Shown: positions 1-64,000 of the stretch, piece after piece
How positions within the stretch are numbered: the stretch's first letter is position 1
Layout: every line of letters begins with the position of its first letter
Source of the DNA: Spironucleus salmonicida
Lineage: Eukaryota
Length of the DNA: 64,000 nucleotides
Assembly (NCBI RefSeq): GCF_000497125.1
Contig: NC_090597.1
Coordinates: forward strand, 817,797-881,796
Direction of reading: 5' to 3'
Position numbers and translations under genes: made by a program
The notes under the pieces: model-generated
Databases searched by the model: none
What the model was told of the DNA's origin: nothing
What the model saw: the letters and a program-made list of their open reading frames with translations, nothing else

Positions 1-605
1 TTTATTATAAATATATTTGATCATGAGTATAAGTATAAAAAACCTTAGTTTACCTTGATACTGACTTTATTAATTATTTATTGTATATAAATAATAATTT
101 GAATATTATTTTCATAATATATTTATTTCTTATATTATAATTTATATTCTATGGTTCTAATTTTTTGAACTACGGTTATATTATATATAGAGACTAATAT
201 TCTATAATGTAAAGGCTAATATTATATTTTATATCAAGATTTAAACTGAATATATTCATTATTTTGGATTATTAACAATAGTATGAAGAATAAATATAGA
301 GATGATTATTATAATATTAATATATTACAGTTGAAAATTTCTATATGACTGTAAAAATATATACAAGTTAGATAAGATCTTAATATTATTATTAGACTAA
401 CAGAATGAAAAATTTAATATAACAATACTATCTGTATAATAGTAATATAATATTTATTATCCAGTAATACTGAATAATATGAAAAAATAAGTGAACTTAG
501 TTTAATATTATGAGTGATGATTTTAAAATTCTAATTCCGGTTCTACCTATTTAAAATTTATATAACAAAGTATGCATATTATTAGTATAGTCAGCTTCAT
601 TAATA

Positions 606-1517
606 ATGACAGAAGTAAGAATTTGCTCAGTTTAAGATAACAATTGCTTGGTTGATTAATATTGTCCTTCACTGCAGACTACTAACCTGCAATGTTAAAC
701 ATGTTCTAAGACAATAAGAGAGCATTATGGTTGTAACTGCGTAGACTTTAAAATGATTAAGAATTGTTTAAAATGTTAAAATGGAAGATGCGTAGAATGC
801 ATAAATCAATATTCACTGCAACCTAATGGCACGTGCTTTAAATGTGTTTTAGATTGTTTACGCTGTGACAAAACGTAATGCTTTGAATGTATAGACGGTT
901 ATAATCTGAATTTATGGACTAATTAATGTGGGTTTCCATGCGAAACTAATGCTGATTGTAAATATTACAATATAGGCTATTGCAATAAATGTTTAAAAAT
1001 CTGTGAATTTTGTGACTAATAATGTACTTAATGTTCTACAAAAGAATTCTGCACGAATTGCTATGTTGGAACAACTTTATTTAATGGAATTTGTACAAAA
1101 TAATGTATTAATCGTGTAGTGGACCATTACTGCTTAAATGGAACATTAGCACAATGTGATGAAAATATAACTTCCCAATGTTATTGTAATGAAGTTTAAA
1201 ACTGTAGAACTTGCAACGAATCTAAAAATGGGTGTGCATCTTGCATGCCAAATTTTGTAATGGTTGAAAATGATAGATGTACCTAGTGCGAATCTGGATT
1301 CGAGCTAGTAGGTAAAATTTGCAGTCCAGTAGAAGATTTAAATCCAATTTGTCCAATTCCAAGTAACGACACTATTGTTTTTAATATTTTGTTAGGAACA
1401 TTAGTAGCTTTATGTATTATTTGGGGAATGCTCGATATTATTTTATATAAAAAGATAAAAATAAAAAGTAGTGAGGAATTTGTTATTTTAAATAAACAAA
1501 AGCTTTCTAATACTTGA
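606..1517 (+). CDS. Cysteine-rich membrane protein (CxxC repeats, C-terminal TM), copy 1
   Basis: With TAR=Gln reads MTEVRICSVQDNNCLVDQYCP...CxxC repeats...IVFNILLGTLVALCIIWGMLDIILYKK to TGA at 1515-1517. It has one A fewer in the tail than copy 48238-49107, which changes the C-terminus. Confidence 0.85.
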
Positions 1518-2559
1518 TTTAGATTTCAGAATATGTTGTTAGTCAGATTTGAAATATCTAGATTTTTAATTGTATGAATGATACTAATTTTAGGTTTATA
1601 AATATTTAACTAGATCATAAATTTTGCAATTTCATAATATGGTTTAACATAATATTAAAATAACATGAGGATAATTATACTAGAGTATGCGAACAGCATA
1701 TACATAGATCAAATAGTACAATTATGATAAATTGAGAATACTAGTCTATAGATAACGCGGAGTACCAGTAATAGTCAATGCCGTGTTAAATATTATGATA
1801 GTCAGTTTTGTCATTTTTGATAACTATAAGTAAATATTATCTGCAGAGGCAAAATCAATTGCTACAGGGTAAACATTACAGAGATTCATTAAGGATTGTT
1901 AATTACTGATTATCTAAAATAGATAGAGCGTAGTCATGTATGATAGCTAAAACTAATAATAGTAAGGTATATACTAGAAAAATGCATTTCACGAAGAATT
2001 AGAATATGCTATTTAATACATGCATCTAGATAAAAACTAGACTTCAATTTGATATATACCAGTAAATTGATTAGAATATCAAGACTAATCTTAGATATAG
2101 AAACTGCTAGTTAATTATTATGTTTTTCTTGTCTTATATAAAAATTAGCTACAATAAAATGACATATGCGCCAATAATCTGAAATAAGTCCTCTCTCAAT
2201 TGTACTTAGAGCTATTTATACCATAACATAGCGCTTGTGTAAGATTGGGTATATAAAGATTGCGCTAAATGCAGTTAAGAGCGTGCAATGTGTTCAGGCA
2301 AATACTATCATAAATTGATTGTGAAAGTTAATATAATAGAGAATACTTATATTCCTACAATAATGTTGTCACTATTATATAAGCCTTTAGTAATATATTA
2401 ACCCAGATCAAGCGTGCAGAGTATGCTAATATTGCTAATATGAGTCTATGGGATCATATGATATTTGTCTAAAAAGTAAAATCCAATAATAATACGATTG
2501 CAATTGCTATAACTCTAGATACTGCTAATTTGCAAATCAGTAAATATTAAATGACATTC

Positions 2560-3720
2560 ATACTGACACCAATAACATAGTATCAACATACAGATAACCT
2601 GTGCAGCCTGCCTCCCACGCTATTATTTCAAGCTAATTACGTTTAAAATTATTCCAAGGATTACTATCTGCTCTGCAAAGAGGATTCATCTCCGACGATG
2701 TGTGTACCAGTTGGATATACAATTTTATTCACTCAGGAACTTCTTGGAAACCATTTTAGTTAGGTAATTGAGATATCTACTAATATCAGGTTTCTCAAAA
2801 TTTCACACTTTGTGAAGTTGAAAATAGCGATAAATGCTAAAATGATACGGTATCACCAGATAATGAACGCCATGTATATTGAATCATCCAAAATAAGGAG
2901 GAATGTGCTAGATACAACATATATAATTATTAACCCTGATCAAATGATATGAGGAAATGGAATAAATGCGAAAATGGTTTATTCCTTAAAACGGGTACAT
3001 ACAAGATATAAATCATGAACAATTATAATTTTGCCTGTGGGTGTCGAAGAGCTGCACTAACTGTGAGTTGAAAAATTAGATGAAATTCATACCAGGTTAG
3101 TAGGCTGCGTGCTGTGCTTTTTTTAATGTGCGAAGAAGGATGGAAAATATGTTTCATACGCAGTCAGGAGCTCAAGGATGGTGAATTCTATCATGGTGGA
3201 AGGCATATCAAGTGTGGTACCGATGGTATATCCTCTTTGTGCACATGTGGTAATCTTCACACCTGCTTGCTCCGTGATTGGAGGGCCTCCACCCAGTGCA
3301 TGAGAGGCTTCCTTTTGTCTGATTTCGCATGATACGGAGATGCTACTGGATATTATCTAGAGCAAAATAGCTTCATAGAGTACTTTGCACTCTAAAGCAG
3401 CAAACCAGCAATATGATCACAGGAACTATTGGTCGAATAGTGGTCGATAATAGCTATGTGGCTACCGGCTAGGTTATCTACTTTAAGGAACAAGCAAGGT
3501 TCTCAGCTATCCCAGTACTGATAGCAACATCTTGTACCCATGACCTATGAAATGACGATATTAATCCATTATATTTTATTTTAATTGGATTCATAAAACA
3601 ATAAGGACCATATACTGTGTTATACCCTAGTATCATATATTAATCCGCTTTTGCAGTGTAGCTGTAATAGGAGTTTTAGTATTTTCATTTTTATTCAAAA
3701 TTTATTATATACAATAATAT
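2560..3720 (+). pseudogene. Decayed cysteine-rich protein pseudogene
   Basis: Fragments ITCAACLPRYYF, NKCENGLFLKTG and KCGTDGISSLCTCGNLHTCL lie in shifting frames with TGA interruptions. Weaker remnants may extend back to ~1650. Confidence 0.6.
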
Positions 3721-3969
3721 ATAATACTTAATTAAATTTTAATAAAGAATCGCGATCGACCGCTAGTTTACTAAAACCAGTGCTATGCTCAAAAATTATA
3801 TTAGCAATATTTTCGATTACTATAGTGAGCCTAAGGATGGGGAATTATAGCTATTTTTAGGATTAAAAACCCCCACCTACGCTTGATTACAGTAGCATAT
3901 AGTATGTTTTCTTGCTAAATATATTATATTTAAATTATATTACTAAGTTAATATTAGCGCAACTAGCGG

Positions 3970-4750
3970 TTCATGCCTTCTTGACGGAATATAAAGTAAG
4001 GTTGGCCCGAAGGCACATGCAACCACAATTCTTGCTACCACTCCACCAGGGATGCTGCCAGATACCGCTAGTGGTGCAAAACATCAGGGTGCTGACTAGA
4101 TAGAACAATCTTCACATTTTTCACATTTTTTAGTTTCACATTTGTACTCAGGGAGATAATAACAGCATTTAGTCTTATCTTTGGCTCATGTATGACGGTT
4201 AGCAGAGGTTATGCACCTGCAAACAGTTGTTTTGGGTTCAATTCTGCAGGCAGCGGCAGCAGTCCCAATATATGCACCACCCTCCTCTAATTCCCGTTCA
4301 CAATATGCTATCATCTCAGCTAATTATCATCTGGTGTACAACGAGGCTAGCATAGAACAAATCAACACTATATGATTAGAATTTCCACTTTCGACCTAAT
4401 TTTCTCCAAATTTAGTTAATTACCGATACCAATCTGTACACACATCGCACAAATTCGCTATATTCCTGTATCCTGCGACACAAATATCTCCATATTTCAG
4501 GAAAAAGTCTCTCTAACATATTTAAATACTTTTCTATTATAGCTCCCACAGGCACACCTCAAAAACGCTTCTACTGCCCAAATGACCTGTATTTCATTCA
4601 CTGCACTTCTATACACATCCATCTTATTTAGCACATGATGATTCAAGTATTCGCGCTGAAATCCCTTCCCGCGCACGGTGTATTGGACCTTTTTCGCATT
4701 TTGCTGCTATTTTAACAGTTTTTGTATTTATATACTTTGATGCAAATTTT
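3970..4750 (-). pseudogene. Decayed CRMP pseudogene
   Basis: Homologous to 51603-52335, which shows the remnant CRMP C-terminal module and a ...SVKKA* tail. Multiple frameshifts. Confidence 0.6.
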
Positions 4751-5259
4751 GGATTTAATCGATTGAAACGCCTTTAGTATCTGAGAACGTATACAGCGGA
4801 AACTAAATTTGCACCTTAAATACGCTAAATTTCGGTATATTATATGTGTATAAAAACAATGATTTGCAACTGAAGATGCATATCAATAATATATCGCTCA
4901 ATACAATATATTGATAAATAATTTAATATAATATACTTTGAATACAGTCTAATGAGTATATATTTTAATATAAAATAATAATATAATTATTATATTTGGA
5001 TAAAGATTTCACATTACATGAAAGTTTTTATTGTAATGTAGTATTTTTACGGATATAATTTTATTGCCATAATAATATTTTTATTATTTAATCGTTAAAA
5101 AGAAAAACATTACAATTTATATATATAGAAACTTTAAAAACTATCGTTTTTACTTTCGCACAATAATAGTTATTATAGGTAAAAACATGGATACACATAA
5201 TAAGATTTATATTAATTCATATATATATAAATATATATACAGTTTTTCGTATTTATTAA

Positions 5260-6801
5260 ATGAACCCGTACATCTGCCCTACAAAAACCTGTCCAGAAGG
5301 CACTGCTTGTCCAACCACTGACAAAACAAATCCCCAAATTTGCAAATAGTGCGAAATATTCAACTGCAAGAGGTGCTCGGCGTCTTTACTTGGCAAATGT
5401 TAAGCATGCCGATATGGGTATTACTTAGAGAATAATGCGTGCAAGCCGTGCACAGCTAACTGCGAAAATTGTGGCAGCCGCGGATGCTCCAACTGCATCC
5501 CAGGATACATAGTTAAAGACGGTTAGTGTGTTAAATGCGTACAGGACTGCAACATCTGCAGTGGATAATGGGTATGCAAAGATTGTAACCCTGGATATTT
5601 TAAAGATAGATTCCATAACTGTTAGCCCTGTTCCCTAGGTTGCAGTGAATGCACTAGCAAACGGTCCTGTAGCCGATGCTTACCTGACCATAATTTTATA
5701 AATAAAGTGTGCCAGAAATGTCCAGAAAATTGTACAAACTGTGAAGATAATAAATGCTATGAGTGTGTAGAGGGTTACAGAGCAATAGATGATGTATGTC
5801 AGCCTTGCCCAGAAAGCTGCAAAAAATGCTCCAGCCACTAAGAATGCTAAATTTGCAAAGATGGCTATTTACTTGATATGAAGTCTAATACGTGCACGCT
5901 CTGCAAAGCCAACTGCCGCGCATGTTCGTCGAAGGATGTATGCGGCCTCTGCAAAGACCACCACGATCTGGTTGGTGGTGAGTGCGTTCCGAGCGAATGC
6001 AACACAAATAACCTCTGCGGACCTACCTAGTTCTGTGATGCTAAGAGTACTGGTTCGACTTGCGTTAACTGCATGGAAGGGTGCGATAGCTGCAATACTT
6101 TAGAGGTTTGCAGTAGATGCTCAACTGGCTACTTGAAAAAGGATAATCGCTGCCTAAAATGTTCTCAAAATTGCTAGCAATGCTCGGCAGCTGATACATG
6201 TGATGAGTGTTTGGATGGATATAGATTCACTACGGATGATTAGTGTGTAAAGGATTAATGCACGAGTATAAGGGGCTGTCCTGACGGCCAGCAGTGCGAG
6301 AAACTGGACTCTGGGAATGTATGCATTTAGTGCCCTGATTTATGCAAGGTTTGCTCTGACAAAGACACCTGCACTGAATGCTTTGGTCACGCACGCTTTA
6401 ATTCGGATAGAAAGTGTGTCTAGGATTTCTGTAATGAAATGTTCCGTTGTGCATCAGGATCTTTCTGCCAGTCATAAATTATAGGTAATAGATGTCAATA
6501 ATGCCCAGATTATTGCCTGGCCTGTGATAGCGAAATTTCCTGCACCTAATGCAAAAATAAAGCATCTCTTGTAGACGGAGCCTGTCTGCCATTAATAAAT
6601 AAGATGAGCAGCGGCTCTATAATCGGAATTGCTGTTGGCATAATAGCTGTAGTTGGCATTGTTATAGGCGGAGTAGTATATGCTGTTTAAATGAAGAAAA
6701 AATCTAATTTAGTTTAAAAGAATAGTAATGTAAAACCTAATAAGTAAAACATATAATTTCAAATTGACGAATCAGTAAAAATACTGACCAAAACTGAATG
6801 A
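5260..6801 (+). CDS. Cysteine-rich membrane protein with longer cytoplasmic tail (CRMP2-like), 513 aa
   Basis: Open frame MNPYICPTKTCPEG... with dense CxxC/GY repeats, TM IIGIAVGIIAVVGIVIGGVVYAV and tail QMKKKSNL...LTKTE, ending at TGA. Confidence 0.93.
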
Positions 6802-6975
6802 TGAATTCCCTCCACTATATTTCAATATATATTTGATAGTTTTTAACTGAACTTCGACTTCTCTATCCTCTAAGTACAATCTGTCTCATACCCCCAAAAC
6901 GCAAAAAGCAAATTTCTGAAATCCGAAGCAGCTACACTAAATTAATAAATATTTACATCCAACAACTCACTTTCA

Positions 6976-7330
6976 TCATTACTACCTCCACTTCATTACT
7001 GTTTTCCGCTTTGCGATTTTCGCCCTCCTAAGATACCAGAAAACTCCACCAGAAGCACCCAACACGACCGATTTAACGGCCAGCGAAATTCCTAATACTG
7101 CCCCAGAAGACAGACGATTACCTTCTTCCGCACTCGCAAAGCAAAAAGCTCCTACTGCAACAGCACGATCAGCGCAATTAGTGCACGCATCATTTCCAAC
7201 TCTTCATCCTGATAAGCATCACTACACATATTTCTGTACGCTGCTGCGTAATTATCCAATTTTCTCAACATTAAATCCGCAAATACCTTTATATCGGGTC
7301 TTAAAATGGCAAAAAAATACTACCAGCACG
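6976..7330 (-). pseudogene. CRMP 3' fragment (TM cassette plus decayed ectodomain)
   Basis: Reads DACTNCADRAVAVGAFCFASAEEGNRLSSGAVLGISLAVKSVVLGASGGVFWYLRRAK. Sequence upstream is broken by TGAs and has no start. Confidence 0.75.
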
Positions 7331-8952
7331 GCGCAAATGGTCATAAAATTCCGTCTAAATTCTGTAGTTCGCAGCAGCGCAAATCTCGAAGAAGGAAAAT
7401 CAAATGCTGAAATTACATGTTTCCTTATATACGTGATAGTAAAGGTTCCTACACGAACTGTGCGATTAATTGCGTCAAGATTGGCGAAAAGTGCTAAGTA
7501 GAGAACTGCCAGACCTGTTCAATGGACATAAAAATGTGTGTAACGTGCAGAAATAATTTCTGTTTTAACGGTGGGAGATGCGAGGTATGCCGCGATAACA
7601 AGTCAGAGTGCCTGGATAAATTGTGTCACATGGGGGGGAAATGCAGATAAATACAAAAACTTCGTCGGTAATTTTGGCCCTAAGGAGGCTCCCGCGTGCA
7701 TTGAGTACCTGGATGGATTTTTCAGGTCTGAAACTAGGGGTAAGCGTATTTGTGCCGCTTGCTCGAAGAAGTGCATATAGTGCACATCAGTAGAGGTGGG
7801 CAAGGCCTGTTATGGCGCTAATTGCAAGGTCTGTTCTGTTGATAATAATAGCTGCGGTACATGCAAAACTGGTTACAAGCTCTTTGGCGGGAAATGCGAG
7901 TTGGAGTGCAACACTGGCGATATAGTCTGCACAGTCAACCAAATCTGCCTAGACACCTGCAAAACATGCTAGGAAAACTGTACGAGCTGTTAGGATACCG
8001 TGACCAACTGCAAAAGCTGCGTTCCTGACTTTGCTTTAGATGGCAGTTCATGCGCGGCGTGCTCTGCAGGCTGCACAGATTGTGCTGGAGACAAGAACGT
8101 GTGCAATCTCTGTAAAGATGGCTATTTCGGCATCAACGGGGCCTGCTAGTCGTGCGAAATGAACACTACCGCGCAGTGCGAATGCTCTGGGGCAGCTAAC
8201 TGCGCAACCTGCACAATTGCTAAATCCGGCACTTGCGGCACCTGCATCGCCGGCTACAAAATGTCAGCTAGCAACACATGCTTTACCGCATTCAAATGTA
8301 CCAGTGACGTCTATATGTCCTATTTAGTAACGCTAATACATACATTGCAGAGACTCATTGCAAATACAGCGAATTTTGCGATATACCAGACTCTGGGAAT
8401 ACTTGTATTTGTTTCATGCTTCCTGTGAGAACCCTACTAACTTAAAACAGTGCACAAAACTACGCATGATATTAATACAGGTCAGACCTGCACTTGATAT
8501 AGCGAACCGACCATGGGAGTTTACAAGCATGCATAGAAAAAAATTAGCATCTATTGTAACAGCTCATTATAAAACTACCTATATACTGTCCTATTGCTGA
8601 TAGGTTTGCTACCTACCAGGATATTCCAGTATCAGAATAGAGCATGCCCAACAATACTTTGTAAGTGTAGAATAGATAATCTAGCGTGTACACAGCTTGA
8701 GTAGATAATCGTAATTGTATTTTTATATATGAAAAATTCACTGGGAAATTTACTAATAAATTCGTAATTTGCCATACTGGCTATCCCTTGAAAGAAGATT
8801 TTCACAAAGATTGTGCAGTAGGTAGTTAAAAAGTTGACTATACCTGTTATTAAACGTTAATAAGCTCGAGTATAAGTCTATCAGTAGCATGTTGGCTGGA
8901 GTTATAATAGTAGTGGGCTCGCTTATTACTTCATTAAGAAATAAAGAAATGA
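7330..8952 (+). pseudogene. CRMP1-type pseudogene with an intact core
   Basis: Clean CxxC frame over ~7810-8290, frameshifted flanks and a remnant tail GLAYYFIKK near 8920-8950. Confidence 0.8.
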
Positions 8953-9721
8953 TGTTGAATAATATAGTTTTATAATATGAAAAATTACAGAATTAAATTG
9001 ACAAAATAGAAATTTTAATATCAAACGCTTGATAATATTAATAACTTATATTGCGATTATAGAATATGTAGCGATATTTAATTTTCAAATTTTAGGTTGA
9101 TAACATTAAGTGATACTGTGAAATATTTTTCTGCTTAAAAGATTAAGTCATGTGAATTGATAAAAACTGAAATTCTTACAGTTTCTATAACTGTGCGATT
9201 TTGATGTTTTTGAAATAGAATGTTGCGCTACGGATGAATTGGGAGTGAATAGCTAAACATGCAAAATTATAGATTTTATTTCTTAGTTTTGCTTGAAGTC
9301 AATCTTTACGAATAATTATTAATTTTGTCACTATCAAAATCAAGTTTTTTTTATTTAGTTAATTTATTAACCAATTTAATGTATAATAATAAAATAAAAA
9401 TTAATAAGTTTTTGGTATATTTGGTCACTATCGAAATTTAGTAATTAATGATTTGAAAAGCGTAAAATTTACATTCAAATTTAATATTAGCATGATAATA
9501 ATCACAAATGGAATATAAAACATAAGATTGCTTTTTCATTTATGATGCTAATATTATAAATAAAATAAGTTATTACTAATGTATTAAGAAGTGTATTTGA
9601 AATATGTGTTTCATATAAAAGTATAATCACTTATTATTTAAAGACAATAAGAAACCGAAACTCATATTCCTTATGCATATCCAATATGAATATAAGAATA
9701 ACTATTACATTTATTTTAAAA

Positions 9722-10729
9722 ATGGACAACAAATGTACAGATTCTGATACGACCACTTGTAGTACTGGATTTTTCTGTCCTGCTAACGCTGAGGACAGTG
9801 GTACTGCATGTACGGCATGTTCTGCGACTTGTGGCACCTGTGCTGGACCTGATGCCAATATCTGTATGTCTTGCGCCGACGGTAAGTTTATCAGCTCCGG
9901 TACCTGCACAGCCTGCGATGGTAAATGCACGAAATGTGCTAATAGTGCTACTGAGTGCAGCGAATGCAAACCAGGAAATCTGCTTTCTGGAACCACCTGC
10001 GAAGCCTGCCCGACAAATTGTGAAAATTGCGCTGGAGACAAAGCAGTATGCTAAATATGTTAGAACAGTTATTTTTTAAAAGATGGTAAATGTACTGTGT
10101 GTAATGGAAATATGACGGAAACATGCACGTGCGGCGACGCAGTTAACTGCGCTACCTGCAGTAGTGGCGATAGCAAAATGTGCGGAAACTGCATCACTGG
10201 CTACGACAAGCATACAGATGGTACCTGTACTATCTGCGATAGGGATTATTTAATGGTAGGAATGGTGTGCAAAAAATGCAACGATAAGTGTGCTACGTGT
10301 TCCAAAGGCCTTGATTTATGTGATACATGTAAGCCTGGTAATCAGATTACCATCAACTAAACCTGTCAGGCTGATTGTAATCCAGTGCAAACAGATGGAT
10401 AAGCCTGCGTTGGGACCGGTACTACAGCATGCGGAAATGAAGCCCAAATAACGGAGTGCAAGTGTACAGATGCGAAGAACTGCTTAATCTGCGGAACTGA
10501 TAACACTAAGTGCGGTTCCTGTCTGCCTGGATACAAGCTAGAGGCTGATGAATGTAAAAATTGCGATGATGGGGTTGAACAGACTGGAGACTTCTGCTTC
10601 GCCCCCAGAAAGGAATCTGGGAACCTCTCAGGCGGTGCGGTGACCGGAATTGTGATTGCTGTGCTGGTGGTAGTAGGAGCTGTCGGAGGGGGTCTAGCGT
10701 ATTACTTCACCAAGAAGGCGAAGAAATGA
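9722..10729 (+). CDS. Cysteine-rich membrane protein 1 (VSP-like), 335 aa
   Basis: MDNKCTDSDTTTCSTGFFCP...[35 protein letters not shown] then TGA. The track ORFs 9686-10054 and 10097-10360 join through TAR codons. Confidence 0.95.
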
Positions 10730-12077
10730 TCAAAATATTACAAAATTAATAGAATAATATATAATTTTATTTATATTTAAGTGTCAAGATTTATATATAC
10801 ATTATAAATTCTATTATTGACTAAACTATGATAAATAAATATAAAGTACTATTCGCCAGAATAATTTTATAATTTAGGCTCAATAAGTCGTTAGTGATGC
10901 GCTCACTTATTCTTTCTATTGTCAGCAATTAAATTTGATATCAATATTTTAAAATATGTTTAAAATATAAATAAAGTTTCCATATTCAGTTTTTGCAATA
11001 TTATTATTTATATATACAGAAATTTGTTTAACAGTGAATATCATAACTATATAATCATATATTCCCGTATTGCTACATAAGTCTCATTAATATTACTCTA
11101 TATTTAGTTAATTTTCCTTTACGAATATTGTAAATGATGTAGTATACTATGCAATAATGAATAATAAAATATATTCATAAATAATATTTTTATGCTTTAT
11201 CGTTTGTTAACTAATACTGACTCAATTTACAAAAATTTATATCTAATGCGTTAATCCGCTTACAATTATTTCAACTTTTATTACATCATATTTAATTTAT
11301 GATAATTTAAACTCTTTATTTAACATAAATAATAAGTACAAAATTAAAATTCATTATTATATTCAGGCTGACGTTAAATCGCATTTTATGTCGTAGTTTG
11401 ATATTTTAATTGTCAAATATTAAGTCTATTTACACAAAATCTAAAATTTATGTAGTTAAGCGACTGATAGCCTAAGTATATTTATCCTATACTACTCTTG
11501 CTTGTATAAACTTAATATTTTAAATAGGTTTTGCAATAAAAATATACTCTCAATTTGGAACCCAATACATAGGATTCATATTCGCTATTTAAGCCTTTCC
11601 GTGTTATTATTTTTACTTATTTGGAAGTTTAAATTGAAGCCCTATGCAAGAATTTTAACTATGCAAATTATCTATTAATATACTTTATAATTCAAATACC
11701 AATTATTTGAAATCTGTTCTATTTGCAATTGAAAATTACTACAACACTGCGTCTCACTAGTCCAATCTAGCGTTAAGCGACACGCAAACTCCACGAATTA
11801 TGCGCAATGCAAAATATGATAAACTGATGTTCACATACTCAAATAACATTACTTTTAGCACCGGAAGCTAACTAACTTTATTACTGCATGCAATATTTTA
11901 CCATCTGAAGCATAGACTATCAATTGCGGCAAACTTGTGCGATATAAGCTAGCAATGTCGTCTAGATTCAGTTTCGTTAAATTAAGTTGGTTTCATTTTC
12001 ATTTCTATTAACATTACAATTCCTCCCATTGATATTCCCATTCTATTCAACTTATATCACATTCCCTTCCTCCCCCT

Positions 12078-13361
12078 TCACTTCACTCCATTTTTACTCA
12101 GAAATAGTAGCCCCTCGCTAAATTTCCCCCCAGGACCCTCGCTAAAACGCCCAATTTCGCTCATGCAGCCCCCGCAGCGCACCCAACGCGATCCTGCGTC
12201 CCCGCTTTTGTAGTCAAGAAAAATGTGAATTAGAAATTGATTTTCCACTCCTAAAAGTGCGCCTTTCCGCTTCTTTGCGATTAGCTCGAGCTCGCTTTTG
12301 CAGATCAAAATGCCGCATTTTGCGCAGCAACTCGGCCTCGCGACGCTGCTTTCGGCCTTCAAATCTTCGCTTTTTAGCGCGATTTGCGACACTTAAATGC
12401 CGTTTTCGATGGTCGGGAACCGATTTGAGAGAGGGAGTGAAAAGTCGAATTTGAATTAGTTTTCTTGAGTAATTTTTTCGCTCAAAACCGCTCCAATTTC
12501 CGCACTTTCGAGTAAAAAGCATTCAAGTTTCCGGTGCGCTGATAGTTTTTCGGACGAAATTGCCAAATTTGAGAGCGAAAGCGCTTTTTTAGATAGTTTT
12601 TTCAGCAAAATTGAAGCGGAATTTTCGCGTTTTTCGAAGACGTTTTGGAGCTCATTTTCGAGGCTTTTGAAGCGGTTTTCGACCTTTCTGATTAGCTCGA
12701 CTTTGAGCGATTTTGCCTGGTCCAGCGACAGGCTTAACAGGTTCTTATTCACCTCGTTAATAGATAATACTTTGTGGAATTAATTTTTGAGGCTCACGAC
12801 CAATTCTCGTGTTAAATTAGATAGTTCTTGAGTATTTGCCTTCATTATATCATAAGCTAAATTAATTGGAAGAATGGTGTAGTTGCAGTAGGCGTTATTT
12901 TCAGAGCAAAATTCGCAAAGTAGCTGGTTCAATTCCGGGCAGAAGTGTGTTATTTTTTAAACTTCAAAATTGCTTTTTACGAGCACAGAGCTCTACAGGG
13001 CGCTTTGGTGGGTGTCGCACATGCACGCTAGGGGCTATATTTGCTCGTTGATGCGCTCTCGAACGTGGGAGTGGAAAACTGAAATTGAGTGGATTTCGAG
13101 GTCGCACTTCTCGCAGAGTAGGGTATCGCATGCACGGCAGGCGACGGCGGCGGTAGCACTGCAGTTCTTGCACCTTTCAGCGGGCCTGACTCTGGCGTTC
13201 TGCAGTGGCTGGAAGTCGAAGGGGCAGGAGCAGTCAAGCGCCTCCGCGCAGCACGCCGCGCAGAACGCGTGTCCGCAGTCAAATTCGCTGAATTCGTCGC
13301 TCGCTTGGAAGCAGAAATCGCAGTAGCTGCCGAACGGGAAATCGGGAAGCTCAGGATGCAT
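12078..13361 (-). CDS. RING / B-box / B-box-like / coiled-coil (TRIM/RBCC-like) protein with C-terminal Yippee/Mis18-like zinc domain, 427 aa
   Basis: Track ORFs 13035-13361, 12456-12752 and 12078-12392 share one frame joined by TAR codons. RING: CDFC..CGHAFCAAC..CPFD. B-box: CKNC..CRAC..LCEKCDLEIH..H. C-terminus: CAKC...CGGC..IG. Ends AAG TGA. Confidence 0.9.
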
Positions 13362-13725
13362 TTTGCGGAGCGGAGTTAAAAATACTAATTGTATATAGTT
13401 ATATTAATATAAAATTACGTGAAATGCGAAAAAATATATAATTACTAAATAAATCATATAATAATAAGATAAAATATTGTGGAGGAAAATTTATGATTAT
13501 TTTAATGAGTAGAAGACAGGTTGAGTTGGGAAGGCAAATGGGTAAATTATTACGTAAGATAAGGGAGAGGTGGGGTTTGATTTTGTATACCTAGGTTTGG
13601 AAACAGATCGGTAAAAAAAACAATTATGTTGAAAAAAATCTGATTTGTTGTATTAATCTATAATAATGATATTAAGTATGAAAAATATCTATTAATAATT
13701 ATATATAATAATGGTGTAGTAATTA

Positions 13726-14217
13726 ATGAGTATAAAAATAACAGTTTTGATTACTGGGCCTGCTGGAGCTGGAAAGAGTCAGTTTATGTATTAGCTTCTA
13801 GATAATAGTTTTACTGAAGTTCATGTATCAATGCCTCAAATTGCACAGAAAGTACTAATTGGACATCCACTGTAACCATACGTAACATTCGCTGAAACCG
13901 AGTTAAGATTTTATTAGAACGCAAATATTTGTATTTTATGTATTGACGTGAGAAAACCTTATTTATTGTCCTAATAATACAATTTAACTCGTCAGGAATT
14001 GCCCAACAAAAACTGCCTACTTACAATATTAGGGACATTTTCTGATGTTGCTGATAAGGCATAAATGGATAAATTTATGTTATTGGGACAGAAGCTTGGC
14101 CATGTTTTTCTGTGTAGCAGTAAGCTCAGGATTGGGGTTGAAGAAGTAATTTTGGCTTCCATTAACGAATACATCGAAAAGTATTTTGTTTTTGACTGCA
14201 GCGTTAAGGGGTTATGA
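13726..14217 (+). CDS. Divergent Ras-superfamily small GTPase-like protein, 163 aa
   Basis: MSIKITVLITGPAGAGKSQF (P-loop), FYQNANICILCIDV, LTILGTFSD (G4 position) and FLCSSKLRIGVEEV (G5 position). Confidence 0.85.
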
Positions 14218-14479
14218 AGTACAAATAGAGGAATTACTAGTTACTTGTTGTTTTTAGTTAACTGTAAAAACTATATTTAATATTAAATATTTTTTAATTG
14301 TAAATATTTATTGGTATTAGTATTATTATAAAAAATTTAATTTTTACAGCACTAGATTCTTTGTAAATAATCTAAATTAATATATAATGGATGATTACTT
14401 CGAAAAGGATTCTTTAAAGTGATAGCGAAAAGTTTATTATAATTTAAATAGTAATATATTAAATTTAGAATAAATAAAA

Positions 14480-16030
14480 ATGATAAAGACTATATAAACA
14501 ACCTAGTATGTTATTCCAGAAGGAATCGATGTAAAATAGTTAATCAGCATACTAACAAAATATTAAAATGCTAAATCAGTTCATTAATTTTAATATAAAA
14601 TAGAAGAAAATATACTTATCATTATTTAAGATTCATTTAAATTCACGTTGGCAGATTTTAAGGAAAACTAAAAATTATTTACTATATAAGAAGCATACAA
14701 CCTCATAACGAAATGTATTTACGCATCCTATGATCTGGCTTAATAAAATTTATTTATAGGTGGATATAGGCTTGATGATTTTATCGTTATCTTGAAGAAA
14801 AAATGGATTAAAATAAAAATTGTCCTTAATATTAAAAAAATATTTTAATATTTAACAGCAAATTACCCATCTTGTATTGCACCTGAGGTTTTAACGAATA
14901 TTATTACAGAGAAGGCCGACTTTTGGAGTTTTGGAGTTCTTTTATACTATTTATTAAAAACTAAATATAAAATACACAAAGATGTTTTTGATAGGTACAG
15001 TTAAGTTAGTTTCTTAGAAAGTCTTCAGATATAGAATAAAAAATTTGTAGACTTTATTTCAAACTTGATTTAACAAGATTATAACTTACGATTAGGATAT
15101 ATTTAATATTTCTAATTTGATAATGAAATAAGAAATGTGTGCCTTCATAGTAATGATATTTAAACAATAAATACCTCTACGTTCGACTAAGTTTTATCAA
15201 GTTTAAAGCTGGATAAAGTTAGAAATTTAGGTCAAGGGTCCTTTGGAAATGTATTATTAGTCAAAGATAAAACCGCTAATTAATTTGCATTAAAGGTTGT
15301 TGAAGTTCGAAACTAAATGGAAATAAACCAAGCTAGCTCAGAAGCATGCTTTATGGAGTAAAATAGAAACAATAACTATATAATTTAGATAAAATTTATG
15401 AAGAAAGTGCGCATTAATGATAAATTCTTTGTATTATTTGGTTAAGAATATGCGGATTTTGGTGATTTAAGGTACTTTATGAGAATGTATGGAACATAAC
15501 TATCTTAAACTTAGGTTTTAAAATTGTTTTATGATCTTTCATAGGCATTATTATTAATGAAAGAGTAAAATATGATTCACCGAGATATAAAGCCTGAAAA
15601 CATACTGTTAATGTAAAAAGACAACAAAATAATTGCTAAGCTTGCAGACTTTGGTTGTGATGAAGTTTTATTGAATGGGTCGAGCTCTGATTGTCATCAT
15701 TTAATAGGTACACCAGGATATATTGCACCAGAAGTACTTACATAAGACTAAGTATCGTTTTCCGTTGATGTCTGGAGTTTTGGTGTAATGCTTCAAGAAT
15801 ATACGGAAGAATAAGAATTGATTTCAATGTGCTTAATTGAAGATTAAAATTAACGAGCTTAAATTGAGGTTATCAATTAAAAATTACAAATCTATAAAGA
15901 TTAAGTAGTATAGGTACATGAAGTTGAATAATCTACAAGCTCGGCAGTTTCACACTCATAATATAATTCTGTTAATTTATCTGAACTAAATAGTAACTTT
16001 ACTTTTAGCGACTTTGCTATATTATAGTGA
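14480..16030 (+). CDS. Tandem pseudokinase + Ser/Thr kinase (NEK-like), copy 1, 516 aa
   Basis: The C-terminal domain has LGQGSFGNV, FALK, EYADFGDL, HRDIKPEN, ADFG, GTPGYIAPE and DVWSFG. The N-terminal domain keeps only APE and ADFWSFG. Ends TAG TGA. Confidence 0.92.
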
Positions 16031-19000
16031 ATTTTTTGTAGGTTTATATTTACACCATATAGATTTATTCATTGTGGTGTTAATATCAGTCATTATTAAA
16101 TTTGATTAGTTTATGTATATAAAATTATATAATATTGTTTTTTTAAGTTTATATAAAATAATATTAACTTGTAAGGACGTCGATTCCATAATTAAATTAT
16201 ACTAATAAAATATTTTTAGTATTTTAACAAATTTATTATATAATATTTATAAAAATAATACAACAATTTGTGTTTAGACTTAATTCAGAAAATAATTTCT
16301 ATGATTAGTTATATAAAGTATTGATTTACTTATGCTAAAACTATAATGAGTAATTTATTTAGAATAAACCAAAATTTACCTATAAATTGATTGTATATAT
16401 TTAGTAACTTAAATTTTATACAGTATAATACATATTTAGAGATTAAAATATTTTTAAAAATGAGAACAACAAGTTAGTCGTCATAATACTAAATACCATC
16501 TGGTGTGAATATTTAATAATTATAGGATATATTAAATAGGTACCTTAATGCTAAGTCTGTACATCCTTTTGAATATAAAATTACAACAGATTAGATTATA
16601 ATTACATAGCAACCAATATTGTAGACTTTAGCAGGGTTTAAGGAATAATAAAAACTATTTACAATTTAGGAAGCGTACAATATTCTCACTAAATGTGTGT
16701 ACGCGTCATATGAGCTTGCTCAGTAGTCTATATTTCTTGGTGGTTATTGTTTAGATGATTTTGCTATTCAAGTATAAAAGAAGTGGATTAGAATAAAGAT
16801 TGTAGCCAATATTTCAAAGATTTTTAAATATTTAACTAGATAATTTTCAGACTGTACCGCCCCAGAAGTTCAATAGAATATTATTACAGAAAAAGCTGAT
16901 TTTTGGAGTTTTGGTGTTATCTTATACTATTTACTGAAAACTTCATACCAAATTCATAAGGATATATTCGATAGATATAGTCAATCGTGCTTTCTGGAAA
17001 GTCTGCAAATTTAAAATAAAAACCTGGTTGACTTATTAACCAATATGATAGAGCCAGATCATAATATCAGACTAGGTTACATTTAGTTCTTTACACTGGA
17101 TAATGAAGTTCGATCTACCTGTTAAGGTATAGGTCACATTAAAACCGTAAATACAGCAACCCTTGACCAAGTATTGCTTAATTTGAATCTTAAAAAAATT
17201 ATGCAAATAGGCGAAGGGTCGTTTGGTAACGTATTCCTGGTTAAAAATAATGATGGAGATAAGTTTGCTCTTAAAATTATTGAGGTCAGGAATTAAATTT
17301 AGATTAACCAGGCTAGTTCCGAGGCTTGTTTTATGGAGTAAAATAAGAACAATAATTCGATAATATAAATCAAATTTATGGAAAAAGTACGAATCAATGA
17401 CACTATTTATATCCTCATGTGCTAGGAGTATGCAGAATTTGGCGACTTGAGACATTTTATGAAACTTTATAGTTCTTAACTGGCATAACCTCAAATCCTT
17501 AAGCTGTTTTATGATATTTCTCAGGCAATGCTAATGATGAAAGAGTAAAATATGATTCACCGAGATATAAAGCCTGAAAACATACTGTTAATGTAAAAAG
17601 ACAACAAAATAATTGCTAAGCTTGCAGACTTTGGTTGTGATGAAGTTTTATTGAATGGGTCGAGCTCTGATTGTCATCATTTAATAGGTACACCAGGATA
17701 TATTGCACCAGAAGTACTTACATAAGACTAAGTATCGTTTTCCGTTGATGTCTGGAGTTTTGGTGTAATGCTTCAAGAATATACGGAAGAATAAGAATTG
17801 ATTTCAATGTGCTTAATTGAAGATTAAAATTAACGAGCTTAAATTGAGGTTATCAATTAAAAATTACAAATCTATAAAGATTAAGTAGTATAGGTACATG
17901 AAGTTGAATAATCTACAAGCTCGGCAGTTTCACACTCATAATATAATTCTGTTAATTTATCTGAACTAAATAGTAACTTTACTTTTAGCGACTTTGCTAT
18001 ATTATAGTGAATTTTTTGTAGGTTTATATTTACACCATATAGATTTATTCATTGTGGTGTTAATATCAGTCATTATTAAATTTGATTAGTTTATGTATAT
18101 AAAATTATATAATATTGTTTTTTTAAGTTTATATAAAATAATATTAACTTGTAAGGACGTCGATTCCATAATTAAATTATACTAATAAAATATTTTTAGT
18201 ATTTTAACAAATTTATTATATAATATTTATAAAAATAATACAACAATTTGTGTTTAGACTTAATTCAGAAAATAATTTCTATGATTAGTTATATAAAGTA
18301 TTGATTTACTTATGCTAAAACTATAATGAGTAATTTATTTAGAATAAACCAAAATTTACCTATAAATTGATTGTATATATTTAGTAACTTAAATTTTATA
18401 CAGTATAATACATATTTAGAGATTAAAATATTTTTAAAAATGAGAACAACAAGTTAGTCGTCATAATACTAAATACCATCTGGTGTGAATATTTAATAAT
18501 TATAGGATATATTAAATAGGTACCTTAATGCTAAGTCTGTACATCCTTTTGAATATAAAATTACAACAGATTAGATTATAATTACATAGCAACCAATATT
18601 GTAGACTTTAGCAGGGTTTAAGGAATAATAAAAACTATTTACAATTTAGGAAGCGTACAATATTCTCACTAAATGTGTGTACGCGTCATATGAGCTTGCT
18701 CAGTAGTCTATATTTCTTGGTGGTTATTGTTTAGATGATTTTGCTATTCAAGTATAAAAGAAGTGGATTAGAATAAAGATTGTAGCCAATATTTCAAAGA
18801 TTTTTAAATATTTAACTAGATAATTTTCAGACTGTACCGCCCCAGAAGTTCAATAGAATATTATTACAGAAAAAGCTGATTTTTGGAGTTTTGGTGTTAT
18901 CTTATACTATTTACTGAAAACTTCATACCAAATTCATAAGGATATATTCGATAGATATAGTCAATCGTGCTTTCTGGAAAGTCTGCAAATTTAAAATAAA

Positions 19001-19744
19001 AACCTGGTTGACTTATTAACCAATATGATAGAGCCAGATCATAATATCAGACTAGGTTACATTTAGTTCTTTACACTGGATAATGAAGTTCGATCTACCT
19101 GTTAAGGTATAGGTCACATTAAAACCGTAAATACAGCAACCCTTGACCAAGTATTGCTTAATTTGAATCTTAAAAAAATTATGCAAATAGGCGAAGGGTC
19201 GTTTGGTAACGTATTCCTGGTTAAAAATAATGATGGAGATAAGTTTGCTCTTAAAATTATTGAGGTCAGGAATTAAATTTAGATTAACCAGGCTAGTTCC
19301 GAGGCTTGTTTTATGGAGTAAAATAAGAACAATAATTCGATAATATAAATCAAATTTATGGAAAAAGTACGAATCAATGACACTATTTATATCCTCATGT
19401 GCTAGGAGTATGCAGAATTTGGCGACTTGAGACATTTTATGAAACTTTATAGTTCTTAACTGGCATAACCTCAAATCCTTAAGCTGTTTTATGATATTTC
19501 TCAGGCAATGCTAATGATGAAAGAGTAAAATATGATTCACCGAGATATAAAGCCTGAAAACATACTGTTAATGTAAAAAGACAACAAAATAATTGCTAAG
19601 CTTGCAGACTTTGGTTGTGATGAAGTTTTATTGAATGGGTCGAGCTCTGATTGTCATCATTTAATAGGTACACCAGGATATATTGCACCAGAAGTACTTA
19701 CATAAGACTAAGTATCGTTTTCCGTTGATGTCTGGAGTTTTGGT
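15557..19744 (+). repeat. Apparently perfect tandem repeat, period 1980 bp
   Basis: By eye, the base at position i equals the base at i+1980 from ~15557 to ~17764, including the AT-rich intergenic spacer. Confidence 0.93.
16460..18010 (+). CDS. Tandem pseudokinase + Ser/Thr kinase, copy 2 (chimeric)
   Basis: Same architecture and length as copy 1. The 5' part appears identical to copy 3 and the 3' part identical to copy 1. Confidence 0.88.
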
Positions 19745-19990
19745 ATAATGTTATAGGAATATACACAAGAGTAAAACCTTATTTCTCTTTGTCTGATTGA
19801 AGATTAGAACGAGCGTGCGGCAATTGAAAAAATAAACGAGTTGTTGAGCGTGTATAAAGACATAATAGTTTAAGTGATAGAGGTGGAGCCTTCAGTAAAT
19901 TCATTCACCGCCAGCTCTGAGTATAACTCTTTAAGCATATTGGAGCTGCAGAGTAACTTTACCTTCAGCGATTTTGCTATTCTAGAATGA
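18440..19990 (+). CDS. Tandem pseudokinase + Ser/Thr kinase, copy 3
   Basis: MRTTSQSS...IGEGSFGNV...HRDIKPEN...DFAILE then TGA. Confidence 0.92.
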
Positions 19991-20305
19991 GATTTTTGTG
20001 TTTCTTCAGGAACCTTATATTCAGTGTAAATAGTTTCCAACATGCTAAGGCAATTATAACACACAAATACCAAATAAAGCGCAAATCATTACCTAAAAAT
20101 AAAGTTAAATTTTAGCTACTACGCAACACAAATCTCTATGCCGCACTACTTCAAAACTGCGATTTAATATCCCCAAATTCTAATTCTCTCCCATTTACTC
20201 CCAAACAACTCAAATCTACATCACCATATTCACATTTTATTCCTTTTCCGATTTTTCTCCTAATATTATATAATATTGATATATCAAAATTTCGCTCCGC
20301 ATTTA

Positions 20306-21487
20306 ATGACGGAATCGCACACCAACGATGACAACAACACACAACAAGCTATTTTGAACCAAATCGACGTACACCTCGCCCTGGAGGTTTTCGATGACGC
20401 TAAGAAGAAACTGACGCTGCTGGAGGAGCTGGCGCCGAACCTGGACCAGCACAAAGACGAATTAACGCTCTACGTAGGCGAGGAGATCCAGCGCATCATC
20501 CACTCGCAGCAGGCGCTCGAATCCGACTTCTCGCAACTCGTGCTGCAGCGCGACCGTAAACAGCTCGAAAACGCCACAAAGGCGGAATTGAATCTCCTGA
20601 ACGGCCAGGTGCAGCTTCTGGCCGAGAAAATCCGCGAATCTACCAAAGAGCTCTGCAAGAACCTGAAAGAGAACCCGACGGTAACGGAGAACCTCGTGAA
20701 GACGCAGCAGCACCGCTCGGACCTTCTGCAATGGATAAAGTCAGCAATTACGGAATTGAACCTCAAAAACTCATATTTGTCGCTAGAGACCGAAATTCAG
20801 CAGCGTTACATGGTGCACCAGGAGCAGCAGAAGCTCCAGCAGAAGGAACTTGAAGCGCGCGAACGCGTCAAAGCGATGCAGCTCGAAATCGAAACGGAGC
20901 GCAAAAGGCACGAAAATGAAGTGAAAACTCGCAATACTGAGCTGAATGAACTCAAATAGGCACTTTTTTACCAGAAAGATCGGGCCGAAAACACGATAAA
21001 ACTGTTCGAAGTGGAGCTGAAAAGCGGCGGCGACGAAGCGCAAAGGGAGCGGAAAATTGAAATCGAATTGCAATTGGAAAAGTGCAAATTGATGATTTAG
21101 AGCGTTTCGGACGAGAGCAAAAGCCAGGAAATCCTCTTCAACGAAATCAATTCCAGCTACAATCAGATGAGCAATTTGAGCAGTCAGACGATGCAGAGCC
21201 AGGAGGGCATAATTAGCGTTTTGACGACGCAAAAATAGCTTCTCGAACAAGAAAGGAGTGAAAAATCGAAAAAGATTTCGGATTTGGAAGACGAAGATAT
21301 GCGAAATTAGAGCGAAAAAAAGGAGTGGGAAGACGAGTAATCTTTCCTTTTGCGCATGAAACAGGCGGTGCAGAAAACGCGCGAAATGCGCAGCGAGGGA
21401 ATTCGGGGATTCGTGATCGAAAAAATGGTCGAGGCGCTGGACCCGCCTGAGCTGAAGAAAAAGAAGGGCAAGAAAGGGAAAAAGTGA
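20306..21487 (+). CDS. DRC9: Dynein regulatory complex subunit 9 (IQCG-like) coiled-coil protein, 393 aa
   Basis: Segments IDVHLALEVFDDAKKKLTLLEELAP, TENLVKTQQHRSDLLQWIKSAITEL..SYLSL and the KKKKGKKGKK C-terminus align by recall with IQCG/DRC9. Ends AAG TGA. Confidence 0.8.
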
Positions 21488-22584
21488 GTGGAAGGGATAA
21501 TTTGATATGTGTATTATTATATTATAATATAGGATTTTGGTAGAAACGGTTTCAGAAACTGGGGAAAATTTTTAAATGCGGTTATATGTATATAATAATA
21601 AGGAAAAAGTCGAGGTATTTATTGTATATAAATGTATAATAATTGTGATAATGATAATAATATTTTAAGATTTTACGTAAAATTTTTATGGGGATGGAGC
21701 GCTAGGAGGTTGGGAGAAATCACTGGATAGAGGGTAGTGATAAGTGGGTTTGGGATGTGGTATTTATCAGGGAGGAATGAGTGAGGGGAGAGGGATTCGG
21801 TCGCATAAATGCAGTTGCTAGCAAGAAATAGATAGTTTGTGCATAGAATATAATGAATTAATTTTGATAGCTGCTTTATAAGATAGTTAGGTTTAAGTAA
21901 TAGTAATTTTTGCAATCGTTACTTTTAAAATATCAAATTGTTTGATAGTAGGTTACTGTGGGCTGATAGGTAATAAAGGAAGGCATAGTGAATGGTTAAA
22001 ATAGATGTGATATGGTAATTTTTAGAACAATTATCAAGATAATAGAAACTATAAGCTAATTTACTGTTTTATGTTATGATAAAGATCATACTCACCTAAG
22101 TTAAGTTATTATTTTTAGAAAAATTGGTAATGTACTAAGTCAAATTATCATAACTAACTTCTTCTGAATTTTTGGTTTGACACTTTAGTTAGAATTATTA
22201 TAGTGGAGTTAGTAATAATGGAGAGCTTATAATAAAAGCCTTATAATTGTTAATTATAATGACTAAAGTTTTAATAACTATCTTATTTAAGTATGTAAAG
22301 TCACTAGTAATAAATTTGGCATAAAATATATCAGTTTAGGAGTAATTTACTAGAAATAATTCAGAATTTGTAGTGAAAATATTTAATTAGCTTTAATATT
22401 AACGTAAATTTAACCTTTTATAACAGTTTTATTGAATCTAACCTATGAAGATTAAAAAATAATTATTATTGTATTTTATGTGAATTGTTTAAGTGGTTAA
22501 TATTATAATATAATATAATTATATTTTTAATGCTCGATATAAAATTTATAATTATATTATTATTATCTATCAATATTTGTTTTA

Positions 22585-22612
22585 CATTCCTTTTTCCACT
22601 CCTTCGCTATAA
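22585..22612 (+). promoter_or_regulatory. C-rich upstream motif plus A-rich initiator (example at TCTP)
   Basis: CATTCCTTTTTCCACTCCTTCGCTATAA-ATG. Similar C-rich tracts precede the ATGs at 13361(-), 20306, 29938, 37198 and 47480(-). Confidence 0.55.
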
Positions 22613-23104
22613 ATGATAATTTATAAGGACATCGTACGTAACCATGAAATGTTTTCTGAGGCTATCATTGCTAAAGATATCGAAGATCCCTTGTTCTACG
22701 TTGTCAAAGGTAAGATGATTGCACCTGATGTTGAAGAAGGTACTCCTGAAGACGAAATTGAAAAGGTTATAGACATTCCTTATTATTAAGGTTTAGATGA
22801 ACTCCAACTTGACACTTTTACTGCTAAAATGTTCTAAGCTAACGTTAAGTCTTTCCTCAAACCCATTATCTCTAAGATCAAGAAGGAAGGTGGTGACGAA
22901 GCTAAAGAAGCTTTTATGGAAAAAGTTAAGGAATTCATGAATACTCACTGTAAGGATAAGAAGACTTTTGAATAATATTCTTATTATATCCACAATGATG
23001 ACTATGAGCATCTCGATAACTGCTTTATCGTTATCTGCAAGTGGGAAGGTGAAACTCCCCTTTTCTATTTCTGGAAGGACGGTCTTAAAACCGAAAAGTG
23101 CTGA
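22613..23104 (+). CDS. TCTP: Translationally controlled tumour protein homologue, 163 aa
   Basis: N-terminus MIIYKDIVRNHEMFSE...FYVVKGKMI and C-terminus EGETPLFYFWKDGLKTEKC are diagnostic TCTP ends. Confidence 0.95.
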
Positions 23105-23289
23105 TTTATTTTGCCATTTTTAATTAAGTTATTTTAAATAAATCATTCAACAATAAAAATATCTACATAATTTTTAAAATATTGAGGTATATCATAATGC
23201 TGGTTTACTAATTAAATTATTTCATCATTTGCCTAGTAAATGAGTGGATAGCAGCTAATATTAGAAATTAATATTTTATGCTAAAATAC

Positions 23290-23950
23290 ATCCTATCAGC
23301 AACAAATATTTTAATATAGCACCCACACTTGACAATTTGTTTTTCTCACTTTGACTGGCACATCAGTGATCGGCTGCAGCTACTCACATACAGCTTACCG
23401 GAGATACTTCGTATTCTTCAATTCGTCGCACATGTGTACATTTGATATACTTAACAATGTTGTCAGCAACAACCTGAATCTTCCCCTCTTAACCACAGCA
23501 AAGTACCATAAATCAGCAAATATCAAAATGCTCCTCATCATGAAAAACACAAAAATGTTAATCCCAGTAACCTTCCAACTGGTCGTAGCATACTCTAATT
23601 AGACCAAACATTGTCAGTCCACTTACACAAACTCATGATTGCAATACCTACATTCATTATGTTCTAAAACGAAACCCTGGACGCACTACTCACACCGCCT
23701 ATCTTCACAGCGAAATCTGCAGTTAAAACAAGTATTACAGCCCTAGTAACACAAAAATTACTTCCACATACACGTTTTGACCAACCTACCAGCTCCATTT
23801 TAAACATTCCATTAGCACCAAAAGCACAATAATTATCACACGACCCACCCTAATTCTACTACTATTTATCCCGCACTACTAATATTTTTTCTTTTTCACG
23901 CACAGTAGTATGTAACACAGACTAAATACATACACTTGCGATAGTCATTT
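23290..23950 (-). pseudogene. Decayed cysteine-rich membrane protein
   Basis: CYQGCNTCFNC...CEQCVQGFVLEHNECRYC, an in-frame TGA, then a TM-like segment and WYFAVVKRGR. Frameshifted 5' part. Confidence 0.65.
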
Positions 23951-24351
23951 TCAAAATATTCAATCCTTTCAGAGTCGCGTTACTCGCTTAAAAGGTTTGA
24001 ATGTTTTAAAAATAACTTTCCCAAGATTTATGTATTTAATCTGTATTACTTACTACTACCAGTTGCATTCGCTAAAAGCGAATCCATAGTTGGTTTCTCT
24101 TAGAGTTAAAAAATATTGCTTCTCTTAGTTTTAAAAATAGTTACCAACTATTAACCTTTAAAAAAATATTACTGTCGGTAACACGGCAAGGAAGCTAGCG
24201 CCTTAGCGATTGCTGAAAGGTCGGGTCGCATTAGCAAAAATCGAATTGATCAACCTATGAATCAAACTAGTAGCGTCTTTAATCAAACAAGCTCAAAAAA
24301 GTAAAAGCATAAAATAGTAATTCTTGAAAACACTATTTTTATGTTTATAAA

Positions 24352-25329
24352 ATGGAACACAACCACACAGCGTTTGTATAATCAAACATTAAAGGTATTC
24401 TGCAAAAGCTGCAGCAAGTTACATAACAATACTTCAAGAGGGAGTTATCTCTTTAAGAGTACTACTAAAAATAATAGCAATAAAAGTTATAGCTTCATCA
24501 TATTAAATTATTGAAAAATAAGATATTTGAAATATCATAGGATGATTTAAATGATTCTTAAACTAAACAATTGAAACAAGATATTAGTAAGATTAGAAAG
24601 ATCAGATCGTAATAAGAATCAGATAAAATTAAATTAGATTAATACAATAAATATTAAAAAGATTACAAGCATATATCTATTTTAAAATATTAAATAAACT
24701 AGAATAATAAATAAATACCACTAATACTAGAAAAGCAAATCTCATCTGTATATAAAAACAAGTAGATTAAATTATTAAGAACTAAAACAGAAAAGTACAA
24801 TGAGATGATCAATAATCTAAACGATAGGGTTTAAGGAGTTATCTCATAGAAAAGAATTAGATAATTTAATGACATAATTACTAAAATTAATTAATTAGAC
24901 TCAAATGCTTTAGTCAATGAATAAGTAATTGACTATTATTAATTTAATGTAGAAGATGTTACTTTTGCTGAAAGAATTAATGGAGAGTTCAATTTACCAT
25001 AGATGATGCTCCCTCGTATCGAAACGATAGAATACTTTCCACTCGAATCTCCAGCTTACTGCCCATAAACCCTGATACCAAGTAAATTATCACTACCTGC
25101 TAAAATTCTACTTCTCAGTCTCCTAATTAACCTTGGTCTTCTTCATATACCAGAATACACCACCGGCGACTCCTCCCACCACTACCAGAACTGCGATGAT
25201 AATTCCTGCAATGGCGCCACCAGATAGGTTGGTACTAGACGTATCGCTTTAGGGGAAGCAGAAAGTACCAACGGTAATGTACCCATCCATGCAGCTGTTG
25301 CACTTCTACTCTTCTAGTTTGTATCCTGA
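24352..25329 (+). CDS. Hypothetical Q/K-rich, probably coiled-coil protein (325 codons)
   Basis: TGA-free frame from ATG 24352 ([31 protein letters not shown]...). The last ~240 bp overlap the convergent CRMP gene. Confidence 0.45.
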
Positions 25330-27252
25330 GATACAGGATTCACATTTTGCAGCATCTGAACTATCGCATTTAAAGCAGTTTGCGGTATTTTGGCATTTGC
25401 ACGCAGTTATCTGATCATTTCCACCGCACTCCACTACCTCTCCTGCCGTACATGCCTTTCCATCCTCAAGTGTACTCTTGCAATTATTCTCGCACGTCTA
25501 ATTGATGCTCATTGTGTGCGAATTGGCGCAGGTGTCGCACTTTTCGAGGCTTTCGGAACACGTAGCACAATTATTATTGCATTTCACACAGGCAATTCCA
25601 ACCATCAAATAGCCATCAGCGCAGGCTGAACAGGTCTCATTACCAGCCTTTTTATAGCCAGTGATGCAGTTTCCGCACTTTCCCATCTCAGAAGAATCGC
25701 AGGTAGCGCAGTTAACTGCTTCCCCGCACTTGCACTGTTCCGTATTATTTCCCTCACACTTAGTGCAGGTTTTATCTGAGGCGAAAAAATCATCCTTGCA
25801 AACCTTGCAGATGGCTTTGTCGCCATCGCAGTTCGCACAATCCTTGGGGCACGCTTCACATTTATCGCCCGCTAAAATGAACCCAGCCTCGCACGTCAAG
25901 CACGTGTCTACAGCATCCTTGCACGTGGCACAGTTATTCGTGCAATCTTTGCATATATCGTCGCATATTTGGCTCACAGCGCATTTTCCGTCGCCTACTT
26001 TGCATTTTTTCTCGCATTTCCCTTCTAGCATCGAAAAATCATCTTTGCACGCCGTGCAGGTACTTTTATTACTTGGGCAAGTCTTACAGTTTGCGTCATC
26101 GCAGGCGACGCAACTCTTGTTTTCGAGCAAGAACCCGCCCTGGCAAGCTGTGCAATCTGACACAGAACTACATGTTGTGCAGTTAACATGGCATACCGTG
26201 CAAGCATCGACATCGGAATTGGTTGTTTTGAAAAATCCTGGCAAGCAATTCATGCAAGGGGTGGATCCAGAGGGGTCAAAATTTGGGATGCATGTTTTGC
26301 ATTTTGATGTATTGGAAGGATCGCAGGTTGAGCAGTTTTTGGCAGTTGAGCACGTGCAAGAAGTGGTTTAAGTAGTCGTGCATGAATTGCACGTATTTCC
26401 AGTTAAAAAGTTACCATTTTTGCATGATTGGCAGGTGTTTTATGCGGTGCAGGTTGCGCATTTCGCATCGCAGGCTTTGCAAGTGTCAGTTTCCAAATTA
26501 TTTTTGTTGAAAAATCCGGGTAAGCATGTTTCGCAAATATTAGAATTTTTAGCACCGCATGTTGTGCAATTTTCAGCATTGCCGCATTAACATTTTTAGT
26601 TAAGATTTTGAGTACATAAAGTACAAGTATTGTTGCTCATGCTGAAGTTATTTTTGCATAGCTCGCAGGTATCTTTACTTGTGGCGCAATTCGCACAATT
26701 CTCAACTGTGCATGGCTAGCAGGACGTACCTTATAGTCTAAAACCAGGACTACATATTTTACAGGTGTTAAGTTATCCGTCGCAGTTATCGCAGTTTCTA
26801 ACGGTACATTTATTGCAGGAAGAACTTATAAGCCCATAGCCCTTAGAGCAGCTCGTACAGTCGAATATTGTATCTGCACACGAAATACAGCTGCTTAAGC
26901 AAGTATAGCAGAATTTAGCGCCACAAAACTGGTTGCTGGCGCAGTTAGCATTAGATGTGCAGGGCGTAACGCAAACATTGCCTAGCAGTTGGTCCCCTGT
27001 CCTGCAACTTGTACAAGATTCGTTATCAGTTTTGCAAGTGAGACATGTGGGGTGGCAGTTGGCACAAGTTTTTCTGGTCGTAAGGTACATTCCAGGACGA
27101 CAAGTTTTGCAGATTGCGTTACTAGCTGTAGTTCCCGAGCACGTGAGACATTCAGACTTGCATGGCAGACATGCAGTACTAGCCGTAGTTGAGTCTGGGC
27201 AGAAGTTGTTCCCTGTGCAATTGTTAGTAGATCCAGAGCAGGTGCCTTGCAT
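25090..27252 (-). CDS. Cysteine-rich membrane protein, 720 aa (GVFWYMKK-type tail)
   Basis: Continuous frame [19 protein letters not shown]...[46 protein letters not shown] then TGA. Confidence 0.95.
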
Positions 27253-28196
27253 TCTGAGTTATATGGGTTTCGTTATACTAGCTATATATGATTATATTAA
27301 TTTTTATTAAGATTTTGTTTTTCACATTAACTTATTATTAGTTGTATATATAAATTTTCAATATCCAAATTAAGATAACGTCGCGTAATTTGAATAACTA
27401 TATATACAGTATATAAAAAGTAATTACTAGATTTTAGAGGATTTTGAAATATATGTGATAATTAATATTTAATACGTTAATATATATTTTACTTTTATTA
27501 AATTTAGCATATCTAGTTTGATAAAATAACAATATTTGCATTTTTCATAAAAATATAATTACTTTAATTGGTAATATGTACTATAGACATATATTATTGA
27601 TTAAATTAATAAAATATGGAATATTGATAACTTAATAGATTTCTGGTTAAGAATTATATCAAGATTACTTTTACTTAAGTATTTTCACTTTGAAGAATCT
27701 TAAACCTTTAAATACGTTCATTTGGAATAGGATATAATATTGGAAAATGATATTTTATATAATATTATTGTTTTATATTCTCACCCATTAGTTGAAAATG
27801 AAGATTATATAAATTTAATGTTTTGAATAGTATAAACCTACACCCAAAGATTACCTTAAGGCGTGATTATTGTATTAAAAAGAGTATTATACGCATACAT
27901 GTTACGCTAAACCGTCCAATGGTGTTATTTCTATAATCTCAAAATATTAACACAATAGTATAATTGGTAAACTCTATATCCTATAAACAACTTAACTTAT
28001 TATAATATATTTTGAAAAAGTTAGAAAACTTCCCAGATGTCTAGCATTTGACTAGGAACCTACTAGAAGCCTGGATTTGGTAGTATAGCAACTCAGCTGA
28101 GTCTTGTTGATATAGTTTAGATGGGTGATAAAATAATAATTTCATATGTATCTATATAATAATAATAAATACTAATGTGAAAAATGAAAATACTTT

Positions 28197-29319
28197 TCAC
28201 TTCTTGGCCTTCTTGATGAAGTAATATACATGGCCACCTCAAACTGCGCATAAACTACTAACACTGCGATCACGATACCTGCTACTGCGCCACCTGACAG
28301 ATTTCTACCTGAATTTGCTTAATACGCGAAGCAAAAGTCCCCCAGGCTATCGTAACCGTCTTCGCAAATAGTACAGAGCCCATATTCGAATTTGAATACT
28401 TTCATGGACAACTTGCACTTTGTAGGATCCTCGCTGTTGCACTCTAAGCAATTAAGCGCAGTTTAGCATTTACAGGTGGTGATCTACTACTCGCTTCCGC
28501 AGGGTACTTCCACCCCTGAAACGCAAGCTTTTCCTTCGGTAACAGGATCGGAACAGTTCACCTCGCCGGTCTGATTGATGCTCATTGTAAACTTATCATT
28601 GCAGGATATGCACGTTTCAGTGATTTTCATGCAGGTCTTGCAGGATTAGCTGCACTTCGCACAGTCATTGCCGACACCGAAGTAACCATGTGCGCACTGA
28701 TCGCAATAACCTAACCTTTACTTAGTGAATCCGGTAGGACAGGTGCCGCATTTTAATGAGTCTGAAGAGTCACAGGTAGCACAATTGACGGCTTAACCGC
28801 ACTAGCATTTTGCAGTAGTATTCCCAGAACAAGTAGCGCATTAGTCGTCTTTTAAAAAGTAGCCATTCGAGCATATTTAGCATACTGCTTTGTCTTCAGG
28901 ACAATTAGCGCAGTTTGCAGTACAGGCCTCGCAGGTGGTGCCAGAAAGAATATTTCCAGGTTTGCACTCGCTACACTCAGTAGCCCTATTAACACACTGA
29001 TAACATTTACCATCGCAGGCTGTGCAGCTATTTGCGCTAATAAACTTATCGTCAGCCCAAGACAGGCAATCGCTTGAAACGACTGGTTCATGTACACCGG
29101 GTTCTCCAGCGAGTTGATTTCAGGCAGGTAGTACTACTGCATCAGTGAGGGCGAGAAGGGTGCAGGGAACGCATGGCGCGCATGAGCGTTTGTGAGACGT
29201 ACTCAGACGAATTTTAGGCCTCTCCAATGGTAGCCTGTAGGATAAGTAGCTACGAGGGCGCATTTAGGTGTGGTTGTGCAATTGGTGGACGCGTTGGATT
29301 TCAGTATGGGCGTGTTCAT
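28197..29319 (-). pseudogene. CRMP1 pseudogene
   Basis: Intact CxxC middle and a decayed 5' end. The TM carries a frameshift plus TGA (28239-28241), and the tail YYFIKKAKK TGA is retained. Confidence 0.85.
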
Positions 29320-29937
29320 TTAATGAATTTTGGAGCGAAATCAGAACTTGGAATGGAATAATATATAAATAATATACATTAAATAGTATAATTAGTTTAT
29401 TTTTTCATGCTAATGTAAAAGAGGAACGTGATAAATTCGGTATAGCAAATCAAAAAAATGAAATTTGTTACAAGGGGAGTGGAGGAAAATACTAAAGATT
29501 TTGGTGGGTGTGCTAATTCGAGTTTAACGGTCGAAATAATGACTAAAATTGATTTATTCAAGTGGTATGTAGAGCGGATTGGTAGGATTTGAAAGTTTTG
29601 AGCAACTATAGAAGTTTACAAAATTGTAGGAAAGTAATGTATTTTTTGCATTATACTAGTTATAATAGTAATAAAATTCACAGGATTCACAAATATATTT
29701 ATGTTTAGATAAAGTTCGTTTCAAAATATAGCGATAGAAATACGGTGTTTTTTGAGAATAGTATGGGAATTTTACCAATATGGAGATAACGGCCGAATTA
29801 GATTTTATTAAATTTATATAGAATAAACGTTTACAGGTAGTTCTGTATTATTAAACCATATTCAATAAATATCACAATTAAAAAATACCTTGTATTTGAT
29901 ATAATAACGATATTTACCTTGTTCCCCACTTCACAAA

Positions 29938-32900
29938 ATGCTGATCACGCAGTCCAAATTTTCCAACAGAGGCAAGTTCCAGTAGCTAACTGTTAACGAC
30001 CAGCAGTATTCTCTGACCGTCCATAAAATCTTCAAGCCGAGAAAATTTTTGCTGCGGCGTAACGACTATGTTGTGTCTAATCAGAGCCTCTACCAGGTGC
30101 AGTCTGACATAACTATGCCTACACTGACACCTGGATTTTCCTACAAGAAGCTCAATCAGCAAAAAGTATCTGTTGTAAAGTTTGAGTAGCCTGGAACTAG
30201 CCTGTTCTTCCCGTCTGCACTTCCCGAGCTGATCAGAATAGGCGACATCGCACACTTTACGGACATCTTCGAACCCGTGGGAGCCGACGTCGAGCAGGCA
30301 GGGGTGCTCCTATCCATGCATGCCGTTTAGCTGCTTCAAAGCGGCGTGAACGAGAACCTTGTAGTGCCTAAGGCCCTCAAAGTAGAGAAAGAAAATATAG
30401 TGGGAAAGCTTGCACTTTGCTTTGCTGTTTCCCAGTTATCTCCGGGGAACGTACTCCCGGCCTGTAGCCAGCCAGATAACTAAATGGGCGACCTCAAAAA
30501 AGCTATAATTGATCTCGACTATCCTCGCATTAAAGTTCTAATTTCAAATATAAAAGCTTTCAATTCCCTGGAGTTGCAGTAATTACAAGAGCAGAACTGG
30601 ATACTCGACGCTTTCAAGGATAACATGGTCGGCAAGTACGAAAGCTACTGCAAGGAGGCCATGGATATCTGCCTCAGCTTCGAGAAAGACAGCATGTTTG
30701 AGCAGCTCAAATATACGCAAATTGCTTTAAAGTTTCAGGAAAGCCAACCCAATTCGCTGCCATTCAGAAGCATGCTCAATTTGAGCCTGGACGATCATCG
30801 CTAGCTGGTCTAGGTAGATATTAGGGTTCCTGAAATTTTCAACCAGCTTTGCATAAAGTTAAGCTTTTAGTCGCGTAAGATAAGCTGTTCGGCGCCTTCC
30901 CCGCAAAAAGATCTCCAGGTGCTCCAGAATGCCTATCAGACCAAAAACCAAAATTTCGTTAAGCAGGCGCTTGCAAAGATTAGCATCATGAACGTCCAAA
31001 TGCGCGAGTTGGTAAAGTGCTTTTAGAACTCCAATCTGCAGGAGAAAGACATAAAGGCCGTTTTCACTTCGAGCTCGCTGTAGTCTTAATTCTGCGCGTC
31101 AATAACCCCTTTAGAGGTGGGAGCGTTCTTCGGTTCTCGCGGGATCGTCGATAAGCTCTAAGATATTGAGCTAGACGGTAAGTAGCTGGATAATGTACGC
31201 CAGCGCATAGCATTTAGCGCAGCATGCAATCTTAAGGATGACGTCGACCTCTTCAAGTTCTACTTAGAACGAGTGGATTACAAACAGATGAACTACTAAG
31301 AGCTAGCAACCGCCAGCTTCATCGCGTTGAACAAAAAAGTATACGCCTACCTGGTACAAAAGCACAAAGTCAACCTGAGCTTCACGCCAGAGTAACGCTC
31401 TATGCTCACCGCGCATCACGTTGGCTTGTTGCTCCAAATGGGCTATTGCACCGCAACTGCGCTGTCTGGCATGCTGGACATCCTCCCAGAGGCCAAAGTT
31501 TTCGAAATTCTGCAAATCGCCATTCTGGACGGAAATTACAAACTGTACGAAAACGACCTTTTGACTCAGCTCCTAATCCGAGGAAACATTCAGTCCAGCG
31601 ACCTGATACTCACCTCAGGCTACTCTTTCCAAAATTCCAATTTTGATTATTCTGCCATGCGATTTTTCAGCGACCAGATAGTGCACAGACTGACTTAAAT
31701 AATCCAAAAGTAACTTTCGTAAAATGTTTAAGCATGTTAAGTTGGTTTTGTTGACTAGCTCGTATGCGGCCTGGTGCAGGAAGGTAGACTCGAACTCCTC
31801 AAAGCTGTTTTCGATACATTCTTCGCTAATTTGCACCTCGAAAGTCAGCTCAACGTTGTGGATCTAGTAAATGCCTGGCTAACACTAAACAAGAAGGATG
31901 ACTTAACTTTCCAAGTGCTCATAGACTCGCTAAAATCGATTTCCGACACCCTCAAAATCAGTCTTATCACCGGCGTCACGGTCTCCCAAATTTTGCTAAA
32001 ATTCGCCAAAATCTCGCAGTAGCTGCCAGCGGAAATACAGCAGACCCTGCTGACTCTCTCAAGCGGCCCATACGCGATCCTTAACGGACTGTATCCTTCA
32101 GATTACACGCATTTGCTTTTTGCGCGCACAATTTGCGAAAGCATCACTGTGTTTGATTGCGAAATAGCGCCATTTTTGTGTTCTATTGCTAGAAACATCG
32201 GCGACCAAAACTCGCCCTGCCACAACTAGTGTTAGCAAGATATAATGAAAACGTAAGGCCAGATACTCGATTTGTTATTCGGCCAAGTTCAGCTTTTTGA
32301 CATGCAAGTCAAAGGAGATATGTTCTTATCTGATGTTTTGGCGGAAAACGCATACAAATTTACAGTTTCCTAGATTGACATTCTAATCGCTAACTATCGT
32401 CCAAGACATAGCGAAGGAGCTGTTTGCGCTCCTTTGCCAGAAAATCAGCTCGCAAAGCTGCAATCTGACATCGAGGAGTTTTATTTAGTGAAATCCCCTC
32501 AAGTTCAGCTTTAAAGCACCTCATCTAGCACCGTAAGTAAGACTTTTACCGTCCGCGCGAATTTCTATCTGCTGGAAAAAATTGTAAAAAGATCTGTTGA
32601 GTTGCAGCTGACAAGCAGCGACATCTTTTCCATTTTCAATTCTATACATCTGTCGCAGCCATCCGAAGCCGTGAAACTCGCAAATACTCTTCTGCAGCTC
32701 AAATTTACGAGCTACTCAATCGCCGTTCAGGGCTTTGCGCGGAATTCTTCTCAGCTACTCATTGCTCTAATTCAGTACCTGAAGACCATGTTGAAGACGA
32801 AGTTTTACGACCTCATGACGGACAATTCGCACACCGATTACTTATTTTTTATAGTTGCAAATTAGCTGCAGCGCGACGACGTGGTCATATTCCTGCAGCT

Positions 32901-35430
32901 GTTTTCTGACGCCCAACTGAGCATTCTAAAGGCGTTGAAGTCAAAAGGCGGCAAAATTTTGTTCGAGGAGCTGCTGCAGCGCTCTCCCAGCCCCGTTTAT
33001 GAGCTTTTCTTGGAGGGGGCCATCAATAAAAATCTGGACACCTGCGCGCATATTGTGCTCAGAGATGGTAGAGAAGTGGAGCAGACAGCGAGTTCGAGAT
33101 AATGGGGGGTACGTTAAATGCCATAAAGTACTTAATTCAGCTAGAAGTAGGTCCTGGAGGCCGTGCAAAAGCACACCGCATTAGCCCCCGCAATGCTGCT
33201 GCTCAACGCGCAGGGGCTCTCGCCAGTTCATTATATCACCTCCCTTCCAGCGTTCGAATTTCTAGTCCAACAGGGCGTAGACCTGAAGCGTATCGACGCC
33301 GGGACGTCGCTTTTCGCGCTGATGGAGCATTTGGACTTCGAGGTCGTACTATTCCTGGCCGATCAGGGCGCTGAGCTAGTGCAAGTTTCCGCTCCACTCC
33401 ATTCCTTTTCCTCCCCTTCCATTTCAACTCCTTTCCACCCTTCCACATTTTCCCCTCCACAACCTTCCCTTCCACCCATTTCTCGCTTTTTAACTACCTT
33501 CAATTTGACCCAAATAACGCAACTTTGCGACTCAAACCTCATCACTACGCTCCAGCTAACGCAGGAAATACTGCGAATTGACAGCCGCGGAGAAATGGCA
33601 AAATTCAAGAATTTCCTCTGCAGAGAATTCATCTTTTAAGACTTTTAGACCGCGAAATTGTTCGCGACCTCGCTCGTAAACGACTGGTTTTTCGAAACGG
33701 ATTTGGTGAAATTGAACGAATTTGCGATCAAATTCGGTCTTTTTCAACATAAAAATTTGTTTGAAAATGTGAAATAAATCGTTCAATTTAACCCTCGGAC
33801 TGTGACCGTTTGCGAGCGTGCGAATTACGCGCTTTGCGACGAGGATAAATTGAAGCTCATTCAGTTAGTTAACATTTACGGCGATTAGTGCTACGGTTTG
33901 GATAAGTTTGTGTGTAAATTCACGTATTTTCATGCTATTTAGAGGGTATGCATAGGAATTCTAGGAGATTAAAAAGAGGTTGCTGGGGAGTAGATTGAGG
34001 TGCTTTAGGCGAGTTTGGGATATTATGATTGCAATATGAAGGCGTTATAATATATTATTAACGCGTTTTCGTTCACTACGATTTTGCAGTGTTTGGAGGT
34101 GTTTTCGGCGTTTTTCAAGGAGTAGGTTACGGATGAAATGCTGATTTCGGCTTAAATCGAGGGGATTAACGTTTTGGAGTATGTCGAAAATCGACTTATC
34201 GGCAAATCTGGGACTTAGCAGTTTGGAAAATTTGTAGCTAGGCTTCGGGCGATTATGAAGTGTGAAAATGCTGAAAAATTAGTTATTAGGTAGCCGAAAG
34301 TGCAGAAACTCTAAACTCCGGCGTTTTTTGCTGAGGTTTCTCCTACTATTGTAAAAGCAGCAAATCCGGTGCAGTTTTAGAACAACTTTTCTCACTGTCA
34401 GGGGTTAGTTGTCTATAACTCAGTGCCGCTTTCTCTTGTCTTTATTCGTCAAATTTCTCAAAGCAAGGTTTAGTATCACCAGTATAGGCTAGAATATGGC
34501 TCCGTTAGTTCATTTAAGTTGAGCACATATCATGATAATCTATAGATAAGAGATTCTTTAGATTTAAGCGAGCTATAGTAGTTTTAAAGGAAAAAGAGAT
34601 ATTAGTAGCAGTTTAGCGACATTGATAGCGCATATAACGAATTTTCGAGGCTGATTAAAAATAAATTCTCAGCTGAGATTGTCAATCAGCGTCTGGTTTG
34701 TAGGGATATCAATATCGCATCCGTCGTCCTTTTCAGTTAAGATGTGGTCAATTTGGAAGATTTTTAAAATTTAATAACAAGCTGCAAGAACGTCTTGAAC
34801 TCGACCCCGGCGTCTAGTTTGACGGAACTTTTAAATTATGCTATGAACGAAAAACTAGATTGCAGGAATATTGTTGCCTTTAATGACAGCGCAGATTTTA
34901 CTAATATGTCTCCCCAAGAGCTCCAGTAACATTTCCTCAGCACCTACTAGATCTACTACCCATTAAATCATATAAAAGATAACTAATAAGTTGTTTTAAA
35001 CTATCGTGAGCTCCTACTTTAGCAGCTAAACGTTAATCTTTAGTTCGCCAATTTCTTTATAGCGCGCAAACCGCTTGATATTGCGGCTCTAGTAAATTTG
35101 CTTGGATATGAGTTCAGCGCGAGCTTCCTCTTCTAGAGCAATGTGCCAGTACGCTTGATTTTAAAGGCACCGCTTATTGAGAAAGGCGAAGTAAACTAAC
35201 CATGCGAGCTGATTTCTGGTAACAATTCTCACAGAACGTACCACACGAATTTCGTTGTACAGGGCACGTTCTTTTGGCTCGAGAGCATGAACAGTAAGAG
35301 CCTGCGTGCGGAGCCGTATAGCGATTACAAGTACGTGTACAGCAACAACGAGATCCAGCTGCAGTGGCTGGACGCGTCCGGGTACGGCAAGGACGAGGCA
35401 AGCTGCCTTGTGATGTTGAAATCCGAGTGA
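29938..35430 (+). CDS. Large (~1830 aa) protein with ankyrin-like repeats
   Basis: Same-frame track ORFs (31402, 31774, 32602, 32881, 33163) join through TAR codons. Ankyrin-like segment NAQGLSPVHYITSLPAFEFLVQQGVDL...HLDFEVVLFLADQGAEL. Ends GAG TGA. Not every codon was checked. Confidence 0.85.
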
Positions 35431-35454
35431 TATAACGGCGTCTGGGAAAGGATG

Positions 35455-35560
35455 ATGTGGTATGGTATGGTATATAATATTAAGTATAGTAGTATAATAT
35501 TAAGTAATATTAAGTATAGTAGTATAATATTATGTAATATTATGCGCAGTGCAGTGCAGC
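35455..35560. repeat. Short low-complexity tandem repeats
   Basis: TATGG repeats, a ~30-bp unit AATATTAAGTATAGTAGTATAATATTAAGT present about twice, and GCAGT repeats. Confidence 0.7.
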
Positions 35561-37197
35561 GATTTGTATTTTTTGTAGATGCCAAAATCTGCTTTTTGCG
35601 GCAGTTGGAACACAAAATTTTCAGACAAAAAAGTGCGAAATTGGTGGTAATTTGAGCGCCTGAAGCGGTGCAGAATTACAGGGCGAATCGGGAATTTAAG
35701 GGTCAGATGCGGATTTCGATACATCTCGCTGCAACTGAGTAGTAATTTACCAGGCGAAGCGGATGTGGACGGTCGAAACTTGGGGAAATAGGAAGGGAAA
35801 AATGATAATTAGTGTATAATAATGCTAGTAATGTAAATTTCAGTTTTTACAGATTTAGTTGCAGTCACAAGTAGTGGATGGGGATCGTAGCTGATGGTAG
35901 TATTGGGTTAAAGTGGATGTGAGTTGGGTTAATAGGGAGGGTAATATGTGTATTATTGTGAAGGGGTATTGTGGTTTTGATAAGAGAGCAATGTAAGTAA
36001 CGGTTTTTGAGAAACTTAGATTGGGGTTTGTTTTGGAATAATATGAAGGATATGTTAATAATAAGGTAGTATGGAGTAAAATTAGTGTGAAAAAATTCAT
36101 GTAATAAATATTTAGAAATGTCATGTTTCTTTAAGAATGTAAATTCAATTAGTAATAGATGAAATAATTAGTATAAGTTTGTAAACTCATAATAAAATAA
36201 GGCAGATAACTTGTAGGGGATAGTTTTATTTGATTTGTATTAAAAATTAGTTAATTGTATGGATATTACTGTAAGAAATATACTGATAGTATGTAATTAA
36301 ATATAACAAGTAAGATGTTTTTATTTTTGATAAACAACAATAATCATTAATTACCAAATATTTAAATAATTTCGTTCAATAAATGATGTATTGGCCTCTT
36401 TTTATAGTATTATCATTAGCTATAAATTCCTTTATATCATCACGAGTGTTAAACTTGTTTTCAGTTTTTTTTAAAGATAGAAGATTTGAATTTAATTTAA
36501 TTGACAGTCAACTATGGAAAATAAATTTATTATATGTTATTCCATTATTTACATTAAGCTTTGACGAGATTACAAAAACTAACCTCCTCTTTATCAGTCC
36601 AATGATAGTTTACCATTACTAAATTTTAGCAAGAATAATAACTATTAATATTTCTTGTTAATATGAATATGTTAAAATTAATAATTTTAATGTTTAAAAA
36701 CTATAATACAAATACTCAGCAAGTTAATATCACAAAATGCTAAAATTAACTACTATAATTATAATAAGGTTTTTAAAGTAGTACATTTGAGTTAGAGTAA
36801 CTGTAATATTTATTATATTTGCATACTTATAAAGATAAAATATATGCAGAATAATAAAACTAAAATACTATTCAATTAAAAACTTAATTAATAATTATAG
36901 TCTATAAGTTTGTATAATATAATATATTTAGATAATTAATTAAATAATATTTATTTTTTAAGTTTTCATTTTATACTATTATATGCATGTAAAAATCTTT
37001 ATTATGTGTTCAATTTAGTTTTTAATTTGCTATAAAAACATATGATTACAAAAAACATGAAGTAAGTAACTTATGCTAACTAATCTAATATATTATATAA
37101 AAACATATACGAAAATATTGGATCTTTAACGATTAAATTCTTATAACTGTATTAAACTGATTATTGAAGTTTTAAAATATCTTCCCATTCCTCATAA

Positions 37198-38544
37198 ATG
37201 GTTTCATTCGGAATTTTGTTCGCAATTTAGTCGTTAACAGCCGAGACTCTCGGCTTCACCATTGCAAACTTCTCTTCTGATATCATCAAACTTTACTATG
37301 TGGCTATTAAAACTTCTAATGATTTTGCAGGTGCTGATGCTGCTGTGCAAACTTTACTACCCTATCTATCTATCGCCTCCCTGGTAGGCTTCCTACTAGC
37401 TTCTCTCACCTTCGCTCCTATTGTCAGCTGGTTAGGCTACAAGAAGACCGGCTTAGTCGGTGCTGCTGGCTCTGTCATCTTCAATGTTCTCCTCTGCATC
37501 CCTTTCAATGTATACTACTGGATGGTTATGAGGCTTTTTGCCGGCTTCTTCGTCGTATTATTTTAACAACCCAGCATCATCATCGTCGGTGAGCACGCTG
37601 AGTCCAGCAAGAGAGGTCTCCTCGGTGTCATGTTCCAATTCAACGTCACCCTTGGGATCTTGGTTGCCTCCTTAGTCTTACTTGCCATCCGTACTTATCA
37701 AGATACCTATAATGCCTGGTGGGTCAACTTTGTTGTTACCTTCATATGGCCTCTCATGGGATTTGTCTTACTCTTCTTTGTACCCGACGTCAAACCAAGA
37801 GAAGAGAAGGAAATCTCCCCCATGCTCTTGTTCAAGGAGAAAAAGTACCTTAAGGTCCTCATCCTCTCTGTCATGCTTGGTCTCAACTAATAATGTACAG
37901 GTATCAACGCCGTTATCGTCTACGCCACTGAGACCTTCAAAGATACCTTCAAAACCTCAGGGGGCGGTGTCCATCCCTTGTCCTCCGTCTTCGGCTCCAT
38001 CATTATCAACGGTGTCAACTTTGTGGCTACCCTCGGCGCCCTGGCCTTCATCGAGAAGCTCGGCCGCAAGATCCTCCTCTTCGGCGGTGTCGGCATCTGC
38101 TTCGTTGCCCAGGTCGCCCTCATGATCAACTATATCCTCGCGAAATCCAATACTGCCCTTCTCATTACTGCCTCCATCTTCTTCATCATCGGGTTCGAAA
38201 TTGGACCCGGTCCCATCTTTTTCGTTTTTGCTTCCGAACTATTCCCAGTTGAAGCCAAGTCTCTTCTGTCTTCAATCCTGCTCAGCTTCAACTATATCCC
38301 CAACATCTTTGTCGTTGTTCTATTCCCAATTCTTACCAAAGCTGCCGCATGGTCTCCCTTCGTTACCTATTTGATAGTTATGGGAATCACAACCGCTGTA
38401 TTGCTCTTTACCACCCCTGAAACGAAGGGCAAGACCCAGGAAGAAATCCAGATGATCCTTACCGGCTCTGCACCAGCTGCGAGCAGCGAAGCCGAGAAGG
38501 GCTCCGAGGTGAGGTTCGGCTCTGGCGTTATGACTGCTGAATGA
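37198..38544 (+). CDS. MFS sugar-porter (hexose transporter family), 448 aa
   Basis: Multiple TM helices with motifs KRGLLGVMFQFNVTLGIL, QQCTGINAVIVY, EKLGRK, GPGPI, ELFP and PETKGKT. Confidence 0.95.
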
Positions 38545-38685
38545 AGAATCTATTAGCTTTTAATTTATTCTAATGAACAAACTGAAATAAGTATTATATA
38601 TATATAACTAATAAATCCTTTTCTAATGTAAAAAAGCTAAGGTAACTAATCTCTTGAGAAATTATACTTTTCTTTCAATTTTATT

Positions 38686-39380
38686 TCACTCCTACATAAT
38701 CTCTTATTAACTTACATTTTTAAGCTAACTTTTAGATTTTTTGAGATACCAAAATACACCACCACCGATACCTCCGATTACTACTAAAACAGCAATGACT
38801 ATTCCAGCAACTGCACCTCCAGATAAACTGCTATTTAAGTCTTCTTATACACCACCAATGCAGAACTCGCCTATTTTTTCTGCGCCTTATACACAAGTCG
38901 AACACTCACCATTTACCAGCTTATAACCTTTCAAGCAGCTTTTGCACTTGGAATTAGCAGAAGTACAGGTTAAACAATTTGATTTTTAAGTACATTAACA
39001 AGCTGTAATTTGAGTTTCTGCTCCACAAAGTTTTGAAACTCCATCCACACAAGCAGAACCATCAGGTACATCAGTAATACAAATAGGCTAACAAGTTTAT
39101 TTAATAGTAGGCTAGTGTAAATCAGCACAAAATTTACACGTCTTAGCCTCATTCCGGCAGGTATTGCAAGTTTTATCGCATTTCTAGCAGCCGGTTTACG
39201 ACATAAAGTAGCCATTTATGCACTCTTAACAAGCACCAATGTCACTTATTTTGTACCCGGTCAAGTAGTGTCCGCATTTTGATGAGTCTGCAGAGCTGCA
39301 GGTAGCACAATTGATGGCTGCACCACACTAGCATTTTTAAGTTGCATTTCCAGAACAAGAAGTGCATGATGTTCCTCATT
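38686..39380 (-). pseudogene. 5'-truncated CRMP (a short CDS from ATG 39204 is possible)
   Basis: Clean frame GTSCTSCSGNATQKCQCG...[32 protein letters not shown]...QE TGA. It is preceded by an in-frame TGA at ~39378 and has no N-terminal module. Confidence 0.75.
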
Positions 39381-40178
39381 TTAAAATAAATGAAATAGTT
39401 AGCTTTATATGTATAATGCGTATGCATAGGGAATATGAGTTGCTGTTTCTGTCTATTTTTACATTATAATTAGTTATAGGATTATATAAATATTTTTAAA
39501 ACTAAAAAATTTCAGATATTAACAAAAATCTACTTTACTTATAGTACTCCTAACAATGGGTACAAAAAAAACAAATTTTATGTTTTTTCCCTTTTGGTTA
39601 TTAATAATCGATGTCTAATGTTAGATTCGTGTAACACCTTTAACAGTTTTGAAAATAGATAATTGCTCAATCTGATAATATACATATATAATTAACAACT
39701 TCAAATTTTATAACACTAATACTAATATTGAATATTTTAATTATATTAGAATACAACGAAAAATCGATAAATCACGATACCTAATTGTAAGTAATATTAG
39801 ATTTACCAGTATTTGCACAGAATCGATGCGTCTGCACCTAAAGTATCAAACCTATAATTTTGTTTATTTCCAGTACTTGCTCCTAATGTATCGCTAACGT
39901 ACCAAAAGTATTTCACTATTATCCATTCCTGAAACTGAATACATTGCAAATTGAAGTTTTTATTATTTTACGTTATTAATACGTCATATTGAAGCATATA
40001 TTACGCTACAATTAATATTTTGGGATTCAAAATTTTTAAACTATGCTGACCTATTTATTCTATTATGCAAAATAATTAGATCTATAAGGTTTCAAAGAGG
40101 GTATTACTGCAAACACTTACTATTACAAAAGCTAGTTTGAAAGTTTCAGATTACAATCAATTACATATTAAATATTTT

Positions 40179-41567
40179 TCACTTCTTTCCTTTCTTGATG
40201 AAGTAATACGCTAGACCCCCTCCGACAGCTCCTACTACTACCAACACAGCAATCACAATTCCCGTCACAGCACCACCTGAGAGGTTGCCAGCCTCCTTTC
40301 TTGGGATGAAACAGAAGTCTCCGATTTTTACAACCCCATCTTCGCAAGTTTTGCATGCATTAGATTCAAATTTATACCCCTACAGACAGGAGCCGCACTT
40401 AGCTTTATCAGTTCCGCAGGTTAAGCAGTTCTTCGCATCTGTACACTTGCACTCCGTTATTTGGGCTTCATTTCCGCATGCTGTAGTACCGGTCCCAACG
40501 CAGGCTTATCCATCTGTTTGCACTGGATTACAATCAGCCTGACAGGTTTAGTTGATCGTCATCTGGTAACCAGTCATACACGTATCGCACAAATCAACGC
40601 CCTTGGAACAAGTCTCACATTTTTCACTGCATTTCTTGCAGACCATTCCGACCATCAGATAGCCATCAATACAGATTGTGCAGGTTCTTTCTGTACCTTT
40701 ATTATAGCCAGGGATACAGTCTCCGCACACTTTGCTATCGCCACGACTGCAGGTAACGCAGTTAACTGCGTCGCCGCACGTGCATTTTTCAGTCATATTT
40801 CCATCGCACTTAGTGCAGGTTCCATCCTGCATTAAAAAGCCGTCCTTGCAAATCTTGCAGGTGGTTTTATCGCCTTCGCAGTTCGCACAGTCGCTTGGAC
40901 AGGCTAAACATTTTTAGTTTTCCATGATAAAACCGGTCTTGCAGGCTGTGCACTTGTCTTTGCTTGCAGAGCAGGTCTTGCAGTTTGCTTCTTTGCAGGC
41001 TACGCAATTGTTGGTTTCGAGCGAAAATCCGTCCTCGCAAGCTGTACAAACGGAGTCAGAAGAGCAGATTGTGCAGTTTGCAGGGCATGCTGTACATTTA
41101 TTGGGAGTTGCAGAAGTGTCCTCGAAAAATTTGGGCTAGCATTTCTCGCAAGGGGTGGTTCCGATAGGATCGTAGTCGTTGATGCAGATTGAGCATTTTG
41201 TCATAGTAAAATCGCATAGTGAACAGTTTTTGGCGTTTGAGCACGTGCAAGCAGTCGTTTAGCTTGTTGTGCAGGCAGTGCACGAACTTCCGTTTAGAAC
41301 ATTTTCATTATTGCAGGTTTGGCAGGCACTATCTCCACTTCCTGTGCAGGTGGCGCATTTCGAATCGCAGTTTGCGCAGGTTCCGCGGCTTAGATATTAT
41401 CCGTCCGCGCAGGTTAAACACGTGGCAGCTTCTGCTGTGTCTCCCGTGCAGGTTGCGCATTGTGATTTGCAGACTAGACACGCTGTATCAACAGCTGATA
41501 CGTTGGATGGACAGAAGTAACCTTTAGTGCAGGAAGTTGTATTTGAAGAATTACACGTATTTGTCAT
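40179..41567 (-). CDS. Cysteine-rich membrane protein 1, 462 aa
   Basis: [23 protein letters not shown]...[35 protein letters not shown] then TGA, in one continuous frame. Confidence 0.95.
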
Positions 41568-42227
41568 TTTATGGACGTGAAAATATGAATATGTTATAAG
41601 TTTGATTAATAATGAGAATTTGTGGTATCGTGTTTTTGGTTATTGAAGTATAAGTGCAGTAGTTAAGTAACGATAGATTGTAGGAAAAGTTTTACCATAG
41701 GTATGGAAATTGATATTATATAATGTATCTTATTAAATTTTACTAAAGTATATAAATTAATCTCGGTAAATTACATAAATGTGGTAATACGTTTAGATAT
41801 ATGCGAGAATAATAGGTATAATTATTTATGTAAAATGAGTAATAACTTACAATCTTTAAATTAAATTAAAAAATACTAGTTTTATATTATATAACTTAGT
41901 ATTAGTAAAAATTAAAAACCAAAATAATACCTATATATATTATATATTTGGATAATCATAAAACAGTATATTAAATGTGATATTATTATAAATAACTGTA
42001 ATTATATCTATTTTAAAAATAAGTATTACTCATTCCAGCTAGATGGTTGTAATTATACAACAATACTATTCAAATACATAGAGAATTGGTTTATAATTCC
42101 AAGCTCGCTTAATTGATTTATTGAGATAAAATTATAACTCCTATAATTGTACAAACTCAAAATAAATTTATGTAGGTATAATATGATAGGGTTTACAACT
42201 TATGCAAATAATGAATAAGATTTCACT

Positions 42228-42620
42228 CATTCCATCTCAGCTATCCTGATAAGTAAATACGCTAAAGCCGCAACAGTTGCTCCGATTATCACCAGAACCA
42301 CTCATCCTATGCGGTCAGTCATGCTATTACTTTAATGATACCTTCTTACTCTGATTATATATAGTGCTCAAACCAGCAGCAATATTCTAGTTCGGTTGAT
42401 TGTATGCAAATTTTAATCTATTGTGCACTTATAATACGGCAATAGATTTCATACTCAGTTCTATTAAAGCATATGTTCCCCATGAATCAGCATCTGTAGA
42501 CTTATATATTAACTAGAGCTTTTCCCAAAGTATACAAGAATATTGTTAAAACTAGAATTGTTATTATATAATTTACTATGTGCTTAGTAGTGCGGTACAG
42601 ACAGCATAAAATATAAATTT
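42228..42620 (-). pseudogene. Heavily decayed CRMP 3' remnant
   Basis: TM remnant VVLVIIGATVAALAYLLIR with scattered Cys-rich traces upstream. Confidence 0.5.
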
Positions 42621-43195
42621 GATTATTTCTATTTCATTTATAATGGTAGACATATTTTATTCATTGGTTGCATTTTTAGCATCAGACTTTACATATGCTA
42701 ACTATACAAGATCAATTTATTACTCTAAATCTTTATCAGATCAATTTGTTCAATTTGAGTTAAATAAATTTTATTTTATCGTAGCCTTATCTGACAATGT
42801 ATATAATTTTACTAAATGAAAATAAGATTTATGAAGTTCATATATATGTTATTATAACAACTTTTAGAATTAAAATAATAGGTTTACATTATAATTATGA
42901 TTTTCATTTCTCATTTTATAGCTTTTCTATAAGCTTATTTATTAACCTATTATACAGTAACTCGATAAATTAGTTAATTTATAAATAATATAATTTTATA
43001 TTTATATATAGATTACACATAAAGCTTCAGTTATTGATTTTTAGTTTTATAACTCTTGCATATATTGTGCTAATCAATATATACTTGAAAACTGATAACA
43101 AACATTTTATCTATATCTAATTATATTAATAAATATTGTATTAAACTGGTAAGTATTTAGCATAAATATAATAATAATAAAATTAAACTCTAAAA

Positions 43196-44166
43196 ATGAC
43201 ATCTTAATGTGACAACAGCGGAAAGAAATGCCAAGAACTACAAGTATGTCCAAGTGATGCAACTGAAACAAGCGAAAAGAATGTATTAAATGTAATATTG
43301 CAGCTAATCCTGGTTGCAATGCCTGTACAGAAGGTAGTGAAGACGTATGCAGTGGATGCTAACCAAATTATTACTTAGATGAAGATTCGACCGAATGCAA
43401 AGCATGCTCTGATAACTGCATAACATGTGATAACGCAGCAAAATGCACAGCATGTGCGGTCGGATTTGAAGTTACAGGCGATATATGTAAAAAATCTCAA
43501 GCTATTATAAATGAATGTGATTCCGAGAAATCTTGTAAAAAATCATAGTTTTGCTAATTAAAACCTACTGGTAATGTCTGTAGCGTCTGCCACGACACCT
43601 GCGAGAAATGTAGAAGCTAGACGAAATGCACAAAATGTAAAGCTAACCATGAGATGAGCATAAAATAAATGTGTATAGTTTCATGTAGACCCATTAGTGA
43701 ACATAAGGCATGTGTTAATAATATTCAAGCTGACTGTGGCTCTGCTGACCAGAAAACATAATGCAGGTGTGGACCAGGAGGAGAGAATTGCTTAACTTGT
43801 TCAAAACTTCCGAAAATACCAGCGGGGGTTTGCACTGATCCATTATGTACATGTTCTGATGCCGACAAGACAACATGCACTGGTTGCATAGATTCTAAGA
43901 ATTATCGGTTATTTGAAGGTAAGTGTATGTTAACACCTTAGGGTAAATGTGGGTCGTGCCTTCTAGGGTATGTGCTTAAAGACGAAAAATGTTAAGAGTG
44001 CGTCGAAGGTGATGAGAAAATTGGAGATTTCTGCTTTTTAGCTGTAATTCCCAGTCGTAATTTGTCCAGAGGTGCAGTTGCGGGTATCTTGGTAGCTATT
44101 TTAGTGATAGTTGGTGCTGTTGGTGGTGGACTTGCTTTTTACTTCATCAAGAAATGAAAGAAGTGA
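43196..44166 (+). pseudogene. Near-intact CRMP1 with one frameshift and a stop in the tail
   Basis: MTSQCDNSGKKCQELQVCPSDA, a frameshift near 43275, then an open CxxC frame to [17 protein letters not shown]. Confidence 0.85.
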
Positions 44167-44499
44167 TAGTAATAATTATAAAGTCATATACGGTATTTTT
44201 GTGAATTTAAATATTATTGACTAATGTGTTACTCTTCATGATAACTCACTTACAACAGTTTGTTAACGAATACTTGAGTCCACCGCAATATATTTGAATT
44301 TGTTTAAACATATAAGATAGTTATAGTAGTAAATCACCATCATATATATGCATGTAGAGATTGATTGAAATGGGTTCTAATTCTTTTCTTCACAATTGTG
44401 AATTATGAAATTAATTACTCTTTTTGAAATTCTACAAGAATAATTTACATTTTTATGATAATGATTTACTAATAACTACATGATGTGAAAGAAGATTCT

Positions 44500-44865
44500 A
44501 GTTTCAGTTGATACGGTGTATAAATACATTATGTACCTATTCAAATTCTCAGAAGAATACGTGTGCTGCGTGTACAGATAGAGCAAATTATAATTTTAGC
44601 TTTAATAAATACAGATGATGAATCCTCTACAGTGTGCTTCGTGTGTTCCAGACTATGAATATAATATTGTCAATTGCTAATAATGTACAGAATATACTTC
44701 TAAAGTTGGCGAATCCTGTTTCCATCTGAAATAATTGAGGAGCAAGAAATTAATTGAGCTAACAGTGAAGTAGTCGTAATTGTAATGGCTGTGTATCTGG
44801 TAGTGATACTATTAGTGGTACTGACCTAGCGCCATATTTCATCAAGACGGCTAAGCATAAATAAG
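44500..44865 (+). pseudogene. Decayed CRMP1 3' remnant
   Basis: QCASCVPDYEYNIVNCQQCTEYTSKVGESCF followed by a broken TM and LAPYFIKTAK. Confidence 0.65.
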
Positions 44866-45095
44866 TCATTAAGAAACTAATTTAAGAAATTAAATTTTAA
44901 ATTACTTAATTTTAAATCTAAACTAATGTGCTAATCAGTTTTAGCTTTCTAATTCTTTAAATATTATTATTTTATAAATTAAGTCAATCTAAAATGTAAA
45001 GCTATGTTAATGTTAGTTAGCTATTGATCTATCAATTATACTCATTTGAATTTGAATTATAAATAATTAATATTTTTCCTTATAATTATGATTTC

Positions 45096-47480
45096 TCACT
45101 GGATAGCCACGCCAGACTCGACCAGTGGCTTCGTTATTTTAACTTTCTTCATATACCAGAATATACCAAAACATATAGCACCTATAATAATTAAAACGGT
45201 AATTACAATTCCAGTAATAGCCCCACCAGAAAGTGATTAGGCCGGACTAACCTATTCAACAAAACAGAATCCGCCAATACTAACTGCGCCATCTTCACAT
45301 TTATTACATAATTCCTATTCTAGCATATATCCAGATAGGCACTATTTGCACTTAGACTTGTCTTCTGAGCAGGTGAAGCAATTCTTTGAATTTTGGCATT
45401 TGCATTCCGAACTCTATCCCACTCCTCCACATGGAATCGAAGTACCACCCACGCAGACCATCCCATCCACACTCCCAGCACCGCAATCCGCCTCACACGT
45501 CTAATTAGTAGTCATATGGTATGAATCCGCGCAAGAGTCGCAAATTTCTGCGCCCCTAGAGCAAGTCTTGCATTTTAAATCGCACTTGACACACGCCAAA
45601 TTCACCATAATATACCCGTCTGCGCACGAATCGCACTTCCCAGACTCGCCCTTAGCGTACCCAACTACACACGATCCACACTTCGAACTATCCCCATTAT
45701 CACACGTAGCGCACTTTCTCTCCGCCCCGCAAACGCACTCAGCGCCATCATTTCCACTGCAATTCGTGCAAACTCCATTCAGCATATAATAACCATTTTT
45801 GCACGCCATACAAGCCTCGCCATCGCAAATCGCGCACCCAGCGGCGCACGCCTCGCATTTTTACCCGTTTAGCTTATATCCAGAATCACAGCTTTTGCAG
45901 TTCCCAATGCTCACCTCGCAGCTCGCGCAGCCCTCTGCGCAGTCTTTGCACGTGGAATCGCAAATCTGATTTCCGGCGCAGTCAGTTTGCTCCGTGCAGT
46001 CGCGAACGCACTATAATGACACCAGATGGAATCCGCTTTCGCAGGTTTCGCATGAATTTGCGGAAGTGCAGGTTTTGCAATTTGCGGGGCACTTGCTGCA
46101 GGCCCCGCCTTCAATGGCGTAGCCGGCGTCGCACGATGTGCAGGATGATAATGATGCGCATTTTAAGCAGTTTGCAACACATTTTTTGCAGCTATTTTAC
46201 GTGTCGGGGAACATGCCAGAGACGCAGGAAGAGCAGGGCGGGTCGCTGTTAACGTCGTAATTAGTGATGCAGGATGAACACTTTTTGGTGTTAAGGTCGC
46301 ACGTGGTGCAGTTATTGAAGCTCTCGCACTGGCAGGGGCCAGACTGGCCGGATTTGCACTTTTCGCAGGTGGTACCGAGCATGGAATAATCGTTTTCGCA
46401 GGTATTACAATCGTTTGCTGACGCGCAGATAGCGCACCCCTGCGCGCACTTTGAGCATGTTTTTGGGCTTGCCAGATTTGCGTAAAAACCAGTCTTGCAG
46501 ACCGTGCAGGGATCAGAGCCAGAAATGTCGAAATCGCCGATACAGGAGGCGCAGTTAGCTGCGTTATTGGTGTCGCAGATATCGCAGTTTTTGGCCACCC
46601 CACAGGTGCACTGTTATGCTTGGCCGGCAACGCAGGGGATGCAGACGCTATTTAGGAGGAAGTTACCATTTTGGCAGGTCTGGCAGGTGGCAGCGTTGGT
46701 GCAGGTCAGGCAGGTGATGGGACACTTTTCGCAGGTAAGTGGCGAGGTATTAGAGGCGAAGTAACCGGGTTTGCACGTTTCACATATTTTGCTGTCCGAA
46801 AGCTAGAAATTTCCAGAGCAGCTACCGCACTTAGCTATATCAGTTAAATCGCACGTGGAACAATTTTTCGCGCTGCCACATATGCAGTTTTCGGTGATAT
46901 TCTCCTGGCAGACTGTACAAGTGCTGTTGGTCAAAACGTACCCGTCCTTGCAGGCGGTGCATACGTCCTCTGCAGAGCAGGATGTACAAGGTGCATCGCA
47001 TTTAACGCAGGTTTTGACGCGGTCGATGGTCGTTTCGATGTAGCCTGCTCTGCATACCGTGCATGGTTTTTCCGTGTTCAGGTCGTACTTCTTAGAGCAT
47101 AAACCGCAGACTGTTTGGTCGGAATCTTTACAGGTCGCACAATTGATGGAAGTCCCGCATGTGCAGTTTTTGGTTCGCGATAAAACGCAAGTTGAGCAGG
47201 CCTGGTTTATGAGCTCGTGACTGTTAGCGCAGGCTTGGCAGATGGTGGGGGATCCACGACAGGCTGCACATTTAACGTCACAGGCGGCGCAAGTTTAATC
47301 TCCTGTTAGATATTATCCGGTAGGACAAGTCAAACAATTGTTTGCATCGGGTCCGTTGCATTATTCGCAGGATTTATTACAAGGGAGGCAGTCTTTCTGT
47401 TCGGCTTGTGAGGCATCACTAGGACAGTAAAATTTTTCAGGGCAGGCGATGTGGTCGGTGGGGGACGAACATTTTGACAT
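45096..47480 (-). CDS. Cysteine-rich membrane protein, 794 aa (FWYMKK-type tail)
   Basis: Continuous frame MSKCSSPTDHIACPEKFYCP...LSGGAITGIVITVLIIIGAICFGIFWYMKKVKITKPLVESGVAIQ then TGA. Confidence 0.93.
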
Positions 47481-48237
47481 TTAGGTGAGGGATTAGTGCT
47501 TGGTGATGACGAATACAGATAATAACTAGTATTAATAGTTTTTAGTTTTTTGAGATTGTTATATTTAAAATTAAAGATAATAATATTTCATATAATGAAT
47601 TTTCGAAAAACTAAATTATAACACCTTATATTGTATTCCCTTGAATTGGGAAAACTTTAGCAATCGATTCATTGATTATTTAATTAATTATATACAAAAT
47701 ACAATTCCATGGCCCGAAGTTTATGGGTAATTATCGTAATTTATAAGTTTATTACAATATATTATTTTGAATTTCAAAATTATGAATTAAAAATAAATTA
47801 TATAAATTAATTTCTTATTTTGATTTAAAAATTAGTTTTTAAAGGTTTTTAATATATTTGATTAATTATTTATATATTAAAATATGCGTTATCATATGTC
47901 TATGTATTAACAATTTACATGAATTATATTTATTAATAATAAAGTCCGTATTTACGTAATACTAAATTATAATATATGATTATTTATTTTTATTACTATT
48001 TGAAAACTAATCTAAGTTAATATGAAATCTATTTTGTTTTTACTTTATCGTAACTAGCGTATTTATAAATATATCCGCTAAAAATTGTAAAAATTACTCA
48101 TTTACCTTAAGATAATCTATGTTATTTATATAGCTCATTAATATAAGTTATTCTATAAAATTCTAGTTTCTGTTATACCCATTTGAAATTTATGCAACAA
48201 AGTATTCATATTATTAGTATAGTCAGCTTCATTAAAA

Positions 48238-49107
48238 ATGAAAGAAGCAAGAATTTGCTCAGGTTAAAATAACACTTGCTTGGTTGATTAATATTGTCCT
48301 TCACTGCAGACTACTAACCTGCAATGTTAAACATGTTCTAAGACAATAAGAGAGCATTATGGTTGTAACTGCGTAGACTTTAAAATGATTAAGAATTGTT
48401 TAAAATGTTAAAATGGAAGATGCGTAGAATGTATATATCAATATTCACTGCAACCTAATGGCACGTGCTTTAAATGTGCGTTAGATTGTTTACGCTGTGA
48501 CAAAACGTAATGCTTTGAATGTATAGACGGTTATAATCTGAATTTATGGACTAATTAATGTGGGTTTCCGTGCGAAACTAATGCTGATTGTAAATATTAC
48601 AATATAGGCTATTGCAATAAATGTTTAAAAATCTGTGAATTTTGTGACTAATAATGTACTTAATGTTCTACAAAAGAATTCTGCACGAATTGCTATGTTG
48701 GAACAACTTTATTTAATGGAATTTGTACAAAATAATGTATTAATCGTTTAGTGGACCATTACTGCTTAAATGGAGAATTAGCACAATGTGATGAAAATAT
48801 AACTTCCCAATGTTATTGTAATGAAGTTTAAAACTGTAGAACTTGCAACGAATCTAAAAATGGGTGTGCATCTTGCATGCCACATTTTATAATGGGTGAA
48901 AATGATAGATGTACCTACTGCGAATCTGGATTCGAGCTAGTAGGTAAAATTTGCAGTCCAGTAGAAGATTTAAATCCAATTTGTCCAATTCCAAGTAACG
49001 ACACTATTGTTTTTAATATTTTGTTAGGAACATTAGTAGCTTTATGTATTATTTGGGGAATGCTCGATATTATTTTATGTAAAAAGATAAAAAATAAAAA
49101 GTAGTGA
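48238..49107 (+). CDS. Cysteine-rich membrane protein, copy 2, 289 aa
   Basis: MKEARICSGQNNTCLVDQYCP...TM...ILCKKIKNKKQ ending TAG TGA. Confidence 0.9.
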
Positions 49108-50189
49108 GGAATTTATTATTTTAAATAAACAAAAGCTTTCTAATACTTGATTTAGATTTCAGAATATGTTGTTAGTCAGATTTGAAATATCTAGATTTTT
49201 AATTGTATGAATGATACTAATTTTAGGTTTATAAATATTTAACTAGATCATAAATTTTGTAATTTCATAATATGGTTTAACATAATATTAAAATAACATG
49301 AGGATAATTCTACTATACAATGCTGACGCATACACCCAGATCAAATAGTACAATTATGATAAATTGAGAATACTAGTCTATAGATAAAGCGGAGTACCAG
49401 TAATAGTCAATGCCGTGTTAAATATTATAATAGTCAGTTTTGTCATTTTTGATAAATGTAAGTAAATATTATCTGCCGAGGCAAAATCAATTGCTACAGG
49501 GTAAGCATTAAAGAGATTCATCAAGGGTTGTTAATTACTGACTATCTAGCATAGATAGATTATAGTCATGTATGATAGCTAAAACTAATAATAGTAAGGT
49601 ATATGCTAGAGAAATATAGTTTATGAAGAATTAGAATATGCTATTTAATACATAAATCTAGATAAAAACTAGACTTCAATTTGATATATACCAGTAAATT
49701 GATTAGAATATCAAGACTAATCTTAGATATAGAAACTGCTAGTTAATTATTATGTTTTTCTTGTCTTATATAAACATTAGCTAACATAAAATGACATATG
49801 CGCCAATAATCTTAAATAAGTCCTCTCTCAATTGTACTTAGAGCTATTTATACCATAACATAGCGCTAGCATAAGATTTAGAATAAAAAGATTGTGCTGA
49901 ATGCAGTTAAGAGCGTGCAATGTGTTCAGGTAACTACTATCATAAATTGATTGTGAAAGTTAATATAATAGAGAATACTTATATTCCTACAATAATGTTT
50001 TCACTATTATATAAGCCTTTAGTAATATATTAACCCAGATCAAGCGTGCAGAGTATGCTAATATTGCTAATATGAGTCTATGGGATCATATGATATTTGT
50101 CTAAAAAGTAAAATCCAATAATAATACGATTGCAATTGCGACAGCTCTTGAGACTCCTTAATTTGCAAATCAGTAAATATTAAATGACA

Positions 50190-51350
50190 TTCATACTGAC
50201 ACCAATAACATAGTATCAACATACAGATAACCTGTGCAGCCTGCCTCCCACGCTATTATTTCAAGCTAATTACGTTTAAAATTATTCCAAGGATTACTAT
50301 CTGTTCTGCAAAGAGGATTCATCTCCGATGATGTGTGTACCAGTTGGATACACAATTTTATTCACTCAGGAACTTCTTGGAAACCATTTTAGTTAGGTAA
50401 TTGAGATATCTACTAATATCAGGTTTCTCAAAATTTCACACTTTGTGAAGTTGAAAATAGCGATAGATGCTAAAATGATACAGTATCACCGGATAATGAA
50501 CGCCATGTATGTTGAATCATCCAAAATAAGGAGTAACATGCTAGATACAACATATATAATTATTAACCCTGATCAAATGATATGAGGAAATGGAATAAAT
50601 GTGAAAATGGTTTATTCTTTAAAACGGGTACATACAAGATATAAATCATGAACAATTATAATTTTGCCTGTGGGTGTCGAAGAGCTGCACTAACTGTGAG
50701 TTGAAAAATTAGATGAAAATCATACCAGGTTAGTAGGCTGCGTGCTGTGCTTTTTTTAATGTGCGAAGAAGGATGGAAAATATGTTTCATACGCAGTCAG
50801 GAGCTCAAGGATGGTGAATTCTATCATGGTGGAAGGCATATCAAGTGTGGTACCGATGGTATATCCTCTTTGTGCACATGTGGTAATCTTCACACCTGCT
50901 TGCTCCGTGATGGGAGGGCCTCAATCCAGTGCATGAGAGGCTTCCTTCTGTCTGATTACCCATGCTACTGATATCATAATGTTATTATCTATATCAAAAT
51001 AGCTTCATGTAGTACTCTGAGCTGTAAAGAAGCATGCCGTCAAACCAATTTCGGGGACTATTGGTCAAATAGTAATCGATAGCAGCTGTGCGACTATCGG
51101 CCAGGTTATCTATTTTAATAAGAAAAGCAAGGTTCTCAGCTATCCCAGTACTGATAGCAACATCTTGTATCCATGACCTGTAACGTGGCGATATTAATCC
51201 ATTATATTTTAATTTAATTGGATTCATAAAACAATAAGGACCATATAATCTGTTATACCCTAGTATCACATATTAATCCTACTTTTCAGTGTAGGTGTAA
51301 TTGGACTTTTAGGATCCTCATTTATATTCAAAATTTAGTATATACAATAA
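50190..51350 (+). pseudogene. Decayed cysteine-rich pseudogene (duplicate of 2560-3720)
   Basis: Same broken Cys-rich fragments as in copy A. Confidence 0.6.
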
Positions 51351-51602
51351 TATATAATACGTACATAAATTTTTATAAAGAATCGCCATCGACCGCTAGT
51401 TTACTAAAACCAGTGTTATGCTCAAAAATTATATTAGCAATATTTTCGATTACTATAGTGAGCCTAAGTATGGGGAATTATATGTATTTTTAGGATTGAA
51501 AACCCCCACCTACACATGATTACAGTAGCATATAGTATGTTTTCTTGCCAAATATATTATATTTAAATTATATTACTAAGTTAATATTAGCGCAACTAGC
51601 GG

Positions 51603-52335
51603 TTCATGCCTTCTTGACGGAATATAAGGTAAGGCTGGCCTGAAGGCCCCAGTAACAACAATTCTGGATACTACGCTTCCATAGATGCTGCTAGATAGAA
51701 CTATCTTCGTATTTTTCGCATTTACCAGTTTAGAACTTGTACTCAGGGAGATAATAACATCATTTAGTATTCTCCTCACCTCAGATACGAAAGTTAGCAG
51801 TGTTTGTGCACCACAATCATTTGTTTGGACGTCAATTCCGCAGGCTACAGCAGCACTCCCAATGTATGCGCCACCCTCCGTTAATGCCAGCTCACAATAT
51901 GCTATCATCTTAGTTAATTGGTATTTAGTAGGCAACAAGATCAACATCGCACCAATCAACTCTATATCACCAGAGTTCCAACTTTTAGCAGAATTTAGCG
52001 CAAACTTCGTAAATTACTTAACAGTAAGCACATGCACTGAAAAAATTGTTATATTCCTGTAACCTGCTGGACAAATAGCTCCATATTTCAGAAAAAAGTA
52101 CTTATAACATATTTCAGAATTTTTTAATCGCAATTCCCACAGGCACACTCACAGGCCCTTCTACTACCCAAATGACCAGTATTTTACTCACTACACTTCT
52201 CTACGCATCCATCTTATTTAGCGCATGCTGCTTCAAGTATTCGGGCTGAAATCCCAGGCCTTCCACTGCGGGTGGAACAGTTGTAGCATTTTGCTGCTAT
52301 TTTATCAGTTTTAGTGGTATATACATTGATACAAG
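51603..52335 (-). pseudogene. Decayed CRMP pseudogene
   Basis: CELALTEGGAYIGSAAVACGIDVQ resembles the CRMP1 pre-TM module, followed by EYKFQTGKCEKYED and a remnant tail LYSVKKA*. Frameshifted. Confidence 0.65.
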
Positions 52336-52850
52336 TTTATATCTAATCAGCTGAAACGCCTTTACGATTTGAAAAAGTATACAGCGGAAACTAAATTTGA
52401 AAATAAAATATGCGAAATTATGGTATATGGTAAATGTATAGAAACAATGATTTGTAACTGAAGATGTATGTTAATAATATATAGGTCCAATACAATCTAT
52501 ATTGATAAATAATTTCAATATAATTTAAATATGATCTATTTAATATATTTTTTTAATATAAAATAATAATTTGTAATATGCGTAAATATTTCACATTACA
52601 TGAAACTTTTAATTGTAATTTAGTATTTTGAGGATCTAGTTTTATTTTTATATTCATATAAGTATTATATAATCAATAAAGGAAAAATTGAGATAGTACT
52701 ATTTAGATATAAATATATAAACTTTAAAAACTATCGTTTTTACTTTCGCACAATAATAATAATAATTATAAATAAAAACAAGTACGCAAATAATATCATT
52801 TATATTAATTCGTATATATAAGTGTAAATACAGTTTCTAAAGTTTATTAA

Positions 52851-54392
52851 ATGAACCCCTACATCTGCCCTACCAAAAACTGTCCAGATGGCACTGTTTG
52901 CCCAAGCACTGACAAAAAAAAGCCACAAATTTGCAAAGCGTGTGAAATATTCAACTGCAAGAGGTGCTAGTTGTCTTCACGGGGCAAGTGTTAAGCATGC
53001 CGATATGGATACTACTTAGAGAGTAATACCTGCAAGGCATGTAAGGAAAACTGTGAAAATTGTGGCAGCCGCGGATGCTCCAACTGTATCCCAGGATACA
53101 TAGTTAAAGACGGTTAGTGTGTTAAATGCGTGCAGGACTGCAATATCTGCAGTGGATAGTGGGTATGCAAAGATTGCAACCAGGGATTTTTTAAAGATAG
53201 ATTCCATAATTGTTAGCCCTGTTCCCTAGGTTGCAGTGAATGCACTAGCAAACGGTCCTGTAGCCGATGCTTACCTGACTATAATTTTATAAATAAAGTG
53301 TGCCAGAAATGCCCAGAAAACTGTATAAACTGCGAAGATAACGTATGTTATGAATGTATAGAGGGTTACAAGATTTTTGATAATGACTGCTTGCCTTGCC
53401 CAGAAAACTGCAAAAAATGTTCCAGATACTAAGAATGCTAAATTTGCAAAGATGGTTATTTGCTTGATAAGATGGCTAATACGTGCACGTTCTGTAAGGC
53501 CAACTGCCGCGCATGTTTGTCGAAGGATGTATGCGGCCTCTGCAAAGACCACCACGATCTGGTTGGTGGTGAGTGCGTTCCGAGCGAATGCAACATAAAT
53601 AATCCCTGCGGACCTAACTAGTTCTGTGATGCTAAAAGCACTGGCTCGACTTGCGTTAACTGCATGGAAGGATGCGCTACTTGTAATACCGCAGAGGTTT
53701 GCAGTAGATGCTCAACTGGCTACTTGAAAAAGGATAACCGCTGTTTGAAATGTTCTCAAAATTGCTAGCAATGTTCAGTAGTTGATACATGTGATTTGTG
53801 TTTGGATGGATATAGATTCACCAATGATTAATAGTGCGTAAAGGATTAGTGCGAAGATAAAAGAGGTTGTCCTTAGGGTAAGAGCTGTAAAGAACTTGAT
53901 TCTGGAAATATATGTATTTAATGTCCTGATTTATGCAATGTTTGCTCTGACACAGACACTTGCACAGAATGTTTAAAGTATGCACGGTTTTCGTCTGATG
54001 GAAAGTGTGTCGATGATTAATGCCAATAAAATATTAGCTAGTTCGCTGGATTTTACTGCAAGGTATAAGATAATGGTAATAGTTGGGAGTAGTGTCCTGC
54101 TAATTGCTTCACCTGTGATAGCAAAACTGTGTGCACCTAATGCAAAGATAATGCTCCTCCTGTAGATGGAGCATGTGTTATCTAAAACAACTAAATAAGT
54201 AACGGATCTATAATCGGAATCGTTGTTGGCATAATAGCTGTAGTTGGCATTGTTATAGGCGGAGTAGTATATGCTGTTTAAATGAAGAAAAAATCTAATT
54301 TAGTTTAAAAGAATAGTAATGTAAAACCTAATAAGTAAAACATATAATTTCAAATTGACGAATCAGTAAGAATACTGACCAAAACTGAATGA
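52851..54392 (+). CDS. CRMP2-like protein, paralogue of 5260-6801, 513 aa
   Basis: MNPYICPTKNCPDG... with the same length and nearly identical TM and tail, ending TGA at 54390-54392. Confidence 0.92.
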
Positions 54393-54565
54393 TGAATTCC
54401 CTCCACTATATTTCAATATATATTTGATAGTTTTTAACTGAACTTCGACTTCTCTATCCTCTAAGTACAATCTGTCTCATACCCCAAAACGCAAAAAGCA
54501 AATTTCTGAAATCCGAAGCAGCTACACTAAATTAATAAATATTTACATCCAACGTCTCACTTTCA

Positions 54566-55960
54566 TCATTACTACCTCCACTTCATTACTGTTTTCCGCT
54601 TTGCGACCTTCACCCTCCTAAGATACCAGAAAACTCCACCAGAAGCACCCAACACGACCGATTTAACGGCCAGCGAAATTCCTAATACTGCCCCAGAAGA
54701 CAGACGATTACCTTCTTCCGCACTTGCAAAGCAAAAAGTTCATATGGCAACAGCCCCGTCAGTACAATTCGCGCACGTACCATCTTCGATTCTGTAGCCG
54801 TATAAGCAGTCCCCACATTTTTTGCTGTCATCAGCTAAGCAAATTCTGCAGTTTAGGCTGGCCCCGCATTTGCATTCCGTGACCTGCCCGCGGCTCCCGC
54901 ACTACACAGCCTTACAACCAATGCAAGCGTGCCCGTCTGTTAACATATCCGCACAAACGTCTGATGCACGTTCATCGCTTAGCCTTTAGTTCAGCTATCA
55001 CACATTTTAGCGTTTTGCGAGCACGTACCGCACCTGGAATCGCACTTCGCACAGACACCTCACAGCATAAAAAGCCTTACGCGCAGTTGCTGCATTCCAG
55101 GTTCTTGTCGATCGCGTACCCAGAAATGCAGGTCGCGCACCTTCATAGGTTTTTAAGCTTACAGCTCCAGCAGTTAATTGACAGGTTCTATTAACACTGC
55201 TCTTTCACGTTACCAGAGCAGGTGAACCAGTTACATTTTCTATAAAAAGTATCTTTAGATAATCATGTACATAACTGGTCTGCGCAGCCCCTGCAGTCAG
55301 TGTTATCTTCCTTGCATACTGCGCAGTTATCAGTACAGTTTTTGCATATATTATCGCAGATTTAATTTATATCGCAACTGCCGTCATCTACTTTGCATTA
55401 TTTTTAGCATTTACCACGTTATACAGAAAAATTAGCTTTACAAACCGTGCCGTTATCGTTATTAGCTAAGTAGGAATTGCACTTTTTATCTGCACATGTA
55501 TCGCACTAGTTGCTTATGATAGAAACCCCATTCTTACAAATCGTGCAAACCGAGCTAGATACGCAGCTTTCAGGGCAGGAAGTACATTTTTCACCTTCCC
55601 ATCTAAACCCAGATTTGCACACCGCACATCTTCATGTACATTCTGTGCAGCTGATATAACAGATTGAGTTGGTCCTGCAGTCACCAGTCCTGGTGCATTT
55701 TTTCTCGCATCTCCTTTCTAGCATCGAAAATCAATTTTTGCACACCATCCATATCTCTTTATTATCTGACCAGGGCTTACATTTTTCGTCTTTTCAAGAA
55801 ACGCAAATATTGTTTTCGATCAAAAATCCTTACTAAAAAGTTGTGCAAGCGGAGAAAGAACTTGCATTTTGCTTAGTTGCAGGGCGCAAAATTTTCTATC
55901 GACGGCGCGAATCCGCTAAGACAGGATTTGCTGGTGCTGGCGTTATAACAATTTAGTACA
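54566..55960 (-). pseudogene. CRMP pseudogene
   Basis: VCADMLTDGHACIG...QVTECKCG...GAVAI*TFCFASAEEGNRLSSGAVLG... with an in-frame TGA at 54740-54742 and frameshifts upstream. Confidence 0.8.
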
Positions 55961-57984
55961 ATTTTGGGATTGCCGGTCTTGAAAGTTACAGATTTTCAGG
56001 TCGTGAGAGTTCAAATGATGTGATTTTGAAGGATTTGAGTTAATTTAAATATTTAGCTTTTTGGAGATAATTTAGAGCAGTTAGTTGTTTTAGAAGAAAT
56101 TCAGGGACTATCATTTTCCTGCATTTCTGACATTAATTTATGAGAAAAATGGTATTATGATTGCAATTTTAGTACTTTTTAGCAGAAACTGAGTTTTTAC
56201 TGCAATTTGCATAACAGTTATATCATGTATTACTTACAGTAACGAAGCGGTTTTCTGCGTAGAATGTGCAATGTGCAATTTTCGCGTTATTGTATTTTAA
56301 AAATGAGGTATTGCATGAGGTGTAGATTGAAAAATAATAGTTAGTTGTCTTTGCTGATGATTAGAAAATTAGCCTGGGTGAGTTGGGGAGGCGCATTTTG
56401 CGTATATTTGATTGATATTATATATAATATAGTATAATAAAAAATTGTTATGGTGTTATTAAGTTTTGTATTTCTTAAATTGAGATATGATAATATAGGT
56501 ATTAAATGTGCGATATCCAAAAAATGTATGAATTGGAAATAATGGGGTTAAAATATATTTCTGATAGAATTAAATAGGATTATGTAATTAATAATATAAT
56601 ATTAATTTATGATTATTTCTTTTTATTTAGCTCGTATATGGTGATAATAATACAGGTTAGAAATAAATGTACATTTTAATTGATTAGTTTAGTAGAATTA
56701 GTTATGGAATATATAAAAATCAATAACTCAATGTGAGACACAATTTATATTATAAAAATTCAGAGTGAGTAGCATTATAAAGATTGTTTTAAGTTTTTAT
56801 ATTACGAATATATTAAATTAGGTTCTGAAATTTTATTTTAGAAATTATTCGTTACAAATTCTTGTATTATGTATAATTCTATTATATATTATTAATATCA
56901 GAAATGCAATTAGTACCATTGCCTGGTAGATAATCTATTAACTTTAGTTCAGTAAGCAATACTAAATAAGAAAATAAATATTATTAAATTCTTTAAATAA
57001 CATTAATTTTACTTAATAATTGCTTTTGCAAATAACAACCTAGCATATTTTTTTTTCTAAATATGATCTTTAAAGATGGATTTAATATCATTATATAGTA
57101 ATTAAAAAGTAAAACAACATTTTTTAAAGATAATTACTATGCTGATTCCATTATTAAAATGATTTTTTAATATATTCTTAATCATAATATAAATTTATTT
57201 ATTTCAGATGATAATTTACTAGATTAATATTAAGGAGTTATATAAACCAATATCACACCATATTTTATGGATTATAGATTTACTTAAAAATAATGTCATG
57301 AGAGAACTATATTCTACATTATTCTAAAATTTAGAATCTAAGTAAAATAAATCACTCATAATATGGTTTAAAAGATTTTTCAAAGAACTTTCGTAATTAA
57401 AAATGCAAATACTTACTATAGTATTTCTATTAAAACTACTATGACATAGTTAGATTATTTTTAGATCAATTTATTGTGGAATAAATATCAGCACTAGGTA
57501 TTATTTTTATGAGTATAAATAATTTAAAATTATGTTTCTTCATATGGTATTCAGTAAAAATTAGATTTATTTAAACTATTGATAGATCTACTGTTATTAA
57601 TAATATATCAGTATATAATATTATATAAAACATTGTATTAATAGTTATTTTGATATATTTAAGTTATAATTAGGAATAGATAATAAGTAACTAATCGTTA
57701 TTATAATGAATAAATTATTCATTGTTCTATCAGTAATGTGTTATCTTAATTAATCTATTCTTAAAATATCGCTATTATAGTTTTTCCTTTATAACAAAAA
57801 ATTAACAAAATGAAATTATTTTAATTATACCTAAGAGTTATCATAGTATATGGCTCTATATAAAATTTAATATTATTGTTAAATAAATATGTAATAAAGT
57901 TTTGTATATATCTTATTATTAGTTAACGTATGCACATCATATATGATTTTAAAATAGTTAATATTAGATCCAATTAAACTTTAA

Positions 57985-58680
57985 AATGTATATTAGTGGT
58001 AAATCAACATTACCAATAAATAAATGCGAAGTCTATACTTTCTGTCCCTAGATGGCTGAAACGAAGTAAATATCCTAGAATGTAACAAAACTCATATTAA
58101 AAAAGGATAATGTTGCGTTTGTTCTAAAAATACAACTATAATAAATTATCAAATTTGTACTGATCATAACGTTGAGTTTGTACAGTCTATAGATAAATAT
58201 TACTACAAAATTACTGAACTCGTTCACCTATCATATGAATTGTGAAAATTGCAATGATACTTTAAAAATATATACAAAATACATCGAAGGTTTTATTTTA
58301 GACCAACTCAATTATATATAGACGGCAAGCTAATAAATAATGTTGATAATATAATAAAAGAGTTTCCTAGTATAAATAACGTAAATTCTACAGAAAATAG
58401 TGTACCGGCCTCCATTATCTATGTTTTGCACATTATATAAAGGTATTAATGATACTAAAATTCTTATCATCCAAGGATAATATACAAAATTACATACAAT
58501 TTCGTCAATGGTAAATACTGTCTAAATGGATTTATTACAGGTAGGGGTGAAGATTCTGCTTTGTAATATAAATGTGGACGCACTAGTTATTGCGTTACAT
58601 TTAATCGTAAAACAATAGTGTGTAAAAATATCTTAGAAGCATGACAAACGTAAAGTTGGTCTGAGTATTAGTTATTTTTA
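57985..58680 (+). pseudogene. Heavily decayed Cys-rich gene resembling the 606/48238 type
   Basis: Remnants NKCEVYTFCPQ, NCENCNDT and GKYCLNGF..QYKCG parallel NNCLVDQYCP and HYCLNG..QCYC. Confidence 0.5.
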
Positions 58681-59059
58681 AATACCTATACATATAGTTA
58701 TTAATAACAATATAGTATAAAGGAAACTTATTACTAGTTCTAAAATAACTGCGATCTTATCTAATATATTGAGAATTTTTAGTTTTTAGTTTTTATTATG
58801 TTATATTAGTATTATACAACTATAATTAAACTCAATTTAAAAATTTAACTGTTTTAAAGATTATAAGTTATTACGTATTTGGCATATATAATAAGTATTA
58901 CAATCAATGCATATAATAATAAAAGCTGCTTCTTTTCTTTTGCCCAATCTACTGCTATTCATGTATAATTACCTTAAGTAAATTTTATTAAATTATGCTC
59001 TTTTGTACATCATCAATTCCACACATATTATCAAATTTATCCAAAAAATATTTTACTTC

Positions 59060-59142
59060 CGTTTCAATATCTAAAACACGATACCGCCAATTCTCATTAT
59101 TATTCAAACTTATAATCTATGCATATTTTCATCCCCATAAAA
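59060..59142 (+). promoter_or_regulatory. Conserved CRMP1 5' flank, shared with 41568-41650 (minus strand)
   Basis: AAAACACGATACC..AATTCTCATTATT..TCAAACTTATAA..CATATTTTCA..CCATAAAA lies immediately before the ATG of both genes. Confidence 0.65.
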
Positions 59143-60682
59143 ATGTCAAACTAGTGTAGTCCTTCAAATAAAACTTCCTGCGATGCAGGTTACTTCTGTC
59201 CATCCAACGTATCAGCTGATGCCACAGCGTGTCTAGTCTGCAAATCAGAATGTGCAACCTGCACGGGAGACACCGCAGAAGCTGCTAAATGCTTAACCTG
59301 CGCGCCTGGAAAGTATCTAATCAGTGATTTCTGCACCGCCTGCGACGCAAAATGCGCTACCTGCACAGCAGAAAGCACCTGTCAAACCTGCAAAAATGGT
59401 AACTTTTTAAATGGAACCACCTGCTCAGCCTGCGTTTCAGGATAAACCATGGCATGTACCTGCGGCTCCGTTAAAAACTGCTCCACATGCGCGGCGGATA
59501 TGAGCAAATGCAAAACATGCATAAACAATTTTGACCCCTCTGGAGGCACCCCTTGCGAGAAATGCTTGTCAGGATTTTTCAAGGAGACCAAAGATGGGAG
59601 TGAAACTTGCACAGCCTGCTCTGCTAACTGTATAACGTGCACTTCTAGCTCGGTTTGCACAGGCTGTGAGAATGGGTTTTCTATCAACTCCAACAAGTGC
59701 GTATCCTGTGCAGACGAAAACTGCACTACCTGCACAGCTAACAAAGATACCTGCACGGTGTGCAAAGCTGACTTTTCTGTGGAAAATAATAAATGCGAGA
59801 AAAAAATGCAAAGTAGGTGATGACAGCTGCACCATGAACTAAATCTGCGACAATATCTGTAAAGACTGCACCGGGAGCTGCGCTACGTGTAAGGAAGCTG
59901 TCGACAAGTGCACGACCTGCAAATCTGGGTTCATTTTAGCAGGCGATAAATGTGAAGCGTGCCCCAAGGATTGTGCGAACTGTGACGATGACAAAGCCAT
60001 CTGCAAGCTTTGCAATGATAATTTTTTCACCGAAGATAATACCTGCACTAAGTGTGATGGAAATACGACAAAACAGTGCAAGTGCGGTGAAGCAGTTAAC
60101 TGTGCTACTTGTGAGGCTTCTAATAAAGAAAAATGTGAAACCTGCATCACTGGTTACAAAAATGGTATAGATGACACCTGCTCCACCTGCAACGATGGTT
60201 ATTTGATGGTCAAAATGATATGCACGAAATGCGAGTCAAACTGCGCCACATGCCACGAAAGCCTCGAAAAGTGCGACACATGCGCCAATTCGTACACAAT
60301 GAGCATCAATTAGACGTGCGAGAAGAACTGCTCTACTGCACTGGTAAATGGAAACGCCTGCATCGGCACTGATAGTTCTGCTTGTGGAAGTAAAGGGCAG
60401 ATAACGGAGTGCAAGTGTGCAAATGCTAAGAACTGTCTCATATGTAATGATAGTAATACGACGTGCGGCTCCTGCCTCCCTGGATACAAATTTGAGTCTG
60501 ATAAATGCGAAAAATGCGAAGATGGTTATTCTAAAACTGGGGACTTCTGCTTCATCCCCAGAAAGGAGGCTGGGAACCTCTCAGGCGGCGCGGTGACTGG
60601 AATTGTGATTTCTGTTCTGGTGGTGGTAGGGGCCGTCGGTGGCGGTCTGGCGTATTACTTCATCAAAAAAGGAAAGAAGTGA
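59143..60682 (+). CDS. CRMP1 with a single +1 frameshift in an A7 run (59800-59806); intact gene with a read error, or a young pseudogene
   Basis: [20 protein letters not shown]...KCEKK, then after the shift CKVGDDSC...[15 protein letters not shown]. The paralogue near 26000 has A6 at this site. Confidence 0.85.
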
Positions 60683-61274
60683 AAATTATTTGTATTTTTC
60701 ACATGAATATTCTAGTGTTGTCAGAATATGTGAAATTTAATAATTGATTTATCAGAAATCAAATTTCTCATTGTTCCCATTATTAATTTAAATTATGCTA
60801 GATATAGACTAAATTTAATATTATTACATCGGAACTTAATTAAAGCTACTTTTATAAATAAAATTTACAAAACTCGGCTAGAAATGGTTTACGAAGCTTT
60901 AATAAAACGATATTGAGACTGCAAATACCATTGAGCAATATGTATTATTTCTATGCTATTGAATTATTTTAAATATCATGAAATTTCATTATTAACCTTC
61001 AGTACTTAGCTGATATTATTCCTTAGGTAGCTCTACTATTAGTTAGATTTCATTCTGTTCTAAACTAACAAATAGGTTATTTTAATATAATATATAGTAA
61101 ATATTAAAATATCATTTACATGAAGTAACTCTAAATATTAACTAATATCATATTTTGAATGGAATACCTTAATATCATGCCTAGTAATAAATGAACATTA
61201 CCAGGACATCTAATAAAATTCTATTCTTATACTAAGCAAAATGTACTAAATCTTCCTATGTATGGCCAGCACAA

Positions 61275-61886
61275 TCACTTGGCATGAAACTCACTTCCAT
61301 TCTGCCCGCACCCTAGCAATACTCTTACCTATTTTATAATGTCCTATATTCTATTATTCAACTTCCAGCAACATACATCCACTATACCTAGCAAGCTGAG
61401 TTTTCTTGGGTCTACCGAATAAGCCTTAAAACTTGCAGATTCGAAGTCCTCGTTACCCGTGAATTTATGATTATTCACAGCACTCCTCCTATGAAATTCT
61501 TAAATTTCCATCAGTTTCACTAGCGCATCTAAGCAACGCATCAAAATGACTACCTAGAAACCGCGAATCCAGAACTTGCTAAATGCTCCCATTTCCTATT
61601 ACGACTAAATCGGAATAACAAAGCATGCAAGGTACCTGCATGGATGCAGGATAACCATATTGGAAGGACCTGAATTTTACGAACCAGAGCAGTTCAATTT
61701 TAGAGCATCGGGATGCGCTGAAAATGCGAAAGATAGAGGAGATGGTCGGCAAAGTTAGGGGCTCAGTAAGGGCGGGCTGGAGTCCAGAGGTTGGCAAATT
61801 TGCATGTTCTGGTGCGGAGTTTTCAACTGGTGCTGGGAAATTTGACGAAATGATTTTGCTGCTGTTGCGCCATGTGGGGATATCAT
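61275..61886 (-). CDS. Hypothetical protein (reading frame ambiguous)
   Basis: GC-richer island with a 203-aa TGA-free frame from ATG 61886 ending AAG TGA. A second frame is also open. No recognisable motif. Confidence 0.3.
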
Positions 61887-62199
61887 ATTTTTAAGTTTTA
61901 TGGTATAGCTTTATTATATAATAATATATTTATTAATGCATAGGAAAAGTATATTATATATGATTATATATTCTAAGAATGGAAAATGTTGAACCTGAAA
62001 GCTGGTAGCTTGCGTTAATAGGTGCTTACTGGATGAGATCAAAATTCTCCAGTTAGTGTTGGGTCATATTAATAGGCTAGTTTACAAGTGCATGATATGA
62101 AAAGTGGTAACTGTAAGTCACTGAAACTGAATATATTATTCAACATTCGATCTAGTTCTTTATATCCTTAAACACCATACAAAGTAACGAAGCTAATTA

Positions 62200-64000
62200 T
62201 ATTATATTTTTCTATTTCAAGTTCATTCTCGTGGTTCCATTACCATTAGGTAGTTGTATTCTCATTAAAGCCACTAGTATTTAATTATACTTTTACTATT
62301 TTTATATAAATCTGTATCTAAAGTATCATTATAATTCGATACAAAATTGTCCTGTTATGCTAGTTTTACTGAGAGATGTCACAATCATTTTAATAATAAC
62401 TATAAAATTAGCTAAGTTGTTCGAAATTGTAGGCTATGGTGATCGTACTGATACTGCATACATTAAATACTGATTAAGATACTATATAGCGAAATTAATT
62501 CAGCGCCAGCCTGATAACCTATCTTCACTAATTGCGTAGGCAAAAAATAAGTCTGTTCCATACCACTAATATTTATTTCTGGATCACCTTCAGCAACTGC
62601 TCTGGAAATTTGCCCAAATACTGTTAGAGTATCAGAATTATCAATCGTGCCACCTACAACGCTGCTTAGGCTAGGCACTGAAATTTAGCATTGTGGGTCA
62701 TAAGAGTCAGAGCTTTATGAGATCCGGTAGTAGTCTACCAACAAAACTCAATATTTGCAAAAATATATACATGCCATGCTTCCAGTCGCTAAAGCACTTG
62801 TGTTGATTGATTTTTAAATTTAGTGTCGTATGTATTCTTGTATGTTGGTATTTCTACACTTTAGTTAAGCTAATACTTTGAAGCAACATAAAAGTACTCA
62901 CTGATACTTTCTAAGTTATAGTGTATTTATAACATCATTTATCGATAATTGGAACTTCATACTACTCAAGTATACCTAGCCATTATAAAATGATCTTTTG
63001 CTAGAAGAGCTACAAATAATAATATTTGGATAATTTATCGCTAACAGACTATTTTAGTTTAAGTAAGTACTACGCAACTAATATTATTAATATCCTGTAG
63101 AAACAGTAAGCATTTCAACTATTTAACTATAATGATCGTCTCTACCATAATTGTCCTGGTATGAAATAATTGCATACTTTAAAAAGTTTGACTTTATTAG
63201 TAACGTGTTACTATATGCGTAAATAGCTACTCACTAATTCGTTACATGATAACATGGAGTTCAAACTGCTAAAATAGTTTGTAGCACGATTTCTGTATAA
63301 TTCCATCATGATAATACTCAGATTCCGTCATTAGCAATCCAAGTATATTTAAGATATAAAATAATTTGCAATTGATATGCTACTATTGCTAGCTGAATAT
63401 AGCTGCTTGAGCATATTATTGTGATAGTAACTCTGTCATTATGCATGTTCCAATTATAATATTCTGGAGATAATATTTTCATATAAGTTTAAAACACCTT
63501 TAGAGATTTATAATGTAATCTACGCAAATTAATTATCACTAGTAAAGCTAATTAAGAATGTACGAAGTTTCAGAATGATACTCTAGTGTGTGATAGACTG
63601 GCAGCTACCTTGCTGATAGAATAGTAGAACATGCGCTTTGAGAATATAAAGAACCGTAGAGTAATACCATGATTGTGTTAAACTGACTATCTGTTATTAT
63701 TATGGCCCTCTTTAAAAAATTACTCAATATGGTGGTATTCAGCCAATAAAATTGTCATTGCAATGTGTATCTTAACTGTTCTTTCAATTTTAGCGTATAG
63801 TTTCACTCTTTCTATGATTAGAATTTGCATGGGTATATTTTCATATATAGGCTATTTTTGTTAAAATTAGCTTCTAAGCATATTATATTCATTCGGACGA
63901 TCTAACCCAAAATCATCATAAACAGATTTAGTAGTAAATAGAATCAGATAGAAACGATATTAAACTTTTACTTCTACCTTGTCATATTTACTACCGTAAA
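62200..64000 (-). pseudogene. Possible decayed large gene running off the window end
   Basis: Protein-like stretches (e.g. 62463-62720) lie in changing frames separated by TGAs. Family not identified. Confidence 0.25.

Follow-up and report, generated by a model that had tools for sequence, protein, structure and literature searches.

Mosaic CRMP genes in a cluster of Spironucleus salmonicida, very probably shaped by repeated recombination between paralogues

The question raised by this locus is how CRMP genes lying in one stretch of DNA come to resemble different relatives along different parts of their length, and whether this patchwork reflects a 'modular shuffling system' with 'combinatorial antigen assembly', as an earlier note proposed, or the general recombination of duplicated genes. 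The window, which is the whole 64-kb stretch analysed here, is read with TAA and TAG as glutamine (table 6) and contains at least 13 CRMP loci, 5-6 of which are broken. The reading we propose, and which we consider very probable, is that of a cluster in which CRMP-1 genes, CRMP-2 genes and gene wrecks have traded segments time and again by ectopic (non-allelic) homologous recombination. The loci that carry the argument, besides gene L (59143-60682), are the following.

9722-10729, plus strand: gene D, a CRMP-1 of 335 aa ending in KKAKK, with an N-terminal part of F/P0009 type and C-terminal two thirds of H type
25090-27252, minus strand: gene E, a CRMP-2 of 720 aa, the closest relative in the window of the central part of L
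28142-29119, minus strand: locus F, a broken CRMP that lacks a start and has its tail out of frame, the closest relative in the window of the front of D
38686-39375, minus strand: locus G, a C-terminal CRMP fragment open over 229 aa, without N-terminal module
40179-41567, minus strand: gene H, a CRMP-1 of 462 aa ending in KKGKK, which resembles L in flank, N-terminus and tail type and D in its C-terminal part
43267-44157, plus strand: locus I, a CRMP that is broken in the window, with its N-terminal part in a different frame
45096-47480, minus strand: gene J, of CRMP-2 type, 794 aa
54740-55631, minus strand: locus K, broken into CRMP fragments that occupy two frames

The broken or partial loci are C, F, G, I and K, together with a 73-aa fragment at 23614-23835. 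According to the portion of Xu et al. 2014 (PMC3916229) available to us, a CRMP-1 has at least three CXXC/CXC motifs, a C-terminal TM segment and a C-terminal [KR][KR]X[KR][KR] motif. D, H and L have 19, 29 and 32 CXXC motifs, the KKAKK (D) or KKGKK (H and L) tail and, directly before it, a Kyte-Doolittle 19-residue maximum of 2.3-2.5 at residues 307, 434 and 485, respectively, their TM segments being taken from this hydropathy scan rather than from a dedicated TM predictor; all three have the motifs and the tail of CRMP-1. E and J are without the KKXKK motif and are therefore CRMP-2 by definition, and both names occur among the database relatives. The Pfam VSP domain (PF03302, gathering cut-off 31.4 bits) is found above the cut-off in E (50.9 bits), H (52.3 bits), B (49.6 bits) and the front part of L (31.6 bits), and below it in D (19.1 bits) and the rear part of L (28.4 bits). 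The number of modules varies: compared with L and E, about 130 aa are missing from D and 46 aa from H, the junction in H falling within the motif D.CT.CK..F that borders this module in L and E, and additional N-terminal modules are present in E and J.

Gene L displays the patchwork most clearly. The earlier note had taken 59143-60682 as a gene; it is indeed a CRMP, but in the window it is not a single open frame, the frame being shifted where seven A follow one another, and just its last 282 aa (P0011) are found in the public protein set. Its parts, with the flank of H to which the first of them corresponds, are these.

58641-59142, plus strand: 5' flank of L, H type, homologous to the H 5' flank
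41568-42053, minus strand: 5' flank of H (40939-42053 matches 59765-58641)
59143-59284, plus strand: N-terminal block of L, H type, 97% of 71 informative sites H-like, dS to H 0.26
59285-60355, plus strand: central part of L, mainly E type, 64% of 264 informative sites E-like
59800-59806, plus strand: the run of seven A with the frame change of L, its length differing between public runs
60356-60682, plus strand: tail block of L, D/H/P0009 type, with the last extracellular module, the TM segment and KKGKK

The H-like 5' flank noticed earlier is 68% identical over about 500 bp, against 50% for shuffled sequences (maximum 54%) and 49-52% for the flanks of D, E and J. The peptides on which the earlier note was built are all present under table 6, namely the 27 residues at the N-terminus common to L and H and the stretches of 18 and 21 residues common to L and E in the middle. 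In the N-terminal module, whose border lies between AAK and CLTC, the nucleotide identity of L with H is 83%, against 51-53% with E, J or D. Over the 348 columns after this module the preference is reversed, L-E reaching 80% and L-H 66%; E 25444-26481 is 75% identical to L 60368-59332 (E-L 0.82-0.88 in windows), and the synonymous divergence in the segment mid2 is 0.41 for L-E and 1.31 for L-H. With 64% of its sites E-like, the central part points to E as a relative of its donor rather than as the donor; sub-blocks of this part are closest to P0002 and P0005/P0004, and K 55307-55559 is 75% identical to L 59897-59644. In the tail block the affinity returns to the H type: H-like sites make up 77% of 111, H or D comes out as nearest neighbour while E stands at 0.000, the nucleotide identity is 80-81% with H and D against 59% with E, P0009 is 85% identical in amino acids, and one residue of the last 45 differs between L and H. 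The nearest neighbour of L thus switches with a bootstrap of 1.000 in each of three segments, a model with two breakpoints raises lnL from -306.1 to -242.0, and at least four different affinities follow one another along its 513 aa.

The statement that CRMP genes are mosaics of shared blocks is borne out by this neighbour switching, by triplet walks, by the PHI statistic and by an exact D-H tract. For the triplet of L, H and E, with 446 informative sites, the maximum descent is 81 (p=0.0002, 5000 permutations), and five of the seven triplets pass a Bonferroni correction for 14 statistics, the other two being marginal or non-significant (p 0.04-0.06). PHI is 0.313 against 0.389 +/- 0.006 (p<=0.001; six paralogues, 268 informative sites); J, the most divergent paralogue, served as the outlier in the tests. 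Segment-specific phylogenies, which the earlier note had called for, are incongruent in bootstraps and site patterns: (E,L) has 82% in C_1-354, D and H are separated from the rest with 96% in C_355-510, and E and J are separated from D, H and L with 80% in C_511-771, which is incompatible with the (E,L) split of C_1-354. In the AU test on short C-terminal segments the incongruence does not appear, and a common topology for all segments, the outcome that the earlier note had set as a refutation, is not rejected: the tree (((D,H),L),E,J) is retained in all four segments (pAU 0.13-0.64) and also with merged C-terminal segments (pAU 0.157, 0.643 and 0.455, with 0.167 for the N-terminal module). 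The ML tree of the N-terminal module gives (H,L) a support of 32% despite the 83% identity, and ML is therefore unreliable on such short, saturated segments. Of 28 proteins sampled from the family, 11 have at least two strongly supported best partners along their length.

Gene D is a second mosaic. Its C-terminal sharing with H, reported in the earlier note, amounts to 84.4% over 10073-10739 / 40838-40171. Its N-terminus, described there as unrelated, turns out to have the same motif layout as H, with 56-57% nucleotide identity, and its best partners are P0009 (80% of amino acids) and the pseudogene F (75% over 63 residues; 77% of nucleotides for D 9867-10158). Of the 291 informative sites in the D/F/H triplet 59 side with F, and these are concentrated at the start (p=0.0002), and the D-H dS is 0.37-0.45 in the rear and saturated at the front. 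The 5' flank of D resembles the region upstream of G (9496-9721 against 39603-39379, 69%; 63% over 469 aligned columns). Within the part shared with H lies the exact tract.

10352-10487, plus strand: tract of 136 bp in D, identical to H 40421-40556 in inverted orientation, encoding INQTC...KNCL
40421-40556, minus strand: the copy of this tract in H

The tract is the only exact repeat of more than 41 bp outside two large duplications. Against the D-H background of 82.6% (134 mismatches in 771 columns) the longest run obtained by permutation is 79 (p=1e-4), and the 88 consecutive concordant variable sites exceed the permutation maximum of 41, which is significant in the sense of Sawyer's GENECONV; this GENECONV-type test is our own implementation, applied to the single pair D-H picked after a sliding scan. 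On the two sides of the tract the identity over 150 nt is 72% and 79%; D and H themselves lie 30 kb from each other in opposite orientation. The tract is a recent event, in which the recipient keeps its own sequence at both ends; that it arose by gene conversion we infer from this opposite orientation and from the divergence of the flanks. The identity extends to synonymous sites in a stretch where other pairs of paralogues are 47-66% identical, and this bears on the reading in which no exchange took place and uneven constraint or convergence makes parts of the proteins look alike. We give it hardly any credence: as it expects, every member has a conserved TM segment and tail and there are recurring cysteine motifs, but constraint shifts all pairs equally and can neither swap the nearest relative of L between E and H nor do so at synonymous sites. 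Indeed, as the neighbour switch is seen at synonymous and non-synonymous sites, rate variation cannot be its cause.

Two groups of sequences in the window served as controls.

14480-19990, plus strand: three tandem protein-kinase genes (Pkinase 155 bits)
524-7237, plus strand: segmental duplication of 6.7 kb with its partner at 48156-54828, carrying two other CRMP genes

Of the kinase genes, the middle one combines its two neighbours perfectly, with 100% identity to the third copy over positions 1-1400 of the unit and to the first over 1301-2000, and the identity along the 6.7-kb duplication is patchy, from 70% to 99%. The same patchwork is thus found in the kinase array and in this duplication, so the process is not specific to CRMP genes. 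A single unequal crossover between two tandem copies would yield precisely this kinase hybrid, which lends weight to another account of the old mosaics, according to which they arose at gene birth, by partial duplication or reciprocal unequal crossover that fused the parents, with little conversion later. The differences in module number between the paralogues (D and H shorter, E and J with their extra modules) agree with it, as does the 5' flank that stays with its N-terminal block in L/H and D/G; but at least four affinities in L are many for one birth event, and D and H, inverted and divergent on both sides of the tract, need a non-reciprocal patch. We consider it unlikely as the whole account, while leaving it a real share of probability; in the old blocks, gene conversion and chimeric birth through partial duplication or crossover are indistinguishable.

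An artefact, with assembly chimeras or short-read polishing among paralogues as the source of the mosaics, is very improbable in our view. Local assembly errors do exist, as the frame break of L is absent from two of the three runs that cover the seven-A run (one letter shorter in X3, 355.7/355.7, and X6, 2.7/2.7, not in X1, 0/16.4). Furthermore, the 100% kinase hybrid and the 136-bp tract are features that mis-joining or mis-polishing can create, and neither is bridged by k-mer contigs, the linkage of the tract to both sets of flanks being known from the assembly alone. However, a chimera would equal its sources, whereas the blocks are 66-92% identical to their closest relatives in the window, and, the 136-bp tract apart, none of them is identical to another locus, contrary to the chimeras that the earlier note had named as a refutation. 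DNA contigs of the independent short-read runs X1 and X3 cover H 40563-41287 (725 nt) with 0 differences, contigs of 2.0-2.2 kb span loci nearby, and H and J are present exactly in the public proteome.

The exchange of segments between paralogues that the earlier note deduced is supported in our reading; its 'modular shuffling system' and 'combinatorial antigen assembly' are not, since the blocks are old, the process is general and dN/dS in the shared blocks is 0.2-0.5, that is, not diversifying. In most shared blocks dS is 0.26-0.45, and among the 27 database relatives, drawn from several hundred members and compared as proteins, the best block partners have 66-85% amino-acid identity and no donor exceeds 85%. 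With no near-identical donor except in the 136-bp tract, most events are thus old. A dedicated, ongoing shuffling that would build new CRMP antigens during growth or infection, in the manner of the VSG mosaics of Trypanosoma brucei and with the broken loci as an archive, is for these reasons improbable. The youth of the 136-bp tract, the breakpoints at conserved motifs, the 5-6 broken or partial loci adjoining intact ones (F, a candidate archive pseudogene, matches the front of D at 77%) and clustered allele-like differences in CRMP loci, locus I having many of them in X1 and X6, though not in X3, would all suit it. Dicer, Argonaute and RdRP are reported to be absent from S. salmonicida in the portion of PMC3916229 at hand, so that control of the Giardia type is not expected. 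But there is a single exact tract above 41 bp across the CRMP loci of the window, fresh pairs of donor and recipient are missing among the 27 relatives, and the kinase genes and the generic duplication are patched alike. RNA-like contigs of X6, which give neither levels nor single-cell patterns, cover several CRMP genes (H, J over 45077-47340, A' and B'), so a single expression site is not apparent at the population level. The role of CRMPs as variant antigens is called untested in the accessible text of PMC3916229 and PMC6397501. A programmed combinatorial antigen system is not supported.

In T. brucei, VSG mosaics arise by segmental gene conversion while an infection runs, with silent donors feeding a single expression site. 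Patchwork ancestry, broken copies close by and short tracts are common to both families; mosaics of infection time with near-identical donors are not what we find, one young tract of 136 bp excepted, and, unlike in the VSGs, the blocks are old, one and the same culture transcribes several of the genes, and the pattern recurs in genes without a surface product. The background given in the earlier note was incomplete, as it omitted published recombination of Giardia VSP genes and a suggestion of conversion among CRMPs: in the parts of these papers available to us, Adam et al. 2010 (PMC2996952) give GENECONV and DualBrothers evidence for VSP genes, 'segmental gene conversion' is reported for VSP/psiVSP of G. 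muris (PMC7641422), and PMC9509377 suggests gene conversion for S. salmonicida CRMPs in one sentence, the only one on recombination of Spironucleus CRMPs that a limited search of the literature returned. CRMPs and VSPs are both diplomonad families of cysteine-rich CXXC type-I membrane proteins in arrays with pseudogenes, with significant GENECONV-type fragments, exchange across sub-clades and a conserved 3' end as common anchor. They differ in genus, genetic code and tail (KKXKK in CRMPs, CRGKA in VSPs), and exchange among the CRMP genes reaches across the two classes set apart by their tails, CRMP-1 and CRMP-2, and extends to the 5' flank. The pattern looks like the ordinary, mostly ancient recombination already published for Giardia surface-protein genes. 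As in other multigene families (Plasmodium var, tandem arrays), linked paralogues trade short tracts at stretches of higher identity, unequal crossover alters the number of copies and modules, and the ages of the events are mixed. The CRMP patchwork falls in the class of ordinary non-allelic gene conversion and concerted evolution, with nothing essential that is different.

In conclusion, the model we propose has gene conversion over short tracts as its main process and, to a lesser extent, unequal exchange among the internal CXXC repeat modules. The backbone of L is of H type (5' flank over about 500 bp, N-terminal module and tail type), with some 1 kb of E and other types in its centre, and D joins a front of F/P0009 type to a rear of H type. 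The borders of exchange lie at or beside conserved cysteine motifs, where the paralogues are most alike; the exchanges are mostly old in evolutionary terms, with at least one recent, the 136-bp tract. In this model the process is the general recombination of duplicated genes in this genome, and CRMPs whose N-terminus, middle and tail have different histories are its by-product. Any part of the mosaics in surface variation would lie beyond this. Could continuing short-tract conversion among the clustered CRMP genes and wrecks vary the surface, in place of the RNAi genes by which Giardia controls VSP expression and which S. salmonicida is reported not to have? We regard this as a long shot; if so, the 136-bp tract and the allele-like clusters would be snapshots of an active, possibly damage-driven, formation of mosaics.

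The CRMP (cysteine-rich membrane protein) genes of the window are mosaics of segments resembling different paralogues, as the earlier note had proposed: the runs of informative sites in triplets, the PHI statistic and the bootstraps all lie beyond chance. The CRMP loci are listed below, broken or partial copies being marked as such.

CRMP loci of the window (window positions; strand given for the five genes compared throughout)
510-1517: CRMP locus A
5260-6801: CRMP locus B
about 7337-8428: CRMP locus C, broken or partial
9722-10729, forward strand: CRMP locus D, tail KKAKK or KKGKK, CRMP-1
23614-23835: 73-aa CRMP fragment, broken or partial
25090-27252, reverse strand: CRMP locus E, without the tail motif, CRMP-2
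28142-29119: CRMP locus F, broken or partial
38686-39375: CRMP locus G, broken or partial
40179-41567, reverse strand: CRMP locus H, tail KKAKK or KKGKK, CRMP-1
43267-44157: CRMP locus I, broken or partial
45096-47480, reverse strand: CRMP locus J, without the tail motif, CRMP-2
48238-49107: CRMP locus A'
52851-54392: CRMP locus B'
54740-55631: CRMP locus K, broken or partial
59143-60682, forward strand: CRMP locus L, tail KKAKK or KKGKK, CRMP-1

The class assignments follow from the tails, D, H and L being CRMP-1 by their KKAKK or KKGKK ends, and E and J being CRMP-2 by the absence of a KKXKK-type motif, according to the published definition (PMC3916229). The window holds 65 open reading frames of at least 200 aa under table 6 (TAA/TAG = Q) and one of at least 250 aa under table 11, the standard bacterial code. 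The antisense strands of the CRMP genes are open over 250-390 codons when TAA and TAG are read as Q, a possible source of wrong gene calls. Gene H, used as a query, gave 27 proteins at E<=1e-20, which constitute the sample for the family-wide comparison, at the protein level only. Of these, 23 bear Spironucleus salmonicida names ('cysteine-rich membrane protein 1' or '2' in 22 cases, 'cysteine-rich protein' in one), on which the naming of the organism is based; the remainder are a Giardia muris pVSP and three proteins of the window itself. For the whole genome, the text of PMC9509377 counts 138 CRMP1 genes (plus 22 pseudogenes) and 248 CRMP2 genes (plus 30 pseudogenes).

Gene L is one such mosaic. 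The earlier note had described it as resembling H in its 5' flank and N-terminus, E in its centre and H and D at its tail; the peptide matches quoted in support are all present in the window sequence, and the affinities are borne out by nearest-neighbour bootstraps of 1.000. By self-BLAST, CRMP paralogy in the window lies at 69-84% nucleotide identity, so that the blocks are not near-identical: L matches H at 71% over 40170-40958 and at 69% over 40939-42053 (H coordinates), the latter including some 480 bp of 5' flank, and matches E at 75% over 1045 nt. The 5' flanks of L and H are 68% identical over about 500 bp, compared with 50% for shuffled sequence and 49-52% for the flanks of D, E and J. 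In the codon alignment of L, H, E, D and J, where L was read through with an X at its frame break, L can be placed between H and E at 446 informative sites, of which 249 are H-like and 197 E-like, arranged in long runs (maximum descent 81, p=0.0002, 5000 permutations). A two-breakpoint model raises lnL from -306.1 to -242.0 and divides the gene into a first segment that is 97% H-like (71 sites, ending at 59282-59286), a second that is 36% H-like (264 sites, ending at 60353-60358) and a last that is 77% H-like (111 sites). The bootstraps of 1.000 place the N-terminal module nearest to H (83% vs 51-53%), the next 348 columns nearest to E (80% vs 66%), and the tail nearest to H or D taken together, E receiving 0.000.

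Within the set of 27 database relatives, the protein nearest to L changes from block to block and is never close: H for residues 1-60 (78% aa), the database protein P0002 for 61-220 (69%), E for 205-350 (70-72%), P0005 for 376-425 (80%) and P0009 for the tail (85%). L is best read as an H-type gene, a type given by the flank, N-terminus and tail that it shares with H, with a central part replaced by sequence from E-like and other relatives. The presence of E-type, CRMP-2 sequence in this CRMP-1 gene means that the exchange crosses the classes defined by the tail. In a rough scan across the family, 11 of 28 proteins have at least two strongly supported best partners along their length (60-aa windows, at least 36 identities, margin at least 6), a count made on proteins only and which internal repeats may inflate.

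The statistical support extends beyond L. Five of the seven triplets examined survive Bonferroni correction for 14 statistics, the two that fail it being D between H and L (p=0.058) and L between H and D (p=0.044). Over the common C-terminal region of six loci (669 ungapped columns, 268 informative sites), PHI is 0.313; the permuted value is 0.389 +/- 0.006, and 1000 permutations yielded no value as low as the one observed. On the congruence of segment trees, which the earlier note had named as the observation that would speak against mosaicism, the evidence is divided. ML bootstraps favour (E,L) in C_1-354 (82%) and E,J versus D,H,L in C_511-771 (80%), two splits that are incompatible. The AU tests, run on all 15 topologies of D, E, H, J and L, leave one topology standing throughout: topology 10, (((D,H),L),E,J), is unrejected in each of the four C-terminal segments (pAU 0.13-0.64), in the three segments obtained by merging (0.157, 0.643 and 0.455) and in the N-terminal module (0.167). 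Since 5 to 13 of the 15 topologies are left per segment, on partly saturated segments of 150-350 nt, congruence is left standing by low power, and it is the site patterns and distances, not AU, that show the incongruence. For the N-terminal module, the tree obtained by ML is not plausible (H+L support 32%), and the nearest-neighbour bootstraps were used in its place.

Gene D provides a second mosaic and the one recent event. It matches H at 84.4% over 673 nt by self-BLAST, and its N-terminus, which had been called unrelated, in fact has the N-terminal motif layout of the family together with best partners of its own: P0009 (80% aa), P0010 (68%) and pseudogene F (75% over 63 aa). When D is placed between F and H, 59 of the 291 informative sites are F-like and they cluster at the front (p=0.0002). 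Its 5' flank (9496-9721) is homologous at 63-69% to 39379-39603, just upstream of the C-terminal fragment G, which indicates that the 5' flanks also come in types and move with or apart from the coding blocks.

In a sliding scan, D and H reach an identity of 1.00 in a 120-nt window, within an exact run of 136 bp (D 10352-10487, H 40421-40556, on opposite strands) set in a background of 82.6% identity (134 mismatches in 771 columns). The longest identical run in 10000 permutations was 79, against the 136 observed (p=1e-4), and 88 consecutive concordant sites were counted against a maximum of 41 (p=1e-4; 461 sites variable among five paralogues); as the pair was picked after a scan of 15 pairs these p values are uncorrected, and a correction would be survived. 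Its flanks, taken over 150 nt each, are 72% and 79% identical. The stretch of the tract itself is only 47-66% identical in the other paralogue pairs and is therefore not a constrained element. Of the 12 exact repeats of at least 24 nt in the window, this tract is the only one above 41 bp, two large duplications aside. With no difference in 136 sites, its divergence would lie under about 2% (95% confidence). The two genes lie 30 kb apart in inverted orientation, and on either side of the tract each has kept the sequence proper to it, which points to a non-reciprocal patch and hence to gene conversion. The longest H contig of the DNA runs X1 and X3 ends at 40563 and the k-mer contigs do not bridge the tract; with D lying outside the compared stretch, the linkage of the tract rests on the assembly.

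The other blocks are far from fresh, and the exchange is mostly ancient. Nei-Gojobori estimates per segment give an L-H dS of 0.26 in the N-terminal block vs 1.07-1.31 in the middle; in mid2, dS is 0.41 for L-E and 1.31 for L-H, and in mid4 it is 0.79 for L-E and saturated for L-H. For D-H, the rear gives a dS of 0.37-0.45 and the front is saturated. The dN/dS of the exchanged blocks is about 0.2-0.5; the switch of neighbour being visible at synonymous sites, uneven constraint cannot explain the block affinities and was ruled out.

The breakpoints fall at or next to conserved cysteine motifs: the first switch in L lies between AAK and CLTC, and the tract ends at INQTC and KNCL. H is without a module of 46 aa found in both L and E, its junction lying in the motif D.CT.CK..F, which flanks the module on both sides in L and E; this is the remnant that unequal exchange between internal repeats would be expected to leave. 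The mechanism we propose is ectopic recombination among linked paralogues, which would have produced mostly old exchanges and at least one recent short conversion tract, and whose unequal events would alter module number.

The same patchwork is found in other duplicates of the window. Three tandem protein-kinase genes (14480-19990, forward strand; Pkinase at 155 bits) form a mosaic sharper than in any CRMP, the middle unit matching the third at 100% in unit positions 1-1400 (the first ~1.4 kb) and the first unit at 100% in 1301-2000 (the last ~0.7 kb), while the first and third units are 39-78% alike outside the common stretch. One unequal crossover between two tandem copies is expected to give precisely such a hybrid, or else it is an assembly artefact. 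A 6.7-kb direct duplication (524-7237 and 48156-54828, both forward, 47 kb apart), which carries the CRMP pairs A/A' and B/B', varies from 70% to 99% identity across 200-nt windows, suggesting patchy homogenisation after duplication. GC3, considered as a mark of biased gene conversion, gave no CRMP-specific signal, the ranges of CRMP (0.21-0.54) and non-CRMP genes (0.23-0.67) in the window overlapping. Together with this overlap, the kinases and the duplication show the patchwork to be a property of duplicated DNA here and not of CRMPs alone. A 28-nt exact direct repeat, with copies two bases apart, was also seen at 35475-35532, in the AT-rich spacer downstream of a 1909-aa gene.

Mosaics could also be produced by the assembler, as chimeras of paralogues. 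A chimera would equal its sources and the CRMP blocks do not, which argues against this origin, as do the short-read contigs compared over 40101-60100 (from two DNA and two presumed RNA runs): those of X1 and X3 have 0 differences from H over 40563-41287, and other contigs, 2.0-2.2 kb long, extend over neighbouring loci. The mosaics are thus better attributed to the genome itself. Directly after this 725-nt contig, both DNA runs differ from H at five positions within 42 nt (41290-41331), where two of four comparable letters match L and E; around locus I (42443-44107), X1 and X6, an RNA-like run, differ from the window at many sites in an allele-like manner and X3 does not. No source paralogue for these clusters was found in the window. 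The contigs also bear on 59143-60682, taken in the earlier note as a single gene: the window has two frames there, switching in a run of seven A (59800-59806). At 59800, the deep DNA run X3 (355.7/355.7) and X6 (2.7/2.7) have one letter fewer and X1 (0/16.4) agrees with the window, so that the break may reflect a homopolymer miscall or a difference between alleles. Of L, the public protein set contains the last 282 aa only (P0011). X6 contigs cover H, J, A' and B', several CRMP genes thereby appearing in one RNA-like run in which contigs cannot rank them; no RNA run is listed for L, four runs guessed to be RNA contain small shares, and the two compared have next to no cover of L and are uninformative on its expression.

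The mechanism is not new in kind, the same recombination behaviour being already known for Giardia VSPs and many multigene families. In G. muris, according to PMC7641422, 'recombination or segmental gene conversion' has taken place between VSPs and their pseudogenised counterparts; for G. intestinalis, that paper cites a study of recombination among VSP genes (PMC2996952). For Spironucleus CRMPs, our search of article text for an explicit recombination analysis gave only one sentence, in which gene conversion is suggested (PMC9509377). A behaviour known for diplomonad cysteine-rich surface-protein families is here explicitly shown for S. salmonicida CRMPs. The dedicated system of combinatorial antigen assembly that the earlier note had envisaged is not supported, as the exchange is mostly old and general to duplicated DNA here; conversion may be ongoing at a low rate. 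Both PMC3916229 and PMC6397501 state that it is yet to be tested whether CRMPs take part in antigenic variation, and the latter finds 189 of 385 cysteine-rich genes differentially expressed.

In conclusion, our observations give a demonstration at the sequence level, with coordinates, that the CRMP genes of S. salmonicida exchange segments, including across the CRMP-1/CRMP-2 divide. This divide is set by the tail alone and the tail is itself a swappable block, which explains the intermixing of the two classes in the similarity network described in PMC3916229 and calls for caution with whole-gene trees of the family. With most exchange ancient and one tract recent, a baseline is now available from which the rate of exchange can be sought experimentally.

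What the first reader, a model, noticed from the sequence alone, without database searches (positions are those of the whole stretch)
12078..13361. TRIM/RBCC-like ubiquitin ligase with a Yippee/Mis18-like C-terminal domain in a diplomonad
Seen: three separate track ORFs form one 427-aa gene. The order is a RING ending CPFD (Asp as last ligand, ~13212-13322), B-box 1 (~13050-13172), a degenerate second B-box (CDTH...FCPELNQLLCEFC), a coiled coil (~12460-12850) and a CxxC...CxxC-x3-IG...KFSEG domain. Known: RING-Bbox-Bbox-coiled coil is the TRIM architecture, mainly studied in animals, and a CPFD-ending RING occurs in TRIM23 and roquin. The last domain parallels Yippee (CxxC...CxxC..LGW..KYKEG), a fold shared with the cereblon thalidomide-binding domain and the RIG-I C-terminal domain. 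Inference: a self-contained E3 ligase with a Yippee-fold substrate or ligand sensor, a combination I do not recall among standard TRIM classes.
Basis: partly seen in the sequence, partly recalled or inferred. Interest (0 to 1): 0.8.

Follow-up and report, generated by a model that had tools for sequence, protein, structure and literature searches.

The report
Diplomonad TRIM-like ligase with Yippee-fold tail

Summary
Window 12078-13361 (-) is a single 427-codon gene once TAA/TAG are read as Gln (table 6). It is collinear with Giardia muris GMRT_14683 across all six such codons.

Domain evidence:
- **RING (aa 14-49):** ends C-P-F-D and aligns to the TRAF6 CPVD ending.
- **B-box 1 (aa 64-99):** all eight ligands present; Pfam E 5e-5, 0.4 bit under the cut-off.
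- **B-box 2 (aa 113-159):** degenerate.
- **Helical region (aa 166-300):** a homodimer prediction gives an antiparallel, TRIM-like coiled coil (score 0.55, best control 0.00). This may reflect memory of solved TRIM structures.
- **C-terminal domain (aa 339-427):** models as a beta-tent fold. In an exhaustive structure search the leading 29 of the 32 matches were beta-tent families: Mis18/Yippee Z 9.8-10.6, cereblon/MSS4 about 9, RIG-I-like C-terminal domains 6.5.

By sequence this tail is not a Yippee member. It is below the Pfam cut-off and does not fit the YPEL consensus. It defines a tiny family of its own, with seven sequences found, four of them free-standing.

Best reading: a dimeric TRIM-like E3 whose beta-tent tail is the target-binding module, probably for an anionic ligand. 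Ligase activity and the ligand are untested. I rate it a new variant of a known kind.

The parts
12078..13361 (-). Whole coding sequence, 427 aa plus TGA stop (12078-12080), read with TAA/TAG = Gln
   Evidence: translation; collinear with the G. muris ortholog; G+C rise; contigs span it without joints
13215..13322 (-). RING finger, aa 14-49: C14-x2-C17-x11-C29-x-H31-x2-C34-x2-C37-x8-C46-P-F-D49, with Asp as the presumed last ligand
   Evidence: positions; TRAF6 RING E 0.0038, CPFD aligned to CPVD; BRE1, TRIM31; profile: TRIM39 E 3.7e-4, TRIM69, TRIM5. No Pfam RING hit for this protein itself; the ortholog P0004 has several
13065..13172 (-). B-box 1, aa 64-99: C64-x2-C67-x7-C75-x2-C78-x4-C83-x2-C86-x4-H91-x5-H97
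   Evidence: zf-B_box aa 62-98, E 5.3e-5, 23.7 bits against a cut-off of 24.1; ANCHR-like B-box E 9.8e-5; CONSTANS B-boxes E 3.5e-4; absent from the Giardia orthologs
12885..13025 (-). Degenerate B-box-2-like finger, aa 113-159: C115-x2-H118-x22-C141-x7-C149-x2-C152-x6-C159. It has an insertion of about 15 residues holding two of the TAG/TAA codons
   Evidence: C113, C141, C149 and C152 invariant in 3 of 3 full-length proteins; profile positions 127-236 align to the TRIM5 B-box2-coiled-coil (4tn3_A E 0.0024; 5w9a_A E 0.0098) and 125-155 to TRIM21 B-box2 (E 0.18)
12462..12866 (-). Helical coiled-coil region, aa 166-300, predicted to form an antiparallel homodimer with its dyad near aa 224-227
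   Evidence: ipSAE 0.55, best control 0.00; contact pairs 220-231, 209-242, 195-256, 188-260; 1 Pro and 1 Gly in 136 residues; heptad signal clear only for aa 213-264, 36 of 2000 shuffles reach it; TRIM_CC clusters by structure
12348..12461 (-). Linker, aa 301-338, between the coiled coil and the tail. No confident structure; aa 305-330 touch the partner chain in the dimer model
12081..12347 (-). C-terminal beta-tent (Yippee/Mis18/CULT-like) zinc domain, aa 339-427
   Evidence: AF2 on a 7-sequence alignment: pLDDT 71, about 90 over the last 50 residues; Foldseek; VIA-align; Atlas structure search
12315..12326 (-). First zinc knuckle, C346-A-K-C349, in the turn between model strands E27-29 and E35-37
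   Evidence: Cys invariant in 6 of 6 sequences that reach this point
12165..12176 (-). Second zinc knuckle, C396-G-G-C399, in the turn between model strands E74-79 and E85-89
   Evidence: invariant in 7 of 7
12261..12278 (-). Conserved basic loop A362-K-K-R-K-G367 (family pattern A-[KR]-[KH]-[QR]-K-G). It lies where beta-tent domains carry the inserted hairpin that forms the binding cradle
   Evidence: alignment; loop between strands, low pLDDT; placement by analogy with PMC4287342, inferred
12138..12152 (-). Signature strand G404-R-F-S-E408 (G-R-W-S-E in most relatives), at the place of the Yippee GWxY, CULT GW.Y and MsrB GHVF ligand-contact strand
   Evidence: HMM alignment to YPEL5 puts G on G and R405 on the Trp; binding-site equivalences from PMC4287342
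11366..13360 (.). Extent of single public-run contigs that carry the whole ORF plus 550-700 bases beyond the stop
   Evidence: records 1, 4, 7 and 10 (11499-13360, 11391-13353, 11533-13353, 11366-13353), 0 differences, no joints; run type is a guess

Best explanation
The gene encodes a TRIM-like (RBCC) RING ubiquitin ligase. The order of domains is RING, B-box 1, a degenerate B-box 2, a long helix and a C-terminal zinc domain.

The helix pairs antiparallel with a second copy. That places one RING/B-box head at each end of a rod and brings the two C-terminal domains back toward the middle, as in animal TRIMs.

In place of the SPRY, NHL, MATH and other target-binding domains of known TRIM classes, the chain ends in an 89-residue beta-tent zinc domain. 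Cereblon, YPEL5, Mis18, MSS4, MsrB and the RIG-I C-terminal domain use this fold to hold their ligands in one conserved cradle.

In this family the cradle positions are not aromatic. They carry an invariant Arg and a Ser (G-R-W/F-S-E), next to a conserved Lys/Arg loop (A-K-K-R-K-G). The likeliest ligand is therefore anionic: a phosphorylated or acidic peptide, or a nucleic-acid end.

**Shown here:** the single gene, its domain order, the fold of the tail, the family and its ortholog.
**Predicted:** the antiparallel dimer.
**Inferred only:** ligase activity, the tail as substrate or ligand receptor, and the anionic ligand.
For: **Gene and code:**

**RING**
- Eight ligand positions are present.
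- TRAF6 RING matches at E 0.0038, with CPFD aligned on CPVD.
- The profile of the 3 full-length proteins hits 64 solved sequences at E <= 1. Of the 60 shown nearly all are RING ligases, and the top ones are TRIM39, TRIM69, TRIM5, TRIM21, TRAF6 and TRIM2.

**B-box 1:** Pfam E 5.3e-5; CONSTANS B-boxes E 3.5e-4.

**B-box 2 and coiled coil:** collinear matches to the TRIM5 B-box2-coiled-coil (E 0.0024) and to TRIM21 and TRIM2 RING-B-box constructs (E 0.0016 and 0.0031).

**Atlas, aa 1-330:** the 10 listed feature hits are all RING/B-box clusters (0.92-0.95). Structure rows are TRIM36, TRIM25, TRIM28, TRIM2, TRIM45, TRIM29 and PML, with TM by query 0.52-0.60.

**Dimer (aa 110-330, two copies)**
- Score 0.55, best of 3 controls 0.00.
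- The three runs agree in at least 93% of contacts, and partner pLDDT is at least 76.
- The mark was reached by 21 of 30 proteins solved as pairs of one chain and 0 of 23 solved as single chains.
- On eukaryotes the counts were 17 of 29 and 0 of 30, but only 1 of the 7 with no older solved relative.
- Contact pairs sum to about 448-451, so the helices run antiparallel about aa 224-227.

**Tail**
- AF2 pLDDT is 71 and pTM 0.64.
- Foldseek against the PDB: YPEL5 E 3.8e-4, cereblon, Mis18 (TM 0.61/0.65), MsrB1.
- VIA-align: Mis18 Z 10.6, 10.4 and 10.0 (rmsd 2.4-2.5 A over 86-87 residues), MSS4 9.6, bacterial cereblon 9.0-9.4.
- Of 48,161 representative chains only 32 reach Z >= 2. Ranks 1-29 are beta-tent proteins as listed in PMC4287342, or chains of ribosome and spliceosome entries that I did not identify.
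- The Atlas's own model gives cereblon, Yippee-like, SelR and CULT, with TM by query 0.64-0.73.
- Weak sequence echoes: Yippee-Mis18 in 4 of 7 family members (best E 0.006), HECT_2 in 5 of 7 (best E 0.004). YPEL5 scores E 0.75 with both CxxC motifs in register.

**Conservation:** 24 invariant columns in the 4-sequence tail alignment, including both CxxC motifs, K-G-x-L-x-G, S-R-x-V, G-R and S-x-N-x-V.
Against: - No Pfam RING model reports the window protein, and B-box 1 is 0.4 bit below the Pfam cut-off.
- The residue after the last RING ligand is Phe, not the Arg/Lys 'linchpin' of many active RINGs (sequence; the role of that position is recalled). Some TRIMs with RINGs have no detectable activity (PMC11992055, abstract start in the listing).
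- The full-length AF2 model failed (pLDDT 34.5), so the relative placement of the domains is not modelled.
- The dimer pass may come from the predictor's memory of solved TRIM coiled coils.
- Heptad periodicity is significant only for aa 213-264.
- The tail does not reach any Pfam cut-off, and 0 of 7 members fit the published YPEL consensus.
- Structural Z values for Mis18, MSS4 and CULT lie within about 1.5, so the closest subfamily is not resolved.
- The AF2 alignment had only 7 sequences, and the five models ranged from pLDDT 50 to 71.
- No coordinates were available, so the zinc geometry and the cradle were not inspected.
- No ligand, partner or E2 is known.
Confidence: 0.7

Rival explanations
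1. It is an RBCC scaffold without ligase activity (a pseudoligase). The RING and B-boxes would serve only for assembly, and the protein would act as a dimeric adaptor that clusters whatever the beta-tent domain binds.
For: No Pfam RING hit for the window protein. The last ligand is Asp, and there is no basic residue after it. Giardia orthologs have dropped B-box 1, which shows loose constraint on the N-terminal module. RING-bearing TRIMs without detectable activity are reported (PMC11992055, abstract start).
Against: The first six RING ligands are invariant in 3 of 3 full-length proteins. CP-x-D endings occur in active RINGs such as TRAF6, to which this one aligns. The Pro after the seventh ligand and the hydrophobic residue between C14 and C17 are kept (sequence; their E2-contact role is recalled).
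Confidence: 0.15
2. It is the diplomonad counterpart of Mis18: a centromere-licensing or chromatin factor that oligomerises through its Yippee-like domain and a helix, with a RING added on.
For: The best structural matches of the tail are Mis18 Yippee-like domains (Z 9.8-10.6). Mis18 also combines a Yippee-like domain with an oligomerising helix (PMC4818781, abstract start). The conserved AKKRKG resembles a nuclear localisation signal (my reading).
Against: - The order of domains is reversed relative to Mis18, and a RING/B-box module is present.
- Identity to Mis18 domains is 10-14%.
- Mis18, MSS4 and CULT scores are nearly tied.
- The sequence profile hit only YPEL5, and weakly; it did not hit Mis18.
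- No ortholog was detected in Giardia intestinalis, which would be odd for an essential centromere factor.
Confidence: 0.05
3. It is not a functional gene: a chance table-6 ORF, a decaying pseudogene or a mis-joined assembly.
For: Long ORFs are common by chance under table 6 in this window (64 of 200 aa or more). B-box 2 is degenerate, with an insertion holding two TAG/TAA codons.
Against: - Collinear homology to G. muris over aa 6-426.
- Zinc ligands are conserved.
- G+C is coding-like.
- Identical sequence, without joints, in contigs of 4 of 4 runs.
- Phmmer E 5.5e-8 and 5.4e-5 for the tail against 1.84 billion proteins.
Confidence: 0.02

Closest known systems
Animal TRIM/RBCC E3 ligases (for example TRIM5alpha, TRIM25, TRIM21, TRIM2)
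   Same: RING, then B-box 1, B-box 2 and a coiled coil in the same order. Profile matches to TRIM RINGs and to the TRIM5 B-box2-coiled-coil. A predicted antiparallel coiled-coil dimer. A variable target-binding domain at the C-terminus.
   Different: - The tail is a beta-tent zinc domain. It is not one of the C-terminal domains I recall for classes I-XI (COS/FN3/SPRY, PHD-bromo, NHL, filamin, ARF, MATH, TM).
- B-box 2 is degenerate.
- The RING ends in Asp.
- The organism is a diplomonad-type protist.
- Common descent with animal TRIMs, as opposed to independent assembly of the same parts, was not tested.
TRIM37-like 'Subfamily A', the only TRIM group reported outside animals (Marin 2012, PMC3503706; passages read)
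   Same: An RBCC protein in a non-animal eukaryote. That paper lists excavates among the holders.
   Different: Subfamily A is defined by a C-terminal MATH domain, and no MATH domain is present here (Pfam). The relationship to TRIM37 was not tested by phylogeny.
Giardia muris GMRT_14683 (TNJ26402.1; UniRef 'RING-type domain-containing protein'), together with P0005
   Same: Ortholog-grade relatives: collinear over the whole length (E 8e-20), with the same RING, B-box-2-like finger, helix and beta-tent tail.
   Different: No B-box 1. The RING ends in a canonical C-P-L-C. The CxxC spacing is x52 rather than x46. It is annotated only as a hypothetical protein.
Yippee/YPEL and Mis18 Yippee-like domains (Pfam PF03226)
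   Same: The beta-tent fold, with the best structural scores. Two CxxC knuckles. G-x8-C-x2-C-x4-G is kept in 7 of 7 members. The Giardia orthologs have exactly the x52 spacing of YPEL proteins (consensus from bioRxiv 10.1101/2023.07.31.551286).
   Different: - Below the Pfam cut-off (best 17.2 bits against 26.6, and no hit for the window protein).
- 0 of 7 members fit the full YPEL consensus.
- GWxY is replaced by GR[WF]S, so the predicted aromatic cage of Yippee is absent.
- The domain is fused to an RBCC module rather than free-standing.
Cereblon CULT domain (CRL4 substrate receptor) and YPEL5 on the CTLH E3
   Same: A beta-tent domain that serves target recognition for a ubiquitin ligase. 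Z is 8.5-9.4 to cereblon domains and 8.0 to YPEL5.
   Different: In those systems the beta-tent protein is a separate subunit of a multi-subunit ligase; here it sits on the same chain as the RING. The three-Trp cage that defines CULT (PMC4287342) is absent: only one aromatic position is conserved.
RIG-I-like receptor C-terminal domains, working with TRIM25 or Riplet
   Same: A beta-tent domain (Z 6.5-6.7) that reads an anionic ligand (RNA ends) and is functionally coupled to a TRIM-type ligase. The basic loop and invariant Arg here suggest an anionic ligand.
   Different: Lower structural score than Yippee, CULT or MSS4. There is no helicase. RNA binding is untested. RIG-I is reported only from animals (PMC4287342).

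Membership tests
TRIM / RBCC ubiquitin ligases | N-terminal cross-brace RING with eight zinc ligands | tested here: met
   C14, C17, C29, H31, C34, C37, C46 and D49. TRAF6 RING E 0.0038, with CPFD on CPVD. Profile hits to TRIM39, TRIM69 and TRIM5 RINGs, E 4e-4 to 1e-3. Caveat: no Pfam RING hit for the window protein itself; the ortholog scores zf-C3HC4 21.4 bits against a cut-off of 21.
TRIM / RBCC ubiquitin ligases | At least one B-box directly after the RING | tested here: met
   zf-B_box covers aa 62-98 at E 5.3e-5, but 23.7 bits is just under the 24.1-bit cut-off. All eight ligands are present. CONSTANS B-boxes score E 3.5e-4.
TRIM / RBCC ubiquitin ligases | B-box 2 with the full C-x2-H-x7-C-x7-C-x2-C-x5-H-x2-H ligand set (consensus recalled) | tested here: inconclusive
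   C115-x2-H118 and C141-x7-C149-x2-C152 are present, but the spacer is x22 and the final His pair is missing. The profile aligns this part to TRIM5 and TRIM21 B-box 2. No usable model.
TRIM / RBCC ubiquitin ligases | Antiparallel coiled-coil homodimer | tested here: met
   This is a prediction only. ipSAE 0.55, best of 3 controls 0.00, antiparallel contact pattern, pLDDT 76. The result may reflect memory of solved TRIM coiled coils.
TRIM / RBCC ubiquitin ligases | E2-dependent ubiquitin ligase activity | not testable with these tools
   Needs an in vitro ubiquitination assay.
TRIM / RBCC ubiquitin ligases | Common descent with animal TRIM subfamilies | not tested
   No phylogeny was made.
Beta-tent fold superfamily (Yippee, Mis18, CULT, MsrB, RIG-I CTD, MSS4, GFA, TCTP, DUF427) | Two beta-meanders pinned by a zinc ion held by two CxxC knuckles at the apex | tested here: met
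   The model has seven strands, with both CxxC motifs in hairpin turns. Z is 9.8-10.6 to Mis18. The exhaustive search returns essentially only this superfamily. Zinc geometry was not inspected because no coordinates were available.
Yippee-Mis18 (Pfam PF03226) / YPEL | Score above the Pfam gathering cut-off | tested here: not met
   No hit for the window protein. The best family member scores 17.2 bits against 26.6. 4 of 7 members hit at E <= 1.
Yippee-Mis18 (Pfam PF03226) / YPEL | YPEL consensus C-x2-C-x19-G-x3-L-x5-N-x13-G-x8-C-x2-C-x4-GWxY-x10-K-x6-E, with x52 between the Cys pairs (bioRxiv 10.1101/2023.07.31.551286) | tested here: not met
   0 of 7 members match the full consensus. The spacing is x46 in the window protein, x52 in 2 Giardia proteins and x50 in 3 free-standing proteins; one fragment lacks the first pair. 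G-x8-C-x2-C is kept in 7 of 7, and GWxY is replaced by GR[WF][SA].
CULT (cereblon thalidomide-binding domain) | Three conserved Trp residues forming the ligand cage (PMC4287342) | tested here: not met
   There are one or two Trp residues per domain, and only one aromatic column is conserved (the W/F of GRW/GRF).
MsrB / SelR methionine sulfoxide reductase | Catalytic RxCxN motif near the C-terminus (cited) | tested here: not met
   0 of 7 members have it at that place, where the family has [FY]-[LI]-S-x-N with Ser instead of Cys. The single pattern match, in P0004, lies at the first CxxC knuckle.
RIG-I-like receptor C-terminal domain | Basic RNA-end binding cleft; RNA binding | not testable with these tools
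   The fold match is Z 6.5-6.7. A conserved basic loop is present, but residue equivalence was not checked because no coordinates were available.

The most novel reading that the evidence does not exclude
The beta-tent tail is a sensor for a phosphate-bearing ligand, such as an RNA or DNA end or a phosphorylated or otherwise modified protein terminus. It would be wired in cis to a TRIM-type ligase: a one-chain protist analogue of the animal pairing of the RIG-I C-terminal domain with TRIM25 or Riplet, or of cereblon with CRL4. This would imply that RBCC ligases with ligand-sensing beta-tent heads existed in early-branching eukaryotes. The free-standing 141-aa relatives would be the same sensor without its effector.
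Probability: 0.12. Interest if true: 0.85.

Novelty: new variant of a known kind. Interest (0 to 1): 0.55.

Why it matters
- **TRIM range.** TRIM ligases are treated as essentially an animal family. The one evolutionary survey I read found only TRIM37-like, MATH-bearing members elsewhere (PMC3503706). A Giardia intestinalis ubiquitin-pathway inventory found TRIM similarity limited to RING domains (PMC7029713). A diplomonad protein with the full RING, two B-boxes and antiparallel coiled coil widens that picture.
- **Origin of the module.** It gives a test case for whether the RBCC module is ancient or was assembled more than once.
- **Beta-tent domains and ligases.** The tail adds a third case of a beta-tent domain serving a ubiquitin ligase, after cereblon and YPEL5. 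Here it is fused to the catalytic chain, and the cradle looks basic rather than aromatic.
- **Experimental handle.** Natural ligands of Yippee-type domains are still largely unknown. A version tethered to its own ligase, in transfectable parasites, offers a direct way to find what such a domain recognises.
- **A new small family.** The tail also defines a tiny domain family that no Pfam model reaches at its cut-off.

Tried and rejected
- **Own genome:** none is held, so paralogs elsewhere in the genome could not be sought. A profile scan of the window's six frames found only this gene.
- **Whole-protein word search:** found only the protein itself.
- **Spurious hit dropped:** the phmmer search with aa 303-427 against 1.84 billion representatives gave 4 hits at E <= 0.001. 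One of them, P0003, is a 961-aa repeat protein matched in 7 short stretches. I dropped it as spurious.
- **Metagenome contig scan with the tail profile:** 57 pattern matches, none confirmed.
- **Full-length AF2 on 3 sequences:** failed at pLDDT 34.5 and was not used.
- **Pfam Yippee hit for the window protein:** absent even at E <= 10.
- **Intron in the B-box 2 insertion:** considered and rejected. The frame is kept, I saw no splice-like ends (splice motifs recalled), and the contigs carry the stretch unspliced.
- **Rfam scan of the 950 bases beyond the stop:** nothing at E <= 0.1.
- **Sequencing runs:** no RNA holder is listed, and the four holders are labelled RNA only by a guess. In one search there was no cover over 10800-11365, about 13361-13709 and about 14257-14490, while the genes between were covered. 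That looks transcript-like, but I do not use it as evidence.
- **Earlier findings of this scan:** none by place, sequence or words.
- **Literature searches:**
  - 'Yippee' with 'B-box': 6 papers, none about such a protein.
  - 'UBE3D' with 'Yippee': 0 papers.
  - 'Yippee/RING/coiled-coil/domain architecture/TRIM': the only listed paper with 'Yippee' was a kinetochore review.
  - I therefore found no description of this architecture. InterPro architectures could not be queried, and supplements (for example the B-box protein list of PMC7029713) were closed.
Full report
**Is it one gene?**

Read with NCBI table 6 (TAA and TAG = Gln), window 12078..13361 on the minus strand is one frame of 427 codons closed by TGA. 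Six in-frame TAA/TAG codons fall at residues 109, 123, 135, 194, 302 and 323. With the standard code only 108 residues remain open from the ATG.

An open frame means little here, because table 6 gives 64 ORFs of 200 aa or more in this AT-rich window. The case rests on other evidence:
- G+C rises to 40-60% inside the frame, against roughly 20-30% around it.
- The protein aligns collinearly from residue 6 to 426 with a Giardia muris protein (E 8e-20), across every TAA/TAG.
- A neighbouring ORF with 42 such codons carries a strong protein kinase domain (E 3e-45).
- In 4 of 4 public runs (one study; run type only guessed, and possibly the source of the assembly) a single contig with no differences and no joints carries the whole ORF.

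The upstream in-frame ATG at 13457 lies in AT-rich sequence. I take 13361 as the start. Flanking genes encode Cys-rich CxxC membrane proteins and kinases.

**The N-terminal module**

Cys/His positions give three fingers:
- a RING: C14-x2-C17-x11-C29-x-H31-x2-C34-x2-C37-x8-C46-P-F-D49;
- a complete B-box 1: C64-x2-C67-x7-C75-x2-C78-x4-C83-x2-C86-x4-H91-x5-H97;
- a third, incomplete finger: C115-x2-H118-x22-C141-x7-C149-x2-C152-x6-C159.

Pfam reports only the B-box (aa 62-98, E 5.3e-5, 23.7 bits against a cut-off of 24.1) and the related ANCHR-like B-box. It reports no RING. Against solved structures, the protein hits CONSTANS B-boxes (E 3.5e-4) and the RINGs of TRAF6 (E 0.0038), BRE1 and TRIM31. 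CPFD aligns to the CPVD of TRAF6.

A profile of the three full-length family members does better:
- TRIM39, TRIM69, TRIM5, TRIM21 and TRIM2 RINGs at E 4e-4 to 3e-3;
- collinear matches to RING-B-box constructs of TRIM21 and TRIM2;
- a 110-position match to the TRIM5 B-box2-coiled-coil (E 0.0024).

The ESM Atlas agrees for aa 1-330. All ten listed feature hits are RING/B-box clusters (0.92-0.95). The structural rows are TRIM36, TRIM25, TRIM28, TRIM2, TRIM45, TRIM29 and PML (TM by query 0.52-0.60).

**The coiled coil**

Residues 166-300 contain one Pro and one Gly. A heptad signal is clear only for 213-264 (36 of 2000 shuffles reach it).

Two copies of aa 110-330 were folded together:
- Score 0.55, best of 3 controls 0.00.
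- The runs agree in at least 93% of contacts, and partner pLDDT is at least 76.
- The mark was reached by 21 of 30 proteins solved as pairs of one chain and 0 of 23 solved as single chains.
- On eukaryotes the counts were 17 of 29 and 0 of 30, but only 1 of the 7 without an older solved relative.

The tightest contacts (220-231, 209-242, 195-256, 188-260; 224-224 and 227-227) show antiparallel helices about a dyad near residue 225. The B-box-2 region and residues 305-330 touch the partner chain. This is the TRIM arrangement. Because TRIM coiled coils have been solved, the pass may show likeness rather than an independent prediction.

**The C-terminal domain**

Residues 303-427 were searched with phmmer against 1.84 billion representative proteins. 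There were only 4 hits at E <= 0.001: the query itself, a 141-aa protein (P0002, E 5.5e-8), the G. muris protein (P0004, E 5.4e-5), and a repeat protein that I discarded as spurious. Profile searches added a second Giardia-type full-length protein (P0005) and three more short proteins (P0006, P0007, P0008).

So seven sequences are known: three RBCC fusions and four short forms. Their organisms are unknown, and they could be free-standing genes or terminal exons.

The shared signature is C-x2-C, A-[KR]-[KH]-[QR]-K-G-x-L-x-G, G-x-P-x-S-R-x-V-x-C-x2-C-x4-G-R-[WF]-[SA]-[EQ], and [FY]-[LI]-S-x-N-x-V.

AF2 on the 7-sequence alignment gave pLDDT 71 (about 90 over the last 50 residues) and pTM 0.64. 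The model has seven strands, and both CxxC motifs sit in hairpin turns. Structure searches gave:
- Foldseek: YPEL5 (E 3.8e-4), then cereblon, Mis18 and MsrB1.
- VIA-align: Mis18 Z 10.6, 10.4 and 10.0 (rmsd 2.4-2.5 A over 86-87 residues), MSS4 9.6, bacterial cereblon 9.0-9.4.
- Exhaustive pass over 48,161 representative chains: only 32 reach Z >= 2. In order they are Mis18, cereblon, MSS4, YPEL5, MsrB, LGP2/MDA5/RIG-I C-terminal domains, DUF427, DRH-1/3, GFA and TCTP, plus a few ribosome and spliceosome chains that I did not identify.

This is the membership list of the beta-tent fold as defined in PMC4287342 (passages read). The Atlas's independent model gives the same families. The fold assignment is therefore solid, as far as a predicted model can make it.

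**Is the tail a Yippee domain?**

By sequence it is not:
- The window protein has no Pfam Yippee-Mis18 hit even at E <= 10.
- Four of the seven members hit at E <= 1, the best at 17.2 bits against a cut-off of 26.6.
- None of the seven fits the published YPEL consensus (consensus quoted in bioRxiv 10.1101/2023.07.31.551286).

Some features are shared. G-x8-C-x2-C-x4-G is present in 7 of 7, and the Giardia proteins have the YPEL spacing of 52 residues between the Cys pairs. The spacing is 50 in the short forms and 46 in the window protein.

The defining features of the neighbouring families are also missing. There is no three-Trp cage as in CULT and no RxCxN catalytic motif as in MsrB. I therefore file the tail as a separate small family of the beta-tent superfamily, nearest to Yippee/Mis18.

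**How it probably works**

In beta-tent proteins the ligand sits in a cradle made by the hairpin inserted after the second strand and the C-terminal meander. The contact residues occupy equivalent positions across families, namely W and Y of GWxY in Yippee, W99/Y101 in CULT and H111/F113 in MsrB (PMC4287342).

In this family, the equivalent strand reads G-R-[WF]-S. The outward-facing positions would then be an invariant Arg and a Ser. HMMER places R405 on the YPEL5 Trp. The segment where the inserted hairpin lies carries the conserved A-K-K-R-K-G loop.

I infer a basic, non-aromatic cradle for an anionic ligand. I did not verify this on coordinates, which were not available.

Put together, the best reading is a rod-shaped antiparallel dimer with a RING/B-box head at each end and two beta-tent receptors near the middle. 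It would ubiquitinate what the tail binds, as animal TRIMs do with SPRY or NHL domains. Ligase activity, ligand and biological role are all untested.

**Comparison and novelty**

The C-terminal domains I recall for TRIM classes I-XI do not include a beta-tent domain. Marin (PMC3503706) found only MATH-bearing TRIM37-like proteins outside animals. The Giardia intestinalis ubiquitin inventory reports TRIM similarity restricted to RING domains, plus two B-box proteins (PMC7029713; its supplements were closed).

My text searches found no description of a RING-B-box-coiled-coil-Yippee protein. I could not query InterPro architectures. The G. muris ortholog is deposited only as a hypothetical RING-type protein. 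No ortholog was detected in G. intestinalis, which may reflect loss or divergence.

I rate this a new variant of a known kind. It will interest people working on TRIM evolution and on beta-tent ligand recognition, but so far it is purely computational.

**Limits**
- The full-length model failed.
- The relative-sequence set is very small.
- The dimer result may be memory of solved structures.
- The run type of the sequencing data is a guess.
- No coordinates were available for inspecting the zinc site or the cradle.

Noticed in passing
window 14480-16030, 16460-18010, 18440-19990 (+): Three tandem 516-aa protein kinase genes on a 1980-base period, each with 34-42 TAA/TAG = Gln codons. Copies 2 and 3 share an identical N-terminal half and more, while copies 1 and 2 share an identical C-terminal part. 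This mosaic suggests recent duplication with gene conversion.
   Followed up: partly
window 7337-8428 and 9542-10729 (+): Two Cys-rich proteins full of CxxC repeats. The second has a C-terminal membrane helix and a short basic tail (…YYFTKKAKK), reminiscent of diplomonad variant-surface or Cys-rich membrane proteins. Neither has a Pfam hit.
   Followed up: partly
window 13666-14217 (+): A small P-loop GTPase-like ORF (183 aa; Ras family E 2.8e-5, 24.2 bits against a cut-off of 21.6) sits head-to-head with the TRIM-like gene. The same four runs carry contigs over 13710-14256.
   Followed up: partly
window 11366-12077: The contigs that carry the TRIM-like ORF run on for 550-700 bases past its stop codon, in sequence of 30-38% G+C. 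I saw no convincing ORF and there was no Rfam match. It could be an unusually long 3' end or an adjacent unannotated transcript.
   Followed up: partly
window 29701-35430 (+): A 1909-aa table-6 ORF with 72 TAA/TAG codons and no Pfam family at E <= 0.001.
   Followed up: no
proteins P0002, P0006, P0007, P0008 (not in the window): Short forms (81-141 aa) of the same beta-tent family, from unnamed public assemblies, with a conserved N-terminal helix-like leader. 5 of 7 family members also give weak hits to Pfam HECT_2 (the UBE3D E2-binding family, best E 0.004), a possible further link between this fold and ubiquitin ligases.
   Followed up: partly
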